Part shown: one piece after another, positions 1-32,000 of the stretch
Layout: every line of letters begins with the position of its first letter
Numbering within the stretch: the first letter of the stretch is position 1
Source of the DNA: Thermodesulfobacteriota bacterium
GTDB lineage: Bacteria; Desulfobacterota; WTBG01; JAGOGO01
Length of the DNA stretch: 32,000 bases
Direction: 5' to 3'
NCBI GenBank assembly: GCA_026625185.1
Contig: CP113000.1
Span: 585,622 to 617,621 of the forward strand
Program-made: the position numbers and the translations under genes
The notes under the pieces: model-generated
Databases searched by the model: none
The model's input: only the letters and a program-made list of their open reading frames with translations
What the model was told of the DNA's origin: nothing

Positions 1-585
1 CCAGATCATAAACGGCACAATCGTGATTACGGGTATCGCAAAAGCAAGGAATCCCTTGGTAAGAAATGCGAGACCGCAGAAGACTCCGAAAACTGACAGA
101 AAGCCAATCTTTTTACCGGGCTGCTTCTCTTTATGGGCAAAAAAGAAAAAAACCATCGCGCCGGTCAAAAACATAGAAAATAGGCCGTCTAAAACATTGA
201 AACATCCAACCCCGAAGACTTCCATAGTGGTAAGAAAAACAGCAGCAGTGCTGATGCCCGCTGAAAATCCCCCTCCGAACTTTCGGACGAACAAAAAAAG
301 CAGCAGCGCAGACCCGCCCGTTGCGAGTGCGGACGGCAGGCGGACCGCAAAGGAGTTTTGGCCAAAAAGAAACATCGCGGCCGCATTAAACCAATATCCC
401 ATCACCGGTTTTTCAAAATACCGGAGTCCGTCGAGATAAGGCACAACCCAATCTCCCGAAACGAGCATCTCCCGGGGAATCTCAGCATACCGGGTCTCGT
501 CGGGGAGGGTAAGCGGTCGCATGCCGAGCGGCACAATGTAAACCAAAACAAAAAATCCGATTACCGCCAGAGCTGATTTTTTCAT
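1..585 (-). CDS. arnT: ArnT-like undecaprenyl-phosphate-Ara4N:lipid A transferase (GT-C/GT83), N-terminal 195 aa; the gene runs off the left edge
   Basis: Not in the ORF track because it has no stop within the window. My minus-strand translation from ATG 585..583 reads MKKSALAVIGFFVLVYIVPLGMRPLTLPDETRYAEIPREMLVSGDWVVPYLDGLRYFEKPVMGYWF...LTKGFLAFAIPVITIVPFMIW. The PDETRYAEI-REM-SGDW-VP-L-G-RYFEKP block is the ArnT N-terminal signature as I recall it from E. coli ArnT. The frame stays open to position 1. Confidence 0.85.
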   Translation of the reverse strand, partial: MKKSALAVIGFFVLVYIVPLGMRPLTLPDETRYAEIPREMLVSGDWVVPYLDGLRYFEKPVMGYWFNAAAMFLFGQNSFAVRLPSALATGGSALLLFLFVRKFGGGFSAGISTAAVFLTTMEVFGVGCFNVLDGLFSMFLTGAMVFFFFAHKEKQPGKKIGFLSVFGVFCGLAFLTKGFLAFAIPVITIVPFMIW

Positions 586-597
586 TGGTTAAGTCCA

Positions 598-984
598 TTA
601 CCCACTTCGAGTGATCAAAAAAACTCCAAAACAAATGACCAAAATGCCCATCCACCGTGCGAAACCAAGAACCTCTCCAAAGAGAATTTGTCCTGCTAAT
701 GCAGTCACGATATACCCTACGCTTAACAGCGGATAAGCGTAACTCACATCCACCCGAGACAAAACCATAAGCCACACAATGATACTAAGAGCATAGCATG
801 TCATGCCCAGGAGAATATGCGGATTAAGAGCCACCTTCAGACCAACTGATATAAAGTTTTTCGCGACAAAAGAAAACGGTCCAATGGCACGCATTCCCTG
901 CTTGAGAAAAAGTTGGGCAGAGGCATTCAAAAGAACTCCACATAAGACCAAGGGAAGATAGCGATTCACAGGATATCCTCGCAT
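598..984 (-). CDS. arnE: Small 4-TM SMR/EamA-type protein, ArnE-like Ara4N-undecaprenyl-phosphate flippase subunit (128 aa)
   Basis: This is the track ORF 598..1116 trimmed to ATG 984. That start lies 1 nt past the arnD stop codon (986-988), and the longer version would overlap arnD by 130 nt. The sequence is hydrophobic with four predicted TM segments. SAQLFLKQG and the C-terminal half (VWLMVLSRVDVSYAYPLLSVGYIVTALAG) resemble E. coli ArnE. It sits between arnD and arnT. Confidence 0.7.
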   Translation of the reverse strand: MRGYPVNRYLPLVLCGVLLNASAQLFLKQGMRAIGPFSFVAKNFISVGLKVALNPHILLGMTCYALSIIVWLMVLSRVDVSYAYPLLSVGYIVTALAGQILFGEVLGFARWMGILVICFGVFLITRSG

Positions 985-985
985 A

Positions 986-1903
986 TTAAGATAGGGTTGT
1001 TGCCTGGCAAGAAACCCATCCCTCACGGCCAGGAATTGTTTTGGGAACCATGGGAGAACATTCAAACTGCGAAGTATCAGTAAGCAAACCTCCCAAGGGG
1101 CTAAACGTTCCCCCACGGGATTGGGCCTGTTTCAGAAACTGCTCAAACATCTTAAAACAGGTCATTCCTTCTACTTCCGCGTGAATGGCCAACACATTAA
1201 GCCGGTCGGGCTTCAACAAAGAGAGGATATACTCATTATAATTGTGGTTTGAAATTCCTTTCTGTCCAATAACTTCATCATACGTTGGTAAGGTAACGGG
1301 AATTTGGGGCTGAGAAAGTGTTATTTCATTCACAATAGGGAAAAATATGCTTTTCCCCCTGCAGTCACTGTTATAGGTGAAAGGAAATGTGGCTTCTTCT
1401 TTGAGGACCTGATCATTACACTTCCATCCCGGAACCGCAGAACATGAGGGTGGCCGGTCCAAAATCGTGGTAAGCAGTGCGATGCCTTTTTTAAACGTAT
1501 CCTGGATGACATCACTGCTCATGTTATGAATATGCCTCTGCCATGCGTAGTGATCCCAGGAATGAAATCCAATTTCATGACCTGCCTCCGCTGTCGCTCG
1601 AATAAGAGGCCCCAGTTTTTCCCCGATCACGGGTCCCGGCCAAAACACACCCTTGAGAAGGATATCCCACCCATACAGTTTCGGTGCCTTGGAACGCAGC
1701 ATCTTTTTTAAAAATGCGGGACGGAACAATCGCCAAAGATGACGCCCCATATTATCCGGCCCCACCGAAAAAAAGAATGAGGCGGTGATACCAAACTCCG
1801 CTAAAAGTTTACCCAGACTGGGCACGCCGAAACGGGTGCCCCTGAAGGTATCAACGTCAATCCGCAGGCCTATACTCATGACACCGTGATTATAGCGGCT
1901 CAT
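986..1903 (-). CDS. arnD: ArnD, 4-deoxy-4-formamido-L-arabinose-phosphoundecaprenol deformylase (polysaccharide deacetylase fold)
   Basis: GLRIDVDTFRGT, ASFFFSVGPDNMGRHLWRLFRP and LRSKAPKLYGWDILL track E. coli ArnD almost residue for residue. The track ORF begins at TTG 1909. ATG 1903 (or ATG 1879) is the more likely start. Confidence 0.9.
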   Translation of the reverse strand: MSRYNHGVMSIGLRIDVDTFRGTRFGVPSLGKLLAEFGITASFFFSVGPDNMGRHLWRLFRPAFLKKMLRSKAPKLYGWDILLKGVFWPGPVIGEKLGPLIRATAEAGHEIGFHSWDHYAWQRHIHNMSSDVIQDTFKKGIALLTTILDRPPSCSAVPGWKCNDQVLKEEATFPFTYNSDCRGKSIFFPIVNEITLSQPQIPVTLPTYDEVIGQKGISNHNYNEYILSLLKPDRLNVLAIHAEVEGMTCFKMFEQFLKQAQSRGGTFSPLGGLLTDTSQFECSPMVPKTIPGREGWVSCQATTLS

Positions 1904-1909
1904 ACGCAA

Positions 1910-3925
1910 TCACCGGTTGTCTTCATCGTATCCACCGGCGCCGATAGCTTCCCGTAAGAAAAAATCGAGGGTTTGCTCTACCGATTGCTCAAGCTCTATC
2001 GAAGGTTTCCACTGCAAGAGCTGCTTCGCTTTCCGAATGCTTGGCCTTCGGTGTTGCAAATCCTGATACCCGCTTCCATAATACGTTGAGCTTTCCACTT
2101 CCTGAAAACCGGCAAATGGCGGGAAATTTGACCGGAGGGGGTGTTCTTCAAATTTTTTCACCAACATCTCGCCCAGTAGTTTGATGCTCGCCTCATTATT
2201 CGGGTTGCCGATATTGATGATCTGCCCGTCACAACAATGGTTTTTATTTTCGATAACGCGAAACAAGCATTCAATCCCGTCGGAAATATCGGTAAAACAA
2301 CGTTTCTGATTTCCCCCGTCAATGAGTTTAATTGGCGTTCCCTCCACCAGGTTAAGGATGAGTTGGGTAATAGCGCGAGAACTCCCGATCCGTGCCGATT
2401 TCAAGCTATCGAGACGCGGCCCGATCCAATTAAAAGGACGAAAGAGGGTAAAATGGAGCCCTTCCTGCTGACCATATGCCCAGATAACCCGGTCAAGCAA
2501 TTGCTTGCTGCAAGAATAGATCCAACGCTGCATGCGGATCGGCCCCAATACAAGCTTCGAACTATCCTCATTAAACTCGCCTTCATCGCACATTCCATAA
2601 ACTTCAGACGTTGAAGGAAAAATAAGCCGTTTTTTATATTTCACGCAGTATCGGACAACTCTCAGATTTTCTTCAAAGTCGAGCTCAAATACCTGAAGTG
2701 GTCTGCGTGTATATTCTATGGGTGTGGCGATGGCCACGAGCGGGATTACTATATCGCATTTTTTTATATGGTACTCGATCCATTCGCGATGAATGGCAAT
2801 ATCCCCTTCATGAAAATAAAATCCTGGTTTACCCAAAAAGCGTTGAATAGACTTGGATTGAAGGTCCAGCCCGTGTACTTCATAGTTCCCGTTATCCAGA
2901 AGCTTTTCAGTTAAAGCGTTACCGATAAAGCCATCAATCCCTAAAACGAGAATTTTTTTCTTTTTTACCATCTCAATGTGCTGGCTGGTAGAAAGTCCAA
3001 AGGTCATCCCCTCAACCAGATTGAGTTCGCGGGCAAGCTGGGTTCCGCCCATGTAAATACCATTTTCAGCCTGGCCGAAATCAACCCGAATGGCGCCTTT
3101 TCCGCACTGAATCACCAAAGGATCACAAGAAATAATAGTACCGGGATCCCTTTTTTCACCCTTATCAGGAATTTCGGTAACCATCCAAAAAAAACATTTG
3201 CGGTCACCGATATAGCTGAATGCTCCCGGATAAGGAATGGTCACCGCCCGCGCCAGATTTCTCACTTGGGAAGCCGTCGCCGACCAGTGTATTTCACCAT
3301 CCTTGGGCCTGCGTCCGCCATAATACGTTGCCTGAGCATGGTCCTGAGGATGACGGGTTATTGTTCCTTTTTTTATCTGGGGAAGAATTTCATCAAGCAA
3401 CTGGTGCGAAGCCGCAACCGTTTTTTCGTAAAGCGACCGCGCAGTATCATAATCAGAAATTGGGATTCTCTTCTGACCGACAATGTCTCCATCGTCAGCC
3501 CGGGGCGTCATATAATGAAGGGTAACCCCGGTTTCTTTCTCGCCGTTGATCAACACCCAGTTTATCGGACAACGTCCCCGGTATTTGGGGAGAAGCGATC
3601 CGTGAAGGTTGAGGCATCCAGCGGGTGGGATGGCGAGGATGGGAGAACGAACAAGATGTCGGTAATAAAAAGAAAAAATAATGTCCGGCGCGAACTCTTG
3701 AACCTTTTTTACCCAGAGGAGGTGGTTGATATCATCGGGCGCGTACACCAGAAGATTATGGCTCGCGGCGCATTCGGTAACCGAACTAAACCAAACGGTT
3801 TCCTGAGGATCATCCTTATGGGTAAAAACCGCGGCAATCTCGAACCCGTTTCGTATCAGAGCATCAATGCCGATACAACCGATATTATGGTAGGCTAAAA
3901 CGACCGCTTTCATTTTTGATTTCAT
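1910..3925 (-). CDS. arnA: ArnA, bifunctional UDP-Ara4N formyltransferase / UDP-glucuronate oxidative decarboxylase
   Basis: The protein is colinear over its full length with E. coli ArnA as I recall it. The N-terminal formyltransferase part has IFSFYYRHL and [13 protein letters not shown]. The C-terminal SDR part has [66 protein letters not shown] and [33 protein letters not shown]. Start is taken at ATG 3925 (GGGAA a few nt upstream); the track start 3943 is TTG. Confidence 0.95.
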
Positions 3926-4064
3926 CTCATTCCCGCCGACCAATAAGTAGTTATTTTTTTGTAAACTGCTTGATTATTATTTTTTATTTTCCGGTGCTTA
4001 ATTTAAGCGCTTAGTAACAGCATGGAATGGCCGGGAAGAAAATAATTTATTCCGTAACAATTTT

Positions 4065-5024
4065 TCAAACGTTTTGCTCTTTGGCACGGCCAACGACTTT
4101 TTGAACAAAATATCGGGGGCGAGCCCTCACATCCCGATAAATCCGCCCGATATATTCGCCCAGTAAACCCATGCCGATAAATTGAGCCCCGATGAAAATA
4201 AAAAGAAGAGCAAACAAGGTGAAGACACCTTCTGCGGCCCATTCAATCCCATAAATTATTCGCATCGCCAAGATAAGGAGACCCAGTCCGAATCCACCCA
4301 CGGCTATAGTGGCCCCAATGAGAGTCAAAAGTCTTAGGGGAAAGGTCGTCATGCTGGTCAACAGATCAAACATGAGATTGATAAGTTTCCAAAAGCTATA
4401 TTTCGAATTACCTTGAGAACGCTTTTCGTGGTGCACTTCTATTTCGGTGGTAAATCGAGCAAAACTGTTGGCAAGCACCGGGATAAAAGTGGTCCGCTCC
4501 TGACATTGAAGCAAGGCCTCTACAATGGGCCGGCGATATGCCCGGAGCATGCAGCCATAATCATGCATCAACACCCCGGTTGACTGCTGTACCGCCTTGT
4601 TGATTAATAAAGAACTCATTTTTCTGAACAAGGTATCCCGCCGGGACAATCGAATGCTGCCGACGACATCAAATCCGGCTTCCATTTTTTTAACCAACTT
4701 TGGTATTTCCTCTGGAGGATTCTGGAGATCAGCATCGAGAGTAACAACGATTTCACCCCGTGATTCGGCAAAACCTGCCATAACCGCAGGGTGCTGTCCA
4801 TAATTCCGGTTTAGCAGGACCCCGATGATTTTGCCCGGATTCTGTTCGGCAGCTTCGGTAATAAGCTGAGCAGAGCGGTCAGAACTGCCGTCATCCACTA
4901 AAATGATCTCGAAGGTCTTTCCCATACGGTCGCCGGTCGCCAGACAACGACCGATAAGCTCCTTAAGGTTTGCCTCCTCGTTAAAAGCAGGAATAACAAC
5001 CGATAACAAAGGGGTTGTACTCAT
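4065..5024 (-). CDS. arnC: ArnC, undecaprenyl-phosphate 4-deoxy-4-formamido-L-arabinose transferase (GT2)
   Basis: [65 protein letters not shown] and [30 protein letters not shown] all match E. coli ArnC. The ATG overlaps the arnB stop as ATGA at 5021-5024. Confidence 0.95.
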
Positions 5025-6172
5025 CGCTTTAACACCTCTTTTATGGTATCCACCACCGCATCCACGTCTTCAATGGTCATATCCGGAAAAAGGGGGAGCG
5101 AGCAAATCCGGTCGGAGTTCCATTCGGTGTTCGGCAACATGCTCCGGCGTGTGCCCATTGACTCCTGATAATATTTCTGGAGGTGCACCGCCCGAAAATG
5201 AAGTCCGGTGCCGATATTTCTTTTCTTTAATTCTTCCATGAACGCATCCCGGCTCAGGCCGACCTTATCAATATCTAAGCGAATAATAAAAAGATGCCAG
5301 GCATGCTTCATCGGATACAAGGGGTCGGCAAGGGGCATGATTTCATCAACTTCGACCAGCCGTTCACGATATCGCAGAGCTAATGCAGTTCGTTTTTTAA
5401 TGAATGCATCGAGACGTCTCAGTTGGCTCAAGCCCAAGGCAGCAGCCATATCGGTTAGGTTATACTTATATCCGGGAGTAACAACCTGGGCCTGGGGAGA
5501 ACGGCCCTGGGTAAAACGATCGTACGCATCCACGCCCAGCCCGTGGAATTTCAATTGCCGGACATGCTCCAGAAGTCCATGGTTGTCCGAACAAAGCATA
5601 CCTCCTTCACCCGTGGTAATATTTTTTATGGGATGAAAGGAAAAAATCGCAGTTCCGGTCCGGCCGATACGATTACCTTTATACTCAGTCCCCAGCGCGT
5701 GGGCGGCATCATCAGCAATAAAAATATTATTCCGCTCAGCCAACTGGCGTATAGAATCTATATCCGCAGGAGCCCCGGCAAAATGAACCGGAACAATTAA
5801 CCGTGTTCTTTCTCTCAGACACTCCCTGATCGAATCGCCTGACACCATCAATGTGTCCCGTTCAATATCCGCAAACACTGGGGTCGCGCCCGCGAGGACA
5901 ATAATATTCACCGTAGAAACCCAGGTCATTGACGGCGTAATAACTTCATCTCCCGGGCCGATACCTAAAGCGTGCAACAAAAGATGCATTCCCGCAGTCC
6001 CGGAAGCGAGCGCCACCGCCCCCGAACAACCAGTGTATCTGCAGAAATTGTCCTCAAATTCGGCACATTTCTGCCCGGTGGTAATCCACCCCGACCGCAG
6101 TACCTCGACAACCGCGGCGATATCTTCCTCCTTAATGGAAGGATGCGAAAATGGTAAAAATTCTTTTCTCAT
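5021..6172 (-). CDS. arnB: ArnB, UDP-4-amino-4-deoxy-L-arabinose:2-oxoglutarate aminotransferase (DegT/DnrJ/EryC1 family)
   Basis: Aminotransferase fold type I. The [16 protein letters not shown] block carries the PLP lysine, as in ArnB. The N-terminus [27 protein letters not shown] is typical of the family. It is the first biosynthetic gene upstream of arnC. Confidence 0.9.
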
Positions 6173-6210
6173 CGCTTTTTTTCGTTATTATTTTTCTTTC
6201 GAAACTTTTT

Positions 6211-8058
6211 TTACTTAACACTTCCTGACAACATTATTTTTTTATCACAGGACGCTCGCCAGAAGCAATGCTTATTTTTCTTCGCATAAAGGGCTCCCCA
6301 GATATAAAGACAATATGAACGGTGCTTGGCAAAATGCCAGCATCGAAGCAAGTGAATCCGCGAGCGAACTTCATCGGGAAGTTTGGGGAAATCTTTTTCG
6401 AACATGAGAAGCTTTCCCTGATGGGTTGTCGATAGATAAAGGTTGAGTTCTTCAGGGGTTGTTATATTTTCTGGCATAAAACCGGTGTCAAACGAAATAA
6501 CCCCCATCGTCGTCTCATTCAGGCAATACCCCATAAATTCCGGAGAAATACCGCTCATGGTCTGGAGGTCTTTTGTAAGAGAATGACGATTTTTGATCCC
6601 ATCTCTCATTCGGTAATACTGTGAACCGCCACACAAAAAAAAGATAAAAGCAAGCCACGCGCAGACCAAAATTACTCGTGGTGAGCCTTTTTCCCAGAGA
6701 CGCATGCCATAAGTAGTTAATCCTATACCCATGAGCAAGAGTAACCCCCAGAGTATGAAAAACAGTGATGCAGAAGGTTTGGCCTGCAAAACAGTATGAA
6801 AAAACCGTGCAAAAAAGGGCTGGCCCCCGAAATAGGCGACCGGCATGGCCACCGAAGTGGCTAAAACAGACAAAGCTAAAATAATAAGCATAATGGCGTG
6901 CGTAGAGTGATCAATTTTTTGCGAGTTTTCACTTTTAGAGGTTGCCGCAACCCAGGCGCCAATCACGATGCCAAGCGGGGCAAAGAGCGGCAAAAGGTAA
7001 AGCATGCGCTTGGTTCCTGGAATACTCAGGAAAATAACGCCGATCGGAAATATTGAAGCCAGGCAAACCAATGCCGTGCCATTCCATTCCGACGGCCAGC
7101 GCTTGCGCCAGAGCCAGTGCCCAACCGCGGGAAGCGTAATCACCCACGGGATAATTTTGATCGGAAATTTCAGGTAGCGCCAGAAAGGATTCTCATGCCC
7201 CCCCCCGTAATGCTGTGCAGCCGAAGGGAAAATACGATTCACAACATTGGGGATGAAAAAGCCTTTCAAAAAAAGTTCCTTGCCTCCCCGAACATAAAGC
7301 ATGAACGGCCACCAAAGACACAAAGCCAGACAAACAAAAATCCCGGGAATATGCACCCACGAACGAAAAAAATTCCATCTCCGTGTTACCAGAATAGCCC
7401 CAATCAACGGCACCGCAACCAAACCCGGACCAACCGGACCTTTGACAAGGAAAGCAAGGCCGCCGGCAAGGTAGACTACAAAAATCCCCAGCGCGGAAGG
7501 TTCGTCCGGTTTTTTATCACCTAAATCTTTTTTGCCGAAGACGGCAACCACGAATCCCCAATAACCAAGCATGACAAAAAGAGCAAGCCAGGGATCAACC
7601 ACCGCCCTATGGAAGTGGCGATAAAAATCAGACATAGTGGCGGTCACAAGTGTTGCCATAAGGCCGGCAAACGGGTTCGCGACCCGCCTGGCTACATCAA
7701 ACACCAAAAGTAATGTCAAAACTGCGGCCAAGGCACTTGTGCTGCGCGCCACCCCATCGGAAACTCCAAAGAGGCGATACATTCCGGCCATGGCCCACCA
7801 GTAAAGCGGAGGCTTTTCCAGGAATGGTTTTCCTGCCAGGGTGGGAACGATCAAGTCGCCGCTTACTAACATCTCCCGCCCAATCTCAGCGTCGCGGGGT
7901 TCATCAGGCGTCCAGAGCGCATGATCAAAGACTCCGCTGAAAGAAATAAGGAGGCTTGCGGCAAACGCCACCAAAAATGCCTGCCGATTAGTCAAGATAG
8001 TTAACTTTTCAACAAGGCTACCGATCAGTTTTGAGAACCAACTATTCATTATAACCAT
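6211..8058 (-). CDS. GT-C fold, polyprenyl-phosphate-sugar-dependent glycosyltransferase (ArnT/PMT-like, GT39/GT83), paralog 2, 615 aa
   Basis: At least 10 predicted TM segments. The first-loop signature TPDEPRDAEIGREMLVSGDLIVPTLAGKPFLEKPPLYWW parallels the ArnT motif seen at 1..585. There is a C-terminal region of about 150 aa after the last TM. An alternative start is ATG 8049. Confidence 0.75.
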   Translation of the reverse strand: MVIMNSWFSKLIGSLVEKLTILTNRQAFLVAFAASLLISFSGVFDHALWTPDEPRDAEIGREMLVSGDLIVPTLAGKPFLEKPPLYWWAMAGMYRLFGVSDGVARSTSALAAVLTLLLVFDVARRVANPFAGLMATLVTATMSDFYRHFHRAVVDPWLALFVMLGYWGFVVAVFGKKDLGDKKPDEPSALGIFVVYLAGGLAFLVKGPVGPGLVAVPLIGAILVTRRWNFFRSWVHIPGIFVCLALCLWWPFMLYVRGGKELFLKGFFIPNVVNRIFPSAAQHYGGGHENPFWRYLKFPIKIIPWVITLPAVGHWLWRKRWPSEWNGTALVCLASIFPIGVIFLSIPGTKRMLYLLPLFAPLGIVIGAWVAATSKSENSQKIDHSTHAIMLIILALSVLATSVAMPVAYFGGQPFFARFFHTVLQAKPSASLFFILWGLLLLMGIGLTTYGMRLWEKGSPRVILVCAWLAFIFFLCGGSQYYRMRDGIKNRHSLTKDLQTMSGISPEFMGYCLNETTMGVISFDTGFMPENITTPEELNLYLSTTHQGKLLMFEKDFPKLPDEVRSRIHLLRCWHFAKHRSYCLYIWGALYAKKNKHCFWRASCDKKIMLSGSVK

Positions 8059-8130
8059 CGATTTTTTTTAAACAACTATAGCTAATTTGTTTCAAAGACT
8101 CTTAAAAGTATTATTAATAACTCAATGAAG

Positions 8131-8168
8131 ATTAACCTTGCATTAAATAAAAATTAATTTTTCTTAAG
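8131..8168 (-). promoter_or_regulatory. Candidate response-regulator operator, copy 1: four phased NTTAAK repeats
   Basis: The plus strand reads ATTAAC cttgc ATTAAA taaaa ATTAAT ttttc TTAAG, with TTAA cores spaced 11, 11 and 10 bp apart. It lies 73 nt upstream of ATG 8058. It matches 11112..11149 at 29 of 38 positions with identical repeat phasing. Confidence 0.5.
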
Positions 8169-8224
8169 AGATATCTACTGGGAAATGTTGCCTGTGGTGA
8201 AATGATGTTGGTTACGAATTCAAG

Positions 8225-8252
8225 AAAAAACCCCTGGAGTACCTTTACGGGG
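8225..8252 (-). terminator. Possible intrinsic terminator after the 566-aa GT-C gene
   Basis: The minus strand reads CCCCgtaaaggtactccaGGGG followed by TTTTTT. It lies about 58 nt after the stop at 8310. The stem is short (4 GC pairs plus 2 internal pairs), so this is tentative. Confidence 0.35.
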
Positions 8253-8309
8253 TAGAAATGTCACCGCTATCTTTCTTTTTTATCGAAGTCATGACTTCAA
8301 CCCGGCATC

Positions 8310-10010
8310 TTACTGCCTGGTAACGAAATGCACCAAAAGCAGAGGTGGGGCATCATTTTTCTCCGAGTCCTGATGTCTTAGAACCACCTCCAGTCTGAAG
8401 TGATCTTTTCCTAAAGCCGCTAGCCTTTCATAGATGTCTTGAGTGACAAGACAGTAACCCTGTTTTCTGGAAGCCAGTGCGGACACAACCGTCCGGGACT
8501 GTGGATTAAAATCCAACTTTACAAACTCGCGCCGCGCGTAGAAAGGAAGAGCGTCTTTGAGGAAAGTGAAATAAACCGGTTCATTTTCGGGCACAAGGCG
8601 GTTAATGCCCTGGGCAAAGCTGACAATGCTTCTTCGAGCGCTCAGCGGTGGTTCGAGCCAGCCGGAAATCCAGATTATACACAGCACTCCGGTTAAAACG
8701 AAAAGTTTAAAAGCCCTTTGAGGGCGCGAAAAAAGAAAACCGGAACCTATCAATGCTGGAATGGCAAGGCAGCCGCCCACGGCAAGAGTGTGCGTGAGAC
8801 TCGCTACTTCACGGGAATACATAGAGAAACCAACCCCGAAAGAGAAAAGCACACAGCCCAAAGAAAGCAACCCGGCCACAACCCAGCCAAAACGATCTAT
8901 CTTCCTGCTCTCAATTGTTTTCAGAAATTGCCGCAGCAGCACCGCCTCAATCACCCCCACGGCAGGAATCACCGGCAAGAGATGATGAATCGGCTGTTTG
9001 GCGCAAGCTGCAAAAAAAACGAAGGTTCCGGTCAGCCACAAGGAACAAAACCGCAGTCGTGACCAACTTTGCAATTTTCTTCCCCATACCGGCAAAAAAA
9101 GGGCCCCGACGCCTAAAATACTCCAGGGGTAGGTGAACCACGGCCAATTGCCCAAATGTTGGAAATAACCCCAACCATGATGCTCCTGGCTCGGAATCAC
9201 AGACAGTTTTACGTCAGCAATCAACTGTAGCAGAAAGTCTTTGTTCCATAACCAAAGCATTATCGGCCAGGCAAATGCGAACCCTATCACCATGAGCACT
9301 CCCCACCCCGGTCGCATCCGCACTCCCAACTGCCATTGATGCGACACCCATAGTTCCAGCACAATAGGTATGCTCACAATAACCAGCGCCAATGGCCCTT
9401 TGAACAAGCAGGCTAACGAAAGGCTGACATAAAAACCCCACCACGAAACTGACCACGGTCGGCCCTCCTTTTTCCAGACCAACCATAGCAGCAGAGCAAG
9501 GCCGGTAAAAAAGCTCAGCAATAAATCTTGGCTCGGCGAATGACATTGGGAAATAAAATACGGTGTGACGGCCAAAATCAAAGCGGCAATCCGTCCGGTT
9601 TCAGCGTCAAAAAGCCGGCGCGCTGTCGCCCAGGCCACAAAGATAATGCCCAAACCGGCAAGCGCGAACGGCAGTCGGAAGCCGAACTCATTTCGTCCCA
9701 GCAGCCGCATGCTTCCCACCGCGATCCAATCCGCAAACGGGGGTTTCAAAATCCGCGGTTTACCTTCTAATTGCGGCAACAGCCAATGGCCATGGTCGGT
9801 CACATCCGCCGCCGTGCCTGAGATCCGCCGCTCACGCAGATCCGTAATATCGCGCGACCCAAGAAAACAGAACACCGATACGATACAAACGACGCCGACC
9901 AACAGGTCCGCGTATTTTGACCAGAAAGGTGTGTCTTCTGGTTCCTTCCGGGAACATCGCAAAGCCTGCGATTGAGCGCAGCACGGTAGAAATCTAAAAA
10001 AAGTAGTCAA
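8310..10010 (-). CDS. GT-C fold, polyprenyl-phosphate-sugar-dependent glycosyltransferase, paralog 3, 566 aa
   Basis: Polytopic membrane protein. Its first-loop region DLRERRISGTAADVTDHGHWLLPQLEGKPRILKPPFADW is a divergent version of the ArnT/PMT motif, with the DE pair replaced by RE. The only start candidate at the ORF head is TTG 10010 and there is no upstream ATG, so the start is uncertain. Confidence 0.65.
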   Translation of the reverse strand: MTTFFRFLPCCAQSQALRCSRKEPEDTPFWSKYADLLVGVVCIVSVFCFLGSRDITDLRERRISGTAADVTDHGHWLLPQLEGKPRILKPPFADWIAVGSMRLLGRNEFGFRLPFALAGLGIIFVAWATARRLFDAETGRIAALILAVTPYFISQCHSPSQDLLLSFFTGLALLLWLVWKKEGRPWSVSWWGFYVSLSLACLFKGPLALVIVSIPIVLELWVSHQWQLGVRMRPGWGVLMVIGFAFAWPIMLWLWNKDFLLQLIADVKLSVIPSQEHHGWGYFQHLGNWPWFTYPWSILGVGALFLPVWGRKLQSWSRLRFCSLWLTGTFVFFAACAKQPIHHLLPVIPAVGVIEAVLLRQFLKTIESRKIDRFGWVVAGLLSLGCVLFSFGVGFSMYSREVASLTHTLAVGGCLAIPALIGSGFLFSRPQRAFKLFVLTGVLCIIWISGWLEPPLSARRSIVSFAQGINRLVPENEPVYFTFLKDALPFYARREFVKLDFNPQSRTVVSALASRKQGYCLVTQDIYERLAALGKDHFRLEVVLRHQDSEKNDAPPLLLVHFVTRQ

Positions 10011-10240
10011 TCAAAAAACTTTCATAAAAAGATTGACATTGATTAAAGGGGGTATTATCGAATAGCCTTCATAAAGGATTGTGCTCAGTTCTAATCTTTA
10101 TGGTTACCCCTAAACATTATCTTGTTCCTTTTTTTACCTCCCTTATCTAATATGCTTGAAATAATTATTAGAAATATCATAAACTTTACATTTAATAAAA
10201 CAAAAACTAACCAATTGTTTTTCGTGATGAGCCGTTATTA

Positions 10241-10316
10241 TCCAGTGACAAATACTTAAGCCAAGGCCGATTCCTCCCGATAGCCGGGAGCGGTATTTGT
10301 CCACCCGGAGAAGATA
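10241..10316 (-). pseudogene. Relic of a histidine-kinase 3-prime end (G2-box region only)
   Basis: Track ORF 10143..10331 translates to ..YLLRVDKYRSRLSGGIGLGLSICHWIITAH.., against FYRVDTSRSRLSGGVGLGLSICQWIVKAH in the intact kinase. My hand DNA alignment of 10241..10308 against 11255..11322 gives 56 of 68 identities. There is no HisKA or N/G1 part, and similarity stops after AH. Confidence 0.7.
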
Positions 10317-10317
10317 G

Positions 10318-11058
10318 TTATCTGCCATCAATTCTGAGTATTTTGGTTTTTTTGTCGATCATCCTCAAAGTGGCGTTCATCAATCCGCTAAGCAAAAACA
10401 GGATTAACCACAATTGATCCAGAACTAATCTACCATTGACAACTGAATCTCCCAGGATTTCTAAAAAAGTAAAAGATGCAATTATCGCCATAAACGTATC
10501 GTATTCCTTTCGAAGAGCAGTTCGAAAAGAAAATGCTAACTTTGGTGGTTTCCAATTTTTTAGCTTAGGTAAAAAGGTTGGCGTTTCGTGGGCCCATTTC
10601 AGATATTTTTCACTAAATGTTTTTTGCAAAAAGTTCTCCTCAGCAAAAATAATACGCTCATAATAAGTCCAGAAGACAAGCACAAACAGCGAGGTGACCC
10701 ACCACAATCGAAAAAAAAGCGATACTCCAAGGCCTATAACAAAATTCCCCAGATATAATGGGTGTTTGACGATAGAATATATTCCGGTAGTATTTAAAAA
10801 ATCTCCTTTCACCCGTTTAGTATTTCTTCCCGATGTTCCCTTGGGCACTGAGCCAACAGTAAAAAAACGAATTGCCAAGCCAAAAAGCGATATACTAACA
10901 CACCCAATTTCCCAGATATAATCCAGCCGATGACTTTGATAAGGATACTGGTAAACTTTAAAAGCCAGAAGAATTGGTGCGATCAGAAATAAAGGGAGAA
11001 AGCTTCTCCAGCGAAAAAGCCAGGTTCCAGAACTCTCCATATTTTCTCGCAGAGTCAT
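10318..11058 (-). CDS. ICMT/PEMT-family integral membrane methyltransferase (246 aa)
   Basis: The core TTGIYSIVKHPLYLGNF followed by YERIIFAEENFLQKTFSEKYLKWAHETPTFLP is the isoprenylcysteine carboxyl / phospholipid methyltransferase C-terminal signature. Multiple TM segments. GGAGG sits 9 nt upstream of ATG 11058; the track start 11061 is TTG. Confidence 0.8.
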   Translation of the reverse strand: MTLRENMESSGTWLFRWRSFLPLFLIAPILLAFKVYQYPYQSHRLDYIWEIGCVSISLFGLAIRFFTVGSVPKGTSGRNTKRVKGDFLNTTGIYSIVKHPLYLGNFVIGLGVSLFFRLWWVTSLFVLVFWTYYERIIFAEENFLQKTFSEKYLKWAHETPTFLPKLKNWKPPKLAFSFRTALRKEYDTFMAIIASFTFLEILGDSVVNGRLVLDQLWLILFLLSGLMNATLRMIDKKTKILRIDGR

Positions 11059-11111
11059 CAATGTATTCCTCCTATTTTTAGAATCTAATTTTAAATTATA
11101 ATTGGAAGAAC

Positions 11112-11149
11112 ATTAACACAGCGTTAATTTAGGATTAATTTTTATTAAG
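11112..11149 (-). promoter_or_regulatory. Candidate response-regulator operator, copy 2: four phased NTTAAK repeats
   Basis: The plus strand reads ATTAAC acagc GTTAAT ttagg ATTAAT tttta TTAAG, with the same 11/11/10 phasing as 8131..8168. It lies 54 nt upstream of ATG 11058 and 14 nt downstream of the kinase stop. Confidence 0.5.
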
Positions 11150-11162
11150 AAGAAAACGATAT

Positions 11163-12587
11163 TCAAGAGAGTGTGGCGGGAAGAATAACGGTAAAGGTGG
11201 TGCCTTGCTGAGGCGTACTTTTTACGTCAATGGTTCCCTGGTGGGCTTTCACAATCCATTGACAGATACTCAATCCAAGACCTACTCCGCCTGATAGACG
11301 GGAGCGGGATGTGTCCACCCGGTAAAATCGGTCGAATATATGGTGTAAATCATTGGTAGGTATTCCTATGCCTGTGTCTTTTATGACAACTGTTGCCTGG
11401 CATTTTCCCGGTTGTACTGTAAGACCAATATTCCCCCCATCAGGGGTATATTTTATGGCATTATCAATGAGGTTGCTGAAAAGCTGTTTCAGCTTTATGC
11501 GGTCGCCATTTATCAGTACCTCCTCCAAAGCCGAAAAGGTAAAACTGATTTTTTTCTGCATTGCCACAACATTGAAGGCCTCATAGAGTTCTTTAAGCAG
11601 TTCGGAAAAATTTAGATTTTCAATCTTGAGGCTTGCCTTGCCTTCGTCTGCCTGGGAGAGAATGAGGAGATCATTAACGAGCTTGGTCAAAAAATCAAGC
11701 CGTTCGAGATTATTGGCCAGGGCCTCTTGATACTCTTCTGAAGACCGTTTTCGGGAAAGAAAAACTTCAGTCTCACCTTTTAGAGCGGCAAGCGGAGTGC
11801 GCAACTCATGAGCGGCATCAGCAGTAAACCGGGTGAGTTTTTGAAAGGATTCTTCCAGACGTTCCATCATCTGATTGATGGTCATGGCCAGTCTGTCCAG
11901 ATCATCGTTACTTCCCTGCAAGGCCAGCCTTTCGCTCAGATTGCTGGCTGTTATTCGTTTGGTTGTTTCCGTAATTTTATCAATCGGGCGCAAAGATTTC
12001 CGGGATAAAAACCACCCTCCGATGGATCCGAAGATAAAGGCCAGAAAAAACGCCGTCAGAAGGTGTTCTCGAAAGTTTTCAATGGTTCTCTCCATGGGCA
12101 GAAGATAGGTTGCTATCTGAACAATATATTTTAATTCTCCGTTTTCCCGATAGAAATGAGTGCAGATGCGGAAAGGACTTTCCCCCTGAAGAACACTCAA
12201 TGTTGTATGAACAGGTTTTCGATACCTATTGTGATCAGGGAAAACTTTGGGAAAAACAAGTCCCGGTAACGTTAAAGAGGAAAAAAAATCCCTTTCATTT
12301 TGATCGAGCAATCGAAAAGCGATGGGGAAATATTTGCGGTTGGAGGCAACTTTCTCATATTCTCTTAATTCATCGTTTAAAGTTTCAGGATTTTCAAGTA
12401 TCACATTAATAATTTCCTTGGTCTCATCCACCAGCATCCGGTCAATCCCTTTAAGAAGATTACGGCGGAAGCGATAGTCTAAAAATCCAAAGATAAGGAT
12501 TATCATGGTCAAAAACGTTACCGTGTACCATAAGGCCATCCTCACATCGAGTCGTTTGTAAAATTTAATTTTTCCCTTTGAAGACAT
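11163..12587 (-). CDS. Sensor histidine kinase (2 TM, periplasmic domain of about 135 aa, HAMP, HisKA, HATPase_c)
   Basis: H-box FTADAAHELRTPLAAL, N-box LFSNLIDNAIKYTP, G1 VIKDTGIGIP, and G2 GGVGLGLSICQWIV. The overall style is that of the CusS/PmrB-type kinases that partner OmpR-family regulators. ATG 12587 has AAGGTG 6 nt upstream and overlaps the regulator gene by 23 nt. The track start 12596 is GTG. Confidence 0.9.
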   Translation of the reverse strand: MSSKGKIKFYKRLDVRMALWYTVTFLTMIILIFGFLDYRFRRNLLKGIDRMLVDETKEIINVILENPETLNDELREYEKVASNRKYFPIAFRLLDQNERDFFSSLTLPGLVFPKVFPDHNRYRKPVHTTLSVLQGESPFRICTHFYRENGELKYIVQIATYLLPMERTIENFREHLLTAFFLAFIFGSIGGWFLSRKSLRPIDKITETTKRITASNLSERLALQGSNDDLDRLAMTINQMMERLEESFQKLTRFTADAAHELRTPLAALKGETEVFLSRKRSSEEYQEALANNLERLDFLTKLVNDLLILSQADEGKASLKIENLNFSELLKELYEAFNVVAMQKKISFTFSALEEVLINGDRIKLKQLFSNLIDNAIKYTPDGGNIGLTVQPGKCQATVVIKDTGIGIPTNDLHHIFDRFYRVDTSRSRLSGGVGLGLSICQWIVKAHQGTIDVKSTPQQGTTFTVILPATLS

Positions 12588-13239
12588 ATCCGACACCTTT
12601 AACCGTATGAATTAGTTTTGGGGAGAAGTCTTTATCAATTTTAGCCCGGAGATGATTGATGTGGACATCAATAATATTGGTCATGGTGTCAAAATTATAA
12701 TTCCAGATGTGCTCGGAAAGCATGGTGCGGGTCAGAACCTGGCCGGGATTTCTCATAAAATATTCGAGTAGAGCGTATTCTTTTGGGGTAAGGTCAATAA
12801 GAGCATCCCCCCGCCTCACCTCTCGGCTGATTTGATTCAACGTTAAATCAGCATACTGCAAAAGGGGAGATACAACCTCTTTACCCCGACGAAGTATAGC
12901 CCTTATGCGCGCCAACAGCTCATGAAAAGAAAACGGCTTAACAATATAATCGTCAGCTCCTAAATTTAATCCATTCACTATGCTTCCTTCGGAGTCTTTG
13001 GCGGTAAGAAATATGACTGGGGTAGTATTTCCCCTTTCTCTTAAATGAAGAAGAATTTTATCCCCGCTCAAAACCGGGAGCATAATGTCCAGGATAATGA
13101 GGTCATAATTTTCTTGGGTTGCCAAATGAAGACCATCTTCGCCATTTTCCGCAATGTCCAAACTAAAAGAGTTTTCTTTTAACCCTTTTTCAATAAAACG
13201 GGCCACATTTTTATCGTCTTCCACCAACAAAATTCTCAT
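12565..13239 (-). CDS. OmpR/PhoB-family response regulator (receiver plus winged-helix domain)
   Basis: MRILLVEDD, ILDIMLP with the phospho-acceptor Asp, and LTAKD. The C-terminus LTPKEYALLEYFMRNPGQVLTRTMLSEHIWNYNFDTMTNIIDVHINHLRAKID..KLIHTVKGVGYVF is a canonical winged helix. Confidence 0.95.
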   Translation of the reverse strand: MRILLVEDDKNVARFIEKGLKENSFSLDIAENGEDGLHLATQENYDLIILDIMLPVLSGDKILLHLRERGNTTPVIFLTAKDSEGSIVNGLNLGADDYIVKPFSFHELLARIRAILRRGKEVVSPLLQYADLTLNQISREVRRGDALIDLTPKEYALLEYFMRNPGQVLTRTMLSEHIWNYNFDTMTNIIDVHINHLRAKIDKDFSPKLIHTVKGVGYVFKGKN

Positions 13240-13357
13240 ACCGACGTTCCTATTCGGTCTGTTAAAGAAAGCATCGCGTCCCTTCCATTAAACATTAAAT
13301 TTTGGCAGGCATGGATAACAGGATGTTACCCGGGTCCGCCGTCCTCCGGCCATTTCC

Positions 13358-14317
13358 CTAACGGAAAGCGCCACGCCGGTAAAGCCGCCAGAAAAGTACC
13401 ACCACTCCCACCACCGGAACCCGCCTCAAACGATGATCCATTTGAATCCTAACACCCGAATGCCGTTCTATCTTCCAAAGAACATAATCCAAGCCACCCT
13501 GGAAGGTATATAAGCTTTTAACAAGCTGAAGCAGTGAGAGTATCTTACCCTGGATACGGCGCAAACCCCACATAAGCCGGCTAAAAACGCGCGTCGGAGC
13601 CGGAATACCCGCCCGATAGCGATATACTTGATTGCCGCTTATAGCCTCCACAGAATAAGAAACTGAATTCATGGCAGCCCGAGTTAGTTCTTCGTAATGA
13701 CGTGGAGCAGAGTCAAACAGATCGGTAAGCTTATCACGTCGTTCTGCTCTCAGTTCAGTCCCATAGCTGAGCAAAAGTCCCGTGCACCACAATTCTCGGC
13801 TGGTAAATTGCTGTCGTGGCATGAGGGGCAGCACCCGAGTGATAAAGGTAAGCAGGGCTTGGGCCATTGTGGTGTATATCTGCTCTGCCACATGGTTGTT
13901 ACGCGCGTAGACAAGACCCATCGGCTGAGCCAGCCGACTCCACAGATAAGAGCGAAACCAGCGTGAGGCCCCTTGCTGAAAGTCCCTGAAACTAAAGACG
14001 GTATATTTACAGCGTCTCACGCCTTCTTCGAAAGGGATCTCAAAATAGAATACATTGGGTGGCAAAAGCCTATTCAAAAAAGCGTAGGAGTGTCTGTGGT
14101 AGGCGTGGCGATACCTGTCTACCACAAGGTATAAATCGACGATTCCGTTGCTGTCGTCACCGGTGCGGAAACAGGATCCATACAAAAGAATGGCCTGGGT
14201 GGCGTCGCGGTGGCGCCCAAGGATCTCTTCGGTGAGCGCTTTTATAGCGGGCGGGGACTTACGCAAGGTTTTTTGGCGGATGATGGTAATAAGTTCTGCT
14301 GGCGGGCTGATAATCAT
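13358..14317 (-). CDS. Tam41/Mmp37-like nucleotidyltransferase (candidate lipid-phosphate cytidylyltransferase), 319 aa
   Basis: LLYGSCFRTG..GIVDLYLVVD gives the polymerase-beta-type GS...D-x-D pattern. It is followed by PPNVFYFEI...CKYTVFS..DF, then YLWSRLAQPMGLVY, then LLLSYGTELRAERRDKL. This mirrors my recollection of the Tam41 family profile (YGS.., vyfn.., KYGV, YLAGRLQKPV, LSYxGDxR). The C-terminal tail is hydrophobic and basic. The call is from memory of the profile, not from a search. Confidence 0.5.
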   Translation of the reverse strand: MIISPPAELITIIRQKTLRKSPPAIKALTEEILGRHRDATQAILLYGSCFRTGDDSNGIVDLYLVVDRYRHAYHRHSYAFLNRLLPPNVFYFEIPFEEGVRRCKYTVFSFRDFQQGASRWFRSYLWSRLAQPMGLVYARNNHVAEQIYTTMAQALLTFITRVLPLMPRQQFTSRELWCTGLLLSYGTELRAERRDKLTDLFDSAPRHYEELTRAAMNSVSYSVEAISGNQVYRYRAGIPAPTRVFSRLMWGLRRIQGKILSLLQLVKSLYTFQGGLDYVLWKIERHSGVRIQMDHRLRRVPVVGVVVLFWRLYRRGAFR

Positions 14318-15342
14318 AATTTTAAAAAGGAGGCCTTTCCACCTTCCGTTATGATGAGTTCGGTTGCCTGATTACCCAGGTCATAAAGCTCCCCGTCGAG
14401 GGTGAAGCCGCCGGTAAGTGTGAGCCGTACTTCCCGAGTTTTTCGACTGAAGTATCCATTCTCCGGTGAGCAGAAACGACCTTTTTGACCGCGCAGCAAG
14501 GCCGGTAACGTCCGCAGCAAATACCGTGGCTGGTTGCCGAGTGCGGTGTAGTAAAATACTCCGGTTTCCCCACTCCAGTAAGGTCGTATCCCAAGGAACA
14601 GGCGTTCAAGGGTGCTGATGAGAATTAAGAGGAACTCACGTTCCTCCGAAGGCTCACCGTTCAAGCTAACAGTGGCCCGGGTCGGGGAAAGCAACTTTTT
14701 GTCCATGCGCGCTGCGGCTAACAGAAATCGGCCTAACGTCACACCTGCGGCCAGTTCGCCGCTCACGCCCTTGCTGTGCACCCGATCAAGGCAGAACCGA
14801 ATTCCCTGGCAGATGCCGGCTGCTCCCAAAAACATCCCGTAGAGAGGTTTCTGATCGGGTGTTCCTTCCACTTTCAATAAAGGCCGTTGTACAACAGCCG
14901 CGCTACCGTAGCCGGTGCTGATCCAGGTCAAAAGCCTGCTCAGCGCTTTTCGCGCAGAACCGGATAACCCAACATCCCTGGCAATCATGCTCGCCGTGCC
15001 TGATCGCAAGAGCGCGAGCAAGGGCAGTGGCCCAGGTGATGGCTGTCCGAAAAACTCCGTGAGAACAGCGTGGATGGTGCCGTCACCTCCGTTTACCGCC
15101 ACAACGTCCACTTTGCTCCGAGCGAATTCAGCCAGAGCTGATCCTACTTCTGAAGGTGTGATCGCCTCACGATGGAATACTTGGGGTCGCCTAGCCAGGA
15201 TTTTACGGATGATAGGTAGGCCTTTCCGGTTGCCACCGCTCAGGGGATTACTGATCAAACCGAGGCTGAGCGTTTTGCCGGGCTTCAAAATGGAGGACTC
15301 AGGCAATTGATCGGTTTGAAAAATTTTGGGATCGTCACTCAT
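14314..15342 (-). CDS. DAGK-catalytic-domain lipid kinase (YegS/LCB5/sphingosine-ceramide kinase-like)
   Basis: ISNPLSGGNRKG plus VAVNGGDGTIHAV form the diacylglycerol-kinase catalytic-domain signature. Start is taken at ATG 15342 (MSDDPKIF), 13 nt after the upstream stop; the track start 15420 would overlap the upstream gene by 65 nt. The stop overlaps the next ATG as ATGA at 14314-14317. Confidence 0.8.
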   Translation of the reverse strand: MSDDPKIFQTDQLPESSILKPGKTLSLGLISNPLSGGNRKGLPIIRKILARRPQVFHREAITPSEVGSALAEFARSKVDVVAVNGGDGTIHAVLTEFFGQPSPGPLPLLALLRSGTASMIARDVGLSGSARKALSRLLTWISTGYGSAAVVQRPLLKVEGTPDQKPLYGMFLGAAGICQGIRFCLDRVHSKGVSGELAAGVTLGRFLLAAARMDKKLLSPTRATVSLNGEPSEEREFLLILISTLERLFLGIRPYWSGETGVFYYTALGNQPRYLLRTLPALLRGQKGRFCSPENGYFSRKTREVRLTLTGGFTLDGELYDLGNQATELIITEGGKASFLKL

Positions 15343-15355
15343 CGGTGTCCGGTTA

Positions 15356-16576
15356 TTACTTTGCCGGTCGTTGGGTGAACAGCTTCGCTGCCAATGATTT
15401 ATCATAGGCAGCCTGGTCAATTTCCAACATCCAGGTGCGCAACGGGCCGGAGGTTATCCGGGTAAAAGCGGCCATGCCCAGTCGAATCATCAGAAAAAGA
15501 CTGGTTACCGCGGTCCAGATGGCTACTGCCAATAAACCCAGATCACTGTGCCCGGTAAGGGCGCCGGTCGTCAGCAGGATGAGGTTGGGGTTGCGTCTCG
15601 CGGTAATGAGCCGGAAATACGAGTCCACCGGACGCCAGATGAATATTACAAAAGTTCCCAAAAAATTCTTGAAAACAAGTTCTACCAGACGCCCCACGAT
15701 ATAGCCTGCGATGATCACCCATAATACCGTATCCAAAGATATATCCGGCGATCCCACCTGGGAAGCGCCCAGACCAAGTCCCCAGGCTACGTACCAAACT
15801 GGCGGGTGCAGGAGGTCAATCAGATGATCAAAAAGATGCCCGAACCGAGTAGACGTTATGGTTACGCGGGCCAATTTTCCGTCAACCGTGTCCAGGAAGG
15901 TCATCACCCACCCGGCCAGCAATCCCCAACCGAACTGGCCGCGGGCAAACAACACTGCAGCCAGGATGACCAGCACGAAGCCTATCAAAGTAACCTGGTT
16001 AGGGCTCATGCCGAGATTCGCGCACACTTTTGTGCACCACTGAGCCGGACGCGGCCATACCCATTTGGTCACCAGGTCGGTCACCCCCTTGTAGGACCCG
16101 GCAAAAAGGCGTTGTTCCAGCTCACCACGGTTTATTTCGGTAATGGGTAGAACAAAAGGCGGATCTGACTTTTTGAGGCGCCTATGATAGGACGAAGAGA
16201 GGGTCTCCGGGATTTCGGTTCTAATGCCGGGCAAGGATGTCTCAGGGGATCGGCTGCTCAGGAGTTCCCGCGCTTGCAATGCGCAGCTCGATCGCACCTG
16301 GGCAGCGACCGGTACTCGTGCCCCGTCCGGACCGGCCTGGAGCACCACGTCGGTCATCTCAATCAGACTGTTGATCACCCGATCGTCATAAAGGTAATCA
16401 CCGCGGATTAATAATACTGAACTTTGCGGTGGAATGGATTCAAGATTTTCTAAAAAATCGACTTCGCCCGCGTGCCTGAGCGCTCGCTCCAAGCGCTGGC
16501 GGGAGGACAATCCCCAAAGTGTGATCGGGCTATCACAAAAAATATAGGCGTAGGTCGGCATCAATGAACCTTTCAT
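15356..16576 (-). CDS. CDP-alcohol phosphatidyltransferase family protein with an extra cytoplasmic N-terminal domain of about 150 aa
   Basis: The full CDP-alcohol motif is present: DTVDGKLAR-VTITSTRF-GHLFDHLID, that is D-x2-DG-x2-AR-x8-G-x3-D-x3-D. About 6 TM segments follow. The N-terminal domain is soluble. ATG 16561 (AAAGG 7 nt upstream) is an alternative to ATG 16576. Confidence 0.9.
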   Translation of the reverse strand: MKGSLMPTYAYIFCDSPITLWGLSSRQRLERALRHAGEVDFLENLESIPPQSSVLLIRGDYLYDDRVINSLIEMTDVVLQAGPDGARVPVAAQVRSSCALQARELLSSRSPETSLPGIRTEIPETLSSSYHRRLKKSDPPFVLPITEINRGELEQRLFAGSYKGVTDLVTKWVWPRPAQWCTKVCANLGMSPNQVTLIGFVLVILAAVLFARGQFGWGLLAGWVMTFLDTVDGKLARVTITSTRFGHLFDHLIDLLHPPVWYVAWGLGLGASQVGSPDISLDTVLWVIIAGYIVGRLVELVFKNFLGTFVIFIWRPVDSYFRLITARRNPNLILLTTGALTGHSDLGLLAVAIWTAVTSLFLMIRLGMAAFTRITSGPLRTWMLEIDQAAYDKSLAAKLFTQRPAK

Positions 16577-16873
16577 AAAAAATTGCTGTTAAAACCCTCC
16601 TTGGCCACGGGCCGGCGCAAAAAAAGTCTGGAATTAATCAAAGATAATATTATATAATAAAAATATAAAACTTGTAAAGTCCTATCGGTTAAAAACCCGT
16701 GGAGGTTAAAATCAAAGGTATTCTGGAATGTTATAAGGCTTTCCGATCCAAAAAAATCTCTTTTTTAGATATACTCTGAATGATGGTACCGGAAAATATT
16801 TTATGCACCAATTATAGTGAGCAACATAAATAAAGAGGCATTCTTCTTTTGCCATGCCGTAGCCCTCGCTATT

Positions 16874-16997
16874 GTCATTAGGGGCTTGACCCGGAATCCA
16901 GAGGCAGGTAAGAAGTAATTCAGTTCCATCGTTTCATGAGCTACCCTTCTGGATTCCCGCTGGAGTTTATCCTCGCGAAGGCGGGGACGCGAATGAC
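16874..16997. repeat. Composite inverted-repeat (REP/MITE-like) element in the divergent intergenic region
   Basis: GGAATCCAGA (16893-16902) pairs with TCTGGATTCC (16948-16957). The outer ends GTCATT (16874-79) and AATGAC (16992-97) are also complementary. The right arm holds a local hairpin, CCTCGC-gaag-GCGGGG (16971-16986). Confidence 0.45.
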
Positions 16998-17082
16998 GTT
17001 GAGGGAACTGGGGCGGAATGGGAGAGCATTTTCAAGTTCAAGTTATTTATGTCGTTCATTTTAATATTAATTAGTTATTTTA

Positions 17083-18063
17083 GTGAACAGGTTTAAGGTG
17101 GAAAAAAAGCTTCCGTCTAACTACGAGGAGGTGTTTAGGCTTATTCATCTTTCCGATCCCCACTTGTTTTCAATAACCAATGTGCGGTTACGGGAGCTGC
17201 TGAATAAAAGAGTTTATGCCTATTTTTCCTGGCGCCTGCACCGGCAAGCTGAGCATTGTGGTGAAGTTCTCGCCGCTTTGCTAAAAGACATGCAATCCCT
17301 CAAACCCGATCATATCGTTCTCACCGGGGATTTGACACACATGGGCCTGCCGAGCGAGTTTCGTCAGGCGCAAGAAATGCTTCAGTCCCTGGGGCCGCCC
17401 TCAAAGGTAATGGTAATACCTGGCAATCATGACACCTATGTTGCCACAGCGTGGGAGCGCACGTTTCGCCTCTGGTCAGATTACCTGGCCTCCGATGCAG
17501 ACCATTGTTTCCCGGAAGCAGCAAAGGCACGCAATATTGTTTTTCCCACCTTACGAGTCCGCGGCCCCATTGCCCTTATTGGTGTTTCCACTGCCTGCCC
17601 CACTATACCGTTTCTCGCTACCGGCAGCATCGGCAAAGTGCAGATGAAGAAGCTTGAAAATATTCTTGACGAGACACGGCGTAGACACCTTTTGAGAGTG
17701 GTGCTGATCCACCACCCACCGGTTCCTGGGGCGGTTTCCTGGCGGAAACGACTTACGGACCAGGCAGCATTCCAAGCGCTTCTGGCGCGCCATGGCGCTG
17801 AACTCATTTTGCATGGTCATACCCATCGCACTTATTTAGGACATCTTGAGACGCCTGGGGGCAGAGTTTTTTCAATCGGTGTCCCGTCAGCGTCATCCCT
17901 CGGCCGCACAGCACATCGACGGGCTCGATACCATGTCTTTCGTCTGATACGAACTGAGAGTGGACTGGAGATGCTGCTTACAGTGAGAGTTTACTCGCCA
18001 ACAAAACAACGATTCATCGATGAAGACGAACAGCAGGTGCCGTTGCCTCAACCGACCGGCTGA
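17083..18063 (+). CDS. Calcineurin-like metallophosphoesterase (326 aa)
   Basis: The metal-binding motifs appear in order: HLSDPHL, LTGDLTHMG, IPGNHD, LIHHPP, LHGHTH. The start is GTG 17083 or GTG 17098, with no ATG nearby. Confidence 0.85.
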   Translation: MNRFKVEKKLPSNYEEVFRLIHLSDPHLFSITNVRLRELLNKRVYAYFSWRLHRQAEHCGEVLAALLKDMQSLKPDHIVLTGDLTHMGLPSEFRQAQEMLQSLGPPSKVMVIPGNHDTYVATAWERTFRLWSDYLASDADHCFPEAAKARNIVFPTLRVRGPIALIGVSTACPTIPFLATGSIGKVQMKKLENILDETRRRHLLRVVLIHHPPVPGAVSWRKRLTDQAAFQALLARHGAELILHGHTHRTYLGHLETPGGRVFSIGVPSASSLGRTAHRRARYHVFRLIRTESGLEMLLTVRVYSPTKQRFIDEDEQQVPLPQPTG

Positions 18064-18263
18064 TACCAAGCCGCATTCAAAAGCAGATCAAGGCCACGAC
18101 GCTGAATCGACGCAGGCGAACGTTTCAGTGCCTCGAGGAATATGACAAGAAAGCAACAAAGATCTGCAAATGAAGGCGCCTTGGTATGATATGCCGAGGA
18201 TAGTTCATACCCTGTGACGCCGCTTCGAGAAGAAAAACCGGGAGAAGTTCGATTGGTCATCGC

Positions 18264-19343
18264 TCATGCCGGGCTATGGGCGTGGGACAGGAACCCAAGA
18301 GCGAGACAGAAGATTACCGCAACCGGTGCCAGTGCGACGAGCGCCAGGTTTAAACCAAAAATCAGTCCGAGGTTCCCAAGAATCTGATTGAGAAAATACA
18401 CCCCAATACCGACGATTCCCCCGATCATTATCCTGAATCCAGCAGTATGCTTGCGGGTTGATCCAAAGACGAAGGTAAGGGAGAGCAAAACCAGGGCAGC
18501 CGTGGACAGAGGGGTGCTTACCTTTTGCCAGAATAATAACTCGTATTGATCGGAATTTTGCCCGGTCTCCCGCAGTAACTGAATATACTGGTAAAGGTCA
18601 GAGGGCGATTGAATTGCCGGCGGAACTTCCTGAATTGTCATCTGCTCTGCACTGAGTACCGATTCACGGGTGAGACTGGGGAGGCGCTTGGTGGTCACCC
18701 CCTGGGGAGTAATGACCTTCTGCTCGACATCGGTGAGCACCCATTGGTTGTTTTTGGTAACAACAGCTTTTCGAGCGTGGGTGAATACGCGGAGACGCCT
18801 CTCTTGGTCCCATTCGAAAATGTCAACGTTTTCCGGAAGTACGCCGGCGTGGATTTTGCTGACGTGGATAAAGACGGATCCGTTGCGCGCCCAAAAACCG
18901 TTGGTGGTAAACGTGATATCAGCAGCGTTGCTGAGCGCAATCAAACGCCCTGTCCGTGCCTGCTGCTCCATGGGCGGCACAATAAACTCTGCCAGGATTC
19001 CCGATGCCAGCATGGGAAGCGTGGCGGCCGCAAGGACTGCCCAGCAGATTCGACGCACCGATATGCCGCCGGCTTGCATGGCGACGAGTTCATTTTTGTC
19101 CGCCAGCAGTCCAAGGGCTATGACTCCCCCCAGGAGGCAGCTTTGCGGTATCAGGTCCAGTAGTCGGCCCGGCAGTGTGAGAAGCACATAAGATACGGCA
19201 TCCGTAAGCTGATAGTGTCCTTTTCCCACATCATCCAGTTCAAGGATAAACTCAAAAAAACTGAACAGAAATCCCAAGATGGACAGTACCAGCAGAAAAC
19301 ATCGAGTGAAACTTTTGCCGATATAGAGATCAATTATTTTCAT
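18264..19343 (-). CDS. lptG: LptG, LPS export ABC permease (YjgP/YjgQ family)
   Basis: IDLYIGKSF at the N-terminus, ELVAMQAGGIS, and NGFWARNGSVFIHVSKI parallel E. coli LptG (LDRYIGK, ELVVMQASGF, GLWAKDGNNFVYIERV). It directly follows lptF. ATG 19343 is preferred over TTG 19367. Confidence 0.85.
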   Translation of the reverse strand: MKIIDLYIGKSFTRCFLLVLSILGFLFSFFEFILELDDVGKGHYQLTDAVSYVLLTLPGRLLDLIPQSCLLGGVIALGLLADKNELVAMQAGGISVRRICWAVLAAATLPMLASGILAEFIVPPMEQQARTGRLIALSNAADITFTTNGFWARNGSVFIHVSKIHAGVLPENVDIFEWDQERRLRVFTHARKAVVTKNNQWVLTDVEQKVITPQGVTTKRLPSLTRESVLSAEQMTIQEVPPAIQSPSDLYQYIQLLRETGQNSDQYELLFWQKVSTPLSTAALVLLSLTFVFGSTRKHTAGFRIMIGGIVGIGVYFLNQILGNLGLIFGLNLALVALAPVAVIFCLALGFLSHAHSPA

Positions 19344-19406
19344 CACCAAGCACGCAATATAAGACAATAGAAAAATTTTTCATAAACGGTGGTAACAACA
19401 ATATGA

Positions 19407-20501
19407 TTACCGACATCGTGGGTGAGACCAGCACTGCTGAGACGGATTAAGCAGAAGGATGAGCAGGACCACGGCCAGCAATCCTTGTACCCACCAAATA
19501 CCCAACCATGGGGGAATCTGGCTTTGTTGCACCCCGAGTTTGGCCACGGTGACGATGCTGTAATAAAATCCGTAAATGATTATACCAATGGGAAGATTGG
19601 CATGTTTGCCCTTGCGTGTTTCTATCCGGCTCAGAGGCACACCGAGGAGCGCCAGAAGGAGCGTGGAAAGCGGAGATAACATCCGCCACTGTAGCTCAGC
19701 GATGTCTGAAGGGTTTTTAGAACGCGCTAGGTAAAAAGTTGAGGCGGCCTTTGTTTTGTATTCCAAGGGGGTAATTTCTTTGGGCCATAAAGAAACCGTG
19801 TACTGCGCCGATTCCATAACGCGCCCTTTTCCTTCTCCGGTGCGAGGCAATTCATAACGACAGGCGTTCAGAAAGAAGATGACTTGTCTGCCGGTGGCCG
19901 GGTCAAGACGCTGATAGGCCTCCTTTGCGTAGACGACTTCCAGCAGATCATTTCCCTCTTTCGGATCTTTTTCCATGAAGACCCCCTCCGCTCTCTGCCT
20001 TGTTTGGTCAATTTTCTCAATAAAGATGAACCGATCCCCTTCGCCGATTTTATAAAACCTGCCTGCTTTCAATCTGGTGACGTCAAACTCGGCCTTTGCT
20101 TTGGCTTTCAACCAGAAAAATTGTTCGTAGGCCCATGGCCGCACGGCGAGCGATAAGCTCCCCCCCAGGAGCGCTACCGGTAAGGACAAAACAAAAACGA
20201 CTGCCAGCACCCGACAAAGAGACACGCCGGAAGCAAAGAGCGCCGTCATTTCATTATCATTATAGAGTCGCCCTATACCGACTATGACCGAAAGGTAAAG
20301 GCTGGTGGGAAGAACTACCTCCAGGGCGATCAATACCTTGAGCAGAATAATGAATATGATTGTCTTTATGGACATAAGGCCGAAGGTTGCATCTGCAAGG
20401 TAGCGATTTGTGCTGTGTGCTGCGAAGATTATCACCAAAACCGCAACCATGCTTATCAGCGGCTTGATTATTTCGGCTATGAGGTAACGATTTAAGATCA
20501 A
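19407..20501 (-). CDS. lptF: LptF, LPS export ABC permease (YjgP/YjgQ family)
   Basis: ILNRYLIAEIIKP at the N-terminus, NEMTALFASGVS, a periplasmic beta-jellyroll-length insert, and 6 TM segments. The only start that preserves the conserved N-terminus is TTG 20501. Confidence 0.85.
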   Translation of the reverse strand: MILNRYLIAEIIKPLISMVAVLVIIFAAHSTNRYLADATFGLMSIKTIIFIILLKVLIALEVVLPTSLYLSVIVGIGRLYNDNEMTALFASGVSLCRVLAVVFVLSLPVALLGGSLSLAVRPWAYEQFFWLKAKAKAEFDVTRLKAGRFYKIGEGDRFIFIEKIDQTRQRAEGVFMEKDPKEGNDLLEVVYAKEAYQRLDPATGRQVIFFLNACRYELPRTGEGKGRVMESAQYTVSLWPKEITPLEYKTKAASTFYLARSKNPSDIAELQWRMLSPLSTLLLALLGVPLSRIETRKGKHANLPIGIIIYGFYYSIVTVAKLGVQQSQIPPWLGIWWVQGLLAVVLLILLLNPSQQCWSHPRCR

Positions 20502-21218
20502 GGTCGTTATCCGATTGATGGTTAATGAAATGAAACTGGTTTTCGCAACGATATGTAACTAAGCGCATTAATAAAAAAATTTATTATGCATAACTGCAAA
20601 CATCGTGTCAATAGAGGGGCGTGCGCTGTATTTTTTTCGCGCCTGCGGTTTACCGGGTTGGCAGAGAATATGACCGTTTTTTCGACACCGCTTTACAAAA
20701 AATCGCTTAGCAGATTTTTCACTCTTTACAAGAACTTCAAACCATTCTACCTTCATTCCACCACTATATCATGATGGCAAAGGTTTTATAATTACCAAAT
20801 ATTATTACGGACAGATTTACCCAAAAAAAACCAAATGTTGGACAAATCAATCCCTTTAAGCCAATCTTGAATTTTTTAAGTACTTGAAATTACTGGATGT
20901 GTCAGGACGCGAGAAAGACTGGGTCATAATTAGAAATGGGGTAAAGATTTTCCTTGTAGATCTTCGGATTATTTGTAAAATTATGGGAAAAAGTACACCC
21001 GCCGCAACCTGACCACCCTCGTGGAAACGTAGGAAAAGGTGGGGATCACAATCCTGAACAAACGCTATGGATGCTCAATTGAAAAATACTTCTCATATCA
21101 CCTGCAATGATTCTTGTATTCACCCCTGGTGTGGTTGTCAACCCGAAAGAGAACTCGCGCCTTTTGCAGAGTGCTACGGCTTCCTGACTGCCGCGCTTGA
21201 GGGAGACCGGTTTTTGCC

Positions 21219-22397
21219 GTGAAGCAACTTATCCAACCTCCGGCCGCACAAAACGCCCGGACCGATCATACCCTCCGGATCGCACGAGTTGAGGGACGGA
21301 GTGGTTTTCGTCAATTCATCCGCCTTCCTTGGTCTCTATATGGCGATGACCCGATGTGGGTCCCGCCGCTTCTCATTGAGCGGCGCCGGCACCTTTCCCC
21401 CCGCAATCCTTTTTTCGCGCACGCCCAATACTGTTCCTGGCTAGCGTACCGTGGATTGCGGCCCGTGGGCCGTATCAGCGCCCAAGTTGACGAACTTCAT
21501 ATTCAGCACCATCGAGACGCCACCGGTTTTTTCGGAATGATAGAGGCTGAAAACGACGCCACGACGTTCCGGGCCCTCACCGATACCGCTGAGCAGTGGC
21601 TCCGCGGCAAGGGGATGCGCCGCATTATCGGCCCACTCAATCTTTCCCTAAACCAGGAAGGTGGGTTGCTGGTAGAAGGGTTCGACACCCCCCCCTCAAT
21701 CATGATGGGCCATGCGCACCGTTATTATGGTCAACGGATCGAGGAGCAAGGCTATCGCAAGGAAAAGGAACTGCTTGCATACCTTGTCAATATTGAATGT
21801 AATTGGCCTCCCTTGGTACGAAAAATTGCAGCAAAAGCGCCCCAAGACGTGCTTCTCCGACCGTTGTGCATGTCCCGTTTCACCGAAGAATTGGAGACTC
21901 TGCAGGGTATTTTCAATGACGCATGGTCCCAAAACTGGGGTTTTATCCCGTTCACCAAGGCGGAATTCCAACATATGGGGCAGGATATTAAACACCTGGT
22001 GGATAAGGAATTCGTGCAGATCGCAGAAGTAAACGGAGACCCCGCTGGGATGATCGTGGTGCTCCCAAACATCAATGAAGTTATCCGGGACCTCAACGGG
22101 CGGCTTCTCCCCTTCGGCTGGATGAAATTGCTCTGGCGTCTCAAGGTGAGATACCCGACTTCTGGGCGGGTCCCCCTTATGGGAGTGTGCCGGCGCTATC
22201 AGGAGAGCATGCTCGGGTCTGCGCTCGCCTTCATGCTTATAGATGCGGCACGCGTCCCCGCCCTCAGGCGCGGTATGCGGGAAGTTGAGATGTCCTGGAT
22301 ACTTGAAGACAATATGAGGATACGGAACATTATCGAATCCATCGGTGGCAAAGTATACAAACGCTACCGAATATATGGAAAAGAACTTTATGAATGA
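21219..22397 (+). CDS. GNAT-fold N-acyltransferase, candidate bacterial ceramide synthase (bCerS-like), 392 aa
   Basis: F-QFIRLPWSLYGDDPMWVPPLLIERR, NPFF-HA...WLAYR...VGRISAQVD, and the C-terminus SWILEDNMRIRNIIESIGGKVYKRYRIYGKEL. I recognise this roughly 390-aa architecture as a family usually annotated as N-acetyltransferase. The ceramide synthase role is inferred from context. GTG start. Confidence 0.5.
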   Translation: MKQLIQPPAAQNARTDHTLRIARVEGRSGFRQFIRLPWSLYGDDPMWVPPLLIERRRHLSPRNPFFAHAQYCSWLAYRGLRPVGRISAQVDELHIQHHRDATGFFGMIEAENDATTFRALTDTAEQWLRGKGMRRIIGPLNLSLNQEGGLLVEGFDTPPSIMMGHAHRYYGQRIEEQGYRKEKELLAYLVNIECNWPPLVRKIAAKAPQDVLLRPLCMSRFTEELETLQGIFNDAWSQNWGFIPFTKAEFQHMGQDIKHLVDKEFVQIAEVNGDPAGMIVVLPNINEVIRDLNGRLLPFGWMKLLWRLKVRYPTSGRVPLMGVCRRYQESMLGSALAFMLIDAARVPALRRGMREVEMSWILEDNMRIRNIIESIGGKVYKRYRIYGKELYE

Positions 22398-22547
22398 CGG
22401 CATCGTAAAAAGCCCATCTGCTGCGTTGCACCGCATCCTCAGTCATTGCGGCGTACCGGTAAGTACGCCTCATTCCTTCGGATTTGCGCGCCTTGCATCC
22501 GGAGCTTTTTACTTCGCCATCCAAATTCGACATTTTACGAGTTCATC

Positions 22548-23348
22548 ATGAATAGAACGAAAAAAACCTTCACCGCCGTGGTGCTGGCAGCGGACCGCGG
22601 TCCCAATGATCCCCTGGCCCGGACAGCGGGTGTTTCCTGTAAATCTTTTGTTCACTTGGGAGGAAGGCCTATGGTGCTGCGCGTGCTCGACACGCTTGCC
22701 GGGACCCGGGAAGTAGACTCCCTGGCGGTATGCGGTCCTTCCGAGGCCTTGCTTGCCCAGGAGCCTGAACTGCTCTCCAGAATTAATGCAGGTAAGATCA
22801 GATGGATTCCCCCTCAGGCAACCCCCAGTGCAAGCACGTACCACGTGTTGGAGGGGCTCCCCCCGGACGTTCCCGTGCTCGTCACCACCGCTGATCACGC
22901 GTTTTTGACCGCCGAGGTAGTCGACTTCTTTTGCGGCAAGGCCCGTGCCACCGGTTGTGACGTTGTCGCCGGTCTTGCCCCCCATGAGCAGGTCATACGC
23001 GCATTTCCCCGGACCAGAAGAACCGCTACCAGGTTGCGTGACGGTGCTTTTTGTTCATGTAACCTCTTCGCCTTTTTGACTCCACGGGCACGCAGGGCCG
23101 CAGAGTTTTGGCAAAAATGCGAACGCAACCGCAAGAAACCCTGGCGAATGATGCGGGTAATCGGTTGGCCGGTTGTGGTCCGATATTTGCTGGGAACGCT
23201 GTCCCTGGAGGAAGGCTTGAGGAGGTTGTCAGCCCGCATGAATGTCAAGGCAGGAGTGGTTATCATGCCTTTTCCCGAAGCGGCCGTCGATGTGGACACG
23301 GTCAGTGATTGGCGTTTGGCGGAAGAAGTCCTCGCTGGTCGAGGGTAA
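22548..23348 (+). CDS. MobA-like NTP-transferase-domain protein (266 aa)
   Basis: The N-terminus FTAVVLAADRGPNDPLA...CKSFVHLGGRPMVLRVLDTL and a later VLVTTADHAFL resemble the MobA/CofC/CobY-type nucleotidyltransferase fold. ATG 22548 is preferred over TTG 22446, whose extension is low-complexity. Confidence 0.55.
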   Translation: MNRTKKTFTAVVLAADRGPNDPLARTAGVSCKSFVHLGGRPMVLRVLDTLAGTREVDSLAVCGPSEALLAQEPELLSRINAGKIRWIPPQATPSASTYHVLEGLPPDVPVLVTTADHAFLTAEVVDFFCGKARATGCDVVAGLAPHEQVIRAFPRTRRTATRLRDGAFCSCNLFAFLTPRARRAAEFWQKCERNRKKPWRMMRVIGWPVVVRYLLGTLSLEEGLRRLSARMNVKAGVVIMPFPEAAVDVDTVSDWRLAEEVLAGRG

Positions 23349-23453
23349 CGAATCATCCTCTCGCTGCGCGGGGCAACCTCATGACACACCGACGGAAATT
23401 TCTCCGCACGATCCGCATCCCGCCACGGGCAGAGGGCGATGCGGCTGTCCCCG

Positions 23454-24278
23454 TTACCTGCACTCTGCGACGGATTCTTCCGTGCACGCGCTCACCATGT
23501 GTGCCGCACTCTTCAAATCCGCAGGAAAATCGACCTCACAGCTCCGCAGACCTTCAATTGAACATGTCCAAACCTTCATGGTGGGACACAAATCTCGAAT
23601 TACGGACAAGTACCATTTCCGGGAAGACGAAGGATCGCCCATGGCTTTTTCAAGCCCTTGGCGGAAAAGAGCCGGGCCTTCCCCCCGAAAAAGGATCATC
23701 CCCACTGACTCGCCGTCCGTCTTTTCGGGATCGAGATCTTTGCCGATGTTGATGAGTCTTTGTCCTTCCAGGGTCACTTTCATGTCATCGGCGTCGTAGT
23801 GGGACTTGTACGTGATCACTACGGTCACCGGGTGTACGGCTCTACTCAGCACCCGCCGTACCACCCCGGCTTCGAACAACGTGTCCCCGTTAAGCAGGAA
23901 AAAATCTTCATTCATCTCGTCCCGAGCCATCCAGCAACTGACGAGGTTGTCCGTTTCGGCAAACTTAGGGTTTTGGATAAGAGTAATGCGACCCACGCCA
24001 TAGCGCTGGGTCAAAAGCCGCTCAACCTGATCAGCGCCATAACCGACAACTACGCTTACTCGGTCTATCCCGGTGACAAGCAGTGTATCGATCTGCCACT
24101 CAATCAATTTTTTCCCCTGAATGGGCAAGAGACATTTCGGAGTTTCAGCCGTAAGCGGCAACAATCGTTTTCCCTGGCCGGCACTTAAAATAATAGTTTT
24201 AATAAACAGCCTCCCTAAAATAATTGTTTCACTCGGAGAATGGAAAAACGCCTCGCCTTTAGGTAAAGGCTTAAGCAA
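23454..24278 (-). CDS. LicC/IPCT-like cytidylyltransferase (sugar- or alcohol-phosphate nucleotidyltransferase)
   Basis: IILSAGQGKRLLPLTAETPKCLLPIQGKKLIEWQIDTL, VVVGYGADQVERLL, N-KFAETDNLVSCW and FFLLNGDTLF are colinear with pneumococcal LicC as I recall it. The start is ambiguous: TTG 24278 has no SD, whereas ATT 24203 lies 6 nt after GGGAGG. Confidence 0.75.
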   Translation of the reverse strand: MLKPLPKGEAFFHSPSETIILGRLFIKTIILSAGQGKRLLPLTAETPKCLLPIQGKKLIEWQIDTLLVTGIDRVSVVVGYGADQVERLLTQRYGVGRITLIQNPKFAETDNLVSCWMARDEMNEDFFLLNGDTLFEAGVVRRVLSRAVHPVTVVITYKSHYDADDMKVTLEGQRLINIGKDLDPEKTDGESVGMILFRGEGPALFRQGLEKAMGDPSSSRKWYLSVIRDLCPTMKVWTCSIEGLRSCEVDFPADLKSAAHMVSACTEESVAECR

Positions 24279-24335
24279 GCCGAAACTTTGAACCCGATAC
24301 CAAAAGGCATTTATACACTAAACTAATTAAGTGAT

Positions 24336-24872
24336 ACCTAAACTGAGCGATTTTTCTTCGCTAATATACCCAAATCATGGTAGCACAGGTCAGAATATTT
24401 CACCTTTGATAACCGGCGAGATGCCTTTTCTACGATGTTTTGTTAATAAAATCGCTAAGTTAGTTGATATTTATTATTGATTATAATTTATTTATAACAT
24501 TAAATCACTCTTGTCCAAATTTTTTATTGATTATAATTTATTTATAATATAAAATAACTTTTTTCAAAATTAAGTTTTTTTAAAAAAAACAATATGTTGG
24601 ACAGAAGAATGAACATGGGGTATGGTTACCTCCTCGACCCCCTGAAATAACTCTATTGAAAGGCCTTTTGCTCTTAGGAAACGAAACCTTTGCAAAAAAT
24701 ATTTTTTGGTCACCCGGAACTAGTTTTAGGTTCTCGGAACATGTTGATTTTATTAGATGCTGAAACAAGTTCAGCATAACATAATAGTCTTAATTGACAT
24801 TTGGGCAACAAGCTCTTCTGACCTGTCCTACTGTGGTTTTGGAACCTTAAACAAGAATCGCTCAGTTTAGGT
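24336..24872. mobile_element. 537-bp noncoding element bounded by perfect 17-bp inverted repeats (MITE-like)
   Basis: ACCTAAACTGAGCGATT at 24336..24352 is the exact reverse complement of AATCGCTCAGTTTAGGT at 24856..24872. The interior is AT-rich and has no credible ORF. It contains a 2 x 50 bp tandem repeat and an 8-bp-stem hairpin, ATGCTGAA-acaag-TTCAGCAT (24757..24777). I saw no target-site duplication. Confidence 0.45.
24471..24570. repeat. Tandem direct repeat, 2 x 50 bp
   Basis: Copies 24471..24520 and 24521..24570 match at 43 of 50 positions by hand alignment. This includes a perfect 24-nt core, TTATTGATTATAATTTATTTATAA, at 24474..24497 and 24524..24547. Confidence 0.85.
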
Positions 24873-25021
24873 CTCGAATACCATCAACGTTCGAAGGTTT
24901 TCGCTACTTTTCACTGAAAATTTTTCTGGCTTTTTACAACTAATCGGGAGAAAAACCAAATTTTTTAATGACAGACTTATTTTTTGATTGAATAAGTAAA
25001 AATTTTGTGTTAAGAAAAAAA

Positions 25022-25054
25022 ATTAAATATTATTAATGTGTAATAATATTTAAT
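25022..25054. promoter_or_regulatory. Perfect 14-bp inverted repeat with a 5-nt spacer (candidate operator) upstream of the FAAL operon
   Basis: ATTAAATATTATTA-atgtg-TAATAATATTTAAT. A second perfect 12-bp inverted repeat (ATACTATAAAAT 25068..25079 and ATTTTATAGTAT 25100..25111) overlaps a consensus TATAAT at 25109..25114. Confidence 0.4.
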
Positions 25055-25275
25055 GGATATTATAAAAATACTATAAAATATTAGGTTATTTTCTATTTGA
25101 TTTTATAGTATAATTTGTTTAAAACATCACTTTCATCTTAAAAAAACCCCATTAGCATCACGTCGGAAAAATTTTTGAGAGGATATACTAAGGAATTTAT
25201 AAAGTTCCACGTATAAATTAGGAATAAAGTTTCTAAAAAAATGTAGTCATTTTGAACATCAAGGAGTCTATTCTT

Positions 25276-27039
25276 ATGGAGGCTACGCCGACCCAAAACG
25301 ATTTGCAGTTGCGACTGGCAGATTTCTCGAGCCTGGCAGAAGCAGTGGATTACGCGGCACAAGGTAAAACAGGATTCAACTTCTATCGCGGGGGGAAGAT
25401 AGTGTCTGTTCTCCCCTATGCGAAATTACGGGAAAAAGCGATAATTCTTGCGCGTCGTCTTTGCGGCTTAGGTGTGGAGCGGGGAAGTCGGGTTGGCCTG
25501 GTGGCTGATACCGAGCCGGCTTTCATGATTTTTTTCTTCGCCTGCCAGTACGCAGGACTGGTTCCGGTTCCTCTGCCGGCTTTTTTCCATATGGGTAGTC
25601 ATAAAGCCTATGTGGAACAGTTGCGGCGGCTGCTCATCAACTGCGATGCGGAAATAGCTGTTGCTCACAAAGGCTATTTCGAGTTTCTCAATAAGGCGGC
25701 AGAAGGACTGAATCTTCGTTTCGTGGGTACTCCCGAAGCCTTCGCAGAACTCCCTGAAGCGTCGACCACCCTGCGGCCTCTTGAAAGTGACGAACTGGCA
25801 TACCTGCAATACACTTCAGGAAGCACCCGCTTCCCCCGGGGGGTAATGATTACCCAGGCCACCTTAATGAGCAATCTAGCGGACATCAGCATTCACGGGG
25901 TTAAGGTACGGCCGGAAGATCGCTGCGTGTCATGGCTTCCTTTTTATCACGATATGGGGCTCGTGGGGCTGGTGCTGGTTCCGGTAGCATCTCAGAGATC
26001 CGTTGATTATTCCAGCACTTTTGATTTCGCTATGCGCCCCAGACAATGGATAGCGTTGATGAGCCAGAACAAAGCGACTATTTCTTTCAGCCCCCCGTTT
26101 GGTTACGAGCTGTGCGCCCGCCGAATAAGGCCAGAGGATATTGCCGGGTTTGATCTCAGCAACTGGCGTGTTGCCGGCGTTGGGGCGGAAATGATTCGTC
26201 CCGGACCGCTGGAGGATTTTGCCGGGGTCTTCTCTTCGTGCGGGTTTAAAGAGGAGGCATTTCTCGCTTGTTACGGGATGGCCGAATGCTCTCTTGCCGT
26301 GAGCTTTGCGCCGCTTGACCGTGCGCTGGAGTTGGACTACATTGATGGGAACAGCCTTGCCCGAGACAAAAAAGCCGCTCCCATTGATCCGGCACACAAG
26401 AAGGATAGTGCCCGGGTGAAGCAGTTTGTTAAGTGCGGCATACCGTTGCCGCAGTATGAAATTTCCGTGCGGGATTCACAAGGACGGGATTTGCCGGATA
26501 GACATTGCGGAACCCTCTTTGTGCGGGGACCCAGTGTTATGAGCGGCTATTTCGCCGATCCCGAAAATACCAATGCGGTGTTGTCTTCTGAGGGTTGGCT
26601 TAACACCGGAGATTTGGCATACCGGATCTCCGGCGAAATCGTGATTACGGGCCGAAAAAAGGACCTCATTATCATCAACGGCCGCAATATTTGGCCGCAG
26701 GATCTGGAATACCTGGCGCAGGCGCAGCCGGAAGTAAGATCGGGGGATGCGGCTGCCTTCTCGGTGCCGGGTCCGGATGGGGGAGAAAAGGCGGTAATCA
26801 TGATCGAGTGCCGCGAGTCAGACGCTGCAAAACGTACTGCGCTCATAGAACGTTTGCGGACCATATTTCTTGAAGAGCTCGGGCTGGACTGTTTGATCTG
26901 TCTTGTCCCTCGTAATACTTTACCACGCACGACATCAGGTAAACTGTCCCGGTCTCAAGCCCGTCAAAGATTCCTCGAACAATTCGGCAAAGAGCTGCTG
27001 ACGCAATCGAACATGGACATATATAAACAGGCGAGTTAA
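25276..27039 (+). CDS. Fatty acyl-AMP ligase (FAAL-type adenylating enzyme), likely acyl-ACP synthetase for sphingolipid synthesis
   Basis: AYLQYTSGSTRFPRGVMIT is an FAAL-style AMP-binding motif. Also present: WLPFYHDMGL, GYGMAE, GWLNTGDLAY, GRKKDLIIINGRNIWPQD and a C-terminal TSGK. AAGGAG sits 9 nt upstream of ATG 25276; the track start 25252 is TTG. Confidence 0.85.
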   Translation: MEATPTQNDLQLRLADFSSLAEAVDYAAQGKTGFNFYRGGKIVSVLPYAKLREKAIILARRLCGLGVERGSRVGLVADTEPAFMIFFFACQYAGLVPVPLPAFFHMGSHKAYVEQLRRLLINCDAEIAVAHKGYFEFLNKAAEGLNLRFVGTPEAFAELPEASTTLRPLESDELAYLQYTSGSTRFPRGVMITQATLMSNLADISIHGVKVRPEDRCVSWLPFYHDMGLVGLVLVPVASQRSVDYSSTFDFAMRPRQWIALMSQNKATISFSPPFGYELCARRIRPEDIAGFDLSNWRVAGVGAEMIRPGPLEDFAGVFSSCGFKEEAFLACYGMAECSLAVSFAPLDRALELDYIDGNSLARDKKAAPIDPAHKKDSARVKQFVKCGIPLPQYEISVRDSQGRDLPDRHCGTLFVRGPSVMSGYFADPENTNAVLSSEGWLNTGDLAYRISGEIVITGRKKDLIIINGRNIWPQDLEYLAQAQPEVRSGDAAAFSVPGPDGGEKAVIMIECRESDAAKRTALIERLRTIFLEELGLDCLICLVPRNTLPRTTSGKLSRSQARQRFLEQFGKELLTQSNMDIYKQAS

Positions 27040-27227
27040 ACAGGCTCTCCTGTGAAAGCCCCGCAATTACCCCGAAGGAGCCGCAAAAAGCACACCTTGA
27101 CGAAAGGGAAAGACGAATATACAACTGCGTTCGGATTAACCGTTCGTCCGTACGGGTTAGTCCGGGATTTGGGCTTTGGGGTGATCGTTTATGAGATGTT
27201 CAGATCGGTCATAACCGGACAGGCAAA

Positions 27228-28169
27228 ATGTCTCGCATCGTAGCCCTCACGGGAGCAACAGGGTTTATTGGCGCCGCCATAGCGCGTCGGCTGAAAGCCG
27301 CAGACTGGCAGATAAGAGCGCTGGTCCGTCCCACGTCAAGACGAGACCATCTCGACGGTCTTGGCCTCCATTGGATAGAAGGTGCTCTTAGTGACCCGGA
27401 AAGCTTGCGCCGTCTGGTGCTGGGGGCAGATGCGGTGGTGCATTGTGCCGGAGCGGTGCGGGGCGCGGATTCTGAGGACTTTATACGCGTAAACAAACAT
27501 GGGGTGTCGCGGCTGGTGCAAGCAGCCACCGAGCAGCTGCCGAAGCCTCGTTTTTTGCTCATCTCTTCACTTGCCGCCCGTGAGCCGCACCTTTCGCCCT
27601 ATGCAGCAAGCAAGCGACAGGGAGAAGAGGAACTTGCCGCCGGAGCGGGTGAAATGCCGTGGGCGGCGCTGCGGCCATCAGTTGTCTATGGGCCGGGAGA
27701 CAAAGAGTTGCTTTCTCTTTTTCGATTGATGTACCGGGGAGTCGGCTTGGTGCTGGGGCCGACCGATGCCCGGTTTTCGATGCTGTATGTAGACGATCTT
27801 GCCGAGGCAGTGGCGCAATGGCTGAAATGCGGGAACACGCGGCAACGAGTGTTTGAAGTGCATGACGGGCAGCCCGACGGCTATAGCTGGGACGATCTCA
27901 TTAAGACCATGGCCCGGGTGAGGGAAGGGCGTGTGCGTCCGGTGAGGATTTCAGCCCCATTTTTGTCGATTTTGGCCTCGATCAATTTCGTGGCGGCACA
28001 AGCAGCCGGATACGCTCCGATGCTTACGCCGGGCAAGGTGCGCGAGTTACGGCACTCAAACTGGGTAGGTGATAATACCTTGTTCACTCGTGAGACCGGG
28101 TGGATTCCCCTCGTTCGTCTGGAAGCGGGGTTGCGGCGCATACTAAAACCGGACAGCAGATCCCATTAG
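27228..28169 (+). CDS. Extended SDR, NAD(P)-dependent epimerase/reductase family; candidate ceramide/3-ketosphinganine reductase (CerR-like)
   Basis: Rossmann motif LTGATGFIGAAI and catalytic SPYAASK (Y-x3-K). It is positioned between the FAAL and the ACP-SPT pair, as described for the Caulobacter ceramide genes. Confidence 0.7.
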   Translation: MSRIVALTGATGFIGAAIARRLKAADWQIRALVRPTSRRDHLDGLGLHWIEGALSDPESLRRLVLGADAVVHCAGAVRGADSEDFIRVNKHGVSRLVQAATEQLPKPRFLLISSLAAREPHLSPYAASKRQGEEELAAGAGEMPWAALRPSVVYGPGDKELLSLFRLMYRGVGLVLGPTDARFSMLYVDDLAEAVAQWLKCGNTRQRVFEVHDGQPDGYSWDDLIKTMARVREGRVRPVRISAPFLSILASINFVAAQAAGYAPMLTPGKVRELRHSNWVGDNTLFTRETGWIPLVRLEAGLRRILKPDSRSH

Positions 28170-28211
28170 TCCCTTTGCCGGCAGAAATGACGGTAGAATG
28201 AGGTAAGATAT

Positions 28212-28463
28212 ATGCAGGATTATCGAGAATTGGTGGTGAAGATTTGTGATATAATACGGCCCTTCAACAAGGATGGCATTGACCTGAATGAAGAGACTGA
28301 TCTGGCCGGAGATCTCGGGCTTGATTCCCTGAAAGTAATGGAGCTACTCGTCACGGTTGAAGACAGCCTCGATATTTCTATTCCCCTCAACGTTCTGCCT
28401 CGCGTGCGCACCATAAAGGATTTTGCGGAACAACTGCAACTATTACTCTCAGAAAGGTCATAG
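28212..28463 (+). CDS. Acyl carrier protein (83 aa)
   Basis: DLGLDSLKVMEL carries the phosphopantetheine-attachment serine, and the size is typical. GAGGT sits about 7 nt upstream of the ATG. Confidence 0.9.
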   Translation: MQDYRELVVKICDIIRPFNKDGIDLNEETDLAGDLGLDSLKVMELLVTVEDSLDISIPLNVLPRVRTIKDFAEQLQLLLSERS

Positions 28464-29662
28464 TGGCTATCTTTGACAAATTACATCCAATTAGCTCGGC
28501 ACTCCAAGACCTACAAAATTGTGGGGTGGACTCTGTCAACGTTGTCATAGAACGTTTTACTGCTCCTTTTGAAGCGGTGATAAACGGCCGCCGCACAGTT
28601 CTTGCCGGCACGAACAACTATTTGGGCCTTACCTTTGATCAGGAATGTATCCGGGCGGCATGTGAGGCTCTTCAGCAGGAAGGCACCGGCACCACCGGGT
28701 CACGAATGGCCAATGGGAATTACGCTGCCCATATCGCTCTGGAACGCGAATTGGCGGAATTTTTCGGCCGTAAAGGAGCCATTGTATTTTCAACCGGATA
28801 TGTGGCCATCCTGGGGATGATAACGGCTTTGGCAGGACCCGGGGATATTATTCTTATAGATTCTGACTGTCATGCGAGCATCTATGATGGGTGCCGTTTG
28901 GCCGGAGCCCAATTCATGATTTTTAAACACAACAACATCGGTGATCTTGAGAAGCGTTTGCGACGGCTGGGCAAGCAGACAGAAAACACCCTGATCGTGG
29001 TGGAAGGCATATACAGCATGCTGGGCGATCGTGCGATCCTGGCCGATATCGCTGCGGTAAAGAAGAACTACGGCGCCTGCATTTTGGTGGATGAAGCACA
29101 TTCCCTGGGGGTTCTCGGCAAACAGGGCCGTGGTCTCGCGGAGGAAGCCGGCGTTGAGGATGACGTTGATTTCATCGTCGGAACCTTCAGCAAGAGTTTA
29201 GGCACCATCGGAGGCTATTGTGTCAGTAATCATTCCCAGCTGGAACTGCTCCGTTTCGCGAGCCGACCATACATATTTACCGCATCTCCTTCTCCCTCAA
29301 TCATCGCGTCGACCCGCGAAGCTCTGAAAATTATACGCGCACGTCCTGAGTTGCGCAGCCGGCTTTGGGAAAACGCCCGGACGTTATATCAGCGCCTGAA
29401 GGACATGGATTTTGTTCTTGGTCCGGCGCCAAGCCCCATTATTCCCGTGCGTCTGAAAGACATAGTAAAGGCCGTGGCATTCTGGAACAGGCTTTTGGAG
29501 CATGGGGTATATGTAAACATGGTATTGCCACCCGCCACGACCGACGGAAATCCTTTGTTGCGTTGCAGCGTGAGCGCCGGTCACACTCCTGAACAGGTGG
29601 AACAAATCTGTGAAGCATTTGCTTCTCTCCGGGATGTTTCTGGGCCTCACCTGATGAGCTGA
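28463..29662 (+). CDS. spt: Serine palmitoyltransferase (alpha-oxoamine synthase family, PLP-dependent)
   Basis: GTNNYLGLTFD, GTGTTGSRMANG, AIVFSTGYVA, DSDCHASIYDGC, VVEGIYSMLGD, LVDEAHSLG and DFIVGTFSKSLGTIGGY are colinear with Sphingomonas SPT as I recall it, and closer to it than to BioF or KBL. The GTG start overlaps the ACP stop by 1 nt (taGTG). Confidence 0.85.
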   Translation: MAIFDKLHPISSALQDLQNCGVDSVNVVIERFTAPFEAVINGRRTVLAGTNNYLGLTFDQECIRAACEALQQEGTGTTGSRMANGNYAAHIALERELAEFFGRKGAIVFSTGYVAILGMITALAGPGDIILIDSDCHASIYDGCRLAGAQFMIFKHNNIGDLEKRLRRLGKQTENTLIVVEGIYSMLGDRAILADIAAVKKNYGACILVDEAHSLGVLGKQGRGLAEEAGVEDDVDFIVGTFSKSLGTIGGYCVSNHSQLELLRFASRPYIFTASPSPSIIASTREALKIIRARPELRSRLWENARTLYQRLKDMDFVLGPAPSPIIPVRLKDIVKAVAFWNRLLEHGVYVNMVLPPATTDGNPLLRCSVSAGHTPEQVEQICEAFASLRDVSGPHLMS

Positions 29663-29725
29663 AAAGGATTGCCACGCCGGGCTTCGCCACTTGCGCCCTC
29701 CCGAAATTACGAGGTACTCATACAT

Positions 29726-31468
29726 ATGCGCCTACTGATAACCTTCGTCCGAAAGTACCCCCGCCATAGCGTGATTACGCTGTTTGCTTTGCTGCTGGCC
29801 GGTGCGGCGGAAGGTTTCGGCCTTACCGGAATTCTTACGTTGATTAGCCGTATTGGCGGCAATGGGATTTTGAAGGGCTCGCTATCGAAGGGAGGTTCTT
29901 TTCCACTGGCGCATTATTTGACAAATGCTCTTGCCGCGTTAGGCCTGAGCCCTACGATCGGCATGCTGCTGGCGGTGTTGGTCGCCGGTTTTGCGGTGAA
30001 AAGCGTATTCATGCTGTTGGCCAACAAGCGGGTCGGCTATACGGTTGCCCATGTCGCCACCGACCTGCGTCTTGCGTTGCTTCGCGCGCTCCTTACCACC
30101 CGCTGGGAATACTATCTTGGCCAACCGGTAGGCGCTCTTGCCAATTCATTCGCTACCGAAGCTTCGCGCGCGTCTCATGGGTATGAGTCGGGCGCTAAAA
30201 TGGCGGCGCTTTGCATACAAGCCATAATCTATCTGATAATCGGCCTTTGCCTCTCCTGGAAAGCGATGCTCGCCTCCATGGCCGCCGGGGCGATTATTCT
30301 TTTTGGATTAAGCCATTTCGTGCGAATGTCTCGGCGCGCCGGCCGCCGTCAAACATCACTGCTTCAGTCCTCGCTCGCACGTCTGACCGACAGCCTCCAA
30401 TCAATAAAACCGCTCAAGGCCATGGCGCGTGAGGAGCTGGCCGATGCTGTGCTGGTTACCGAAACCAAGCTCCTGAACAAGGCTATGAAAAAAGATGTGT
30501 TCAGCAAGGAGGCCCTGAAATCTTTTCAGGAGCCGATGGTTACCGGTTTACTGGGATTTGGAATTTTTGTGGCGCTTGAATTTTTGGCCTTACCGCTGGC
30601 TTCCATAATGGGTTTGGTATTTGTAATCGCCAACATGGTGACCAAGCTGAACAAGGTGCAGCAGGAGTATCAGAAAATGGTCACTTTTGAAAGCGCCTAT
30701 TGGTCATTGCAGGAAAAGATCAAGAATTGCGAGCATGAGCAGGAAGAGGTTTTAGGAACTGCCAAAGCATCGCTTGAGCGAAGCGTTTGCATGGATCACG
30801 TCAGTTTCAAATATGGGAAGCATTGGGTATTGCAGGAAGCGTCCCTGGAATTGCCTGCCGGGTTTTTTACCGCTATTACCGGGTCATCAGGAACCGGAAA
30901 AACCACGGTGGCTGACCTTCTGATCGGGCTGCTTCGGCCTCAGAAGGGGCAGATATTGATTGATGGTCAGCCCCTTTCCACGATAGACATTAAAAGCTGG
31001 CGGCGGATGATCGGTTATGTACCGCAGGAGACCCTGCTTTTGCACGATACCGTGATGAAAAACGTGACGCTCGGCGCTTCTGACTTAAGCGAAAAAGACG
31101 TTGAAAACGCCCTGATTGCGGCGGGCATTTGGGATTTCGTGGCAACCATGCCGCAAGGGATGCACACCACTGTTGGCGAGCGCGGAGGCAAACTCTCAGG
31201 CGGTCAGCGGCAGCGGATCGCCATCGCCCGGGCGCTTGTCCATAAGCCGTCGTTGCTGATTCTGGATGAAGCGACCAGCGGCCTGGATCCCGAAACCGAA
31301 AAGCGCATCTGCGACACCTTGCGAGGACTCCGGGGAAAACTTACGATTCTCGCTATTTCTCATCAACCTGCCCTGATAAATGCCGCTGACCGGGCTTACC
31401 ACATCAAGGATGAAAGGGCGGTTTTAACCGTAAACCCAACCGACATCGGGGCTGATTCGAAAGCATAG
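29726..31468 (+). CDS. MsbA-like ABC exporter, fused TMD-NBD half-transporter
   Basis: N-terminal 6-TM ABC_membrane region. Walker A GSSGTGKTT, signature LSGGQRQR, Walker B LLILDEATSGLD, and H-loop ILAISH. ATG 29726 (GAGGT 10 nt upstream) is preferred over TTG 29669. Confidence 0.9.
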   Translation: MRLLITFVRKYPRHSVITLFALLLAGAAEGFGLTGILTLISRIGGNGILKGSLSKGGSFPLAHYLTNALAALGLSPTIGMLLAVLVAGFAVKSVFMLLANKRVGYTVAHVATDLRLALLRALLTTRWEYYLGQPVGALANSFATEASRASHGYESGAKMAALCIQAIIYLIIGLCLSWKAMLASMAAGAIILFGLSHFVRMSRRAGRRQTSLLQSSLARLTDSLQSIKPLKAMAREELADAVLVTETKLLNKAMKKDVFSKEALKSFQEPMVTGLLGFGIFVALEFLALPLASIMGLVFVIANMVTKLNKVQQEYQKMVTFESAYWSLQEKIKNCEHEQEEVLGTAKASLERSVCMDHVSFKYGKHWVLQEASLELPAGFFTAITGSSGTGKTTVADLLIGLLRPQKGQILIDGQPLSTIDIKSWRRMIGYVPQETLLLHDTVMKNVTLGASDLSEKDVENALIAAGIWDFVATMPQGMHTTVGERGGKLSGGQRQRIAIARALVHKPSLLILDEATSGLDPETEKRICDTLRGLRGKLTILAISHQPALINAADRAYHIKDERAVLTVNPTDIGADSKA

Positions 31469-31681
31469 TGGTTCGGCGCAGAGCTTACGGATTTGACGCA
31501 GGCAACGTAAGGGAGTATCTTAATTAAAGAAAGTAATACCGAAGTTTGAGAAACGTTTGTAGGTGTCGGGTAAGTAAACCTTATTTCTCTGTATACAATA
31601 AAATACTCAGGTGTAGAATGCTTAAGTGGAGATTGGGGCTTTTGATTTTTTTAGATTTTTTTTGTTTGGTAGAGTTGGACA

Positions 31682-32000
31682 ATGATTCCAAAAAGGTTAA
31701 AGGCTGCCGTTGTTATTATTTTAATAATTTCTTTGTTTGGCGGCTGTGCAAGGTTTGAGCAGAAGCTTTTTGATTGGGGCCTGTGCTTCGAGCGGCAAAG
31801 GTCCGATTTGGTTTCTCGAACCATTCACGTGGATGGGCAAAACATTGCCTATTTAGAGCGACCGGGGGAAGGCCAAACTATTGTCCTGCTGCACGGATTC
31901 GGGGCCAATAAAGATACCTGGATTCGTTTTGTTCGTTATCTGCCCAAAAAATTCCGGATACTCGCCATTGATATGCCGGGTCATGGAGACAACAGCCGGA
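31682..32000 (+). CDS. Alpha/beta-hydrolase-fold lipoprotein, N-terminal 106 aa; runs off the right edge
   Basis: Not in the ORF track because it has no stop. My translation is MIPKRLKAAVVIILIISLFGGCARFEQ...IHVDGQNIAYLERPGEGQTIVLLHGFGANKDTWIRFVRYLPKKFRILAIDMPGHGDNS. It has a signal peptide with a lipobox-like LFGGC, then the HGFG oxyanion-hole motif typical of alpha/beta hydrolases. Confidence 0.7.
   Translation, partial: MIPKRLKAAVVIILIISLFGGCARFEQKLFDWGLCFERQRSDLVSRTIHVDGQNIAYLERPGEGQTIVLLHGFGANKDTWIRFVRYLPKKFRILAIDMPGHGDNSR

Follow-up and report, generated by a model that had tools for sequence, protein, structure and literature searches.

Probable junction of an arn lipid A-modification module and a Caulobacter-type phosphosphingolipid locus in an uncultured Thermodesulfobacteriota bacterium

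Do neighboring genes for lipid A charge modification, lipid export and sphingolipid synthesis act as one adaptive unit, or do they only share an address? This question is raised by a 32,000-nucleotide stretch of DNA (here called the window) from an uncultured Thermodesulfobacteriota (Desulfobacterota) anaerobe, which an earlier note had read as an outer-membrane lipid island balancing two classes of outer-leaflet lipids. Gene-content analysis resolves the window into two modules rather than a larger number, both of already known kinds. Module A (positions 1-13239, all on the minus strand) combines arnT/EF/D/A/C/B with two extra GT-C paralogs, a methyltransferase resembling LmtA, and a two-component system of the OmpR type. 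Module B (13358-32000, continuing to about 60.5 kb) corresponds domain for domain to CC_1152-CC_1166, the ceramide-(di)phosphoglycerate locus of Caulobacter. Pfam and NCBIfam profile matches located every gene class that the note had listed, and its functional assignments hold, as do its Caulobacter parallel and its dedicated two-component system, unlike its separate LPS export and its single adaptive unit. We consider it likely that two envelope-lipid modules with separate inheritance meet in the window, having come together a single time within one branch of the genus.

Module A encodes ArnA, ArnB, ArnC, ArnD, ArnT, and ArnE/F together, with ArnT partially included in the window. The N-terminal 195 codons of arnT (1-585; NF009784 ArnT, E=2.5e-67, model positions 5-197; PF02366/PF13231) belong to a gene that runs past the window start. 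It is accompanied by a single ArnE/ArnF-like SMR/EamA flippase subunit (598-1116; NF002816 ArnF, 64.5 bits, below the cut-off of 99; PF00892), whose true start is probably downstream of 1116, the arnD deformylase (986-1909; NF011923, 392 bits, cut-off 382), arnA encoding the bifunctional formyltransferase/UDP-GlcA oxidase (1910-3943; NF005998, 1087 bits, cut-off 777), arnC encoding the undecaprenyl-phosphate Ara4FN transferase (4065-5024; NF007986, 496 bits, just below the cut-off of 529; PF00535), and the arnB aminotransferase (5021-6172; NF008658, 587 bits, just below the cut-off of 631; PF01041, 406 bits). The transcription unit is headed by an ArnT-like GT-C paralog of 615 amino acids (6211-8058; PF13231; ArnT model, 127 bits), present in the genus genome G002 and not in G003. 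A divergent GT-C paralog of 566 amino acids (8310-10010; PF13231, 68.8 bits; weak ArnT match) was found in G002, G003, and the metagenome contig L025, and a fourth GT-C gene is located just upstream of the window, outside it. The complete Ara4N gene set is shared with the arnBCADTEF (pmrHFIJKLM) operon of Salmonella/E. coli, as is an adjoining OmpR-family two-component system (PmrAB in those bacteria). In contrast to the Salmonella/E. coli operon, the set described here adds three GT-C paralogs and the LmtA-like methyltransferase, and contains only one ArnE/F-like gene.

The methyltransferase (10318-11061) belongs to the ICMT/PEMT family of membrane proteins. It shares with LmtA of Leptospira interrogans a full-length TIGR04571 match, the ICMT/PEMT fold, and the context of lipid A modification; however, its score of 222.9 bits lies below the cut-off of 325, and it is a candidate lipid A 1-phosphate methyltransferase only. 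An ortholog is present in the contig L028, and none was found in G001-G003. The region of this gene has a GC content of ~40%.

The two-component system consists of a sensor histidine kinase with HAMP-HisKA-HATPase architecture (11163-12596; TIGR01386, 316 bits, cut-off 293), which passes as a member of the CusS/CopS-type subfamily, and an OmpR/PhoB-type response regulator (12565-13239; TIGR01387, 276.2 bits, just under the cut-off of 279.2). The heavy-metal sensor and regulator subfamilies are their best models, whereas PmrA/PmrB identity was rejected, with 152 bits for the PmrB model (cut-off 314) and 188 bits for the PmrA model (cut-off 330). The response regulator is linked to GT-C/arn genes in every case (G002, G003, L025, and L028). 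Four phased TTAA repeats without strand assignment, a putative response-regulator operator, lie upstream of the operon headed by the 615-amino-acid paralog (8132-8167), and a second copy lies upstream of the LmtA-like gene (11113-11148). The phased pattern, for which 0.02 occurrences would be expected in the window, is present there four times, and the operator is found only before the arn operon and the LmtA-like gene. The copy at 8132-8167 has the same position in G002 and lies upstream of arnB in G003, and an operator also precedes the LmtA-like gene in L028. Its direct-repeat TTAA half-sites, with a period of 10-11 bp, are what we take to be reminiscent of the PmrA box. The linkage in all genus relatives and the conserved operator make the two-component system look dedicated to the lipid A genes, as had been proposed; it would probably drive module A through this putative operator, being PmrAB-like in function and outside the PmrAB family.

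Module B carries, in one operon, serine palmitoyltransferase (Spt) together with a dedicated acyl carrier protein, a fatty acyl-AMP ligase, and a CerR-type reductase. All four are on the plus strand: Spt at 28463-29662 (NF047599, 610.5 bits, cut-off 500), the AcpR-type acyl carrier protein at 28212-28463 (PF00550, PP-binding, matched on the identical gene in L008), the AasR-type ligase at 25252-27039 (NF006624, 778 bits, cut-off 600), and an extended SDR, the candidate ceramide reductase CerR, at 27228-28169 (PF01370, 97.8 bits), which is syntenic with Spt in L010-L012. A GNAT-like protein of 392 amino acids (21219-22397, plus strand), encoded at the position of CC_1154, has no Pfam or NCBIfam match; its gene is also syntenic in L010-L012, and its homologs, of which some carry PF00583, go by the names N-acetyltransferase or 'associated with serine palmitoyltransferase'. 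It is probably a bacterial ceramide synthase. The first step of the proposed pathway would then be the formation of ceramide by Spt, the acyl carrier protein, the acyl-AMP ligase, CerR, and the GNAT-like ceramide synthase.

Six further gene types correspond by domain type to the published descriptions of the Caulobacter head-group genes (PMC11324152), with a marginal match for PF09139. On the minus strand lie a Tam41/CDP-DAG-synthase-like gene of the CC_1161 type (13358-14317; PF09139, 23.7 bits, just below the cut-off of 24), a DAGK-family lipid kinase gene of the CC_1160/CpgB type (14314-15420; PF00781, 42.7 bits), a CDP-alcohol phosphatidyltransferase gene of the CC_1159 type (15356-16576; PF01066, 43.9 bits), and a sugar/alcohol-phosphate nucleotidyltransferase gene of the CC_1152 type (23454-24278; PF00483/PF12804). 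The plus strand carries a Metallophos phosphoesterase gene of the CC_1158 type (17083-18063; PF00149, 66.4 bits) and a MobA/CofC-like nucleotidyltransferase gene of the CC_1153 type (22446-23348; PF12804, 52.8 bits). The candidate role of the kinase as a ceramide kinase is based on CC_1160 (PMC11324152). The Tam41-like protein has 551 metagenome relatives and adjoins the kinase in 60 of 73 loci outside the genus, the phosphoesterase is present in 13/13 informative loci, and the CDP-alcohol transferase co-occurs in other loci with a nucleotidyltransferase of the 23454-24278 type.

In the second step, these six enzymes would add an anionic head group, which by analogy with CC_1152-CC_1161, at the level of domain equivalence, we infer to be ceramide phosphoglycerate or diphosphoglycerate. 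A different head group, e.g., an inositol-phosphate, glycerol-phosphate, or phosphonate ceramide, is the alternative that survives best, at perhaps one chance in four. The best NCBIfam matches of the CDP-alcohol transferase are phosphatidylinositol-phosphate synthases (46-49 bits), the enzyme encoded at 23454-24278 is similar to inositol-1-phosphate cytidylyltransferase, and genes situated immediately downstream encode PEP mutase, NeuB, a cytidylyltransferase, and a transferase of the sulfatase family. However, the inositol-type matches all fall far below their cut-offs, CPG2 in Caulobacter is made by the same six domain types (PMC11324152), and the order of the head-group genes is in part that of CC_1152-CC_1161.

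The parallel with Caulobacter drawn in the earlier note is apt: module B matches the locus for CPG2, the lipid that polymyxin targets in that bacterium (PMC11324152). The window locus shares with Caulobacter crescentus CC_1152-CC_1168 (CCNA_01212-01226) the synthesis domain types (Spt, AcpR, CerR, AasR, and the CerS position), the ceramide kinase, the CDP-DAG-synthase-like protein, the CDP-alcohol transferase, the phosphoesterase, and two nucleotidyltransferases, as well as a second LptF/LptG pair lacking its own LptB and a candidate flippase. The two loci were matched by domain types and published descriptions, and their gene order is partly conserved. In contrast to the Caulobacter locus, LptC2 was not seen in module B, which contains extra downstream tailoring genes, and the host is an anaerobic member of Thermodesulfobacteriota, not an alpha- or gammaproteobacterium. 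The gammaproteobacterial contiguous clusters (A. vinelandii / P. luteola type; PMC11324152, Fig 7) were compared through L012, a Pseudomonadales MAG, in which CerR, Spt, the Tam41-like protein, the CDP-alcohol transferase, LptG2/F2, both nucleotidyltransferases, CerS, and FAAL are encoded in a single block. Identity is 31-57%, and neither the phosphoesterase nor the ABC exporter of module B occurs in these clusters. The gene set of module B, including LptF2/G2, recurs in unrelated loci.

The spacer between the two modules (13240-13357, without strand assignment) bears directly on the proposed adaptive unit. Adjacency of modules A and B is common to the window and two genus-level metagenome contigs, L025 and L028. 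The spacer is nearly identical in both contigs, so the junction is one inherited event; in G003 it is unrelated. In the genus genomes G002 and G003, the response regulator abuts ribF, not module B. The sphingolipid locus of G003 is present elsewhere in the genome, and in G002 (84% complete) none of the three genes searched, encoding Spt, LptG2, and the Tam41-like protein, was found. The modules also occur independently, with only arn genes in G002 and only sphingolipid genes in G001; the relatives are fragmented MAGs, and such absences are therefore provisional. Outside the genus, no arn genes flank the 73 sphingolipid loci, and an ArnD-like gene lies near Spt in 0/33 Spt-positive genomes (two samples of 400). 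The linkage of arn, lptFG, and spt, whose conservation had been suggested as a check, is kept in some close relatives and is absent in G002, G003, and the loci and genomes examined outside the genus.

It is accordingly improbable, at about one chance in eight, that the arn, LptFG, and sphingolipid genes form a co-selected and co-regulated unit balancing lipid A charge against an anionic outer-leaflet sphingolipid. Such a unit would fit the adjacency and co-directionality seen in the window genome, L025, and L028, the further envelope-lipid genes of a wider 47-kb segment, including one for an LpxL-like acyltransferase, and the finding that Caulobacter CPG2 governs polymyxin sensitivity and permits the loss of lipid A (PMC11324152; bioRxiv 10.64898/2026.04.12.717747). 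The modules run in the same direction from 16576 down to 1, the best promoter-like site for the CDP-alcohol transferase operon lies at 16678-16649, and no minus-strand promoter-like or terminator-like site was found at 13240-13357; as no terminator-like site was detected from the Tam41-like gene to the response regulator gene, read-through coupling the modules is possible. The junction persists across lineages that are ~80% identical in protein, which could reflect selection. Against a single unit stand the single origin of the junction, its restriction to part of one genus, and the separability of the modules; moreover, the putative regulator-binding element was not found in the sphingolipid half of the window, and no sequence feature ties the regulation of the two modules together. 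Since the modules are adjacent only in one genus branch, a single coordinated unit is not supported by these data.

The LptF and LptG proteins had been counted as a separate, co-located LPS export system; the evidence assigns them to the sphingolipid locus. The minus-strand genes for LptG2 (18264-19367; TIGR04408, 329 bits) and LptF2 (19407-20501; TIGR04407, 295 bits) are two of four PF03739 genes in the genome, the others forming a pair at C1:275396-277888 that also exceeds the TIGR cut-offs and to which LptG2 and LptF2 are 21% and 25% identical, respectively. That pair is kept in 5/5 family genomes with 52-90% identity, whereas the window LptG2 occurs in only two of the five; G002, G004, and G006 yielded no equivalent of the window pair, and their sole LptG matches are the canonical gene. 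The window pair is thus not the vertically inherited pair universal in the lineage. Of 13 informative sphingolipid loci, 9 contain LptF2/G2 genes, as does L012, and the genome's one LptB over the cut-off, one MsbA over the cut-off, and LpxC are all encoded elsewhere. The window LptF/LptG is an accessory second pair of the sphingolipid locus, without a dedicated LptB, and not the LPS exporter of the cell. That it is that exporter, placed among sphingolipid genes by chance, as automated annotation would say given that it passes the LptF and LptG equivalog cut-offs and outscores the other pair, is very improbable in view of the conservation of the other pair, the patchiness of this one, its relatives within sphingolipid loci of unrelated bacteria, and Caulobacter genetics, which assigned such pairs to sphingolipid export (PMC11324152; bioRxiv 10.64898/2026.04.12.717747).

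Transport of the product would involve a further component, an ABC half-transporter (29669-31468, plus strand) that is a candidate sphingolipid flippase. It was rejected as MsbA, scoring 226 bits with TIGR02203, for which the cut-off is 602; the canonical MsbA is encoded at C1:1527871-1529571. Its homologs, 52-53% identical, are encoded downstream of Spt in L011 (directly), L092 (after about 0.5 kb), and L072, whose contig holds only the Spt end. It is no more than a candidate equivalent of CC_1166. In the third step, the half-transporter would probably flip the lipid across the inner membrane, and in the fourth, LptF2/G2, presumably powered by the single LptB of the genome, would extract it toward the outer membrane. 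An alpha/beta hydrolase gene (31682-32000, plus strand; PF00561) runs past the window end; with a lipobox-like N-terminus (...ISLFGGC), its product is probably a lipoprotein.

On the preferred reading, two separately inherited modules of known kinds meet at a junction that arose once. Functional coupling of the modules within this genus branch is a long shot, for which two routes may be envisaged. Transcription from the promoter of the ceramide head-group operon, near 16650, could read through into the response regulator and kinase genes and so connect the modules, in which case the synthesis of an anionic sphingolipid would allow more of the lipid A charge to be masked. Alternatively, a surplus ArnT-like GT-C paralog or the LmtA-like enzyme might decorate the phosphosphingolipid itself, which, if true, would make this the first bacterial sphingolipid with a charge modification.

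Two already described kinds of lipid system, each represented here by a fresh member, lie side by side in the window (G000:C1:585622-617621, on the single contig of a 3.3-Mb genome), and they were brought together a single time, within part of one genus. The gene list of the earlier note was borne out by Pfam and NCBIfam scans of 26 window ORFs; its interpretation held in part, the claim that the two systems form one unit being unsupported. Only 8 species genomes make up the window genome's order and 42 its class, and one window protein has close homologs in records named Thermodesulfobacteriota, Dissulfuribacterales, and Desulfobacterales.

The first system (module A, 1-13239, all on the minus strand) comprises arnT (partial), one ArnE/F-like gene, arnD, arnA, arnC, and arnB, two GT-C proteins of 615 aa (GT-C615, 6211-8058) and 566 aa (GT-C566, 8310-10010), an LmtA-like methyltransferase (10318-11061) scoring under the model cut-off, a histidine kinase (HK, 11163-12596) over a heavy-metal-sensor subfamily cut-off, and an OmpR-type response regulator (RR, 12565-13239) just below its own heavy-metal subfamily cut-off. 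Neither HK nor RR reached the PmrA/PmrB models. A fourth ArnT-like GT-C protein (554 aa, PF02366/PF13231; G000:C1:582207-583868) is encoded just past arnT, approximately 1.8-3.4 kb before the window, which gives the arn region four GT-C transferases versus only one ArnC-type donor synthase. GC content is approximately 40% at 10000-12000 (LmtA-like gene and kinase start) compared with 46-56% in the rest of the window, and no LmtA ortholog was found in the three other genomes of the genus (G001-G003), which is consistent with recent acquisition of the LmtA-like gene.

Module B starts at 13358 with one minus-strand operon encoding a Tam41-like protein (13358-14317), a DAGK-type kinase, and a CDP-alcohol transferase. 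It further contains a Metallophos phosphoesterase, LptG and LptF family genes (18264-19367 and 19407-20501), a 392-aa ceramide synthase candidate without a Pfam match, two nucleotidyltransferases (one at 23454-24278), an acyl-AMP ligase, an SDR, an ACP, Spt, an ABC half-transporter, and an alpha/beta hydrolase with an N-terminus ending ...LFGGC. The Caulobacter locus encodes nucleotidyltransferases (CC_1153, CC_1152), ceramide synthase (CC_1154), LptG2 and LptF2 (CC_1155, CC_1156), a phosphoesterase (CC_1158), a CDP-alcohol transferase (CC_1159), ceramide kinase (CC_1160), a CDP-DAG-synthase-like protein (CC_1161), spt, acpR, cerR, and aasR (CC_1162-CC_1165), and a possible flippase (CC_1166) (Olea-Ozuna et al., PMC11324152). 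Each gene type of CC_1152-CC_1166 occurs once in the window, in a partly similar order, and on these domains and this synteny module B is a predicted ceramide diphosphoglycerate (CPG2)-type locus. An AT-rich stretch (24333-24875) without a credible ORF, flanked by 26-nt inverted repeats (88% complementary), separates the nucleotidyltransferase gene from the FAAL-Spt operon. Synteny with G001 ends at this flank of the gene; G001 keeps the head-group half and has no FAAL-Spt operon there. Elsewhere in the window genome, a paralog of the ceramide synthase candidate (35% identical; G000:C1:437129-438238) lies 18 kb from an Spt/BioF-like alpha-oxoamine synthase gene (43% identical, one in-frame TGA; G000:C1:418933-419958), and the two may belong to a second amino-lipid pathway.

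The window genome carries four PF03739 genes, and both the window pair and a second pair at 275396-277888 pass the LptF and LptG equivalog cut-offs. LptG of the latter pair is present in 5/5 family genomes tested, its identity being 86-90% for members of the genus and 52-57% for other genera. Among the same five genomes, window LptG was found in G001 and G003 and not in G002, G004, or G006 (the last two from other genera); G004 and G006 gave weak matches that coincide with their canonical gene. The window pair is thus an accessory, sphingolipid-type LptF2/LptG2, and the LPS export ascribed to it in the earlier note does not stand, given the 21% identity of window LptG to the family-wide LptG and its patchy distribution in relatives. 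One LptB and one MsbA score over cut-off in the whole genome, both outside the window, and LpxC is present. In Caulobacter, the sphingolipid locus encodes LptF2/LptG2, whose deletion is possible only in the absence of spt or ceramide kinase and which bind the sole LptB (bioRxiv 10.64898/2026.04.12.717747), the same arrangement of a second LptF/G pair in a sphingolipid locus plus a single LptB as in the window genome. A possibly new sphingolipid exporter was rejected, since LptF2/G2 have already been described (PMC11324152; bioRxiv 10.64898/2026.04.12.717747). Clearance of LPS-exporter cut-offs by a sphingolipid-type pair is an annotation trap.

The gene set of module B recurs beyond the window genome. 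A search of genome contigs with Spt returned three loci only, all from gammaproteobacterial MAGs, with LptF2/G2 embedded in one (L012). The Tam41-like protein was a far richer metagenome query, yielding 551 relatives, the best 80 of which were fetched. Within these best 80, 13 non-genus loci were informative, their contigs reaching 7 kb or more upstream of the Tam41-like gene; they contained the kinase (13/13), the phosphoesterase (13/13), the ceramide synthase candidate (11/13), LptF2/G2 (9/13), the CDP-alcohol transferase (5/13), and a nucleotidyltransferase of the 23454-24278 type (4/13). The last two occurred together in 4/13, the transferase alone in 1/13, and the nucleotidyltransferase alone in 0/13, and across the metagenome loci L031-L104, again among the best 80 of 551, the kinase, Tam41-like gene, and phosphoesterase were constant. 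Transferase and nucleotidyltransferase are gained or lost jointly, which suggests ceramide phosphoglycerate (CPG)-only and CPG2-type locus variants and fits the proposal that the role of both is confined to the second (CPG2) step; the co-variation may help those resolving the CPG2 head-group pathway. A homolog of the ABC exporter lies downstream of Spt in one genome locus (L011) and two metagenome loci (L072, L092).

The arn-sphingolipid linkage was kept in G000 and two genus-level metagenome contigs (L025, L028) but was absent from G002 and G003 and was not found outside the genus. G002 (84% complete) has the arn/GT-C/HK/RR block, and its RR is directly followed by ribF, a gene situated another 47 kb along in G000; none of Spt, LptG2, and the Tam41-like gene was found in G002. 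G003 possesses both modules; RR abuts ribF, and the sphingolipid locus is on a different contig, its far end joining genes located at 1.71 Mb in G000. G001 lacks both an Spt match and an ArnA ortholog; its head-group, LptF2/G2, and CerS genes adjoin genes from 0.33 Mb of G000. Among the best 80 of 551 relatives, the Tam41-like/RR junction recurs in L025, which extends into the GT-C566 gene, and L028; in a third genus-level contig (L030), the Tam41-like gene stands in a different context. G000, L025, and L028 share a near-identical junction spacer of approximately 110 bp, which bears no relation to the ribF-RR spacer of G003; the junction thus arose once and was then inherited. Tracking of the sphingolipid locus by the GT-C paralogs was rejected, as both paralogs occur in G002, where no sphingolipid genes were found, and the locus-bearing G003 lacks GT-C615.

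Outside the genus, arn, GT-C, and LmtA homologs were found in 0/73 sphingolipid loci (538 kb, within the best 80 of 551 relatives), 17 of the 73 extending 5 kb or more to the relevant side. In a sample of 400 genomes of the phylum, 16 contained Spt, 11 a strong ArnD ortholog, and none both; weak ArnD-like genes in two Spt-positive genomes were 1.1 Mb distant or on a separate contig. Similarly, among 400 sampled genomes of Gammaproteobacteria, the class to which L012 belongs, Spt occurred in 17, ArnD-like genes in 25, and both in none. ArnD was absent from the three genomes with the closest Spt, and a literature search found no report tying arn to sphingolipid loci.

Two sites in the window, and no others, carry four TTAA repeats with a 10-11 bp period (chance expectation 0.02): 8132-8167, upstream of the GT-C615/arn unit, and 11113-11148, upstream of LmtA. 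G002, G003, and L028 conserve the element at the corresponding positions, and it is absent from all other fetched DNA, every sphingolipid locus included. Its restriction to module A, together with the constant RR/HK-GT-C/arn linkage, supports the dedicated two-component system proposed earlier, as the predicted regulator of module A. Genes from 16576 down to 1 run in the same direction, and the junction (13240-13357) showed no terminator-like site in a scan whose promoter and terminator counts, no higher than chance, are weak hints only; read-through from the head-group operon into RR could therefore occur. In L028, 3.7 kb (13200-16860) separates HK from LmtA and contains duplicated C-terminal GT-C566 and HK fragments with a second copy of the TTAA operator, evidence for local rearrangement of the lipid A module.

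The segment missing from G002 and G003 extends to window coordinate ~60.5 kb. This variable 47-kb segment carries on at G000:C1:617000-646100 (window ~31.4-60.5 kb) with more glycan and lipid genes, encoding PLD-like, GFO/IDH, NeuB-cupin, and APH-like kinase proteins, a 669-aa sulfatase-family protein (a membrane transferase), PEP mutase, a GT1 glycosyltransferase, HAD, a cytidylyltransferase, two AMP-binding enzymes, an ACP-thioesterase, an LpxL-like acyltransferase, and a radical SAM protein. The PEP mutase, NeuB-cupin, cytidylyltransferase, sulfatase-family, PLD-like, GT1, and LpxL-like products may contribute additional tailoring of the head group or of lipid A, possibly with phosphonate or nonulosonate. 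A mobile-element origin of the segment was rejected, with no tRNA in the window and no integrase or transposase domain among the ORFs scanned, which leaves rearrangement.

The arn adjacency is a local curiosity that matters only if regulatory or chemical cross-talk is shown. LptF2/G2 have been described mainly in alpha- and gammaproteobacteria (PMC11324152; bioRxiv 10.64898/2026.04.12.717747), and sphingolipid genes in Desulfobacterota were previously inferred from Spt alone (PMC11334938). The predicted locus widens this host range to strictly anaerobic Thermodesulfobacteriota with a full Caulobacter-type phosphosphingolipid locus, including LptF2/G2 and a candidate ABC flippase.

Follow-up and report, generated by a model that had tools for sequence, protein, structure and literature searches.

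The PmrAB two-component system of the Enterobacteriaceae controls a regulon comprising pbgP/arn, eptA/pmrC, ugd and pmrR, whose products mask lipid A phosphates and include those of the aminoarabinose operon (PMC10570014, PMC3973317). The operator of PmrA (BasR), known as the PmrA box, takes the form XTTAAY-N5-XTTAAY, with CTTAAT and CCTAAG as half-sites at pbgP of K. pneumoniae (PMC3973317, PMC10570014). The box replaces the -35 element in a geometry described as activating, and its 'TAA' bases are read by the PmrA residues T187, N188, V192 and H195 (PMC10570014). At the E. coli eptA and pmrR promoters CTTAAG-N5-CTTAAT can be read directly from the sequence. PhoB likewise binds half-sites in 11-bp phase as a head-to-tail dimer; its proximal box stands in place of the -35 element, with about 10 bp between the end of the box and the -10 element. 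At some promoters, pstS among them, pho boxes occur in tandem and thereby provide four half-sites for two dimers. This mode of class-II activation has been described for both PmrA and PhoB.

CusR, CopR and CzcR are regulators of the 'heavy-metal' clade, and the half-sites of this clade, GTAAT and ATTCAT, are one base off TTAAT (PMC11195947). The boxes are ATTCATnnATGTAAT for Pseudomonas CusR, AAAATGACAAnnTTGTCATTTT for E. coli CusR, CTGACAn5GTAAT for CopR and GAAACn6GTAAT for CzcR, and cross-binding among the three regulators has been documented (PMC11195947). Boxes of this type are two-part, often palindromic, and lie by copper, silver or zinc resistance genes. ColRS of Pseudomonas and RaxHR of Xanthomonas are reported to be metal-responsive two-component systems that control lipid A remodelling (PMC8306577, PMC13524251). 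They resemble the system discussed below in that genes for the remodelling of lipid A are tied to a periplasmic sensor of the metal type by an OmpR-family system other than PmrAB. The binding site of ColR is not known to be a TTAA repeat. A literature search for a prior description of the present system found none, the regulatory systems it returned (PmrAB, ColRS, VprAB and related ones) being from Proteobacteria only, and no paper on how these uncultured anaerobes regulate their response to envelope stress came up in it. The regulator map of Desulfovibrio vulgaris places only an NtrC-type regulator on lpxC and contains only two OmpR-family regulators; these were considered as a prior description and rejected, as they do not represent the same system (PMC3333781).

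The locus described here lies within a 32-kb stretch of DNA (32,000 nucleotides, referred to as the window) from a Thermodesulfobacteriota bacterium and carries two copies of a 38-bp predicted operator (Table 1). An alignment of the two copies shows 29 of 38 positions to be identical, and on re-reading the sequence both this count and the letters of the copies, as quoted in an earlier sequence-only reading of the same DNA, proved exact. On the coding strand copy 1 reads cTTAAG-aaaa-aTTAAT-tttta-tTTAAT-gcaag-gTTAAT. The start-to-start spacing of the cores is 11, 11 and 10 bp on the plus strand of both copies, or 10, 11 and 11 bp when the coding (minus) strand is read, so that the equal spacing and the equal orientation relative to the minus-strand genes noted earlier hold for both. 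The similarity between the copies reaches beyond the repeats to 64 nt (8106-8169 versus 11087-11150), of which 45 are identical (70%), and includes the -10 region. The original likening of the element to a PmrA box is sound with regard to form: both systems use direct nTTAAn hexamers at 11-bp phase, and the half-site and phase equal those at E. coli eptA and pmrR. Unlike the PmrA box with its two half-sites, each array here has four.

Table 1 Predicted and annotated features of the window that are relevant to the two operator arrays
Feature	Position	Strand	Remarks
arnD-like deacetylase gene	986-1909	minus	Polysacc_deac_1 match
arnA	1910-3943	minus	NCBIfam ArnA, 1087 bits
arnC	4065-5024	minus	NCBIfam ArnC, 496 bits
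arnB	5021-6172	minus	NCBIfam ArnB, 587 bits
ArnT-like GT-C (PMT_2) glycosyltransferase gene	6211-8058	minus	First gene downstream of copy 1; Pfam PMT_2, E = 1e-14
Predicted -10 region, arnT-like operon	8110-8119	minus	TATTAA at 8119-8114, 12 nt past last TTAA
Operator copy 1 (predicted)	8131-8168	minus	Four direct TTAA half-sites; plus-strand cores at 8132-8135, 8143-8146, 8154-8157 and 8164-8167
Second GT-C (PMT_2) glycosyltransferase gene	8310-10010	minus	Without an operator of its own
Relic of kinase 3' end	10220-10308		76% identical to 11234-11322
LmtA-like ICMT/PEMT-family membrane methyltransferase gene	10318-11061	minus	Downstream of copy 2; Pfam PEMT and ICMT matches
Perfect TATAAT -10 hexamer (predicted), copy 2	11095-11100	minus	12 nt past last TTAA
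Operator copy 2 (predicted)	11112-11149	minus	Plus-strand cores at 11113-11116, 11124-11127, 11135-11138 and 11145-11148
Sensor histidine kinase gene	11163-12596	minus	Two transmembrane segments, HAMP, HisKA, HATPase; H-box AAHELRTPL
OmpR/PhoB-family response regulator gene	12565-13239	minus	Product proposed to bind the arrays; recognition helix TNIIDVHINHLR

The four-core pattern, with up to two mismatches allowed, is matched four times in the window, namely by the two elements and by shifted registers, against 0.04 matches expected from shuffled sequences, and TTAA-N7-TTAA is confined to the two copies within the 32 kb. A position weight matrix (PWM) trained solely on the instances from other loci gives copy 2 a score of 39.6 bits and copy 1 a score of 37.2 bits, whilst the best further independent match in the window reaches 11.5 bits (window mean -47, sd 11.6). 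Nothing comparable to the two perfect four-core arrays was found elsewhere in the 32-kb window, and the region 10011-10220 before the second GT-C gene has a single TTAA and no third operator. The sequence-only reading had raised against itself the objection that the motif might occur at similar density throughout AT-rich intergenic DNA. Within the window this is not what is found: the AT-rich non-coding stretch at 24280-25250 (about 970 bp) holds no copy of the array, and therefore AT-richness alone does not generate the motif, at least in the window. A chance origin of the two arrays is excluded by the pattern, spacing and PWM tests.

All genes that flank the two arrays are encoded on the minus strand. 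The ArnT-like protein encoded behind copy 1 scores 127 bits on the NCBIfam ArnT model, below the equivalog cut-off of 567, and the tightly packed arnB, arnC, arnA and arnD-like genes behind it (986-6172) presumably form one operon. Copy 2 begins 14 nt past the stop codon of the kinase gene. The best model for the LmtA-like protein encoded downstream of it is NCBIfam TIGR04571 (LmtA_Leptospira) with 222.9 bits, below the cut-off of 325, and the protein is a candidate lipid A 1-phosphate methyltransferase. It had been claimed that the arrays lie upstream of two different lipid A modification genes, and this is right by family assignment, with both the ArnT-like and the LmtA-like protein falling below their equivalog cut-offs. 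No terminator-like site was found on the minus strand between lmtA and the second GT-C gene; the latter may be read from the lmtA promoter by co-transcription. The relic of a kinase 3' end resembles a part of the intact kinase gene, which indicates that a segmental duplication has occurred at this locus.

The promoter-like sequences differ in quality between the two arrays. At copy 2 the predicted -10 hexamer is perfect and the hexamer at the -35 position, CGCTGT, has no base in common with TTGACA. At copy 1 the predicted -10 element is weak and ambiguous: TATTAA, which is in the register common to other instances of the array, is overlapped by ATTAAT (8118-8113) and AATAAT (8115-8110). The -35 position of copy 1 is occupied by TGCAAG and so also lacks a -35 element, the matches at this position being 0/6 and 2/6 in the two promoters. 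As a scan for consensus sigma-70 promoters finds no -35/-10 pair at either array site, a canonical sigma-70 promoter was rejected, and the absence of a consensus promoter fits an activator-dependent one. If the -10 element is set at -12 to -7, the four nTTAAT hexamers come to lie at approximately -29 to -24, -40 to -35, -51 to -46 and -61 to -56. In PhoB promoters the pho-box half-sites occupy the same positions as the two proximal hexamers here. The arrays also resemble the PmrA box in their placement at the -35 position of a sigma-70-type promoter, as judged in the present case by the predicted -10 and the absent -35 element. An RNA element was considered and rejected, since Rfam gives no match in 7800-11400 at E <= 1 and none in the whole window at the gathering score, and the arrays lie upstream of the predicted -10 hexamer.

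The response regulator is 50% identical to E. coli CusR, 41% to QseB, 38% to BasR/PmrA and 37% to PhoB. It scores 276.2 bits on TIGR01387 (heavy-metal regulator), just under the cut-off of 279.2, 188.4 bits on the NCBIfam PmrA equivalog (cut-off 330) and 194 bits on the PhoB model (cut-off 296). The kinase passes TIGR01386 (heavy-metal sensor kinase) with 316.2 bits against a cut-off of 292.55, and scores 151.8 bits on the PmrB model, for which the cut-off is 314. Judged by sequence, the regulator is not a PmrA orthologue and appears to belong to the CusR/CopR/CzcR clade, which is the closest protein family. It retains both the phospho-acceptor Asp51 and Lys101. Of the 119 close homologues that cover the recognition helix, 117 have the same core in it, TNxxDVHxxHLR, and the other two have Glu in place of Asp (one further homologue is truncated). 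Compared with the helix of PmrA, TNTLEVHIHNLR, that of the window regulator is identical at T187, N188 and V192, differs by an Asn in place of H195, and has a His one position on. CusR, with the helix TNAIDVAVKRLR, shares the T, N and V, and therefore these three residues do not discriminate between the boxes. The periplasmic domain of the kinase contains the ExxE-like motifs ETKE and ELRE; these are too short to interpret as iron sites of the PmrB type.

The distribution of the array was followed by two routes. A scan of the genome collection with the single LmtA-like protein as the query returned no relatives, and with an alignment as the query 160 loci (1.27 Mb) encoding LmtA-family proteins were retrieved from many phyla. 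Three phased TTAA cores are present in eight of these 160 loci, nearly always just upstream of the lmtA homologue or its neighbour. Full four-core arrays with a -10 element at the same distance accompany the closest LmtA relatives, at L089 (83% LmtA identity, two arrays), L088 (84%) and L090 (61%). The full PWM gives 13 matches of at least 14 bits in the 1.27 Mb, and these lie without exception on the strand of lmtA, most of them just upstream of lmtA or beside a kinase gene. In L089 a block made up of the kinase 3' end and the array is duplicated. Three motif-bearing lmtA loci (L055, L107 and L129) have no regulator gene within the available sequence. A single CTGTCAT was observed after the three-box arrays of L140, L129, L107 and L113.

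The second route started from orthologues of the regulator and yielded seven loci (L172-L178; 88, 82, 73, 72, 66, 65 and 64% identity), in each of which the regulator and kinase genes are followed by LPS or lipid A genes. The neighbours include ICMT/PEMT, PMT_2 GT-C, LAB_N, Kdo-kinase/GT4 fusion and WaaY-like kinase genes as well as genes of the GT2, Metallophos, DedA and arnBCAD-like types and a PTP phosphatase accompanied by an EptA-like sulfatase. In L174 and L176 the genes found downstream of the arrays are of the EptA-like sulfatase and PMT_2 types. The system has LPS or lipid A genes as its neighbours both in the window and in the eight regulator-linked loci examined (L089, L172-L178), and in none of them genes for metal efflux or for an oxidase. 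The array is present in all seven orthologue loci on the same strand as the two-component genes and in many cases no more than about 20 bp from the stop codon of the kinase gene. Five of the seven have perfect four-box arrays, matching at 16/16 core positions with 10, 11, 11 spacing (L172:7581, L173:12097, L174:14706, L176:5114, L175:12083 and L175:13371); the remaining two are imperfect, with 15/16 at L177:12094 and a three-box array at L178:14260. Leave-one-locus-out PWM scans of L172-L178 detect no other sites of at least 16 bits. The link first drawn from sequence between the array and the regulator encoded at 12565-13239 is thus strengthened, as the array travels with orthologues of this regulator through seven further loci. 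No array was found by the PWM search upstream of the regulator operon in the window or in L172-L178, and therefore this clade gives no sign of the autoregulation that is typical of PmrA. An autoregulatory copy upstream of the regulator gene was accordingly rejected as a feature of the system, the only one found being in the distant locus L008.

Over 13 instances the information content per position is 1.88 bits in the nearly invariant cores as against 0.67 bits in the spacers, which drift. In the consensus, TTAAgAAaaaTTAATttTnanTTAATccnnnnTTAATc precedes TATAAT by approximately 10 nt, and the four-box arrays have TATAAT, TATAGT, TATACT or CATAAT 11-12 nt past the last TTAA. The fourth box of L178 is degenerate, and there the distance from the last intact TTAA to the -10 element is greater by about one site-spacing. 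The spacers of L174 and L176 are GC-rich (GAACGC, TGCCGCC, CCTCTCG; TTAAGAACGCTTAATGCCGCCTTAACCTCTCGTTAAT), with all four cores and their spacing intact. The array is conserved with a fixed geometry and orientation and is associated with the regulator orthologues and with LPS genes, and these comparisons lend strong support to the view that it is functional.

More distant relatives carry variants of the half-site. In L008 and L091 the four sites are TTAAA, GTAAT, GTAAT and TTAAT, and the array precedes an operon of lmtA, regulator and kinase genes, from which an arn operon diverges. The regulator there has the recognition helix TNIVDVLICKLR, and two of the four half-sites are GTAAT; in L008 the helix and the half-site change together, as a single example. 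In L147 the sites are TTAAC, ATAAT, GTAAT and TTAAT, directly behind the kinase gene, and in L094 they are TAAAG, TTCAT, TTCAT and TTAAC. The two-part box with GTAAT, ATTCAT or TGACAA half-sites is absent from the window arrays, which consist of four direct TTAAT repeats, and GTAAT and TTCAT variants occur only in these distant relatives. As TTAAT is continuous with the GTAAT and TTCAT half-sites of the CusR clade, the resemblance to the PmrA box more probably arose by convergence than by descent.

It is proposed that the array is a class-II activator operator for two dimers of the neighbouring OmpR/PhoB-family regulator, a reading to which we assign a probability of about 0.75. Upon phosphorylation by the sensor kinase (11163-12596) the regulator would dimerise, and two head-to-tail dimers would occupy the four direct nTTAAT half-sites, all of which would lie on one face of the helix owing to the 10, 11, 11 bp spacing. 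The two promoter-proximal half-sites, at about -40 to -35 and -29 to -24, would stand in for the missing -35 element, and the proximal dimer would bring sigma-70 RNA polymerase to the -10 hexamer 11-12 nt downstream or shift its position there. The predicted output is a joint induction of the aminoarabinose operon (the ArnT-like gene, arnB, arnC, arnA and the arnD-like gene) and of the LmtA-like methyltransferase, and possibly of the second GT-C protein as well, so that both arms would remodel lipid A phosphates. Binding by the regulator, activation in preference to repression, the transcription start sites and the existence of an inducing signal are what we infer from the sequence. An OmpR-family operator of PmrA-box form, with four phased half-sites for two dimers, had been suggested from the letters of the window, and the sequence and comparative tests support this suggestion.

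The same sites could alternatively be used by the same regulator for repression, with two dimers over approximately -61 to -24 blocking RNA polymerase until a signal relieves them. The sites overlap the core promoter region, and OmpR-family proteins can repress from such positions; with the array directly behind the kinase gene in several loci, read-through from the two-component operon could give a basal expression that needs restraint. However, promoters without a -35 element (0/6 and 2/6 matches and an empty consensus scan) would be very weak in the absence of an activator, and the positions of the half-sites relative to the -10 element match the activating geometry of PmrA and PhoB (PMC10570014), all of which makes repression unlikely. 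A similarly low probability attaches to the idea that a different protein, be it another OmpR-family regulator from elsewhere in the genome or an AT-preferring nucleoid-type protein, binds the arrays and that the adjacency to this regulator is incidental. The motif-bearing loci L055, L107 and L129, in whose fetched sequence there is no regulator gene, and the cross-binding among the related CusR, CopR and CzcR (PMC11195947) would agree with it. Against it stand the presence of the array in seven out of seven orthologue loci, often about 20 bp from the kinase stop codon, and the recognition helix, which is nearly invariant across the orthologues and changes where the half-site changes (L008); in addition, direct repeats at a fixed 10, 11, 11 spacing are a signature of tandem winged-helix binding and not of nucleoid proteins.

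Less probable still is that the arrays are no protein-specific site at all and represent either phased, AT-rich, curved DNA resembling an UP element or the relic of a duplicated promoter. The spacers in the window are indeed rich in A/T tracts, and both the kinase relic (76% identity to the intact 3' end) and the duplicated block of L089 testify to duplication. Yet curvature through A-tracts was rejected on account of L174 and L176, which retain the cores and the spacing between GC-rich spacers, and the conservation is concentrated in the cores. Arrays are moreover kept where LmtA (down to 61%, L090) or the regulator (down to 64%) is too diverged for a recent duplication.

The activator operator favoured here involves no new kind of mechanism and would be of a known kind, an OmpR/PhoB-family direct-repeat operator at a class-II promoter, in a new lineage. 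It differs from PmrAB in a regulator that is of another clade, in the lack of a box before the two-component operon, and in a candidate regulon that includes an LmtA-like methyltransferase. From PhoB it differs in the half-site (CTGTCAT versus TTAAT) and in its targets, which are not phosphate-scavenging genes. A broader scenario is put forward tentatively, as a possibility that we consider somewhat less than even: a CusRS-clade system, widespread in Thermodesulfobacteriota and their neighbours, may have changed its role from metal resistance to the remodelling of the envelope. Starting from GTAAT or TTCAT, its operator would have converged on TTAAT, the half-site of the PmrA box, and settled into an array of four sites spaced 10, 11 and 11 bp apart, and its regulon would couple the addition of aminoarabinose with an LmtA-type methylation of lipid A phosphates. 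If this scenario is true, it would be the first case in which lipid A methylation is inducible, and PmrAB-like logic would have been invented independently outside the Proteobacteria.

If the activator operator is confirmed, an otherwise uncharacterised two-component system would gain an operator that is ready for use and narrowly defined (four nTTAAT sites 10, 11 and 11 bp apart) and a candidate regulon of arn, lmtA, eptA-like, GT-C and LPS-core kinase genes. The series of half-sites from TTAAT through GTAAT to TTCAT, together with the changes in the recognition helix, provides a natural data set on how specificity evolves in OmpR-family regulators. Confirmation would also mean that the path from a sensor kinase via TTAA repeats at the -35 position to the masking of lipid A charge exists beyond the Gammaproteobacteria, and that such logic can arise within a different clade of regulators.

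Between lmtA, which encodes an LmtA-like methyltransferase, and the second GT-C gene, the window contains the relic of a histidine-kinase 3' end, which shares 76% identity over 89 nt with the end of the intact kinase gene. A similar kinase relic together with an operator copy lies upstream of lmtA in L089, one of the fetched loci that encode LmtA-family proteins, and the intact kinase of that locus is followed by another operator and by gene insertions comprising a fragment that resembles OEP, a GT2-like gene and a sulfotransferase. Judging from these sequences, the kinase 3' end and the operator appear to have been duplicated as a block while the locus was rearranged.

Coordinates of features in the window and in related loci
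Feature	Location	Description
Kinase periplasmic domain	residues ~41-170 of kinase 11163-12596	two ExxE-type motifs, ETKE and ELRE
Kinase 3'-end relic	10220-10308	
Intact kinase end	11234-11322	
L089 relic and operator copy	L089:5580-5885	
Three-box regions	L140:673, L129:5153, L107:1912, L113:150, L055:2040	5' of more distant lmtA homologues
Regulator gene 3' of lmtA	L008:6760-7026 and 7030-7455	two ORFs; Thermodesulfobacteriaceae MAG
Weak partial arrays	L174:14613, L176:5021	minus strand; 12-15 bits; TGAAT..TTAAT..TCAAC..
Phospholipid-type gene trio	13358-16576	directly upstream of regulator gene; kept in same-species loci
AT-rich region	24280-25250	non-coding; ~970 bp
50-bp tandem duplication	24469-24518 and 24519-24568	86% identity
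Third 50-bp copy	25096-25145	weaker
26-nt inverted repeats	24333-24358 and 24850-24875	88% complementary

The periplasmic domain of the kinase carries motifs of the ExxE type, which are implicated in Fe3+ sensing by PmrB, but at this length they carry no evidential weight. CusS binds copper through His/Met ligands, and no such residue was conspicuous when the domain was read by eye.

A second architecture occurs at the more distant lmtA homologues, where only three phased boxes are present and are followed by a conserved gttcCTGTCATc segment; the half-site heptamer of the pho box is CTGTCAT. In L140 a regulator gene (62% identical) is divergent from the three-box region. In L174 and L176, both fetched through regulator orthologues, a weak partial array lies on the strand opposite to the strong four-box array, some 90 bp upstream of it, and may act as a divergent or auxiliary site.

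The AT-rich region gave no match to Rfam, and its repeats comprise a tandem duplication with an additional copy as well as an inverted pair.

Because the array of L008 sits 5' of an lmtA-regulator-kinase operon, its position in this sequence suggests autoregulation, in contrast to the window's clade, where the arrangement differs; the split regulator gene of L008 may be a pseudogene, or else the split may stem from faulty assembly. No operator copy is found upstream of the phospholipid-type trio, which may represent a head-group pathway tied to envelope remodelling. Its products are a CDP-alcohol phosphatidyltransferase, a lipid kinase of DAGK-like type and a third protein that weakly resembles Tam41.

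Follow-up and report, generated by a model that had tools for sequence, protein, structure and literature searches.

The three minus-strand genes at 13358–16576 are very likely the Thermodesulfobacteriota version of cpgA-cpgB-cpgC, set in a complete cluster that makes and exports an anionic phospho-sphingolipid of the ceramide (di)phosphoglycerate type. The window, that is, the whole 32,000-nucleotide stretch analysed here, comes from a MAG of the sulfate-reducer lineage Thermodesulfobacteriota, whereas the known system has an alpha-, beta- or gammaproteobacterial host. In Caulobacter crescentus, the operon serves to make negatively charged phospho-sphingolipids and encodes a PF01066 transferase, a ceramide kinase and a Tam41-domain protein (Zik 2022, PMC9393093; Olea-Ozuna 2024, PMC11324152). 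Because the triad matches this operon in all three families and in their order, the system counts as known rather than as a new pathway; the first-pass annotation had not recognized the published operon.

The three open reading frames lie on the minus strand at 15356–16576, 14314–15342 (counted from its ATG) and 13358–14317. Their proposed translational coupling was re-read exactly, with a 13-nt gap at 15343–15355 and an ATGA start/stop overlap at 14314–14317. Public gene calls start the first gene at 16561, five codons later, giving a 401-aa protein (P0271), and no clear Shine-Dalgarno sequence was seen in front of the ATG of the second. A promoter-like site, TTTACA-18-TATAAT (16649–16678, minus strand), lies ~70 nt in front of the transferase start within the 506-bp divergent intergenic region, and is a consensus match only (11 of 12 positions). 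Of 73 related loci with enough upstream sequence, 70 have the kinase gene directly upstream of the Tam41-like gene, an adjacency that is not due to chance.

The first gene (15356–16576) encodes a CpgA-like CDP-alcohol phosphotransferase (PF01066 CDP-OH_P_transf, 43.9 bits) with 45% identity to its Nitrosomonas oligotropha counterpart. Its perfect motif, DTVDGKLARVTITSTRFGHLFDHLID, at 15815–15892 reads D-x2-D-G-x2-A-R-x8-G-x3-D-x3-D, and none of the motif residues varies among 27 homologues. At the N-terminus, the protein has a cytosolic nucleotidyltransferase-like domain of ~170 aa, followed by a helical region of ~220 aa, with three strongly hydrophobic stretches in a simple hydropathy scan. 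The first-pass annotation had proposed a structural comparison with AfDIPPS, and the likeness was found: the top Foldseek match of the AF2 model (pLDDT 76) was AF2299 (4o6m/4o6n; E = 1.7e-10 over 386 columns), and IPCT-DIPPS (4mnd) matched at E = 4e-8. With these Archaeoglobus fulgidus proteins the window transferase shares both the motif and the full-length architecture of a nucleotidyltransferase-like N-domain joined to a membrane CDP-alcohol phosphotransferase, at only 12–18% identity. Its N-domain is shorter and its IPCT match weak (E about 0.03), so this domain is probably not catalytic; unlike in the fused IPCT-DIPPS, the cytidylyltransferase is a separate gene, and a lipid is the presumed acceptor, in place of the inositol phosphate of the AF2299/IPCT-DIPPS type. 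AF2299 and IPCT-DIPPS, to which the transferase fold is closest, use soluble CDP-alcohols.

The second gene (14314–15342) encodes a CpgB-like lipid (ceramide) kinase (PF00781 DAGK_cat, 42.9 bits), with GGDGT at 15076–15090. It has 28% identity (E = 3e-36) to its Nitrosomonas counterpart, whose N. eutropha form, Neut_1105, is the listed orthologue of CC_1160 in the published table.

The third gene (13358–14317) encodes a CpgC-like Tam41-fold nucleotidyltransferase, 38% identical to N. oligotropha P0536 (E = 2e-73). Its PF09139 Tam41_Mmp37 score of 23.7 bits (E = 3.7e-5) is 0.3 bits under the cut-off of 24, and homologues score above it (P0124, 34.3 bits; P0156, 26.6 bits). The five best PDB matches of its AlphaFold model (pLDDT 82.6, pTM 0.82) in Foldseek were all Tam41 (E = 2.5e-11 to 2e-9), in the structural comparison that the first-pass annotation had proposed, and profile–profile alignment (hhalign) with two solved Tam41 sequences gave E = 6e-6; all three of the original family assignments hold. 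Tam41/Mmp37, the mitochondrial CDP-diacylglycerol synthase (PDB 6ig2, 6ig4, 7ecd), and the window protein have in common an NTase plus winged-helix fold and a basic helical region at the C-terminus; in the window protein, the winged-helix-like domain stands in the middle and the C-terminal region is highly conserved. They also share conserved KY, W, Y, GR-x-x-x-P, LSY, acidic, R and E positions, of which KY, W, Y, R, P, SY, E/D, R and E are invariant in both solved enzymes and the Tam41-like family. Identity is only 15–18%. The reaction type is likely the same, namely CMP transfer to a lipid phosphomonoester; the substrate of Tam41 is phosphatidic acid, whereas that of the Caulobacter counterpart is, on genetic grounds, ceramide-1-phosphate (C1P). 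Conservation of the C-terminal 80 residues goes far beyond the needs of a simple membrane anchor. A natural fusion of kinase and Tam41-like protein exists (P0168, 662 aa), and the Tam41 domain (IPR015222) of CC_1161 has been noted before (S1 Text of PMC11324152).

The Caulobacter cluster CC_1152–CC_1168 and the window also have accessory families in common: bacterial ceramide synthase (bCerS), MobA/CofC-like and LicC/IMPCT-like nucleotidyltransferases, an LptF/G pair, a calcineurin-type phosphoesterase, fatty acyl-AMP ligase (FAAL), CerR, acyl carrier protein (ACP) and serine palmitoyltransferase (SPT). All enzyme families reported for CC_1152–CC_1165 have window counterparts except the HIT protein CC_1157; homologues of this protein, CC_1167 and LptC2 were not seen in the window, and Caulobacter has the MOP-type CC_1166 where the window has an MsbA-like ABC exporter. 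On the plus strand, FAAL (25252–27039; NF006624, 778 bits), a CerR-like SDR reductase (27228–28169; PF01370, 97.8 bits), ACP (28212–28463; PF00550, 42.8 bits) and SPT (28463–29662; NF047599, 610 bits against a cut-off of 500) are followed by that exporter, a candidate lipid flippase (29669–31468; PF00664 and PF00005). It adjoins SPT in loci L030, L041 (the cluster-bearing isolate strain NaphS2), L043, L055 and L066, and in L051 it is present with no SPT detected. The candidate bCerS of the CC_1154 family (21219–22397, plus strand) had no Pfam or NCBIfam match; it is 50% identical to a protein of 370 aa that N. oligotropha encodes where N. eutropha has Neut_1100, the listed CC_1154 orthologue. 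On the minus strand, LptG-like (18264–19367) and LptF-like (19407–20501) permeases (PF03739; 224 and 206 bits for the pair) are the counterparts of CC_1155/CC_1156. Divergent from the operon lies a calcineurin-type metallophosphoesterase (17083–18063, plus strand; PF00149, 66.4 bits), a family-level match to CC_1158, described as a calcineurin-like phosphoesterase (PMC11324152). Occupying the same place in 45 of the 47 related loci, it is near-universal in the window's lineage, whereas CC_1158 is reported only in Caulobacter.

Two further nucleotidyltransferases are encoded in the window. The MobA/CofC-like protein of the CC_1153 family (22446–23348, plus strand, its likely true start being an internal ATG near 22548; PF12804, 52.8 bits) has 2dpw as its best PDB match (E = 2e-24) and 42% identity to its Nitrosomonas counterpart. 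Loss of the Caulobacter gene removes only the second phosphoglycerate, that is, the diphosphoglycerate form CPG2 (PMC11324152), whereas in the window's lineage the gene accompanies the core module (38 of 47 loci, and 17 of the 22 that have no transferase), a discrepancy that weighs against the reading preferred here. The LicC/IMPCT-like cytidylyltransferase (23454–24278, minus strand; PF00483, 49.5 bits) may correspond to CpgD (CC_1152). It scores 61 bits against the IPCT half of NF041135; among PDB sequences, it best matches LicC (1jyk, 7e-18) and also Thermotoga maritima IMPCT (4jd0, 1e-12), the top structural neighbour reported for CpgD (PMC12275187). CpgD, with specificity residues Met147 and Lys161, is reported to be structurally homologous to choline-phosphate cytidylyltransferase, the enzyme class of LicC; it makes CDP-glycerate in vitro, and CDP-glycerate is the Caulobacter donor (Dhakephalkar 2025, PMC12275187).

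Seven window genes run collinear with their counterparts in the cluster of N. oligotropha (locus L081) at 28–50% identity (32–34% for the LptF/LptG pair), in the shared order bCerS, MobA-like, LptF, LptG, CDP-OH transferase, kinase and Tam41-like. The N. eutropha genes Neut_1100–1106 are tabulated as orthologous to CC_1154, 1153, 1156/55, 1159, 1160 and 1161, and the Nitrosomonas cluster is predicted to make CPG2 (PMC11324152). The homology of the triad to CCNA_01217–01219 is transitive, via Nitrosomonas and published BLAST tables. Unlike the window, Nitrosomonas has no adjacent phosphoesterase, and its spt, ACP, reductase and FAAL genes and cpgD homologue are elsewhere in the genome.

Among the 47 related loci, the kinase is present in 44, and at least one ceramide-synthesis gene lies within 10 kb in 40, in conserved order, which upholds the link to ceramide genes first noted from the window. 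The transferase was found in 25 loci and the cytidylyltransferase in 20; both occur in 20, the transferase only in 5, the cytidylyltransferase only in none and neither in 22 (Fisher p = 9e-9, without phylogenetic correction). These 22 loci keep the kinase and Tam41-like genes, with the absence of the transferase scored within 10 kb only; it may be encoded elsewhere, as in Sphingomonas wittichii. Transferase-less loci such as L021 have only about 230 bp between phosphoesterase and kinase. On the tree of the Tam41-like protein, transferase and cytidylyltransferase each change state at least six times, largely in the same places, the exceptions being the five transferase-only loci. These five are a point against dividing the pathway genes into two modules.

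The first-pass annotation had favoured a linear series in which ceramide-1-phosphate from the kinase is turned into CDP-ceramide by the Tam41-like enzyme, and the operon's transferase joins this to an alcohol to give the first head group. The chemistry is self-consistent, the operon couples all three genes, the best NCBIfam and Foldseek neighbours of the transferase include PIP synthases, whose donor is a CDP-lipid, and five loci have the transferase with no cytidylyltransferase nearby. However, Caulobacter ΔcpgB lacks C1P, ceramide phosphoglycerate (CPG) and CPG2, and ΔcpgC keeps C1P and loses CPG, whereas ΔcpgA keeps CPG and loses only CPG2 (PMC9393093), and a cpgA/cpgB double mutant regains CPG when cpgB alone is expressed (PMC11324152). 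Together with the 22 transferase-less loci, the co-variation with a soluble-donor cytidylyltransferase and the AF2299/DIPPS-like full-length architecture, this makes the linear series unlikely. The competing model of that annotation, in which the transferase uses a soluble CDP-alcohol from the enzyme at 23454–24278, fits better as to the donor; its acceptor is likely an already head-grouped lipid, not ceramide as that model had it.

The same enzymes could serve another polar head, with the LicC/IMPCT-like enzyme activating, for example, phosphocholine, inositol phosphate or phosphoethanolamine, and a product other than CPG2. LicC, its best PDB match, is a phosphocholine cytidylyltransferase, but CpgD resembles IMPCT and choline-phosphate cytidylyltransferases too and nevertheless uses phosphoglycerate (PMC12275187). 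In NCBIfam, the transferase comes closest to archaetidylinositol-phosphate and PIP synthases, but all these matches are far below cut-offs. As inositol-phosphate synthase, choline kinase and ethanolamine kinase were not found in the window, and the whole cluster is collinear with one predicted to make CPG2, we regard this as rather unlikely. Family-level annotations alone would suggest a glycerophospholipid pathway with no sphingolipid tie, comprising a DAG kinase, a CdsA-independent Tam41-type CDP-DAG synthase and a PIP-/PGP-synthase-like transferase; CC_1160 is reported to phosphorylate DAG besides ceramide (PMC11324152), and a UniRef name of the Nitrosomonas homologue is ‘Phosphatidate cytidylyltransferase’. 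Given the conserved ceramide genes in 40 of 47 loci and the specific loss of sphingolipid species in the Caulobacter counterpart mutants (PMC9393093), such a pathway is highly improbable.

In the preferred cpg-type reading, SPT, ACP, FAAL, bCerS and CerR-like enzymes would, from family membership, make ceramide, which the CpgB-like kinase would phosphorylate, as biochemically shown for Caulobacter CpgB. With ceramide-1-phosphate as its substrate, the CpgC-like enzyme would begin the first head group, a step shown genetically in Caulobacter, most likely by transferring CMP from CTP. CDP-ceramide, so far undescribed, is thus plausible, though only as what the CpgC-like enzyme makes; counting against our reading, no enzyme was identified for the step from CDP-ceramide to the first head group. 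Separately, the cytidylyltransferase would make a soluble CDP-activated head-group donor, which the CpgA-like DIPPS/AF2299-type transferase would spend on a further phospho-head group, as proposed in Caulobacter; the co-variation among the related loci supports this step. Dedicated LptF/G paralogues and the ABC exporter may then carry the lipid to the outer membrane. On the ΔcpgA data, the transferase-less loci, the co-variation and the DIPPS/AF2299-like fold, kinase and Tam41-like protein form the core module, and the transferase and CpgD-like cytidylyltransferase are probably a separable add-on using a soluble CDP-donor. The head group in the window's lineage could differ from glycerate.

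On comparison with the literature, the minus-strand triad of this Thermodesulfobacteriota MAG is a cpgA-cpgB-cpgC-like operon. It has the cpg gene order of a CDP-alcohol transferase (406 aa, 15356–16576), a DAGK-type kinase (342 aa, 14314–15342) and a Tam41-domain protein (319 aa, 13358–14317). The first-pass annotation had assigned the transferase and kinase to these families by motif, and both scored above the Pfam cut-offs (PF01066 CDP-OH_P_transf, 43.9 bits, cut-off 22; PF00781 DAGK_cat, 42.9 bits, cut-off 23.6). The kinase has the catalytic domain of DAGK_cat with its GGDGT motif (aa 85–89, window 15076–15090) and fell below the cut-offs of YegS and other NCBIfam equivalogs. Checking the sequence reproduced the spacing already described, a 13-nt gap between the transferase and kinase genes (15343–15355) and an ATGA overlap of the kinase and Tam41-like genes (14314–14317). 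A strong putative promoter (TTTACA-18-TATAAT) lies ~70 nt 5′ of the operon's first gene.

Members of the spt, acp, cerR, acyl-ACP synthetase/FAAL and bcerS families are all linked to the operon, at 21219–29662, and the SPT scored 610 bits against NF047599. In Caulobacter, CC_1158 is a calcineurin-type phosphoesterase, CC_1153 is MobA/CofC-like, CC_1152 is a nucleotidyltransferase and CC_1155/56 are LptF/G (PMC11324152). The window has a counterpart of each described CC_ family, including, at the family level, CC_1152/CpgD-type and CC_1153 MobA/CofC-type nucleotidyltransferases and an LptF/G pair, plus FAAL, an SDR reductase, ACP and SPT. The flippase candidate differs, being an MsbA-like ABC exporter in the window and the MOP-type putative CC_1166 in the Caulobacter cluster. 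The exporter gene (29669–31468) directly follows SPT; an MsbA-like exporter also adjoins SPT in five related loci (L030, L041, L043, L055 and L066) and is present in a sixth (L051) in which no SPT was detected.

Homology of the triad to Caulobacter is transitive via Nitrosomonas: the window proteins are 28–45% identical to those of Nitrosomonas oligotropha, and a published table gives 25–41% identity between the N. eutropha and Caulobacter triads. The N. oligotropha locus (L081) encodes, in order, a 370-aa protein, NTP_transf_3, LptF, LptG, a CDP-OH transferase, a DAGK and a Tam41-like protein. This is the published arrangement of Neut_1100–1106 in N. eutropha, tabulated as orthologues of CC_1154, 1153, 1156/55, 1159, 1160 and 1161. 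Seven window proteins are collinear with L081 (50, 42, 34, 32, 45, 28 and 38% identity, in L081 order), and the transferase–kinase–Tam41-like order is kept in related loci and in Nitrosomonas.

Genetic work in Caulobacter gives these genes their functional context. CCNA_01217 (CpgA) carries a PgsA/PF01066 domain, CCNA_01218 (CpgB) is the ceramide kinase, and CCNA_01219 (CpgC) acts downstream of ceramide-1-phosphate (C1P), the indicated substrate of the Tam41-like counterpart (PMC9393093). Deletion of cpgB leaves neutral ceramide and removes C1P, ceramide phosphoglycerate (CPG) and CPG2, which has a second phosphoglycerate; ΔcpgC retains C1P and lacks CPG and CPG2; ΔcpgA retains CPG and lacks CPG2 (PMC9393093). 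CDP-glycerate, made by CC_1152 (CpgD), is the proposed donor for CpgA (PMC12275187).

The 319-aa protein, 100% identical to OS130_02835, proved to be Tam41-like, as the first-pass annotation had proposed, although at 23.7 bits it falls marginally short of the PF09139 Tam41_Mmp37 gathering score of 24 bits. Two family members, P0124 (34.3) and P0156 (26.6), pass this cut-off, and a precomputed PF09139 match exists for many homologues. An AlphaFold model based on 25 homologues (pLDDT 82.6, pTM 0.82) predicts a nucleotidyltransferase (NTase) plus winged-helix fold. Its top five Foldseek matches in the PDB were all Tam41 (E 2.5e-11 to 2e-9, TM 0.50–0.60), including S. pombe 6ig2/6ig4 and the Firmicutes enzyme 7ecd; the next best, aminoglycoside nucleotidyltransferases, reached a TM of ~0.3. 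A profile of the family also matched Tam41 in the PDB (E = 3e-4), and hhalign of the family against two solved Tam41 sequences, taken from the PDB output, gave 85% probability (E = 6e-6); a human TAMM41 sequence served only as a probe for finding them. A phmmer search of the PDB with a 117-aa fragment, aimed at the residues of the N-terminal NTase motif, returned no match.

Among 25 aligned family sequences, D61, K104, Y105, W120, Y124, R128, P132, Y185, E188, R190 and E192 are invariant and align with positions invariant in 6ig2 and 7ecd; S184 is likewise conserved in 25/25 (alignment inspected by eye). The alignment with solved Tam41 is ambiguous at the second metal-binding acidic position (D67/R68), and the G-S motif region fell outside the hhalign block. 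The C-terminal 80 residues stand out as conserved and basic, and include WKIERHSG and FWRLYRRGAFR. One metagenomic protein (P0168, 662 aa) is an apparent natural fusion of a ceramide-kinase-like domain (aa 10–334) and a Tam41-like domain (aa 351–660), which could be a frameshift artefact, since the kinase and Tam41-like genes usually overlap by 4 nt.

By score and motif the transferase belongs to PF01066, and its CDP-alcohol motif (D-x2-DG-x2-AR-x8-G-x3-D-x3-D; aa 229–254, window 15815–15892) is invariant in 27 transferase sequences. Its model (pLDDT 76) predicts a nucleotidyltransferase-like cytosolic N-domain followed by a membrane catalytic domain. Foldseek matched AF2299 over the full length (E = 1.7e-10, 386 columns) and AfIPCT-DIPPS (E = 4e-8). 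The transferase is thus like PIP, AIP and DIPP synthases in fold but no member of those equivalogs, with NCBIfam scores of 49 bits for PIP synthase (cut-off 180), 46 for archaetidylinositol-phosphate synthase (170) and 33 for IPCT-DIPPS (580). The PDB matches of the cytidylyltransferase at 23454–24278 were LicC and IMPCT only, and it is a candidate CpgD orthologue.

At least 594 loci that encode a Tam41-like protein emerged from a scan of species-representative genomes. Of these, the 80 best were retained; they are mostly Desulfobacterota MAGs and include the isolate NaphS2. Protein-search matches were mostly metagenomic clusters, and two clusters that were looked up gave Arhodomonas, Longimicrobiales and an alphaproteobacterial MAG, with no Caulobacter among them. 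Among the best 80, the kinase lies directly upstream of the Tam41-like gene in 70 of 73 informative loci. Gene presence and absence within 10 kb were scored for the 47 loci whose upstream sequence reached 7 kb or more. The link to ceramide genes claimed in the first-pass annotation extends to 40 of these loci, which have at least one such gene within that distance. Of the other genes, the phosphoesterase occurs in 45 loci, the MobA-like gene in 38, the transferase in 25 and the cytidylyltransferase in 20.

Presence of the transferase and the cytidylyltransferase was strongly associated: both occur in 20 loci and neither in 22, with the transferase alone in 5 and the cytidylyltransferase alone in none (Fisher p = 9e-9, uncorrected for phylogeny). 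Mapped onto a neighbour-joining tree of the Tam41-like protein, each gene shows at least six state changes, largely in the same places, the exceptions being the five transferase-only loci. The phosphoesterase and kinase genes are only ~230 bp apart in transferase-less loci, so no gene was overlooked there, and the unassigned ORFs of these loci contained no alternative CDP-alcohol or PLD-type enzyme. The families that recurred among those ORFs were LpxL-type acyltransferases, MarR-like regulators (in seven loci) and radical SAM proteins (in three). The LpxL-type protein, which acylates lipid A by family assignment (PF03279, 188 bits), turns up repeatedly within clusters lacking the CDP-alcohol transferase (L011, 2525–3445; L034, 7837–8787; L040, L049 and L062, about 6.8–7.9 kb). 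A Nitrospirales MAG locus (L076) carries the CpgA-like transferase twice (7725–8924 and 11161–12360), flanking the kinase/Tam41-like pair.

Two accessory genes depart from the Caulobacter picture. The MobA/CofC-like gene (22446–23348 in the window) stays with the kinase/Tam41 core in 17 of the 22 loci without transferase and cytidylyltransferase, as a core-module companion, whereas deletion of CC_1153 in Caulobacter abolishes only CPG2 (PMC11324152). The closest solved relative of its product is the uncharacterised TTHA0179 (PDB 2dpw). The phosphoesterase (17083–18063 in the window) shows far stronger conservation across the related loci than does CC_1158 in the proteobacterial comparison of PMC11324152.

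The gene distribution supports a division into two modules, a core of kinase and Tam41-like protein and an optional add-on of transferase and cytidylyltransferase. In the core, the kinase would yield C1P, on which the Tam41-fold enzyme would act next. In the add-on, the LicC/IMPCT-like enzyme would make a soluble CDP-donor that the DIPPS/AF2299-like transferase would spend to extend the head group. The first-pass annotation had instead arranged the triad as a linear series ending in a transferase that consumes CDP-ceramide; its families and ceramide link stand, but the two-module evidence contradicts the series. The competing model that it offered, a transferase using a soluble CDP-alcohol and ceramide, agrees better, except as regards the acceptor, which is probably an already head-grouped lipid and not ceramide. 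A plain glycerophospholipid reading of the triad was also weighed and rejected.

Within the two-module scheme, the core's second step can be made more specific. Tam41 converts CTP and phosphatidic acid to CDP-diacylglycerol, and to our knowledge its sole chemistry is to transfer CMP from CTP onto a lipid phosphomonoester; with the conservation of the Tam41 core residues this makes conversion of C1P and CTP to CDP-ceramide the most economical proposal. It is possible, if on balance slightly doubtful, that the CpgC family, with the 319-aa protein among its members, is a CTP:ceramide-1-phosphate cytidylyltransferase whose CDP-ceramide, a sphingolipid liponucleotide, receives its first head group from an enzyme outside the dedicated cluster; a housekeeping CDP-alcohol transferase would be an example. 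If true, this would explain the dispensability of CpgA for the first head group, the occurrence of kinase/Tam41-like pairs without transferase at roughly half of the loci, and the ceramide-phosphoglycerol accumulation reported for Zymomonas, which has cpgB and cpgC and no cpgA. The term CDP-ceramide was absent from the searched literature, and in a preprint of May 2026 the mechanism of CpgC is still described as ‘unidentified’. The main texts of the searched literature held nothing on Tam41 with sphingolipids, the relevant sentence being in a supplement (PMC11324152).

A full lipid A aminoarabinose-modification set adjoins the sphingolipid cluster on the minus strand (986–10010), comprising an ArnD-like deacetylase, an ArnA-like formyltransferase/decarboxylase, an ArnC-like GT2, an ArnB-like aminotransferase and two ArnT-like PMT_2 proteins, and so places a system for cationic lipid A modification next to one for anionic sphingolipids. 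Following the Tam41-like gene on the same strand, after a spacer of 118 nt, come a response regulator of the OmpR type and a histidine kinase with HAMP and HisKA domains (11163–13239), between the cpg-like operon and the Arn genes; this pair, absent at this position from almost all related loci, could co-regulate envelope charge. A gene for a PEMT/ICMT-family membrane methyltransferase (10318–11061, minus) separates the two-component system from the ArnT-like genes. The ~970 bp between the cytidylyltransferase and FAAL genes (24279–25251) have a low GC content (~0.40) and no ORF longer than 65 aa; an Rfam scan of the whole window, this stretch included, gave no matches.

The cpg phosphosphingolipid cluster is already known; what appears new is its phylum-level setting, with a product class predicted from the Caulobacter counterpart. 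Published comparisons treat alpha-, beta- and gammaproteobacteria in detail, and Desulfobacterota have been flagged as possible sphingolipid producers, their head groups not being analysed (PMC11334938). Caulobacter-type anionic phosphosphingolipid machinery is widespread in Desulfobacterota, and the same cpg-type machinery is also found in Nitrospirales, in Gemmatimonadota-like lineages and in many gammaproteobacterial ones. The modular gene distribution lends independent support to the two-step model from Caulobacter genetics. The Caulobacter-type system can partly substitute for LPS, and in Caulobacter polymyxin targets CPG2. What can be tested in the cluster is the chemistry of its Tam41-like enzyme: conservation of the Tam41 core residues narrows the CpgC question to one directly testable reaction on ceramide-1-phosphate.

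Follow-up and report, generated by a model that had tools for sequence, protein, structure and literature searches.

What reaction does CpgC catalyze? [quoted passage not shown] The CpgC step is the sole part of the CPG2 pathway without a known mechanism, and a paper of May 2026 still terms that mechanism unidentified. The window (the whole stretch of DNA that was analyzed, 32,000 nucleotides) holds a gene that bears on this question. It comes from a Thermodesulfobacteriota metagenome-assembled genome (MAG). An earlier note took the product for a Tam41/Mmp37-like protein of a lipid operon. We argue that the gene is the counterpart of Caulobacter CpgC (CC_1161/CCNA_01219). What we add is a CpgC family with the Tam41 fold and active-site pattern, welded to a ceramide kinase by coupling and by occasional fusion.

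Fold, active site and C-terminal tail

The open reading frame is on the minus strand, which the earlier note left unstated; it begins with ATG and encodes 319 residues, with every peptide block quoted in the earlier note present exactly in the translation. The frame is a genuine gene. A protein identical to its product is recorded from a Thermodesulfobacteriota MAG, homologs number 2030 at E<=1e-3 (1452 representatives after 50% clustering), and at least 588 species genomes encode a relative. No NCBIfam model covers the protein. Its sole Pfam match is PF09139 (Tam41/Mmp37; InterPro IPR015222), with 23.7 bits and E=3.7e-5 over residues 91-220 only, which is 0.3 bit under the gathering cut-off of 24 bits. 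The same model matches 25 of 28 close family members and 31 of 128 diverse ones (E<=0.01; best E=5.7e-13), and there are no competing families. Since its match to the Tam41 model of Pfam is marginal, we consider the family a separate branch. A profile of the family run against PDB sequences finds Tam41 6ig2 (E=1.4e-6) with the YGS...D, KY, R..QP and Y..ELR motifs aligned. A homolog search with a 120-residue fragment of S. pombe Tam41 returned one 92-residue fragment and no full Tam41 sequence.

The AF2 model of the protein (pLDDT 83.6, pTM 0.84) has two domains, a nucleotidyltransferase domain and a winged-helix domain, and the fold can be superposed on Tam41 crystal structures. The five best Foldseek matches are all Tam41. 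The match to 6ig4 has E=6.8e-10 and TM 0.52/0.59 over 281 columns, and the match to a bacterial Tam41 from the Firmicutes, 7ecd, has E=4.7e-8. The next family is ANT(4'), at E=2e-4 and TM ~0.3. By profile and by structure, then, the protein belongs to the Tam41/Mmp37 fold as a remote relative. Of the checks proposed in the earlier note, the structure search against Tam41 favors its assignment and the profile search against PF09139 ends just under the cut-off; no other nucleotidyltransferase family gives a better match, and ANT(4') and HalB are far weaker.

The canonical nucleotidyltransferase motif is DxD. A GS...DxD start had been read into this protein, and that has to be corrected. The DxD is absent. 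The protein instead has Y46-G47-S48 ... D61-L62-Y63, in which there is just one invariant Asp. Y46-G47-S48 and D61 are invariant or nearly so in the CpgC family; D67, six residues beyond D61, is not invariant. The single-Asp arrangement matches YGSG...IDFIF of S. pombe Tam41, in an N-terminal stretch of the alignment that by itself is below significance. Tam41 has a single acidic residue at its active site (PMC11646218). The order of the remaining blocks was recognized correctly: NVFYFEI, KYTVFS, YLWSRLAQP and LSYGTELRAE align to VYYNTHVEV, IKYGVTS, YLAGRFQKP and LSYLGDIRM of S. pombe Tam41. These blocks hold the family-invariant residues K104, R128, Q131, E188, R190 and E192. An alignment of 128 sequences with a mean column identity of 38% has 11 invariant residues, among them the nucleotidyltransferase residues G47 and D61 and the Tam41-shared K104, R128, E188 and R190.

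With 16 K/R versus 3 D/E, the last 80 residues have a net charge of +13, and a strongly amphipathic helix (hydrophobic moment up to 0.66) spans residues ~237-262. The tail had been read as hydrophobic and basic and as a possible anchor. It is indeed basic and amphipathic, but the hydrophobic run (VPVVGVVVLFW) is just 11 residues long, and no window of the tail reaches transmembrane-grade hydrophobicity. The C-terminus of Tam41 is comparable, being basic and amphipathic with no transmembrane segment (PMC7018664). The properties of the tail fit peripheral membrane binding as described for Tam41. The same 80 residues include invariant Y278 and K282, near-invariant R285 and H286, and a WKIERHSG motif. 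This is conservation well beyond what a plain anchor would need, and it hints at an extra function without a counterpart in the Tam41 model.

The sphingolipid locus and its coupled kinase

The setting of the gene is a sphingolipid locus and not a glycerophospholipid one. The window contains a complete CPG2 locus of the Caulobacter type, with spt, acp, cerR, an acyl-ACP synthetase, bCerS, LptF/G-like permeases, a phosphoesterase, two further nucleotidyltransferases and cpgA-cpgB-cpgC (Table 1). Between the spt product and its counterparts at the spt position of related loci, identity is 54-66%. The CpgD-like product shares 52% identity with a 'phosphocholine cytidylyltransferase family protein' of a Pseudomonas plasmid locus (L083). 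The role of the Caulobacter phosphoesterase CC_1158 is taken from PMC11324152, and Caulobacter LptF2/G2 are described in a 2026 preprint. CpgC-type genes lie amid ceramide synthesis genes in the window, in an alphaproteobacterial locus (L081), in L083, and within short flanks in at least 20 of 83 related loci.

Table 1. Features of the CPG2-type locus, in positions of the window
Feature	Position	Strand	Evidence
CpgC-type Tam41-fold nucleotidyltransferase, 319 aa	13358..14317	-	PF09139, family profile, AF2/Foldseek, kinase synteny
CpgB-type lipid (ceramide) kinase, DAGK_cat	14314..15420	-	PF00781 E=5e-11
CpgA-type CDP-alcohol phosphotransferase, AF2299-like cytoplasmic N-domain	15356..16576	-	PF01066 E=4e-11
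Promoter-like site, TTTACA-18-TATAAT, 11/12	16649..16678	-	Consensus scan only
Divergent metallophosphoesterase, CC_1158 counterpart	17083..18063	+	PF00149 E=6e-18; in 56/63 assessable loci
LptG-like permease, candidate sphingolipid-specific LptG2	18264..19367	-	PF03739 E=3e-66; kept beside module
LptF-like permease, candidate LptF2	19407..20501	-	PF03739 E=1e-60; synteny
Putative bacterial ceramide synthase (bCerS position)	21219..22397	+	Position; no Pfam match; 52% identical, E=2e-137, to bCerS-position gene of alphaproteobacterial L081
MobA/CofC-like nucleotidyltransferase, CC_1153 counterpart	22446..23348	+	PF12804 E=6.5e-14; in 25 related loci
CpgD-like cytidylyltransferase (CC_1152 position)	23454..24278	-	PF00483 + PF12804
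Acyl-ACP synthetase (aas)	25252..27039	+	PF00501 E=4e-54; gene order as L081 and Caulobacter
CerR-type ceramide reductase, NAD-dependent epimerase/dehydratase	27228..28169	+	PF01370 E=9e-28; synteny
Acyl carrier protein, 83 aa	28212..28463	+	ORF list; tblastn match to L081 PP-binding gene
Serine palmitoyltransferase-type alpha-oxoamine synthase (spt)	28463..29662	+	PF00155 E=1.5e-57
MsbA-like ABC exporter directly after spt	29669..31468	+	PF00005 + PF00664; also beside spt in L070, L073

The locus adjoins a complete Arn/LmtA/two-component lipid A charge-modification block. This position suggests joint control of outer-membrane charge. A lipid A role for the gene itself, as its LptF/G, phosphoesterase, LpxL-like and Arn neighbors might imply, was rejected because the ceramide genes and the Caulobacter literature account for those neighbors.

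The operon with a kinase and a CDP-alcohol transferase is there as the earlier note had it. The kinase has a GGDG motif and weak matches to YegS/BmrU/DgkB structures. Its start is uncertain, and could be TTG 15420 (a 65-nt overlap with the upstream gene) or ATG 15342. The best solved relatives of the CpgA-type transferase are an AF2299 fusion and PIP synthases, and its N-terminal segment aligns to the AF2299 N-domain. The promoter-like site is upstream of the cpgA-cpgB-cpgC operon, ~70 nt before the first start codon. The kinase stop TGA overlaps the cpgC ATG as ATGA (TTATGATT), and the two genes are translationally coupled. A CpgC-type gene directly follows the kinase in 77-78 of 80-83 related loci, and in 33 loci the tblastn matches of the two abut with no gap. 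There is even a natural fusion of 662 residues (P0164) with DAGK_cat at residues 19-127 and CpgC at 351-660. That the gene is the last of its operon is true of the conserved module, where no conserved gene follows it across 80 related loci. It cannot be said of the window, where a response regulator gene of the same strand lies 118 nt downstream and no terminator-like site was found in the 118-nt gap.

The rest of the module is less constant. A CpgA-type transferase is beside the kinase in 34 of 63 assessable loci and is missing beside the kinase-CpgC pair in the other 29. A CpgD-like gene is seen only in loci that also have CpgA. The kinase-CpgC pair varies independently of the CpgA/CpgD pair.

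Three things tie the gene to Caulobacter CpgC: the structure of the locus, an alphaproteobacterial member that stands between the two, and published annotation of the domain. The alphaproteobacterial member is 38% identical (E=9e-59) and has the published gene order of kinase, CpgC and spt-acp-cerR-aas. Homologs of CC_1161 in alpha- to delta-proteobacteria carry IPR015222 (PMC11324152 supplement), so the Tam41-type InterPro domain is already in print for CpgC, as is the idea of an "NDP-ceramide". A homolog search with an alphaproteobacterial profile gave at least 7820 matches, with no Caulobacter label among the 120 matches listed. The published comparative analysis of the locus is limited to alpha-, beta- and gamma-proteobacteria. 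We find the whole pathway to be common in uncultured Desulfobacterota, Nitrospirales, Myxococcota and Gammaproteobacteria, and it also occurs on an IncP plasmid. A sphingolipid operon is reported for E. coli strain UTI89; blastn of the kinase-CpgC DNA of the Pseudomonas plasmid against E. coli genomes found nothing.

The reaction and its alternatives

The genetics for this step come from Caulobacter only, where CpgC is needed to go from ceramide-1-phosphate to ceramide phosphoglycerate (PMC9393093, PMC11324152). Deletion of cpgC there keeps ceramide phosphate and loses both CPG and CPG2 (PMC9393093). The Caulobacter counterpart of the kinase has been shown biochemically to be a ceramide kinase. 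The CpgC-dependent step does not require CpgA, whose proposed substrate is CDP-glycerate from CpgD.

The reading we lean toward, if only slightly, is that the gene is the Thermodesulfobacteriota CpgC ortholog and acts as a CTP:ceramide-1-phosphate cytidylyltransferase fed by the ceramide kinase. We infer the substrate, nucleotide and product by setting the published genetics beside the homology, fold, motifs, gene order, coupling and fusion described above. The Tam41 fold and motif, the coupling to the kinase and the independence from CpgA/CpgD lead to one testable reaction, ceramide-1-phosphate + CTP -> CDP-ceramide. The earlier note had mentioned ceramide-1-phosphate as an alternative substrate, and it is the one favored by genomic context. 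The protein is built like Tam41: a nucleotidyltransferase domain in which one Asp is the candidate catalytic residue, then a helical/winged-helix domain, and last a very basic amphipathic C-terminus that is predicted to bind the membrane peripherally. The upstream CpgB-type kinase would phosphorylate ceramide on the cytoplasmic face of the inner membrane. In the CpgC-type enzyme the lipid phosphate would then attack the alpha-phosphate of CTP, giving pyrophosphate and CDP-ceramide, just as Tam41 forms CDP-diacylglycerol from phosphatidic acid. Glycerate (or phosphoglycerate) would next accept the activated ceramide phosphate, which would yield CPG. CpgA and CpgD, both encoded in the window, may add the second phosphoglycerate from CDP-glycerate, and the LptF/G-like permeases may export the lipid.

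The adjoining CDP-alcohol transferase was once taken to imply a CDP-lipid donor. This is a weak argument, since CpgA is dispensable for the CpgC-dependent step in Caulobacter and absent beside the kinase-CpgC pair in the 29 loci counted above. The transferase probably does not consume the product of the CpgC-type enzyme. A CDP-ceramide route needs some transferase to join glycerate, so a CpgA that is dispensable and often absent counts against the route. Also against the reading are the Pfam score just under the cut-off, the low identity to Tam41 (~15%) and the strong conservation of the C-terminal 80 residues. 'CDP-ceramide' was found in no paper of the literature searched. It could equally prove right or wrong that the family makes CDP-ceramide and that anionic phosphosphingolipids arise by a Kennedy-type route through a CDP-activated lipid, unlike the headgroup transfer of eukaryotic sphingolipid synthases. 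A weaker extension would derive mitochondrial Tam41 from such an alphaproteobacterial sphingolipid enzyme.

One can imagine a CpgC ortholog that never releases free CDP-ceramide. It might catalyze both half-reactions, first activating the lipid and next moving ceramide phosphate onto glycerate, in the manner of the LicD/fukutin-type nucleotidyltransferase-fold enzymes that use CDP-alcohols; or it might join glycerate to ceramide-1-phosphate through another activated donor. The original proposal of Zik et al. was that CpgC adds glycerate to ceramide phosphate. A dedicated transferase for the step is not known, CpgA is dispensable, and the kinase-CpgC pair manages without an adjoining CDP-alcohol transferase in those 29 loci. 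The invariant Y278 and K282 and near-invariant R285 and H286 also exceed the need of an anchor. However, the Caulobacter authors consider direct esterification of a phosphomonoester with glycerate energetically unfavorable. Among the structural relatives the chemistry is known only for the Tam41 enzymes, and theirs is a simple CMP transfer to a lipid phosphate; a bifunctional Tam41-type enzyme is without precedent. We regard this scenario as rather doubtful, with enough in its favor to be taken seriously.

A true CDP-diacylglycerol synthase, the default of the earlier note, would work alongside CdsA in a salvage route, on phosphatidic acid supplied by a diacylglycerol kinase. In its favor are the Tam41 fold and motifs, a neighbor with a DAGK_cat domain, and the label 'phosphatidate cytidylyltransferase' in some source annotations of family members. 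Tam41 from the Firmicutes is reported to make CDP-DAG (Kimura 2022, as summarized in PMC11646218). We think it unlikely all the same. The gene sits within ceramide synthesis loci, both here and in the 20 or more related loci already counted. The Caulobacter kinase counterpart acts on ceramide, the phenotype of the cpgC mutant is sphingolipid-specific, and the family forms a branch apart from the Tam41 Pfam model.

A protein without catalysis of its own, there to hold the kinase at the membrane or to regulate it, is very improbable. Tight coupling, occasional fusion and a very basic C-terminus with predicted membrane binding would suit such a partner. Against it stand the 11 residues that are invariant across 128 sequences, including G47, D61, K104, R128, E188 and R190. 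Nor does the kinase depend on CpgC, since ceramide phosphate is still made in the Caulobacter cpgC mutant. An unrelated nucleotidyltransferase of the aminoglycoside/lincosamide-resistance, antitoxin (MntA-like) or defense (HalB-like) type was rejected on Foldseek scores and is effectively refuted: the N-terminal 50 residues weakly match kanamycin nucleotidyltransferase, NCBIfam HalB scores E ~0.1-0.5, and Foldseek finds ANT(4') and HalB (4e-3), yet these structural matches share only the core fold and fall five to six orders of magnitude under Tam41 (TM ~0.3 versus 0.52-0.60), in a lipid synthesis neighborhood with no toxin, resistance or defense genes.

Comparison with known systems

The ANT(4') enzymes (kanamycin/aminoglycoside 4'-nucleotidyltransferases) are the second-best structural family and share the nucleotidyltransferase core. 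They differ in their second domain, context and substrates, and the match is much weaker than that to Tam41. CdsA would share the proposed chemistry of moving CMP from CTP onto a lipid phosphomonoester. It has an unrelated fold, however, and is a polytopic membrane protein with a housekeeping role; no sequence or structural similarity between it and the 319-residue protein was found.

The likeness to Tam41/TAMM41 (6ig2, 6ig4) and the Firmicutes Tam41 (7ecd) is of another kind. The overall fold is held in common, as are the single-Asp YGS...D nucleotidyltransferase motif, the KY, R..(Q/K)P and Y..(E/D).R motifs in unchanged order, and a basic amphipathic C-terminus with predicted peripheral membrane binding. 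Tam41 had been called mainly mitochondrial, but bacterial Tam41 was known before, from the crystallized Firmicutes protein and the CC_1161 homologs with IPR015222. The CpgC family differs in its low identity to Tam41 (~15-17%) and borderline Pfam match, in its pairing with a DAGK_cat kinase within sphingolipid loci, and in its likely substrate, ceramide-1-phosphate rather than phosphatidic acid. The WKIERHSG signature is strongly conserved in the CpgC family; the crystallized Tam41 constructs end 74 residues short, so this region is outside the comparison.

Caulobacter CpgC is the nearest system. Both genes are the last of cpgA-cpgB-cpgC, the domain reported on the Caulobacter side (IPR015222) is the one that the 319-residue protein matches at borderline strength, and both loci include spt, acp, cerR, aas, bCerS, LptF/G paralogs, a phosphoesterase, and CC_1153- and CpgD-type nucleotidyltransferases. 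The proteins are of similar length, with ~293 residues in Caulobacter, ~300 in alphaproteobacterial members and 319 here. The host here is a Thermodesulfobacteriota MAG, and spt is 14 kb off on the other side of the locus, whereas in Caulobacter it is directly downstream. The gene is a bacterial relative of mitochondrial Tam41 and a new member of a known family, rather than a new type of system.

Fold and conserved residues

A Tam41-like protein was claimed in the earlier note. The reading frame is present (13358-14317, minus strand, ATG start, 319 aa product), and an identical protein is already on record from a Thermodesulfobacteriota MAG. Its family is large and well conserved. A word-indexed search gave 2030 matches, clustering at 50% gave 1452 representatives, and an alphaproteobacterial profile used as the seed gave at least 7820 clusters. 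At least 588 species genomes encode relatives. Most homologues are annotated at source as 'hypothetical protein', and a few from JGI are labelled 'Mitochondrial matrix Mmp37' or 'Phosphatidate cytidylyltransferase, mitochondrial'.

The protein is Tam41-like, as a distant branch. Pfam, PDB profile searches and Foldseek all bear this out. The sole Pfam match is PF09139, whose gathering score of 24 the protein narrowly misses at 23.7 bits. Among close homologues 25 of 28 match that family, as do 31 of 128 diverse members (best E=5.7e-13), and neither set has a competing Pfam family. Searched alone against all PDB sequences, the protein matches Tam41 only, and weakly. A 28-sequence profile finds Tam41 at E=3.8e-4 and a 128-sequence profile at E=1.4e-6. 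The paired blocks (profile/Tam41) are VFY.E/VYYNT, KYAV.S/KYGVTS, YLW.RFAQP/YLAGRFQKP and Y..ELR.E/YLGDIR..E; the N-terminal pair YGSC...LLDLYV/YGSG...MIDFIF is weaker and sub-significant alone. The alignment-based AlphaFold model is confident (pLDDT 83.6, pTM 0.84), and Tam41 entries take the first five places among its Foldseek matches in the PDB. S. pombe Tam41 (6ig4, 6ig2) is matched at E=6.8e-10 to 4.5e-9 (TM 0.52-0.60, about 280 columns) and Firmicutes Tam41 (7ecd) at E=4.7e-8. The runner-up family is the aminoglycoside 4'-nucleotidyltransferases (E=2e-4, TM about 0.3). This structure search excludes unrelated nucleotidyltransferase families.

Residues G47, D61, P87, K104, R128, Q131, E188, R190, E192, Y278 and K282 are invariant across 128 aligned sequences (mean column identity 38%), and those the family shares with Tam41 are its invariant ones. 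The peptide blocks quoted in the earlier note are real and coincide with this conserved core. The DxD motif it reported is absent; the actual pattern is YGS...D61-L-Y. This single-Asp active site is common to Tam41, which retains one of three canonical acidic residues in a structural survey (PMC11646218). The Tam41 C-terminus is described as a positively charged amphipathic helix (PMC7018664), and the sequence properties of the hydrophobic and basic tail fit that description. The last 80 residues hold 16 K/R against 3 D/E, the C-terminal helix has a hydrophobic moment of up to 0.66, and no segment reaches membrane-spanning hydrophobicity.

The sphingolipid locus

The gene classes in the window are those of the Caulobacter crescentus sphingolipid locus CC_1152-CC_1168, one for one. 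There CC_1159 (CpgA) is the CDP-alcohol transferase, CC_1160 (CpgB) the ceramide kinase, CC_1161 CpgC, CC_1158 the phosphoesterase, CC_1155 and CC_1156 LptG2 and LptF2, CC_1154 bCerS, CC_1153 the MobA/CofC-like nucleotidyltransferase, CC_1152 (CpgD) the CTP:phosphoglycerate cytidylyltransferase, and CC_1162-1165 spt, acp, cerR and aas (PMC9393093, PMC11324152, PMC12275187 and the 2026 LptF2/G2 preprint). The surrounding genes explain the operon, which is of the cpgA-cpgB-cpgC type that serves synthesis of ceramide phosphoglycerate (CPG) and ceramide-diphosphoglycerate (CPG2) in Caulobacter.

Features of the window, grouped by block
Feature	Position	Strand	Remark
CDP-alcohol phosphotransferase	15356-16576	-	first of three genes at 16576-13358; AF2299-like N-domain
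DAGK_cat kinase		-	second gene; GGDG motif
Tam41-like protein	13358-14317	-	third gene
Metallophosphoesterase			divergent from operon
LptG- and LptF-like permeases	18264-20501		
Putative bCerS, 392 aa	21219-22397	+	no Pfam match; 52% identical to bCerS-position gene of alphaproteobacterial locus L081
MobA/CofC-like nucleotidyltransferase and second nucleotidyltransferase			
AMP-binding acyl-ACP synthetase			
NAD-dependent epimerase/reductase			
ACP, 83 aa			
Class I/II aminotransferase			serine palmitoyltransferase type
MsbA-like ABC exporter	29669-31468		begins 7 nt past spt
Lipid A charge-modification block	598-13239	-	complete
OmpR-type response regulator	12565-13239	-	
Histidine kinase	11163-12596	-	
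LmtA-like lipid A 1-phosphate methyltransferase	10318-11061	-	TIGR04571 223 bits, under cut-off 325
Two ArnT-like PMT_2 transferases	8310-10010, 6211-8058	-	
ArnB-like	5021-6172	-	
ArnC-like	4065-5024	-	
ArnA-like	1910-3943	-	
ArnD-like	986-1909	-	
ArnE/F-like	598-1116	-	

It is very probable that the window protein is the CpgC orthologue, linked indirectly through an intermediate member, locus layout, size, published domain annotation and a plasmid-borne copy of the locus. A Geminicoccaceae alphaproteobacterial member is 38% identical to it over 310 residues (E=9e-59), and its locus runs LptF-LptG-kinase-[family member] and then spt-acp-cerR-aas, which is the published arrangement. CC_1161 is about 293 aa, judging by the deletion description in the PMC11324152 supplement, and alphaproteobacterial family members are likewise roughly 300 aa.

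About 70 nt ahead of the operon's first gene is a strong promoter-like site, and an ATGA overlap joins the kinase stop to the start of the Tam41-like gene. Residues 1-180 of the CDP-alcohol transferase match no Pfam family and include a cytoplasmic N-domain, whose segment LWGLSSRQRLERALRHAG aligns to LLGLTLRERIEKTLQRAG of the Archaeoglobus AF2299 N-domain. A minus-strand ORF (21696-22436, 246 aa, no Pfam match) covers nearly all of the putative bCerS gene. It is probably spurious, since the frame conserved in L081 is the plus strand. The MsbA-like exporter, also next to spt in two other loci (L070, L073), is a candidate sphingolipid flippase. The lipid A block is directly downstream of the operon on the same strand, and this adjacency may reflect joint surface-charge control, as CPG2 is the colistin target in Caulobacter.

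Conserved module and proposed reaction

We compared 83 related loci, scoring kinase order in 80 genome loci and the transferase in 63 assessable ones. In 77 of the 80 the kinase gene comes immediately before that of the family member, and 33 loci have zero gap between the kinase and CpgC tblastn matches. The metagenomic protein P0164 (662 aa) fuses DAGK_cat (19-127) to the CpgC region (351-660), a handy single polypeptide for biochemistry. No downstream gene is conserved across these loci, so CpgC closes the conserved module, and the claim of a last gene in a lipid operon is true of that module.

The CDP-alcohol transferase adjoins the kinase in 34/63 loci and is absent from 29/63. Of the loci that have the transferase, 9 also show a CpgD-like gene; none of the 29 lacking it does, although their flanks extend further upstream. 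The phosphoesterase is in 56/63, and the LptF/G pair and CofC-like nucleotidyltransferase occur with both locus types. This pattern splits the locus into a core (kinase, CpgC, phosphoesterase, CofC-like enzyme, LptF/G) and an accessory part (CpgA, CpgD). The split agrees with the Caulobacter literature (including PMC9393093), where the role of CpgA and CpgD is confined to the second step, from CPG to CPG2, CPG still forms without CpgA, and Zymomonas, which lacks CC_1159, has CPG as its predicted end product. It undercuts the earlier proposal that the adjacent transferase uses the Tam41-like enzyme's product.

The LptG/LptF-like pair adjoins the kinase-CpgC module in 40-46 of 80-83 loci, across Desulfobacterota, Nitrospirales, Myxococcota and Gammaproteobacteria. 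The Caulobacter LptF2/G2 pair (2026 preprint) suggests by analogy that these may be sphingolipid-specific exporters rather than LPS permeases.

Caulobacter cells deleted for cpgC still contain ceramide phosphate but lack CPG and CPG2 (PMC9393093), which implies that the enzyme acts on ceramide-1-phosphate. The only Tam41-fold enzymes of known chemistry use CTP as the CMP donor for a lipid phosphomonoester (PMC7018664, PMC11646218). A CpgC-type enzyme would then convert ceramide-1-phosphate and CTP to CDP-ceramide and PPi. Translational coupling and fusion with the kinase fit hand-over of a membrane-bound phosphomonoester. We argue that CDP-ceramide formation is the most economical reading, although unproven. 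The idea is not new, as Olea-Ozuna et al. floated an 'NDP-activated ceramide' (PMC11324152); no mention of 'CDP-ceramide' was found in the literature searched, and the 2025 and 2026 CpgD papers term the CpgC mechanism unidentified. There is a substantial rival, that CpgC does more than, or other than, simple activation. We retain it because the glycerate transferase is missing, which is the weak point of the CDP-ceramide reading. The C-terminal region, with Y278, K282 and WKIERHSG, is unusually conserved and might belong to such an extra function. A plain CDP-diacylglycerol synthase is unlikely given the genomic context and the cpgC mutant phenotype.

Comparison with known systems

A bacterial Tam41-like protein is not a novelty, since Firmicutes Tam41 is solved (PDB 7ecd) and is reported to make CDP-DAG (PMC11646218). 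It is likewise in print that CpgC homologues carry the Tam41 domain (PMC11324152 supplement). Pfam recognises only about a quarter of diverse family members. This accounts for annotation as 'hypothetical protein' and for an earlier statement of 'no conserved domains'. What we add is model-based structural confirmation of the Tam41 fold for the family, the single-Asp motif, the kinase-CpgC fusion, the translational coupling and the core/accessory split. The gene directs attention to a testable step, the CpgC reaction.

A nearly whole locus is also carried by the IncP plasmid pPNP1 of Pseudomonas sp. JS425 (L083; NZ_CP073662.1, 63832-82626). It has aas, cerR, a nucleotidyltransferase, LptF, LptG, the kinase, a CpgC-like 'hypothetical protein', a phosphoesterase, an ELM1-like glycosyltransferase, a CDP-alcohol transferase and a CpgD-like gene, with an IS5 transposase adjoining. 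Roseomonas, Diaphorobacter and Qipengyuania plasmids bear family members too. Earlier literature discussed Desulfobacterota merely as potential Spt carriers; the complete CPG2-type locus is now also known from Thermodesulfobacteriota, Nitrospirales and Myxococcota, and from a plasmid.

Follow-up and report, generated by a model that had tools for sequence, protein, structure and literature searches.

Among bacterial MITEs, the target duplication is TA for the Correia elements and TNA or TA for the MITEs linked to IS630. Insertion sequences of the IS1380 family have ends that begin with CC, and the invertible switches known as invertons are bounded by inverted repeats of 10-30 bp. IS1247, a member of the IS1380 family, carries 16-bp inverted repeats and a 5-bp direct repeat (PMC3281130, Table 2), and elements of the family mobilise adjacent DNA in the form of 'TMo' elements (PMC3281130). 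The segment analysed here (537 bp, positions 24336-24872) is very probably a nest of independently inserted non-autonomous elements within a long, AT-rich and fast-changing divergent spacer, and functionless as a unit. Its components are one complete and one half copy of a first MITE family (family B), a chimeric member of a second (family A), a local tandem duplication and stretches of native spacer. The 17-bp inverted repeat that bounds it is formed by the matching ends of two separate family B copies. MITE sequence together with MITE target duplications covers 327 of the 537 nt (ca. 60%), or ca. 70% when the 50-nt duplicated copy is added, and the remainder is poorly conserved spacer.

Positions refer to the window, that is, the whole stretch of 32,000 nucleotides analysed (G000:585622-617621, G000 being the 3.30-Mb source genome), unless a genome or contig is named. 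The segment is situated in a 973-nt divergent spacer, to the left of which lies a nucleotidyltransferase gene described earlier as LicC-like (23454-24278, minus strand; Pfam NTP_transferase with E 5.6e-13, also NTP_transf_3). To the right begins a sphingolipid operon, the first gene of which (25276-27039, plus strand) was identified by Pfam as AMP-binding, of the fatty-acyl-AMP-ligase type, followed by reductase/epimerase, ACP and class I/II aminotransferase genes (Pfam). An exact-protein look-up with the first operon gene returned no record. The dsrA gene is present in G000.

The features listed in the sequence-only reading of the segment were all recovered. The perfect 17-bp inverted repeat ACCTAAACTGAGCGATT is at 24336-24352, with its exact reverse complement at 24856-24872, and the arms extend imperfectly to ca. 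63 nt at 78% complementarity (24333-24395 against 24816-24875). A tandem repeat of 2 x 50 nt with 86% identity between the units (24469-24568), the palindrome AAAGGCCTTT (24659-24668) and an 8-bp-stem hairpin (24757-24777) were located as well, together with a minus-strand ORF of 65 amino acids (24580-24777). This ORF extends into the family A copy and over sequence that has indels in the related contig L201, and is therefore not a gene, in agreement with the view that the segment holds no credible ORF. The assertion that a 17-nt inverted repeat would not arise by chance was correct for this particular pair, on account of its 63-nt extension and its membership in a repeat family, but it overstated the rarity of such repeats: some perfect 17-nt inverted repeat, at any spacing, occurred in 19% of 100 first-order Markov simulations of the window, and after scaling to a spacing of ≤600 nt the chance was below ca. 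1%. It is also true that the 537 bp as a whole have no flanking direct duplication, with TGATA on the left and TCTCG on the right; unlike the whole block, each component family B copy does carry a target duplication of its own.

When searched against its own genome, the complete 537-bp segment was single-copy, and its pieces recurred elsewhere. The proposed count of copies in the same genome and in relatives thus gave a divided answer, the whole block being unique but its parts multi-copy, with an empty site found in L201. Positions 24683-24813 matched about nine other loci in G000 at 78-89% identity, 24344-24461 matched 191914-192031, and both arms of the inverted repeat matched 1473738-1473791, a copy 860 kb away. 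The two arms are 78% alike mutually, against 81% and 87% to this distant copy, and since each is closer to it than to the other arm, they are not a co-evolving pair. The earlier suggestion of a MITE or decayed insertion sequence accordingly named the right kind of element but the wrong unit, as the 537 bp are not one element.

In the alignment, a family B element opens with the terminal repeat CCTAAAYTGAGCGATT, which is followed by an arm (CTTGTTTGCTAAGGTGCCCAAACCACGG) and then by a single GC-rich hairpin or two of them (TAGGACAGGCG...CGCCTGTCCTA); another arm leads to the terminal repeat in inverted form. Copies measure ca. 100-235 nt, are non-coding, and are bounded on either side by the 16 bp of CCTAAAYTGAGCGATT. 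In G000, nhmmer recovered four that are complete or nearly so, in addition to the half copy that forms the right arm of the segment. Matches to the terminal repeat numbered 5 in G000, 2 in G001, 6 in G002, 42 in G003 and 9 in G006, and a reversed control pattern gave 0; nearly all of them were arranged as inverted pairs 101-235 nt apart, the sole long pair being that of the window (535 nt). Among 22 copies examined with their flanks, from G000, G002, G003 and G006, a 5-bp AT-rich target duplication was perfect in 16 and retained four of the five bases in 4 more. Copies are located between divergent, convergent and co-directional genes alike, which argues against a dedicated regulatory site. 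One copy in G003 is 99% identical to G000 1473692-1473791. An empty site for this latter copy was sought in G001, G002 and G003 and was not found, the corresponding places being gaps of 654 nt and 2767 nt and a contig break.

Genome G003, of the same genus, holds at least ca. 20 family B copies, mostly of exactly 139 nt, compared with 4.5 in G000, and several of its contigs stop within family B copies. Together, the copy number and the contig ends point to a recent burst, which also fragments the assembly.

The left arm of the inverted repeat belongs to a complete family B MITE of 128 nt with IS1380-type ends (24337-24464, plus strand; nhmmer 131 bits over the full profile), which is flanked by the 5-bp target duplication TGATA on the left (24332-24336) and on the right (24465-24469). 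The left 17-mer is made up of the first 16 nt of this copy and the flanking A. The right terminal repeat of the copy is degenerate (AATCGCTAAGTT-AGT, three changes) and its inner hairpins are eroded; the copy aligns end to end with G000 191906-192034 and 1473692-1473791. The corresponding site is empty in the metagenome contig LQYC01004454.1 (L201), in which the flanking gene is 93.5% identical and the first operon protein 94%. There, a single TGATA is present, the left family B copy is absent, and the 50-nt unit occurs once. The junction reads AAGTGATA/CTTATCATTGAT in L201, versus AAGTGATA, the 128-nt family B copy and TGATA/TTTATTATTGAT in the window. This is a presence/absence polymorphism of a family B copy with an intact empty site. 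The rest of L201 is collinear and in the same orientation, including the native spacer segment C, the family A copy, and the right half copy followed by TCTCG.

The right arm is part of a truncated family B copy of 56 nt (24816-24871, minus strand; nhmmer hit at genome positions 610494-610434, profile 2-65), which retains an L-type arm and a terminal repeat. Its last 16 nt and the flanking T constitute the right 17-mer, and the surviving target duplication TCTCG follows at 24872-24876, as identified from the flanks of a full copy in another genome. This full copy, of 134 nt, occupies the orthologous site in G002, of the same genus (G002:C14:8570-8703); its right flank is conserved, and it is flanked by TCTCG and TCTTG. 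To its left, G002 has 330 unrelated nucleotides. The left repeat is absent from both L201 and G002. From these comparisons, the left copy appears to have inserted at TGATA after the G000 lineage split from that of L201, and the right copy, in opposite orientation and common to the relatives, is older and has lost its inner half in this lineage. With an old and shared right arm and a lineage-specific left arm, the inverted-repeat pair is limited to this genome. The left copy is degenerate for an insertion that postdates the split, so that it either came from a source that was diverged beforehand or was removed from L201 by precise excision.

Between the two family B copies, the interior consists of three parts. 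The 2 x 50-nt tandem duplication lies in AT-rich native spacer on the plus strand, and only one unit is present in L201. Segment C (24569-24682) is native spacer collinear with L201. It holds TTGGACAG, the partner of CTTGTCCAA at 24510-24518, as well as the GGGGTATGGTTACCTCC hairpin and the palindrome AAAGGCCTTT. Segment C is kept at ca. 81-82% identity in two relatives (L201:2010-2125 and G001:C34:5720-5856, the latter also as L012 1501-1637), and no other copy of it was found in G000. The segment also contains the inverted pair TTGTCCAAA/TTTGGACAG and a GC hairpin of 6-7 bp (GGGGGTA..TACCCCC). In G001, the motif TTTTGGACAG.A.AATGA occurs three times within 300 nt upstream of an AmmeMemoRadiSam radical-SAM gene. 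Beside segment C in G001 (G001:C34; L012 1665-2928) lies an intact insertion sequence that is of the rve-integrase type, matches the IS481 model weakly and has a left end starting GAATTGCCTCAAAT, and decayed or truncated copies of this type of element, one of them with several stop codons, are located at G000 273481-274632 and 3103270-3103773. Segment C (24541-24680) was considered as a part of this IS481-like element and rejected, because the left end of the element starts 28 nt beyond segment C and the decayed G000 copies are without it. For the GTTCAG hairpins, the cyanobacterial repeats HIP1 and SDR type were considered and also rejected; the 44 copies of HIP1 in 3.3 Mb are no enrichment.

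The third interior part is a chimeric family A MITE of 133 nt (24683-24815, plus strand), in which the left end is of A1 type (GAAACCTTTGCAAAAAA), the right end is of A2 type (ATTTGGGCAACAAGCTC) and a target duplication is lacking, and which contains the 8-bp-stem hairpin noted above. Its right end abuts the family B remnant exactly at TTCT/GACC, and the same chimera is present in L201. Family A was found by nhmmer at ca. 15 loci in G000, and many copies occur in G002, G003 and G006. Its two subfamilies, A1 and A2, are both exactly 132 nt long and have in common a core of ca. 98 nt with two hairpins; the 8-bp-stem hairpin falls within this core. A 17-bp terminal repeat GGGCGTGTTGCCCAAAT and a 4-bp duplication (perfect in six of seven copies) characterise A2, and a 17-bp terminal repeat GAGACTTTTGCAAAAGT and a 5-bp duplication (perfect in two of three copies) characterise A1. 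Chimeras occur in both arrangements, the opposite one at G002:C2:9766-9907. Further family A copies were observed at G000 1073313-1073447, 1114049-1114183 and 1392359-1392487 and on several G003 contigs. No autonomous partner for family A was identified.

The abutment could be accounted for if TTCT in the old family B copy was the insertion site of an A2-type MITE, which may then have recombined with an A1-type MITE located upstream, with deletion of the intervening DNA; this would leave an A1/A2 chimera abutting the family B remnant. Such exchanges between A1 and A2 do occur, as indicated by the oppositely arranged chimera in G002. The combination of one core with two different sets of ends and two duplication lengths, and with chimeras both ways, might also be read as a selected passenger module (structured DNA or RNA, or a terminator) that was captured by two transposition systems. 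We regard this as improbable, the alternative being that the core is plain junk. A family A core common to two end sets is the one mild curiosity of the segment.

To the right of the segment, the remainder of the spacer (24877-25275, plus strand) is conserved with L201 and G002 at 24877-25013 and 25164-25275, and variable at 25014-25163. This variable part is AT-rich, contains perfect palindromes of 14 bp and 12 bp, and is replaced in L201 by ca. 446 unrelated nucleotides. The spacer is very plastic and turns over quickly.

The origin of the family B ends was traced by scanning the exact 16-mer CCTAAAYTGAGCGATT over 596 Gb of genomes, a search space in which several hundred matches are expected by chance. 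Among the matches listed, 61 of 120 loci have an inverted partner with ≤3 mismatches within 3.5 kb. Most of these pairs, among the matches listed, are 150-270 nt apart, which indicates MITEs; the groups represented are Thermodesulfobacteriota, Nitrospirota, Bacteroidota, Planctomycetota (Scalindua), Deferribacteres and others. Pairs 1.4-1.8 kb apart, again among the matches listed, are few. Two elements of 1728 bp with B-type ends encode ORFs that pass the 180-bit cut-off of NF033539, the NCBIfam model for the IS1380 family transposase: one in a Spirochaetota MAG (L114), with the target duplication ATCTC and an ORF of 217.8 bits, and one in a Bacteroidales MAG (L131), with an ORF of 194.3 bits. 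Autonomous partners with the same ends thus exist, in other phyla. In addition, a decayed 1444-bp element has the same B-type ends (L126), 1766 bp are enclosed by B-type ends with the target duplication AGCTA in an Acidobacteriota sequence (L079), and on G006:C269 the exact family B terminal repeat comes after the C-terminal end of an IS1380-family transposase. The MITEs and the full-length IS1380-type elements share the outer 16-19 nt only, with unrelated interiors. When plasmids were searched for a named protein related to the full-length transposase, identity reached 37% at most. Family B has IS1380-type ends and, as judged by these comparisons, appears to be derived from IS1380-family elements.

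No intact cognate IS1380 transposase was found in G000. The only IS1380-family transposase remnant of this genome (2606879-2607673) scores 152.5 bits, below the 180-bit cut-off, and has an internal TGA, and no B-type terminal repeat was found near it. Intact IS1380-family elements are present in G002:C45, of the same genus, and in G006:C50, with related but different ends (CCTYAATCCAGCGATA). As the sole IS1380 transposase gene of G000 is decayed and without matching ends, the family B copies in this genome are probably immobile at present, that is, fossils.

A competitor to a nest of separate insertions is that the 537 bp constitute one mobile unit, either as one long MITE or as a composite in which a transposase moves the two inverted IS1380-type ends together. 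The two 16-bp terminal repeats are intact, inverted and outward-facing at a distance of 535 bp, IS1380-family elements are known to mobilise adjacent DNA ('TMo', PMC3281130), and at L165:3071-5059 two inverted B-type ends 1989 nt apart flank a 375-aa ferredoxin-like ORF. This last locus has an 89-nt MITE at its right end and no matching target duplication, and is probably another chance bracket. Against a single unit, the interior and the right end occur in L201 although the left end does not, which shows that the parts arrived one by one, and the empty site largely refutes the idea. The two sides carry different target duplications (TGATA versus TCTCG), the block is single-copy in G000, no other pair of terminal repeats across the five related genomes is spaced by more than 235 nt, and an intact cognate transposase was not found in G000. 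We therefore hold a single mobile unit to be very unlikely, although two IS1380-type ends could move the 537-bp block as a unit even now. An invertible switch, flipped by a recombinase at the 17-bp repeats and controlling either the nucleotidyltransferase gene or the sphingolipid operon, deserves equally little credence. Its appeal lies in a perfect 17-bp inverted repeat around some 500 bp between divergent genes, with promoter-like hexamers inside, yet these number 4 against 5.3 expected in shuffled sequence. No tyrosine or serine recombinase gene (Phage_integrase, Resolvase) is present in the window, the nearest being ca. 100 kb away; the repeats are transposon ends that recur at unrelated loci; the left one is missing from L201 and G002; and the interior runs in the same direction in both G000 and L201. 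The invertible or looping regulatory segment put forward in the sequence-only reading consequently received no support.

Nor did the long structured RNA offered there as a further explanation, in which the ca. 60-nt arms would close a helix around a non-coding transcript. The segment has a predicted fold of -147 kcal/mol (z = -7.9 in comparison with shuffled sequences), but a strong fold of this kind is explained by nested palindromic MITEs, and the closing helix cannot form in L201, from which the left arm is absent. Indels of 26 to 133 nt, moreover, set the interiors of close relatives apart. The Rfam search that had been suggested gave no match at gathering score over the whole window, and in the spacer, at E up to 10, only one chance-level match (E = 0.53), well below its gathering score. 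Such an RNA is extremely improbable. Somewhat less remote, and compatible with a nest of MITEs, is the co-option of individual pieces, either by displacing or supplying a promoter or by providing terminator or insulator hairpins between the divergent genes. The left family B copy separates the start of the nucleotidyltransferase gene from the remaining spacer, at a distance of 58 nt upstream of its longest ORF, and in two other places a family B copy is located between convergent genes, so that its hairpin might terminate transcription. No terminator-like site was found in the spacer, however, the insertion is lineage-specific, and the gene contexts of the family B copies are inconsistent, and we consider co-option unlikely. 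Any effect of the MITEs on the expression of the two flanking genes would be incidental.

The segment, read as a nest of MITEs, is ordinary selfish DNA, and family B is an apparently unnamed family of a familiar MITE type. For annotation, this means that the long spacer before the bacterial sphingolipid (ceramide) operon should not be taken for an inverton, for a new RNA or for a control region of elaborate design. It also provides a caution, in that two copies of one MITE landing head to head yield a perfect inverted repeat as a by-product. For the biology of mobile elements, an apparently unnamed MITE family with IS1380-type ends is cleanly documented here. The value of the locus lies in the empty site, the 5-bp duplication, the burst in one sister genome, and the occurrence of the same 16-bp ends across several phyla.

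In comparison with known systems, the segment resembles invertons of the fimS and Bacteroides types in having inverted repeats around a few hundred base pairs upstream of an operon. It differs from them in that no recombinase is nearby, the repeat pair is not conserved in relatives, the repeats are transposon ends, and no second orientation was seen when G000 was compared with L201. The likeness of family B to bacterial MITEs, such as the Correia/NEMIS elements of Neisseria, RUP of Streptococcus pneumoniae and ERIC of enterobacteria, is closer: it is short and non-coding with terminal inverted repeats, and shares with them a fixed-length duplication, internal hairpins, intergenic sites, variable copy number and nested insertions. 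Unlike in those MITEs, however, the sequence, the ends and the 5-bp target duplication are its own. A literature search, not exhaustive, found no paper on MITEs derived from IS1380, and family B is seemingly unnamed. In relation to the IS1380 family itself (IS1380, IS1247, ISEcp1, ISPme1), the family B copies differ in carrying no transposase, but their 16-bp repeat is identical to that of 1.7-kb elements passing the IS1380 model, and, as in IS1247, a 16-bp inverted repeat is combined with a 5-bp duplication (PMC3281130, Table 2).

Follow-up and report, generated by a model that had tools for sequence, protein, structure and literature searches.

A known bacterial ceramide-synthesis module in an uncultured deltaproteobacterium-like host, preceded by a probable transposon-enlarged promoter region

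Results

Gene content and organization of the locus

The window analyzed here, the whole stretch of 32,000 nucleotides, comes from the metagenome-assembled genome of an uncultured, deltaproteobacterium-like bacterium and carries four consecutive genes encoding a fatty acyl-AMP ligase (FAAL), an extended SDR, an acyl carrier protein (ACP) and an alpha-oxoamine synthase (Table 1). The open reading frames agree with an earlier preliminary description in position, in their common strand and in the motifs claimed. The FAAL start is preceded by a Shine-Dalgarno sequence (AAGGAG, 9 nt 5' of the ATG) and the protein contains LQYTSGST; the SDR carries GATGFIG and Y-AAS-K, and the synthase carries GTFSKS, with K244 as the PLP lysine. 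The predicted 1-nt overlap is also present, as a single G at 28463 is common to the ACP stop (...TCA TAG) and the GTG start of the synthase, and the same overlap is annotated in E. coli. An ABC exporter gene follows on the same strand, as had been stated; its start is placed at the ATG chosen by the gene callers, with a TTG at 29669 as the alternative. The further proposal of one transcription unit is consistent with the shared strand and with the lack of a convincing terminator between the genes (four terminator-like sites, none of them intergenic, vs 10.2 expected by chance). However, an internal promoter could lie in the 188 nt that separate FAAL and SDR, and the single transcription unit therefore stays a prediction.

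Table 1. Features of the ceramide island and of the region upstream of the four-gene module (window coordinates).
Feature	Position	Strand	Basis or remark
Tam41-like (CDP-DAG-synthase-like) protein, CC_1161 domain counterpart	13358..14317	-	weak Pfam Tam41_Mmp37
DAGK_cat lipid kinase, candidate ceramide kinase (CC_1160/CpgB counterpart by domain and synteny)	14314..15420	-	Pfam DAGK_cat
CDP-alcohol phosphatidyltransferase, CC_1159 counterpart	15356..16576	-	Pfam CDP-OH_P_transf
Metallophosphoesterase, CC_1158 counterpart	17083..18063	+	Pfam Metallophos
LptG-type permease	18264..19367	-	Pfam LptF_LptG
LptF-type permease	19407..20501	-	Pfam LptF_LptG
bCerS/YghO-type ceramide synthase (N-acyltransferase), 392-aa ORF, previously unannotated	21219..22397	+	E. 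coli YghO match
MobA/CofC-like nucleotidyltransferase, CC_1153 domain counterpart	22548..23348	+	Pfam NTP_transf_3
NTP_transferase, CC_1152 domain counterpart	23454..24278	-	Pfam NTP_transferase
Divergent promoter region between nucleotidyltransferase gene (-) and aasR operon (+)	24279..25275	.	997 nt, GC 0.289
Complete 128-nt MITE, IS1380-type terminal repeats	24337..24464	-	TGATA flanks at 24332-24336 and 24465-24469
Two tandem copies of a 50-nt AT-rich unit (86% identity)	24469..24568	+	direct repeat D1
Small palindromic REP-like element, ATGCTGAA-ACAAG-TTCAGCAT	24757..24777	+	copies in relatives' spacers
Right-end remnant of an older copy of the same MITE	24816..24871	+	exact 16-mer on - strand at 24856-24871
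Palindrome GGAATTTATAAAGTTCC in promoter-proximal segment	25192..25208	.	conserved in relatives as GGAATTCATGAAGTTCC
Fatty acyl-AMP ligase, aasR-type, predicted acyl-ACP synthetase for the dedicated ACP	25276..27039	+	NF006624, E. coli FAAL match
NDUFA9-like extended SDR, cerR/epi-type, predicted 3-keto reductase of the ceramide pathway	27228..28169	+	Pfam, E. coli positional match
Dedicated acyl carrier protein, acpR-type	28212..28463	+	Pfam PP-binding, DSL serine
Serine palmitoyltransferase, GTG start	28463..29662	+	NF047599 equivalog, PDB match 2x8u
MsbA/HepA-like ABC half-transporter, candidate (oxo)ceramide flippase	29726..31468	+	Pfam ABC_membrane and ABC_tran

The synthase is a probable serine palmitoyltransferase

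The preliminary description had taken the alpha-oxoamine synthase for a serine palmitoyltransferase (SPT), and curated models bear this out. It passes the NCBIfam SPT equivalog NF047599 (610.5 bits, cut-off 500), a model that NCBI labels 'SerpalmtaseBetaP', and falls below the cut-offs of BioF (332.7 bits, cut-off 426), KBL (318, 460), ALAS (245, 338) and CqsA (211, 428); against the CFB SPT model it scores 361 bits, with a cut-off of 640. The best structural relative, aligned over nearly the full length, is the SPT of Sphingomonas wittichii (2x8u, 426 bits), which likewise has a neighboring ACP, and other matches include the SPT 2jg2 (404 bits) and KBL (221 bits). The PLP lysine and the His, Asp and Arg positions line up with those of solved SPTs. 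The S. wittichii enzyme also prefers acyl-AcpR (PMC9386255). The SPT subgroup of Bacteroidetes and myxobacteria and cysteate acyltransferase have the alpha-oxoamine synthase fold and chemistry in common with the window enzyme, but matches of this type score far lower (Sphingobacterium SPT, 283 bits; cysteate acyltransferase 28eh, 204 bits), and the Bacteroidetes and myxobacterial enzymes are described as acyl-CoA users that are not preceded by acpR (PMC9386255).

The remaining three proteins were assigned in the same manner. The FAAL reaches 778 bits against the NCBIfam fatty acyl-AMP ligase model NF006624 (cut-off 600). The SDR matches Pfam Epimerase/NAD_binding_10, and its PDB matches include NDUFA9 subunits of complex I and other NAD-dependent epimerase/dehydratase-type proteins; CerR has been described as NDUFA9-like (PMC11087976). 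The ACP, a Pfam PP-binding protein, lies below all housekeeping ACP cut-offs. Together with full-length matches to the experimentally studied E. coli cluster, the curated models and SPT structures support the earlier reading of an acyl-ACP-fed SPT.

Two other products were weighed. Amino-acid specificity is not readable from sequence, and the position equivalent to Arg378 of the S. paucimobilis SPT is Leu in the window enzyme. The synthase might then condense an amino acid other than serine and yield no canonical sphingoid base, with alanine or glycine giving 1-deoxy or 1-desoxymethyl bases and cysteate giving capnine-type sulfonolipids; such products would fit the correlation of Black Sea Desulfobacterota with 1-deoxy-ceramides and sulfono-1-deoxy-ceramides (PMC11334938). 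However, the functional E. coli Spt carries the same Leu (LPPA), the equivalog cut-off is passed, the cysteate acyltransferase score is less than half that of SPT, and the DAGK-type lipid kinase and phospho-head-group enzymes encoded nearby would need a C1 hydroxyl, which only serine supplies. We consider a non-serine substrate improbable. Even less probable is a non-sphingolipid amino-ketone made by BioF-, KBL- or CqsA-like chemistry on acyl-ACP, for instance from pimeloyl-ACP on the way to biotin or as an alpha-hydroxyketone signal. The fold is common to all these enzymes, BioF is itself an acyl-ACP user, and many homologues are auto-named 8-amino-7-oxononanoate synthase in databases; against this stand the sub-threshold scores for all these families, the syntenic linkage to cerS, to cerR and to a second LptF/LptG pair, which is kept across phyla, and the homology of the cluster to the experimentally defined one of E. 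coli.

Comparison with characterized clusters

The gene order proved to be anything but unusual. Where the preliminary description had stressed a compact arrangement, this is the standard published order, the same in E. coli B, Nitrosomonas eutropha and Caulobacter. Colinear FAAL-SDR-ACP-SPT genes occur in 44 of the 61 related loci with enough flanking sequence, the ACP gene adjoins spt in 79 of 80 loci, and the same layout was found across many phyla. What is established here is that the proteins belong to these families and keep their catalytic residues, that the genes stand in this order, and that the order is conserved across phyla; the operon is a known bacterial ceramide-synthesis module in a new host. 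AasR, AcpR and Spt from Caulobacter and E. coli BL21 have been characterized biochemically (PMC9386255). Experimental characterization of the module in these two organisms extends to CerR and bCerS.

In E. coli B/BL21(DE3) the cluster comprises yghO (ECD_02850), aasR (02851), epi (02852), acpR (02853) and spt (02854), in the order seen here, with full-length identities of 45% (FAAL), 46% (SDR), 42% (ACP) and 51% (SPT). Both loci have a yghO-type gene upstream, a second lptG/lptF pair nearby and the 1-nt ACP/spt overlap. In contrast, E. coli yghO is divergent and 370 nt away, whereas the window gene runs in the same direction as the module, from which it is separated by 2.9 kb and two nucleotidyltransferase genes; FAAL and SDR overlap by 4 nt in E. 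coli; and the window has an ABC exporter after spt where E. coli has none. The E. coli genes past lptG/lptF (YtfJ-family, hypothetical, 'lipopolysaccharide biosynthesis protein') lack a counterpart in the window, and no match to the window head-group genes was found in the E. coli locus.

The Caulobacter crescentus region CC_1152-CC_1168, in a different host, has aasR (CC_1165), cerR (CC_1164), acpR (CC_1163) and spt (CC_1162) in the same locus-tag order, with cerS at CC_1154 and ceramide kinase at CC_1160. The four module genes match the Caulobacter ceramide gene set as previously proposed; the set, however, consists of five genes, and the fifth, of cerS/yghO type, also lies in the window. 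Counterparts of CC_1161, 1160, 1159, 1158, 1156/1155, 1153 and 1152 (PMC11324152) are assigned by domain type and synteny only, and no candidate for LptC2 (CC_1168) was seen within the window. N. eutropha has the same four-gene order (Neut_0458-0461, aasR-epi-acpR-spt; PMC9386255), but there cerS and the remaining genes are scattered across three regions (PMC11324152), whereas the window holds a single 18-kb island. In the Sphingomonadaceae, aasR is located at a distance from acpR-spt (PMC9386255).

A surrounding island of head-group and transport genes

The fifth ceramide gene had no match in Pfam or NCBIfam and was recognized by its similarity to E. coli YghO (46% identity over 373 aa, E = 6e-122), the homologue of CC_1154 (PMC9386255); in 31 of 80 loci a cerS-type gene is found no more than 10 kb from spt. 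Judged from sequence, the window carries domain-level counterparts of nearly the whole Caulobacter phosphosphingolipid and transport cluster, several of which are also linked to spt elsewhere. Among the same 80 loci this holds for the MobA/CofC-like gene in 35 (CC_1153 is described as CofC-like; PMC11324152), the metallophosphoesterase in 16, the DAGK_cat gene, with weak YegS matches in the PDB, in 14, and the Tam41-like gene in 16. The latter scores 23.7 bits, just under the Pfam cut-off of 24, and CC_1161 is described as CDP-DAG-synthase-like (PMC11324152). The CDP-alcohol phosphatidyltransferase has weak NCBIfam matches of PIP-synthase type. The true start of the NTP_transferase gene is probably an ATT at 24203, because the ATG of relatives aligns with 24203-24201, behind GGGAGG.

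The LptG- and LptF-type permeases are 34% and 32% identical to the pair adjoining spt in E. coli and appear to be counterparts of the cluster-linked second LptF/LptG copies; such permease genes accompany spt in 32-36 of the 80 loci. Among 65 related loci, 25 have an ABC exporter gene immediately 3' of spt, and others have one at another place in the cluster. The window half-transporter is a candidate (oxo)ceramide flippase. The island adjoins an arn (Ara4N) operon and a two-component system.

The upstream spacer is best read as an enlarged divergent promoter region

Roughly 1 kb of AT-rich noncoding DNA with symmetric elements does precede the operon, as had been noted (GC 0.289 vs 0.505 in coding sequence), and it contains direct and inverted repeats. 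Both exact copies of its 16-nt symmetric motif, CCTAAACTGAGCGATT at 24337 and its minus-strand counterpart, are terminal repeats of an IS1380-type MITE. The complete element resembles a 131-nt element in the related locus L001 (106 identical positions in a 138-column alignment, ~77%), which has the opposite orientation, while L090 presents the empty site. The remnant is orthologous to an element in L001, L087 and L090. The same terminal repeat bounds elements of 1.72-1.77 kb. Several of these code for a transposase, and a DDE_Tnp_1_4 domain is present in the one that was tested. The main symmetry of the spacer, a 63-nt inverted repeat around ~420 nt, thus arises because two copies of this miniature transposon are present. 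The REP-like palindrome recurs in one to three copies per relative's spacer, in both orientations and with compensatory stem changes (e.g. ATCCCGAA...TTCGGGAT).

The preliminary description had taken the spacer as a sign of elaborate control, which could be exerted through several operators, through an invertible switch, or by a leader RNA or sRNA. The inverted repeat itself would suit such a region, four species-level relatives have retained a spacer (938-1235 nt), and a ~165-nt block (roughly 24850-25015) and the last ~150 nt, including the promoter-proximal palindrome, can be aligned across them. However, the repeat consists of MITE copies, one of them bordered by a target duplication and matched by the empty site in L090; the spacer has a single orientation in three assemblies of the strain, the two others being identical or 98.9% identical; and block identity (86-91%) is within or just above that at four-fold sites of neighboring genes (76-91%), not above-neutral conservation. 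RNAalifold detected no covariation and Rfam no relevant RNA family in the spacer, the window has other gaps just as rich in AT, and more distant relatives have gaps of only ~230 nt before the same operon. Dedicated elaborate control is therefore unlikely, although the promoter-proximal palindrome is a possible operator. The spacer is best read as an ordinary divergent promoter region that has grown through the insertion of miniature transposons and through local duplications, and much of the AT-rich stretch is transposon debris.

Discussion

We put at roughly 85% the probability that positions 25276-29662 are an aasR-cerR-acpR-spt ceramide module acting in the pathway below, behind an ordinary, enlarged divergent promoter region. 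We infer as follows which substrates are used, whether acylation or reduction comes first, what head group is built and which proteins take part in transport. The FAAL-type ligase would adenylate a free fatty acid and charge the small dedicated ACP with it at the phosphopantetheine arm. The PLP-dependent SPT, its translation presumably coupled to that of the ACP through the stop/start overlap, would condense L-serine with acyl-ACP to 3-oxosphinganine. The bCerS-type acyltransferase would then attach the N-acyl chain, and the NDUFA9-like SDR would reduce the 3-keto group to give dihydroceramide. This order modifies the earlier proposal of long-chain-base synthesis, of which the acyl-ACP-fed SPT stands; in one published model the reductase substrate is the N-acylated 3-oxo-ceramide, not the free long-chain base (PMC11087976). 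The co-directional MsbA-like exporter and the LptF/LptG pair would probably flip the lipid and then carry it to the outer membrane. The lipid kinase, CDP-alcohol transferase, Tam41-like protein, phosphoesterase and two nucleotidyltransferases probably build an anionic phospho head group, which may be of the Caulobacter ceramide-phosphoglycerate type.

Layout of the module and assignment of its enzymes

The four open reading frames proposed as a dedicated long-chain-base module, encoding a fatty acyl-AMP ligase (FAAL), an extended SDR, an acyl carrier protein (ACP) and an alpha-oxoamine synthase (AOS), lie on the forward strand at exactly the coordinates first assigned to them. The single-nucleotide overlap described between the last two genes is equally present, as the ACP gene ends in TCA TAG, the synthase gene starts at GTG, and the G at 28463 is common to both. 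The FAAL start codon, ATG 25276, has AAGGAG 9 nt to its 5' side. The intergenic gaps are 188 nt (FAAL-SDR), 42 nt (SDR-ACP) and -1 nt (ACP-AOS), with an ABC exporter gene following after 6 nt if translated from a TTG or after 63 nt if translated from an ATG. In a terminator scan, sites were rarer than expected by chance and none fell between the module genes. The FAAL-SDR spacer (27040-27227) has an ordinary GC content of 0.51 and ranges from 159 to 188 nt with indels in close relatives; the sequence TTGACG-17 nt-TACAAC within it may be an internal promoter. A small ORF of 63 aa across this spacer (27052-27243) was ruled out as non-coding because indels of 19 and 29 nt among relatives do not keep its frame.

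Features of the window, with the support for each gene and its BLASTP match to the E. coli counterpart (cut-offs in bits)
Feature	Coordinates	Strand	Length, motif or support	E. coli match
ArnE/F candidate, EamA type	598-1116	-		
ArnD	986-1909	-	392 bits, cut-off 382	
ArnA	1910-3943	-	1087 bits, cut-off 777	
ArnC	4065-5024	-	just under cut-off	
ArnB	5021-6172	-	just under cut-off	
ArnT-like PMT_2 paralogue	6211-8058	-		
ArnT-like PMT_2 paralogue	8310-10010	-		
Membrane methyltransferase	10318-11061	-	PEMT/ICMT type	
Two-component genes	11163-13239	-		
Tam41-like protein	13358-14317		marginal match	
DAGK_cat lipid kinase	14314-15420		Pfam/NCBIfam	
CDP-alcohol phosphatidyltransferase	15356-16576		Pfam/NCBIfam	
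Metallophosphoesterase	17083-18063		Pfam/NCBIfam	
LptG and LptF	18264-20501		Pfam/NCBIfam	
cerS gene	21219-22397		392 aa, YghO match	YghO, 46% identity over 373 aa, full length, E = 6e-122
Nucleotidyltransferase	22548-23348		Pfam/NCBIfam	
Nucleotidyltransferase	23454-24278	-	Pfam/NCBIfam	
MITE copy A, complete	24337-24464		128 nt, TGATA on both flanks	
MITE copy B, right-end remnant	24816-24871		common to all close relatives	
FAAL, AMP-binding enzyme	25276-27039	+	587 aa, LQYTSGST	FAAL, 45% identity over 576 aa
Extended SDR	27228-28169	+	313 aa, GATGFIG and Y-AAS-K (YxxxK)	epimerase (epi), 46% identity over 306 aa
ACP, carrier protein	28212-28463	+	83 aa, DSL	ACP, 42% identity over 72 aa
AOS (SPT), class-II aminotransferase fold	28463-29662	+	399 aa, GTFSKS	Spt, 51% identity over 390 aa
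ABC exporter, 3' of SPT	end 31468	+	TTG or ATG start	

Two of the module proteins, the ligase and the synthase, exceed curated NCBIfam cut-offs. The ligase matches the fatty acyl-AMP ligase model NF006624 with 778 bits (cut-off 600), and the synthase matches the serine palmitoyltransferase (SPT) model NF047599 with 610.5 bits (cut-off 500) while falling under the NCBIfam cut-offs for BioF (332.7 against 426), KBL (318 against 460), ALAS (245 against 338) and CqsA (211 against 428). Its best matches in the PDB are SPTs, from S. wittichii (2x8u, 426 bits) and S. paucimobilis (404 bits), as compared with 221 bits for KBL, 204 for cysteate acyltransferase and at most 182 for BioF. By these model cut-offs and PDB scores, on which the class assignment rests, the synthase does not side with BioF or KBL, and the SPT identity first proposed for it stands. 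H137, D210, H213, K244 and R367 are invariant in 18 homologues, and the PLP-binding lysine (K244) and the catalytic His/Asp/His/Arg positions align with those of 2x8u, 2jg2 and E. coli Spt. A leucine at the position of S. paucimobilis Arg378 was considered as a sign of altered specificity and dropped, since the functional E. coli Spt carries the same leucine.

The carrier protein reaches at most 39 bits against housekeeping ACP models, whose cut-offs are 65-146, and keeps the DSL/ESI serine motif in comparison with E. coli AcpR; on sequence grounds, it is of the specialised AcpR type rather than a housekeeping AcpP. No equivalog model was matched by the SDR. Its matches among solved structures include NDUFA9 subunits of complex I, which fits the published description of CerR as NDUFA9-like (PMC11087976).

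A fifth ceramide gene and the proposed pathway

Searching complete E. coli genomes for distant DNA similarity gave hits to a gene annotated as spt in 4080 of them. At the locus in NZ_CP039403, yghO on the reverse strand is followed on the forward strand by genes for a FAAL, an NAD-dependent epimerase, an ACP and spt, and then by lptG and lptF. The ACP end and the spt start fall on one common base, as in the window, whereas the FAAL and SDR genes overlap by 4 nt where the window has its 188-nt spacer. Neut_0458-0461 of N. eutropha have likewise been drawn as aasR-epi-acpR-spt (PMC9386255). The E. coli match and the published gene order together indicate that the preliminary description assigned the ceramide genes correctly and that their arrangement is standard. 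Where it fell short was in their number, as the window holds five such genes rather than four, the fifth being the cerS gene. Its 392-aa product has no match in Pfam or NCBIfam and aligns over its full length with YghO. The yghO gene is a homologue of that for the Caulobacter N-acyltransferase CC_1154 (PMC9386255), and the window ORF can be named a putative YghO/bCerS-type ceramide synthase.

Biochemical work confined to the proteins of Caulobacter and E. coli BL21 established that AasR acylates its dedicated AcpR alone, not CoA, and that SPT prefers acyl-AcpR (Padilla-Gomez et al., PMC9386255). For the window, we consider it probable, at roughly 85%, that the module supports ceramide synthesis through an SPT fed by acyl-ACP. 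A free fatty acid would be activated to acyl-AMP and passed on to give acyl-AcpR, which SPT would condense with serine. To complete the pathway, the YghO-type enzyme would add the N-acyl chain and the CerR-type SDR would reduce the keto group, in an order that the literature still disputes (PMC11087976).

Head-group, transport and lipid A genes beside the module

The head-group domain types, with the Tam41-like protein as the CDP-DAG-synthase-like member, and a second LptF/LptG pair all lie within 15 kb of spt and are recurrent in related loci. Domain for domain, the island matches Caulobacter CC_1161, 1160 (ceramide kinase), 1159, 1158, 1156/1155, 1154, 1153 and 1152, which belong to the phosphosphingolipid region of that organism (PMC11324152). 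From these domain types we infer that the head-group genes are orthologous to those of Caulobacter, and the synteny suggests a ceramide-phosphoglycerate-type head group with export through the ABC transporter and the LptF/LptG pair. As a kinase and phospho-head-group enzymes imply a C1 hydroxyl on the lipid, they also lend indirect support to serine over alanine as the substrate.

The nucleotidyltransferase gene nearest the module is called from TTG 24278, giving 274 aa; in relatives, the protein has 249-251 aa and starts from an ATG behind GGGAGG. The codon equivalent to that ATG is ATT (24203-24201) in the window, which leaves either an ATT start or a 25-residue extension. Past the window end, a contig of the same strain (L084, 10220-15003) continues on the same strand after the ABC exporter with genes for an alpha/beta hydrolase, a PLD-like protein, a GFO/IDH/MocA oxidoreductase and a NeuB-plus-cupin protein, which could serve further lipid or head-group modification. 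Position 32000, where the window ends, is inside or just 5' of the alpha/beta hydrolase gene.

A complete arn-type lipid A aminoarabinose operon (598-10010, reverse strand) adjoins the sphingolipid island. Among the 80 closest related loci listed, none showed an arn-spt linkage. Between the arn and head-group genes, also on the reverse strand, are an OmpR-type response regulator and a HAMP histidine kinase resembling PmrAB/PhoPQ, with a PEMT/ICMT-type membrane methyltransferase gene beside the pair.

Conservation across related loci

The conservation scan took one genome per species, and the closest 80 loci listed have SPTs 58-87% identical to that of the window. Their source MAGs carry the labels delta proteobacterium, Syntrophobacterales, Desulfobacterales, Nitrospirota and Methylomirabilota, as well as Calditrichota, Terriglobales, Gammaproteobacteria and Betaproteobacteria; Caulobacter is absent among these closest 80. 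The window itself belongs to a MAG (GCA_029216075.1), and its nearest species representative, at 87% SPT identity, is an uncultured delta proteobacterium. Within this closest set, the ACP gene adjoins spt in 79 of 80 loci, the order FAAL-SDR-ACP-SPT is colinear in 44 of the 61 loci with enough flanking sequence, and an ABC exporter gene lies directly 3' of spt in 25 of 65. Genes of the YghO, nucleotidyltransferase and LptF/G types occur within 10 kb of spt in 31-36 of the 80. This SPT subgroup was originally defined as 'rhodobacterial' (PMC9386255), and metagenomics has since placed Spt-like genes, accompanied by bCerS and CerR, in 40 phyla, Desulfobacterota among them (PMC11334938). In light of the latter result, the taxonomic extension provided by the window is modest.

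Origin of the symmetry in the upstream spacer

The AT-rich gap of about 1 kb with symmetric elements that had been described ahead of the operon is indeed there. It spans 997 nt (24279-25275) at a GC content of 0.289, compared with 0.505 for coding sequence. It includes a 50-nt tandem duplication, and 420 nt separate the two arms of its 63-nt inverted repeat. The conserved terminal 19-mer of the right arm is found exactly in 54 metagenome contigs, only three of which are sphingolipid loci; elsewhere it forms the end of unrelated elements. An inverted partner lies at a distance of 72 to 1771 nt in 27 contigs, and several of the elements of 1.72-1.77 kb bounded in this way carry an ORF of 470-500 aa, the one tested being a DDE_Tnp_1_4 transposase (IS1380 type, E = 1.6e-35). 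In the window, the core 16-mer has two exact copies, one at 24337 and an oppositely oriented one at 24856-24871. Copy A is matched in reverse orientation by a 131-nt element in the related locus L001 (106 of 138 aligned positions identical, ~77%), and another relative, L090, has the corresponding empty site with a single TGATA and no element. With its shared terminal repeats, target-site duplication and empty site in a relative, copy A is an IS1380-family-derived MITE. As both copies derive from MITEs, the main symmetry of the spacer is that of transposon ends and not of operators.

IS1380-type elements sharing the terminal CCTAAACTGAGCGATT occur widely in metagenome contigs from sediment and freshwater (L091-L144); their autonomous copies measure 1.72-1.77 kb, and their miniature derivatives of 72-280 nt fall into recurrent size classes of ~72, 131, 165 and 215 nt. 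A separate REP-like palindrome, AGAT-NCNGAA-ACAAG-TTCNGN-ATGA, is present at 24757-24777 and is intergenic in both orientations in close relatives (loci L087, at 2993, 3046 and 3556; L090, at 2759, 2830 and 3358; and L001, at 1984), where changes in its stem are compensatory (CTGAA/TTCAG versus CCGAA/TTCGG).

The 63-nt inverted repeat flanking ~420 nt, together with the opposite orientation of the homologous segment in L001, raised the idea of an invertible promoter switch. This was rejected, as three assemblies of the strain show a single orientation and the arms are separate MITE copies, one of them bearing a second terminal repeat of its own as well as a target duplication, with the empty site in L090. 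A leader RNA, riboswitch or sRNA around 24850-25015 was likewise rejected after four tests. Rfam searches at gathering and E-value thresholds returned nothing relevant, and RNAalifold on six sequences detected no covariation in the 24850-25015 block, where the covariation term was -0.41 kcal/mol and the pairs were essentially invariant. Across species, identity in the best-aligned block of ~165 nt is 86-91%, within or only slightly above the 76-91% found at four-fold degenerate sites in the genes on either side, and the 19-mer inside the block was set aside as an RNA signal on account of being a transposon end in unrelated contexts. AT-richness is general among the gaps of the window, seven others having GC contents of 0.22-0.41, and more distant relatives have ~230 nt before the same operon. 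With MITE ends, general AT-richness and no RNA signal, the elaborate control initially read into the spacer is not supported. The spacer is plausibly an ordinary divergent promoter, conserved in its promoter-proximal segment and including a palindrome at 25192-25208.

Implications for bacterial sphingolipid synthesis

Many close homologues of the window SPT are automatically named '8-amino-7-oxononanoate synthase' at JGI and NCBI, and they score as SPT and lie in ceramide clusters. The 'BioF' naming looks like a systematic mis-annotation, for which SPT would be the better name. Current models require a ceramide flippase and have yet to assign a protein to it; the recurrent MsbA-like exporter linked to spt is a reasonable candidate.

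A much broader reading, which we regard as speculative and rather unlikely, is that the whole 'rhodobacterial' system (acyl-ACP-fed SPT, bCerS, CerR, a ceramide-kinase-based anionic head-group pathway, a second LptF/LptG and the spt-linked MsbA-like exporter) might operate in a deltaproteobacterium-like lineage that is uncultured and probably anaerobic. The co-operonic ABC exporter would then be the missing flippase that brings 3-oxo-ceramide to a periplasmic CerR, and the island, the arn operon and the PmrAB-like genes would form one outer-membrane charge-remodelling unit.

The findings leave current knowledge standing. The window adds another well-resolved instance of a bacterial ceramide module that is already published. 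It has the entire Caulobacter-type island as a single unit, in a host beyond the alpha-, beta- and gamma-proteobacteria from which the island was defined, and it fits the recent metagenomic view that the capacity for sphingolipid synthesis is widespread.
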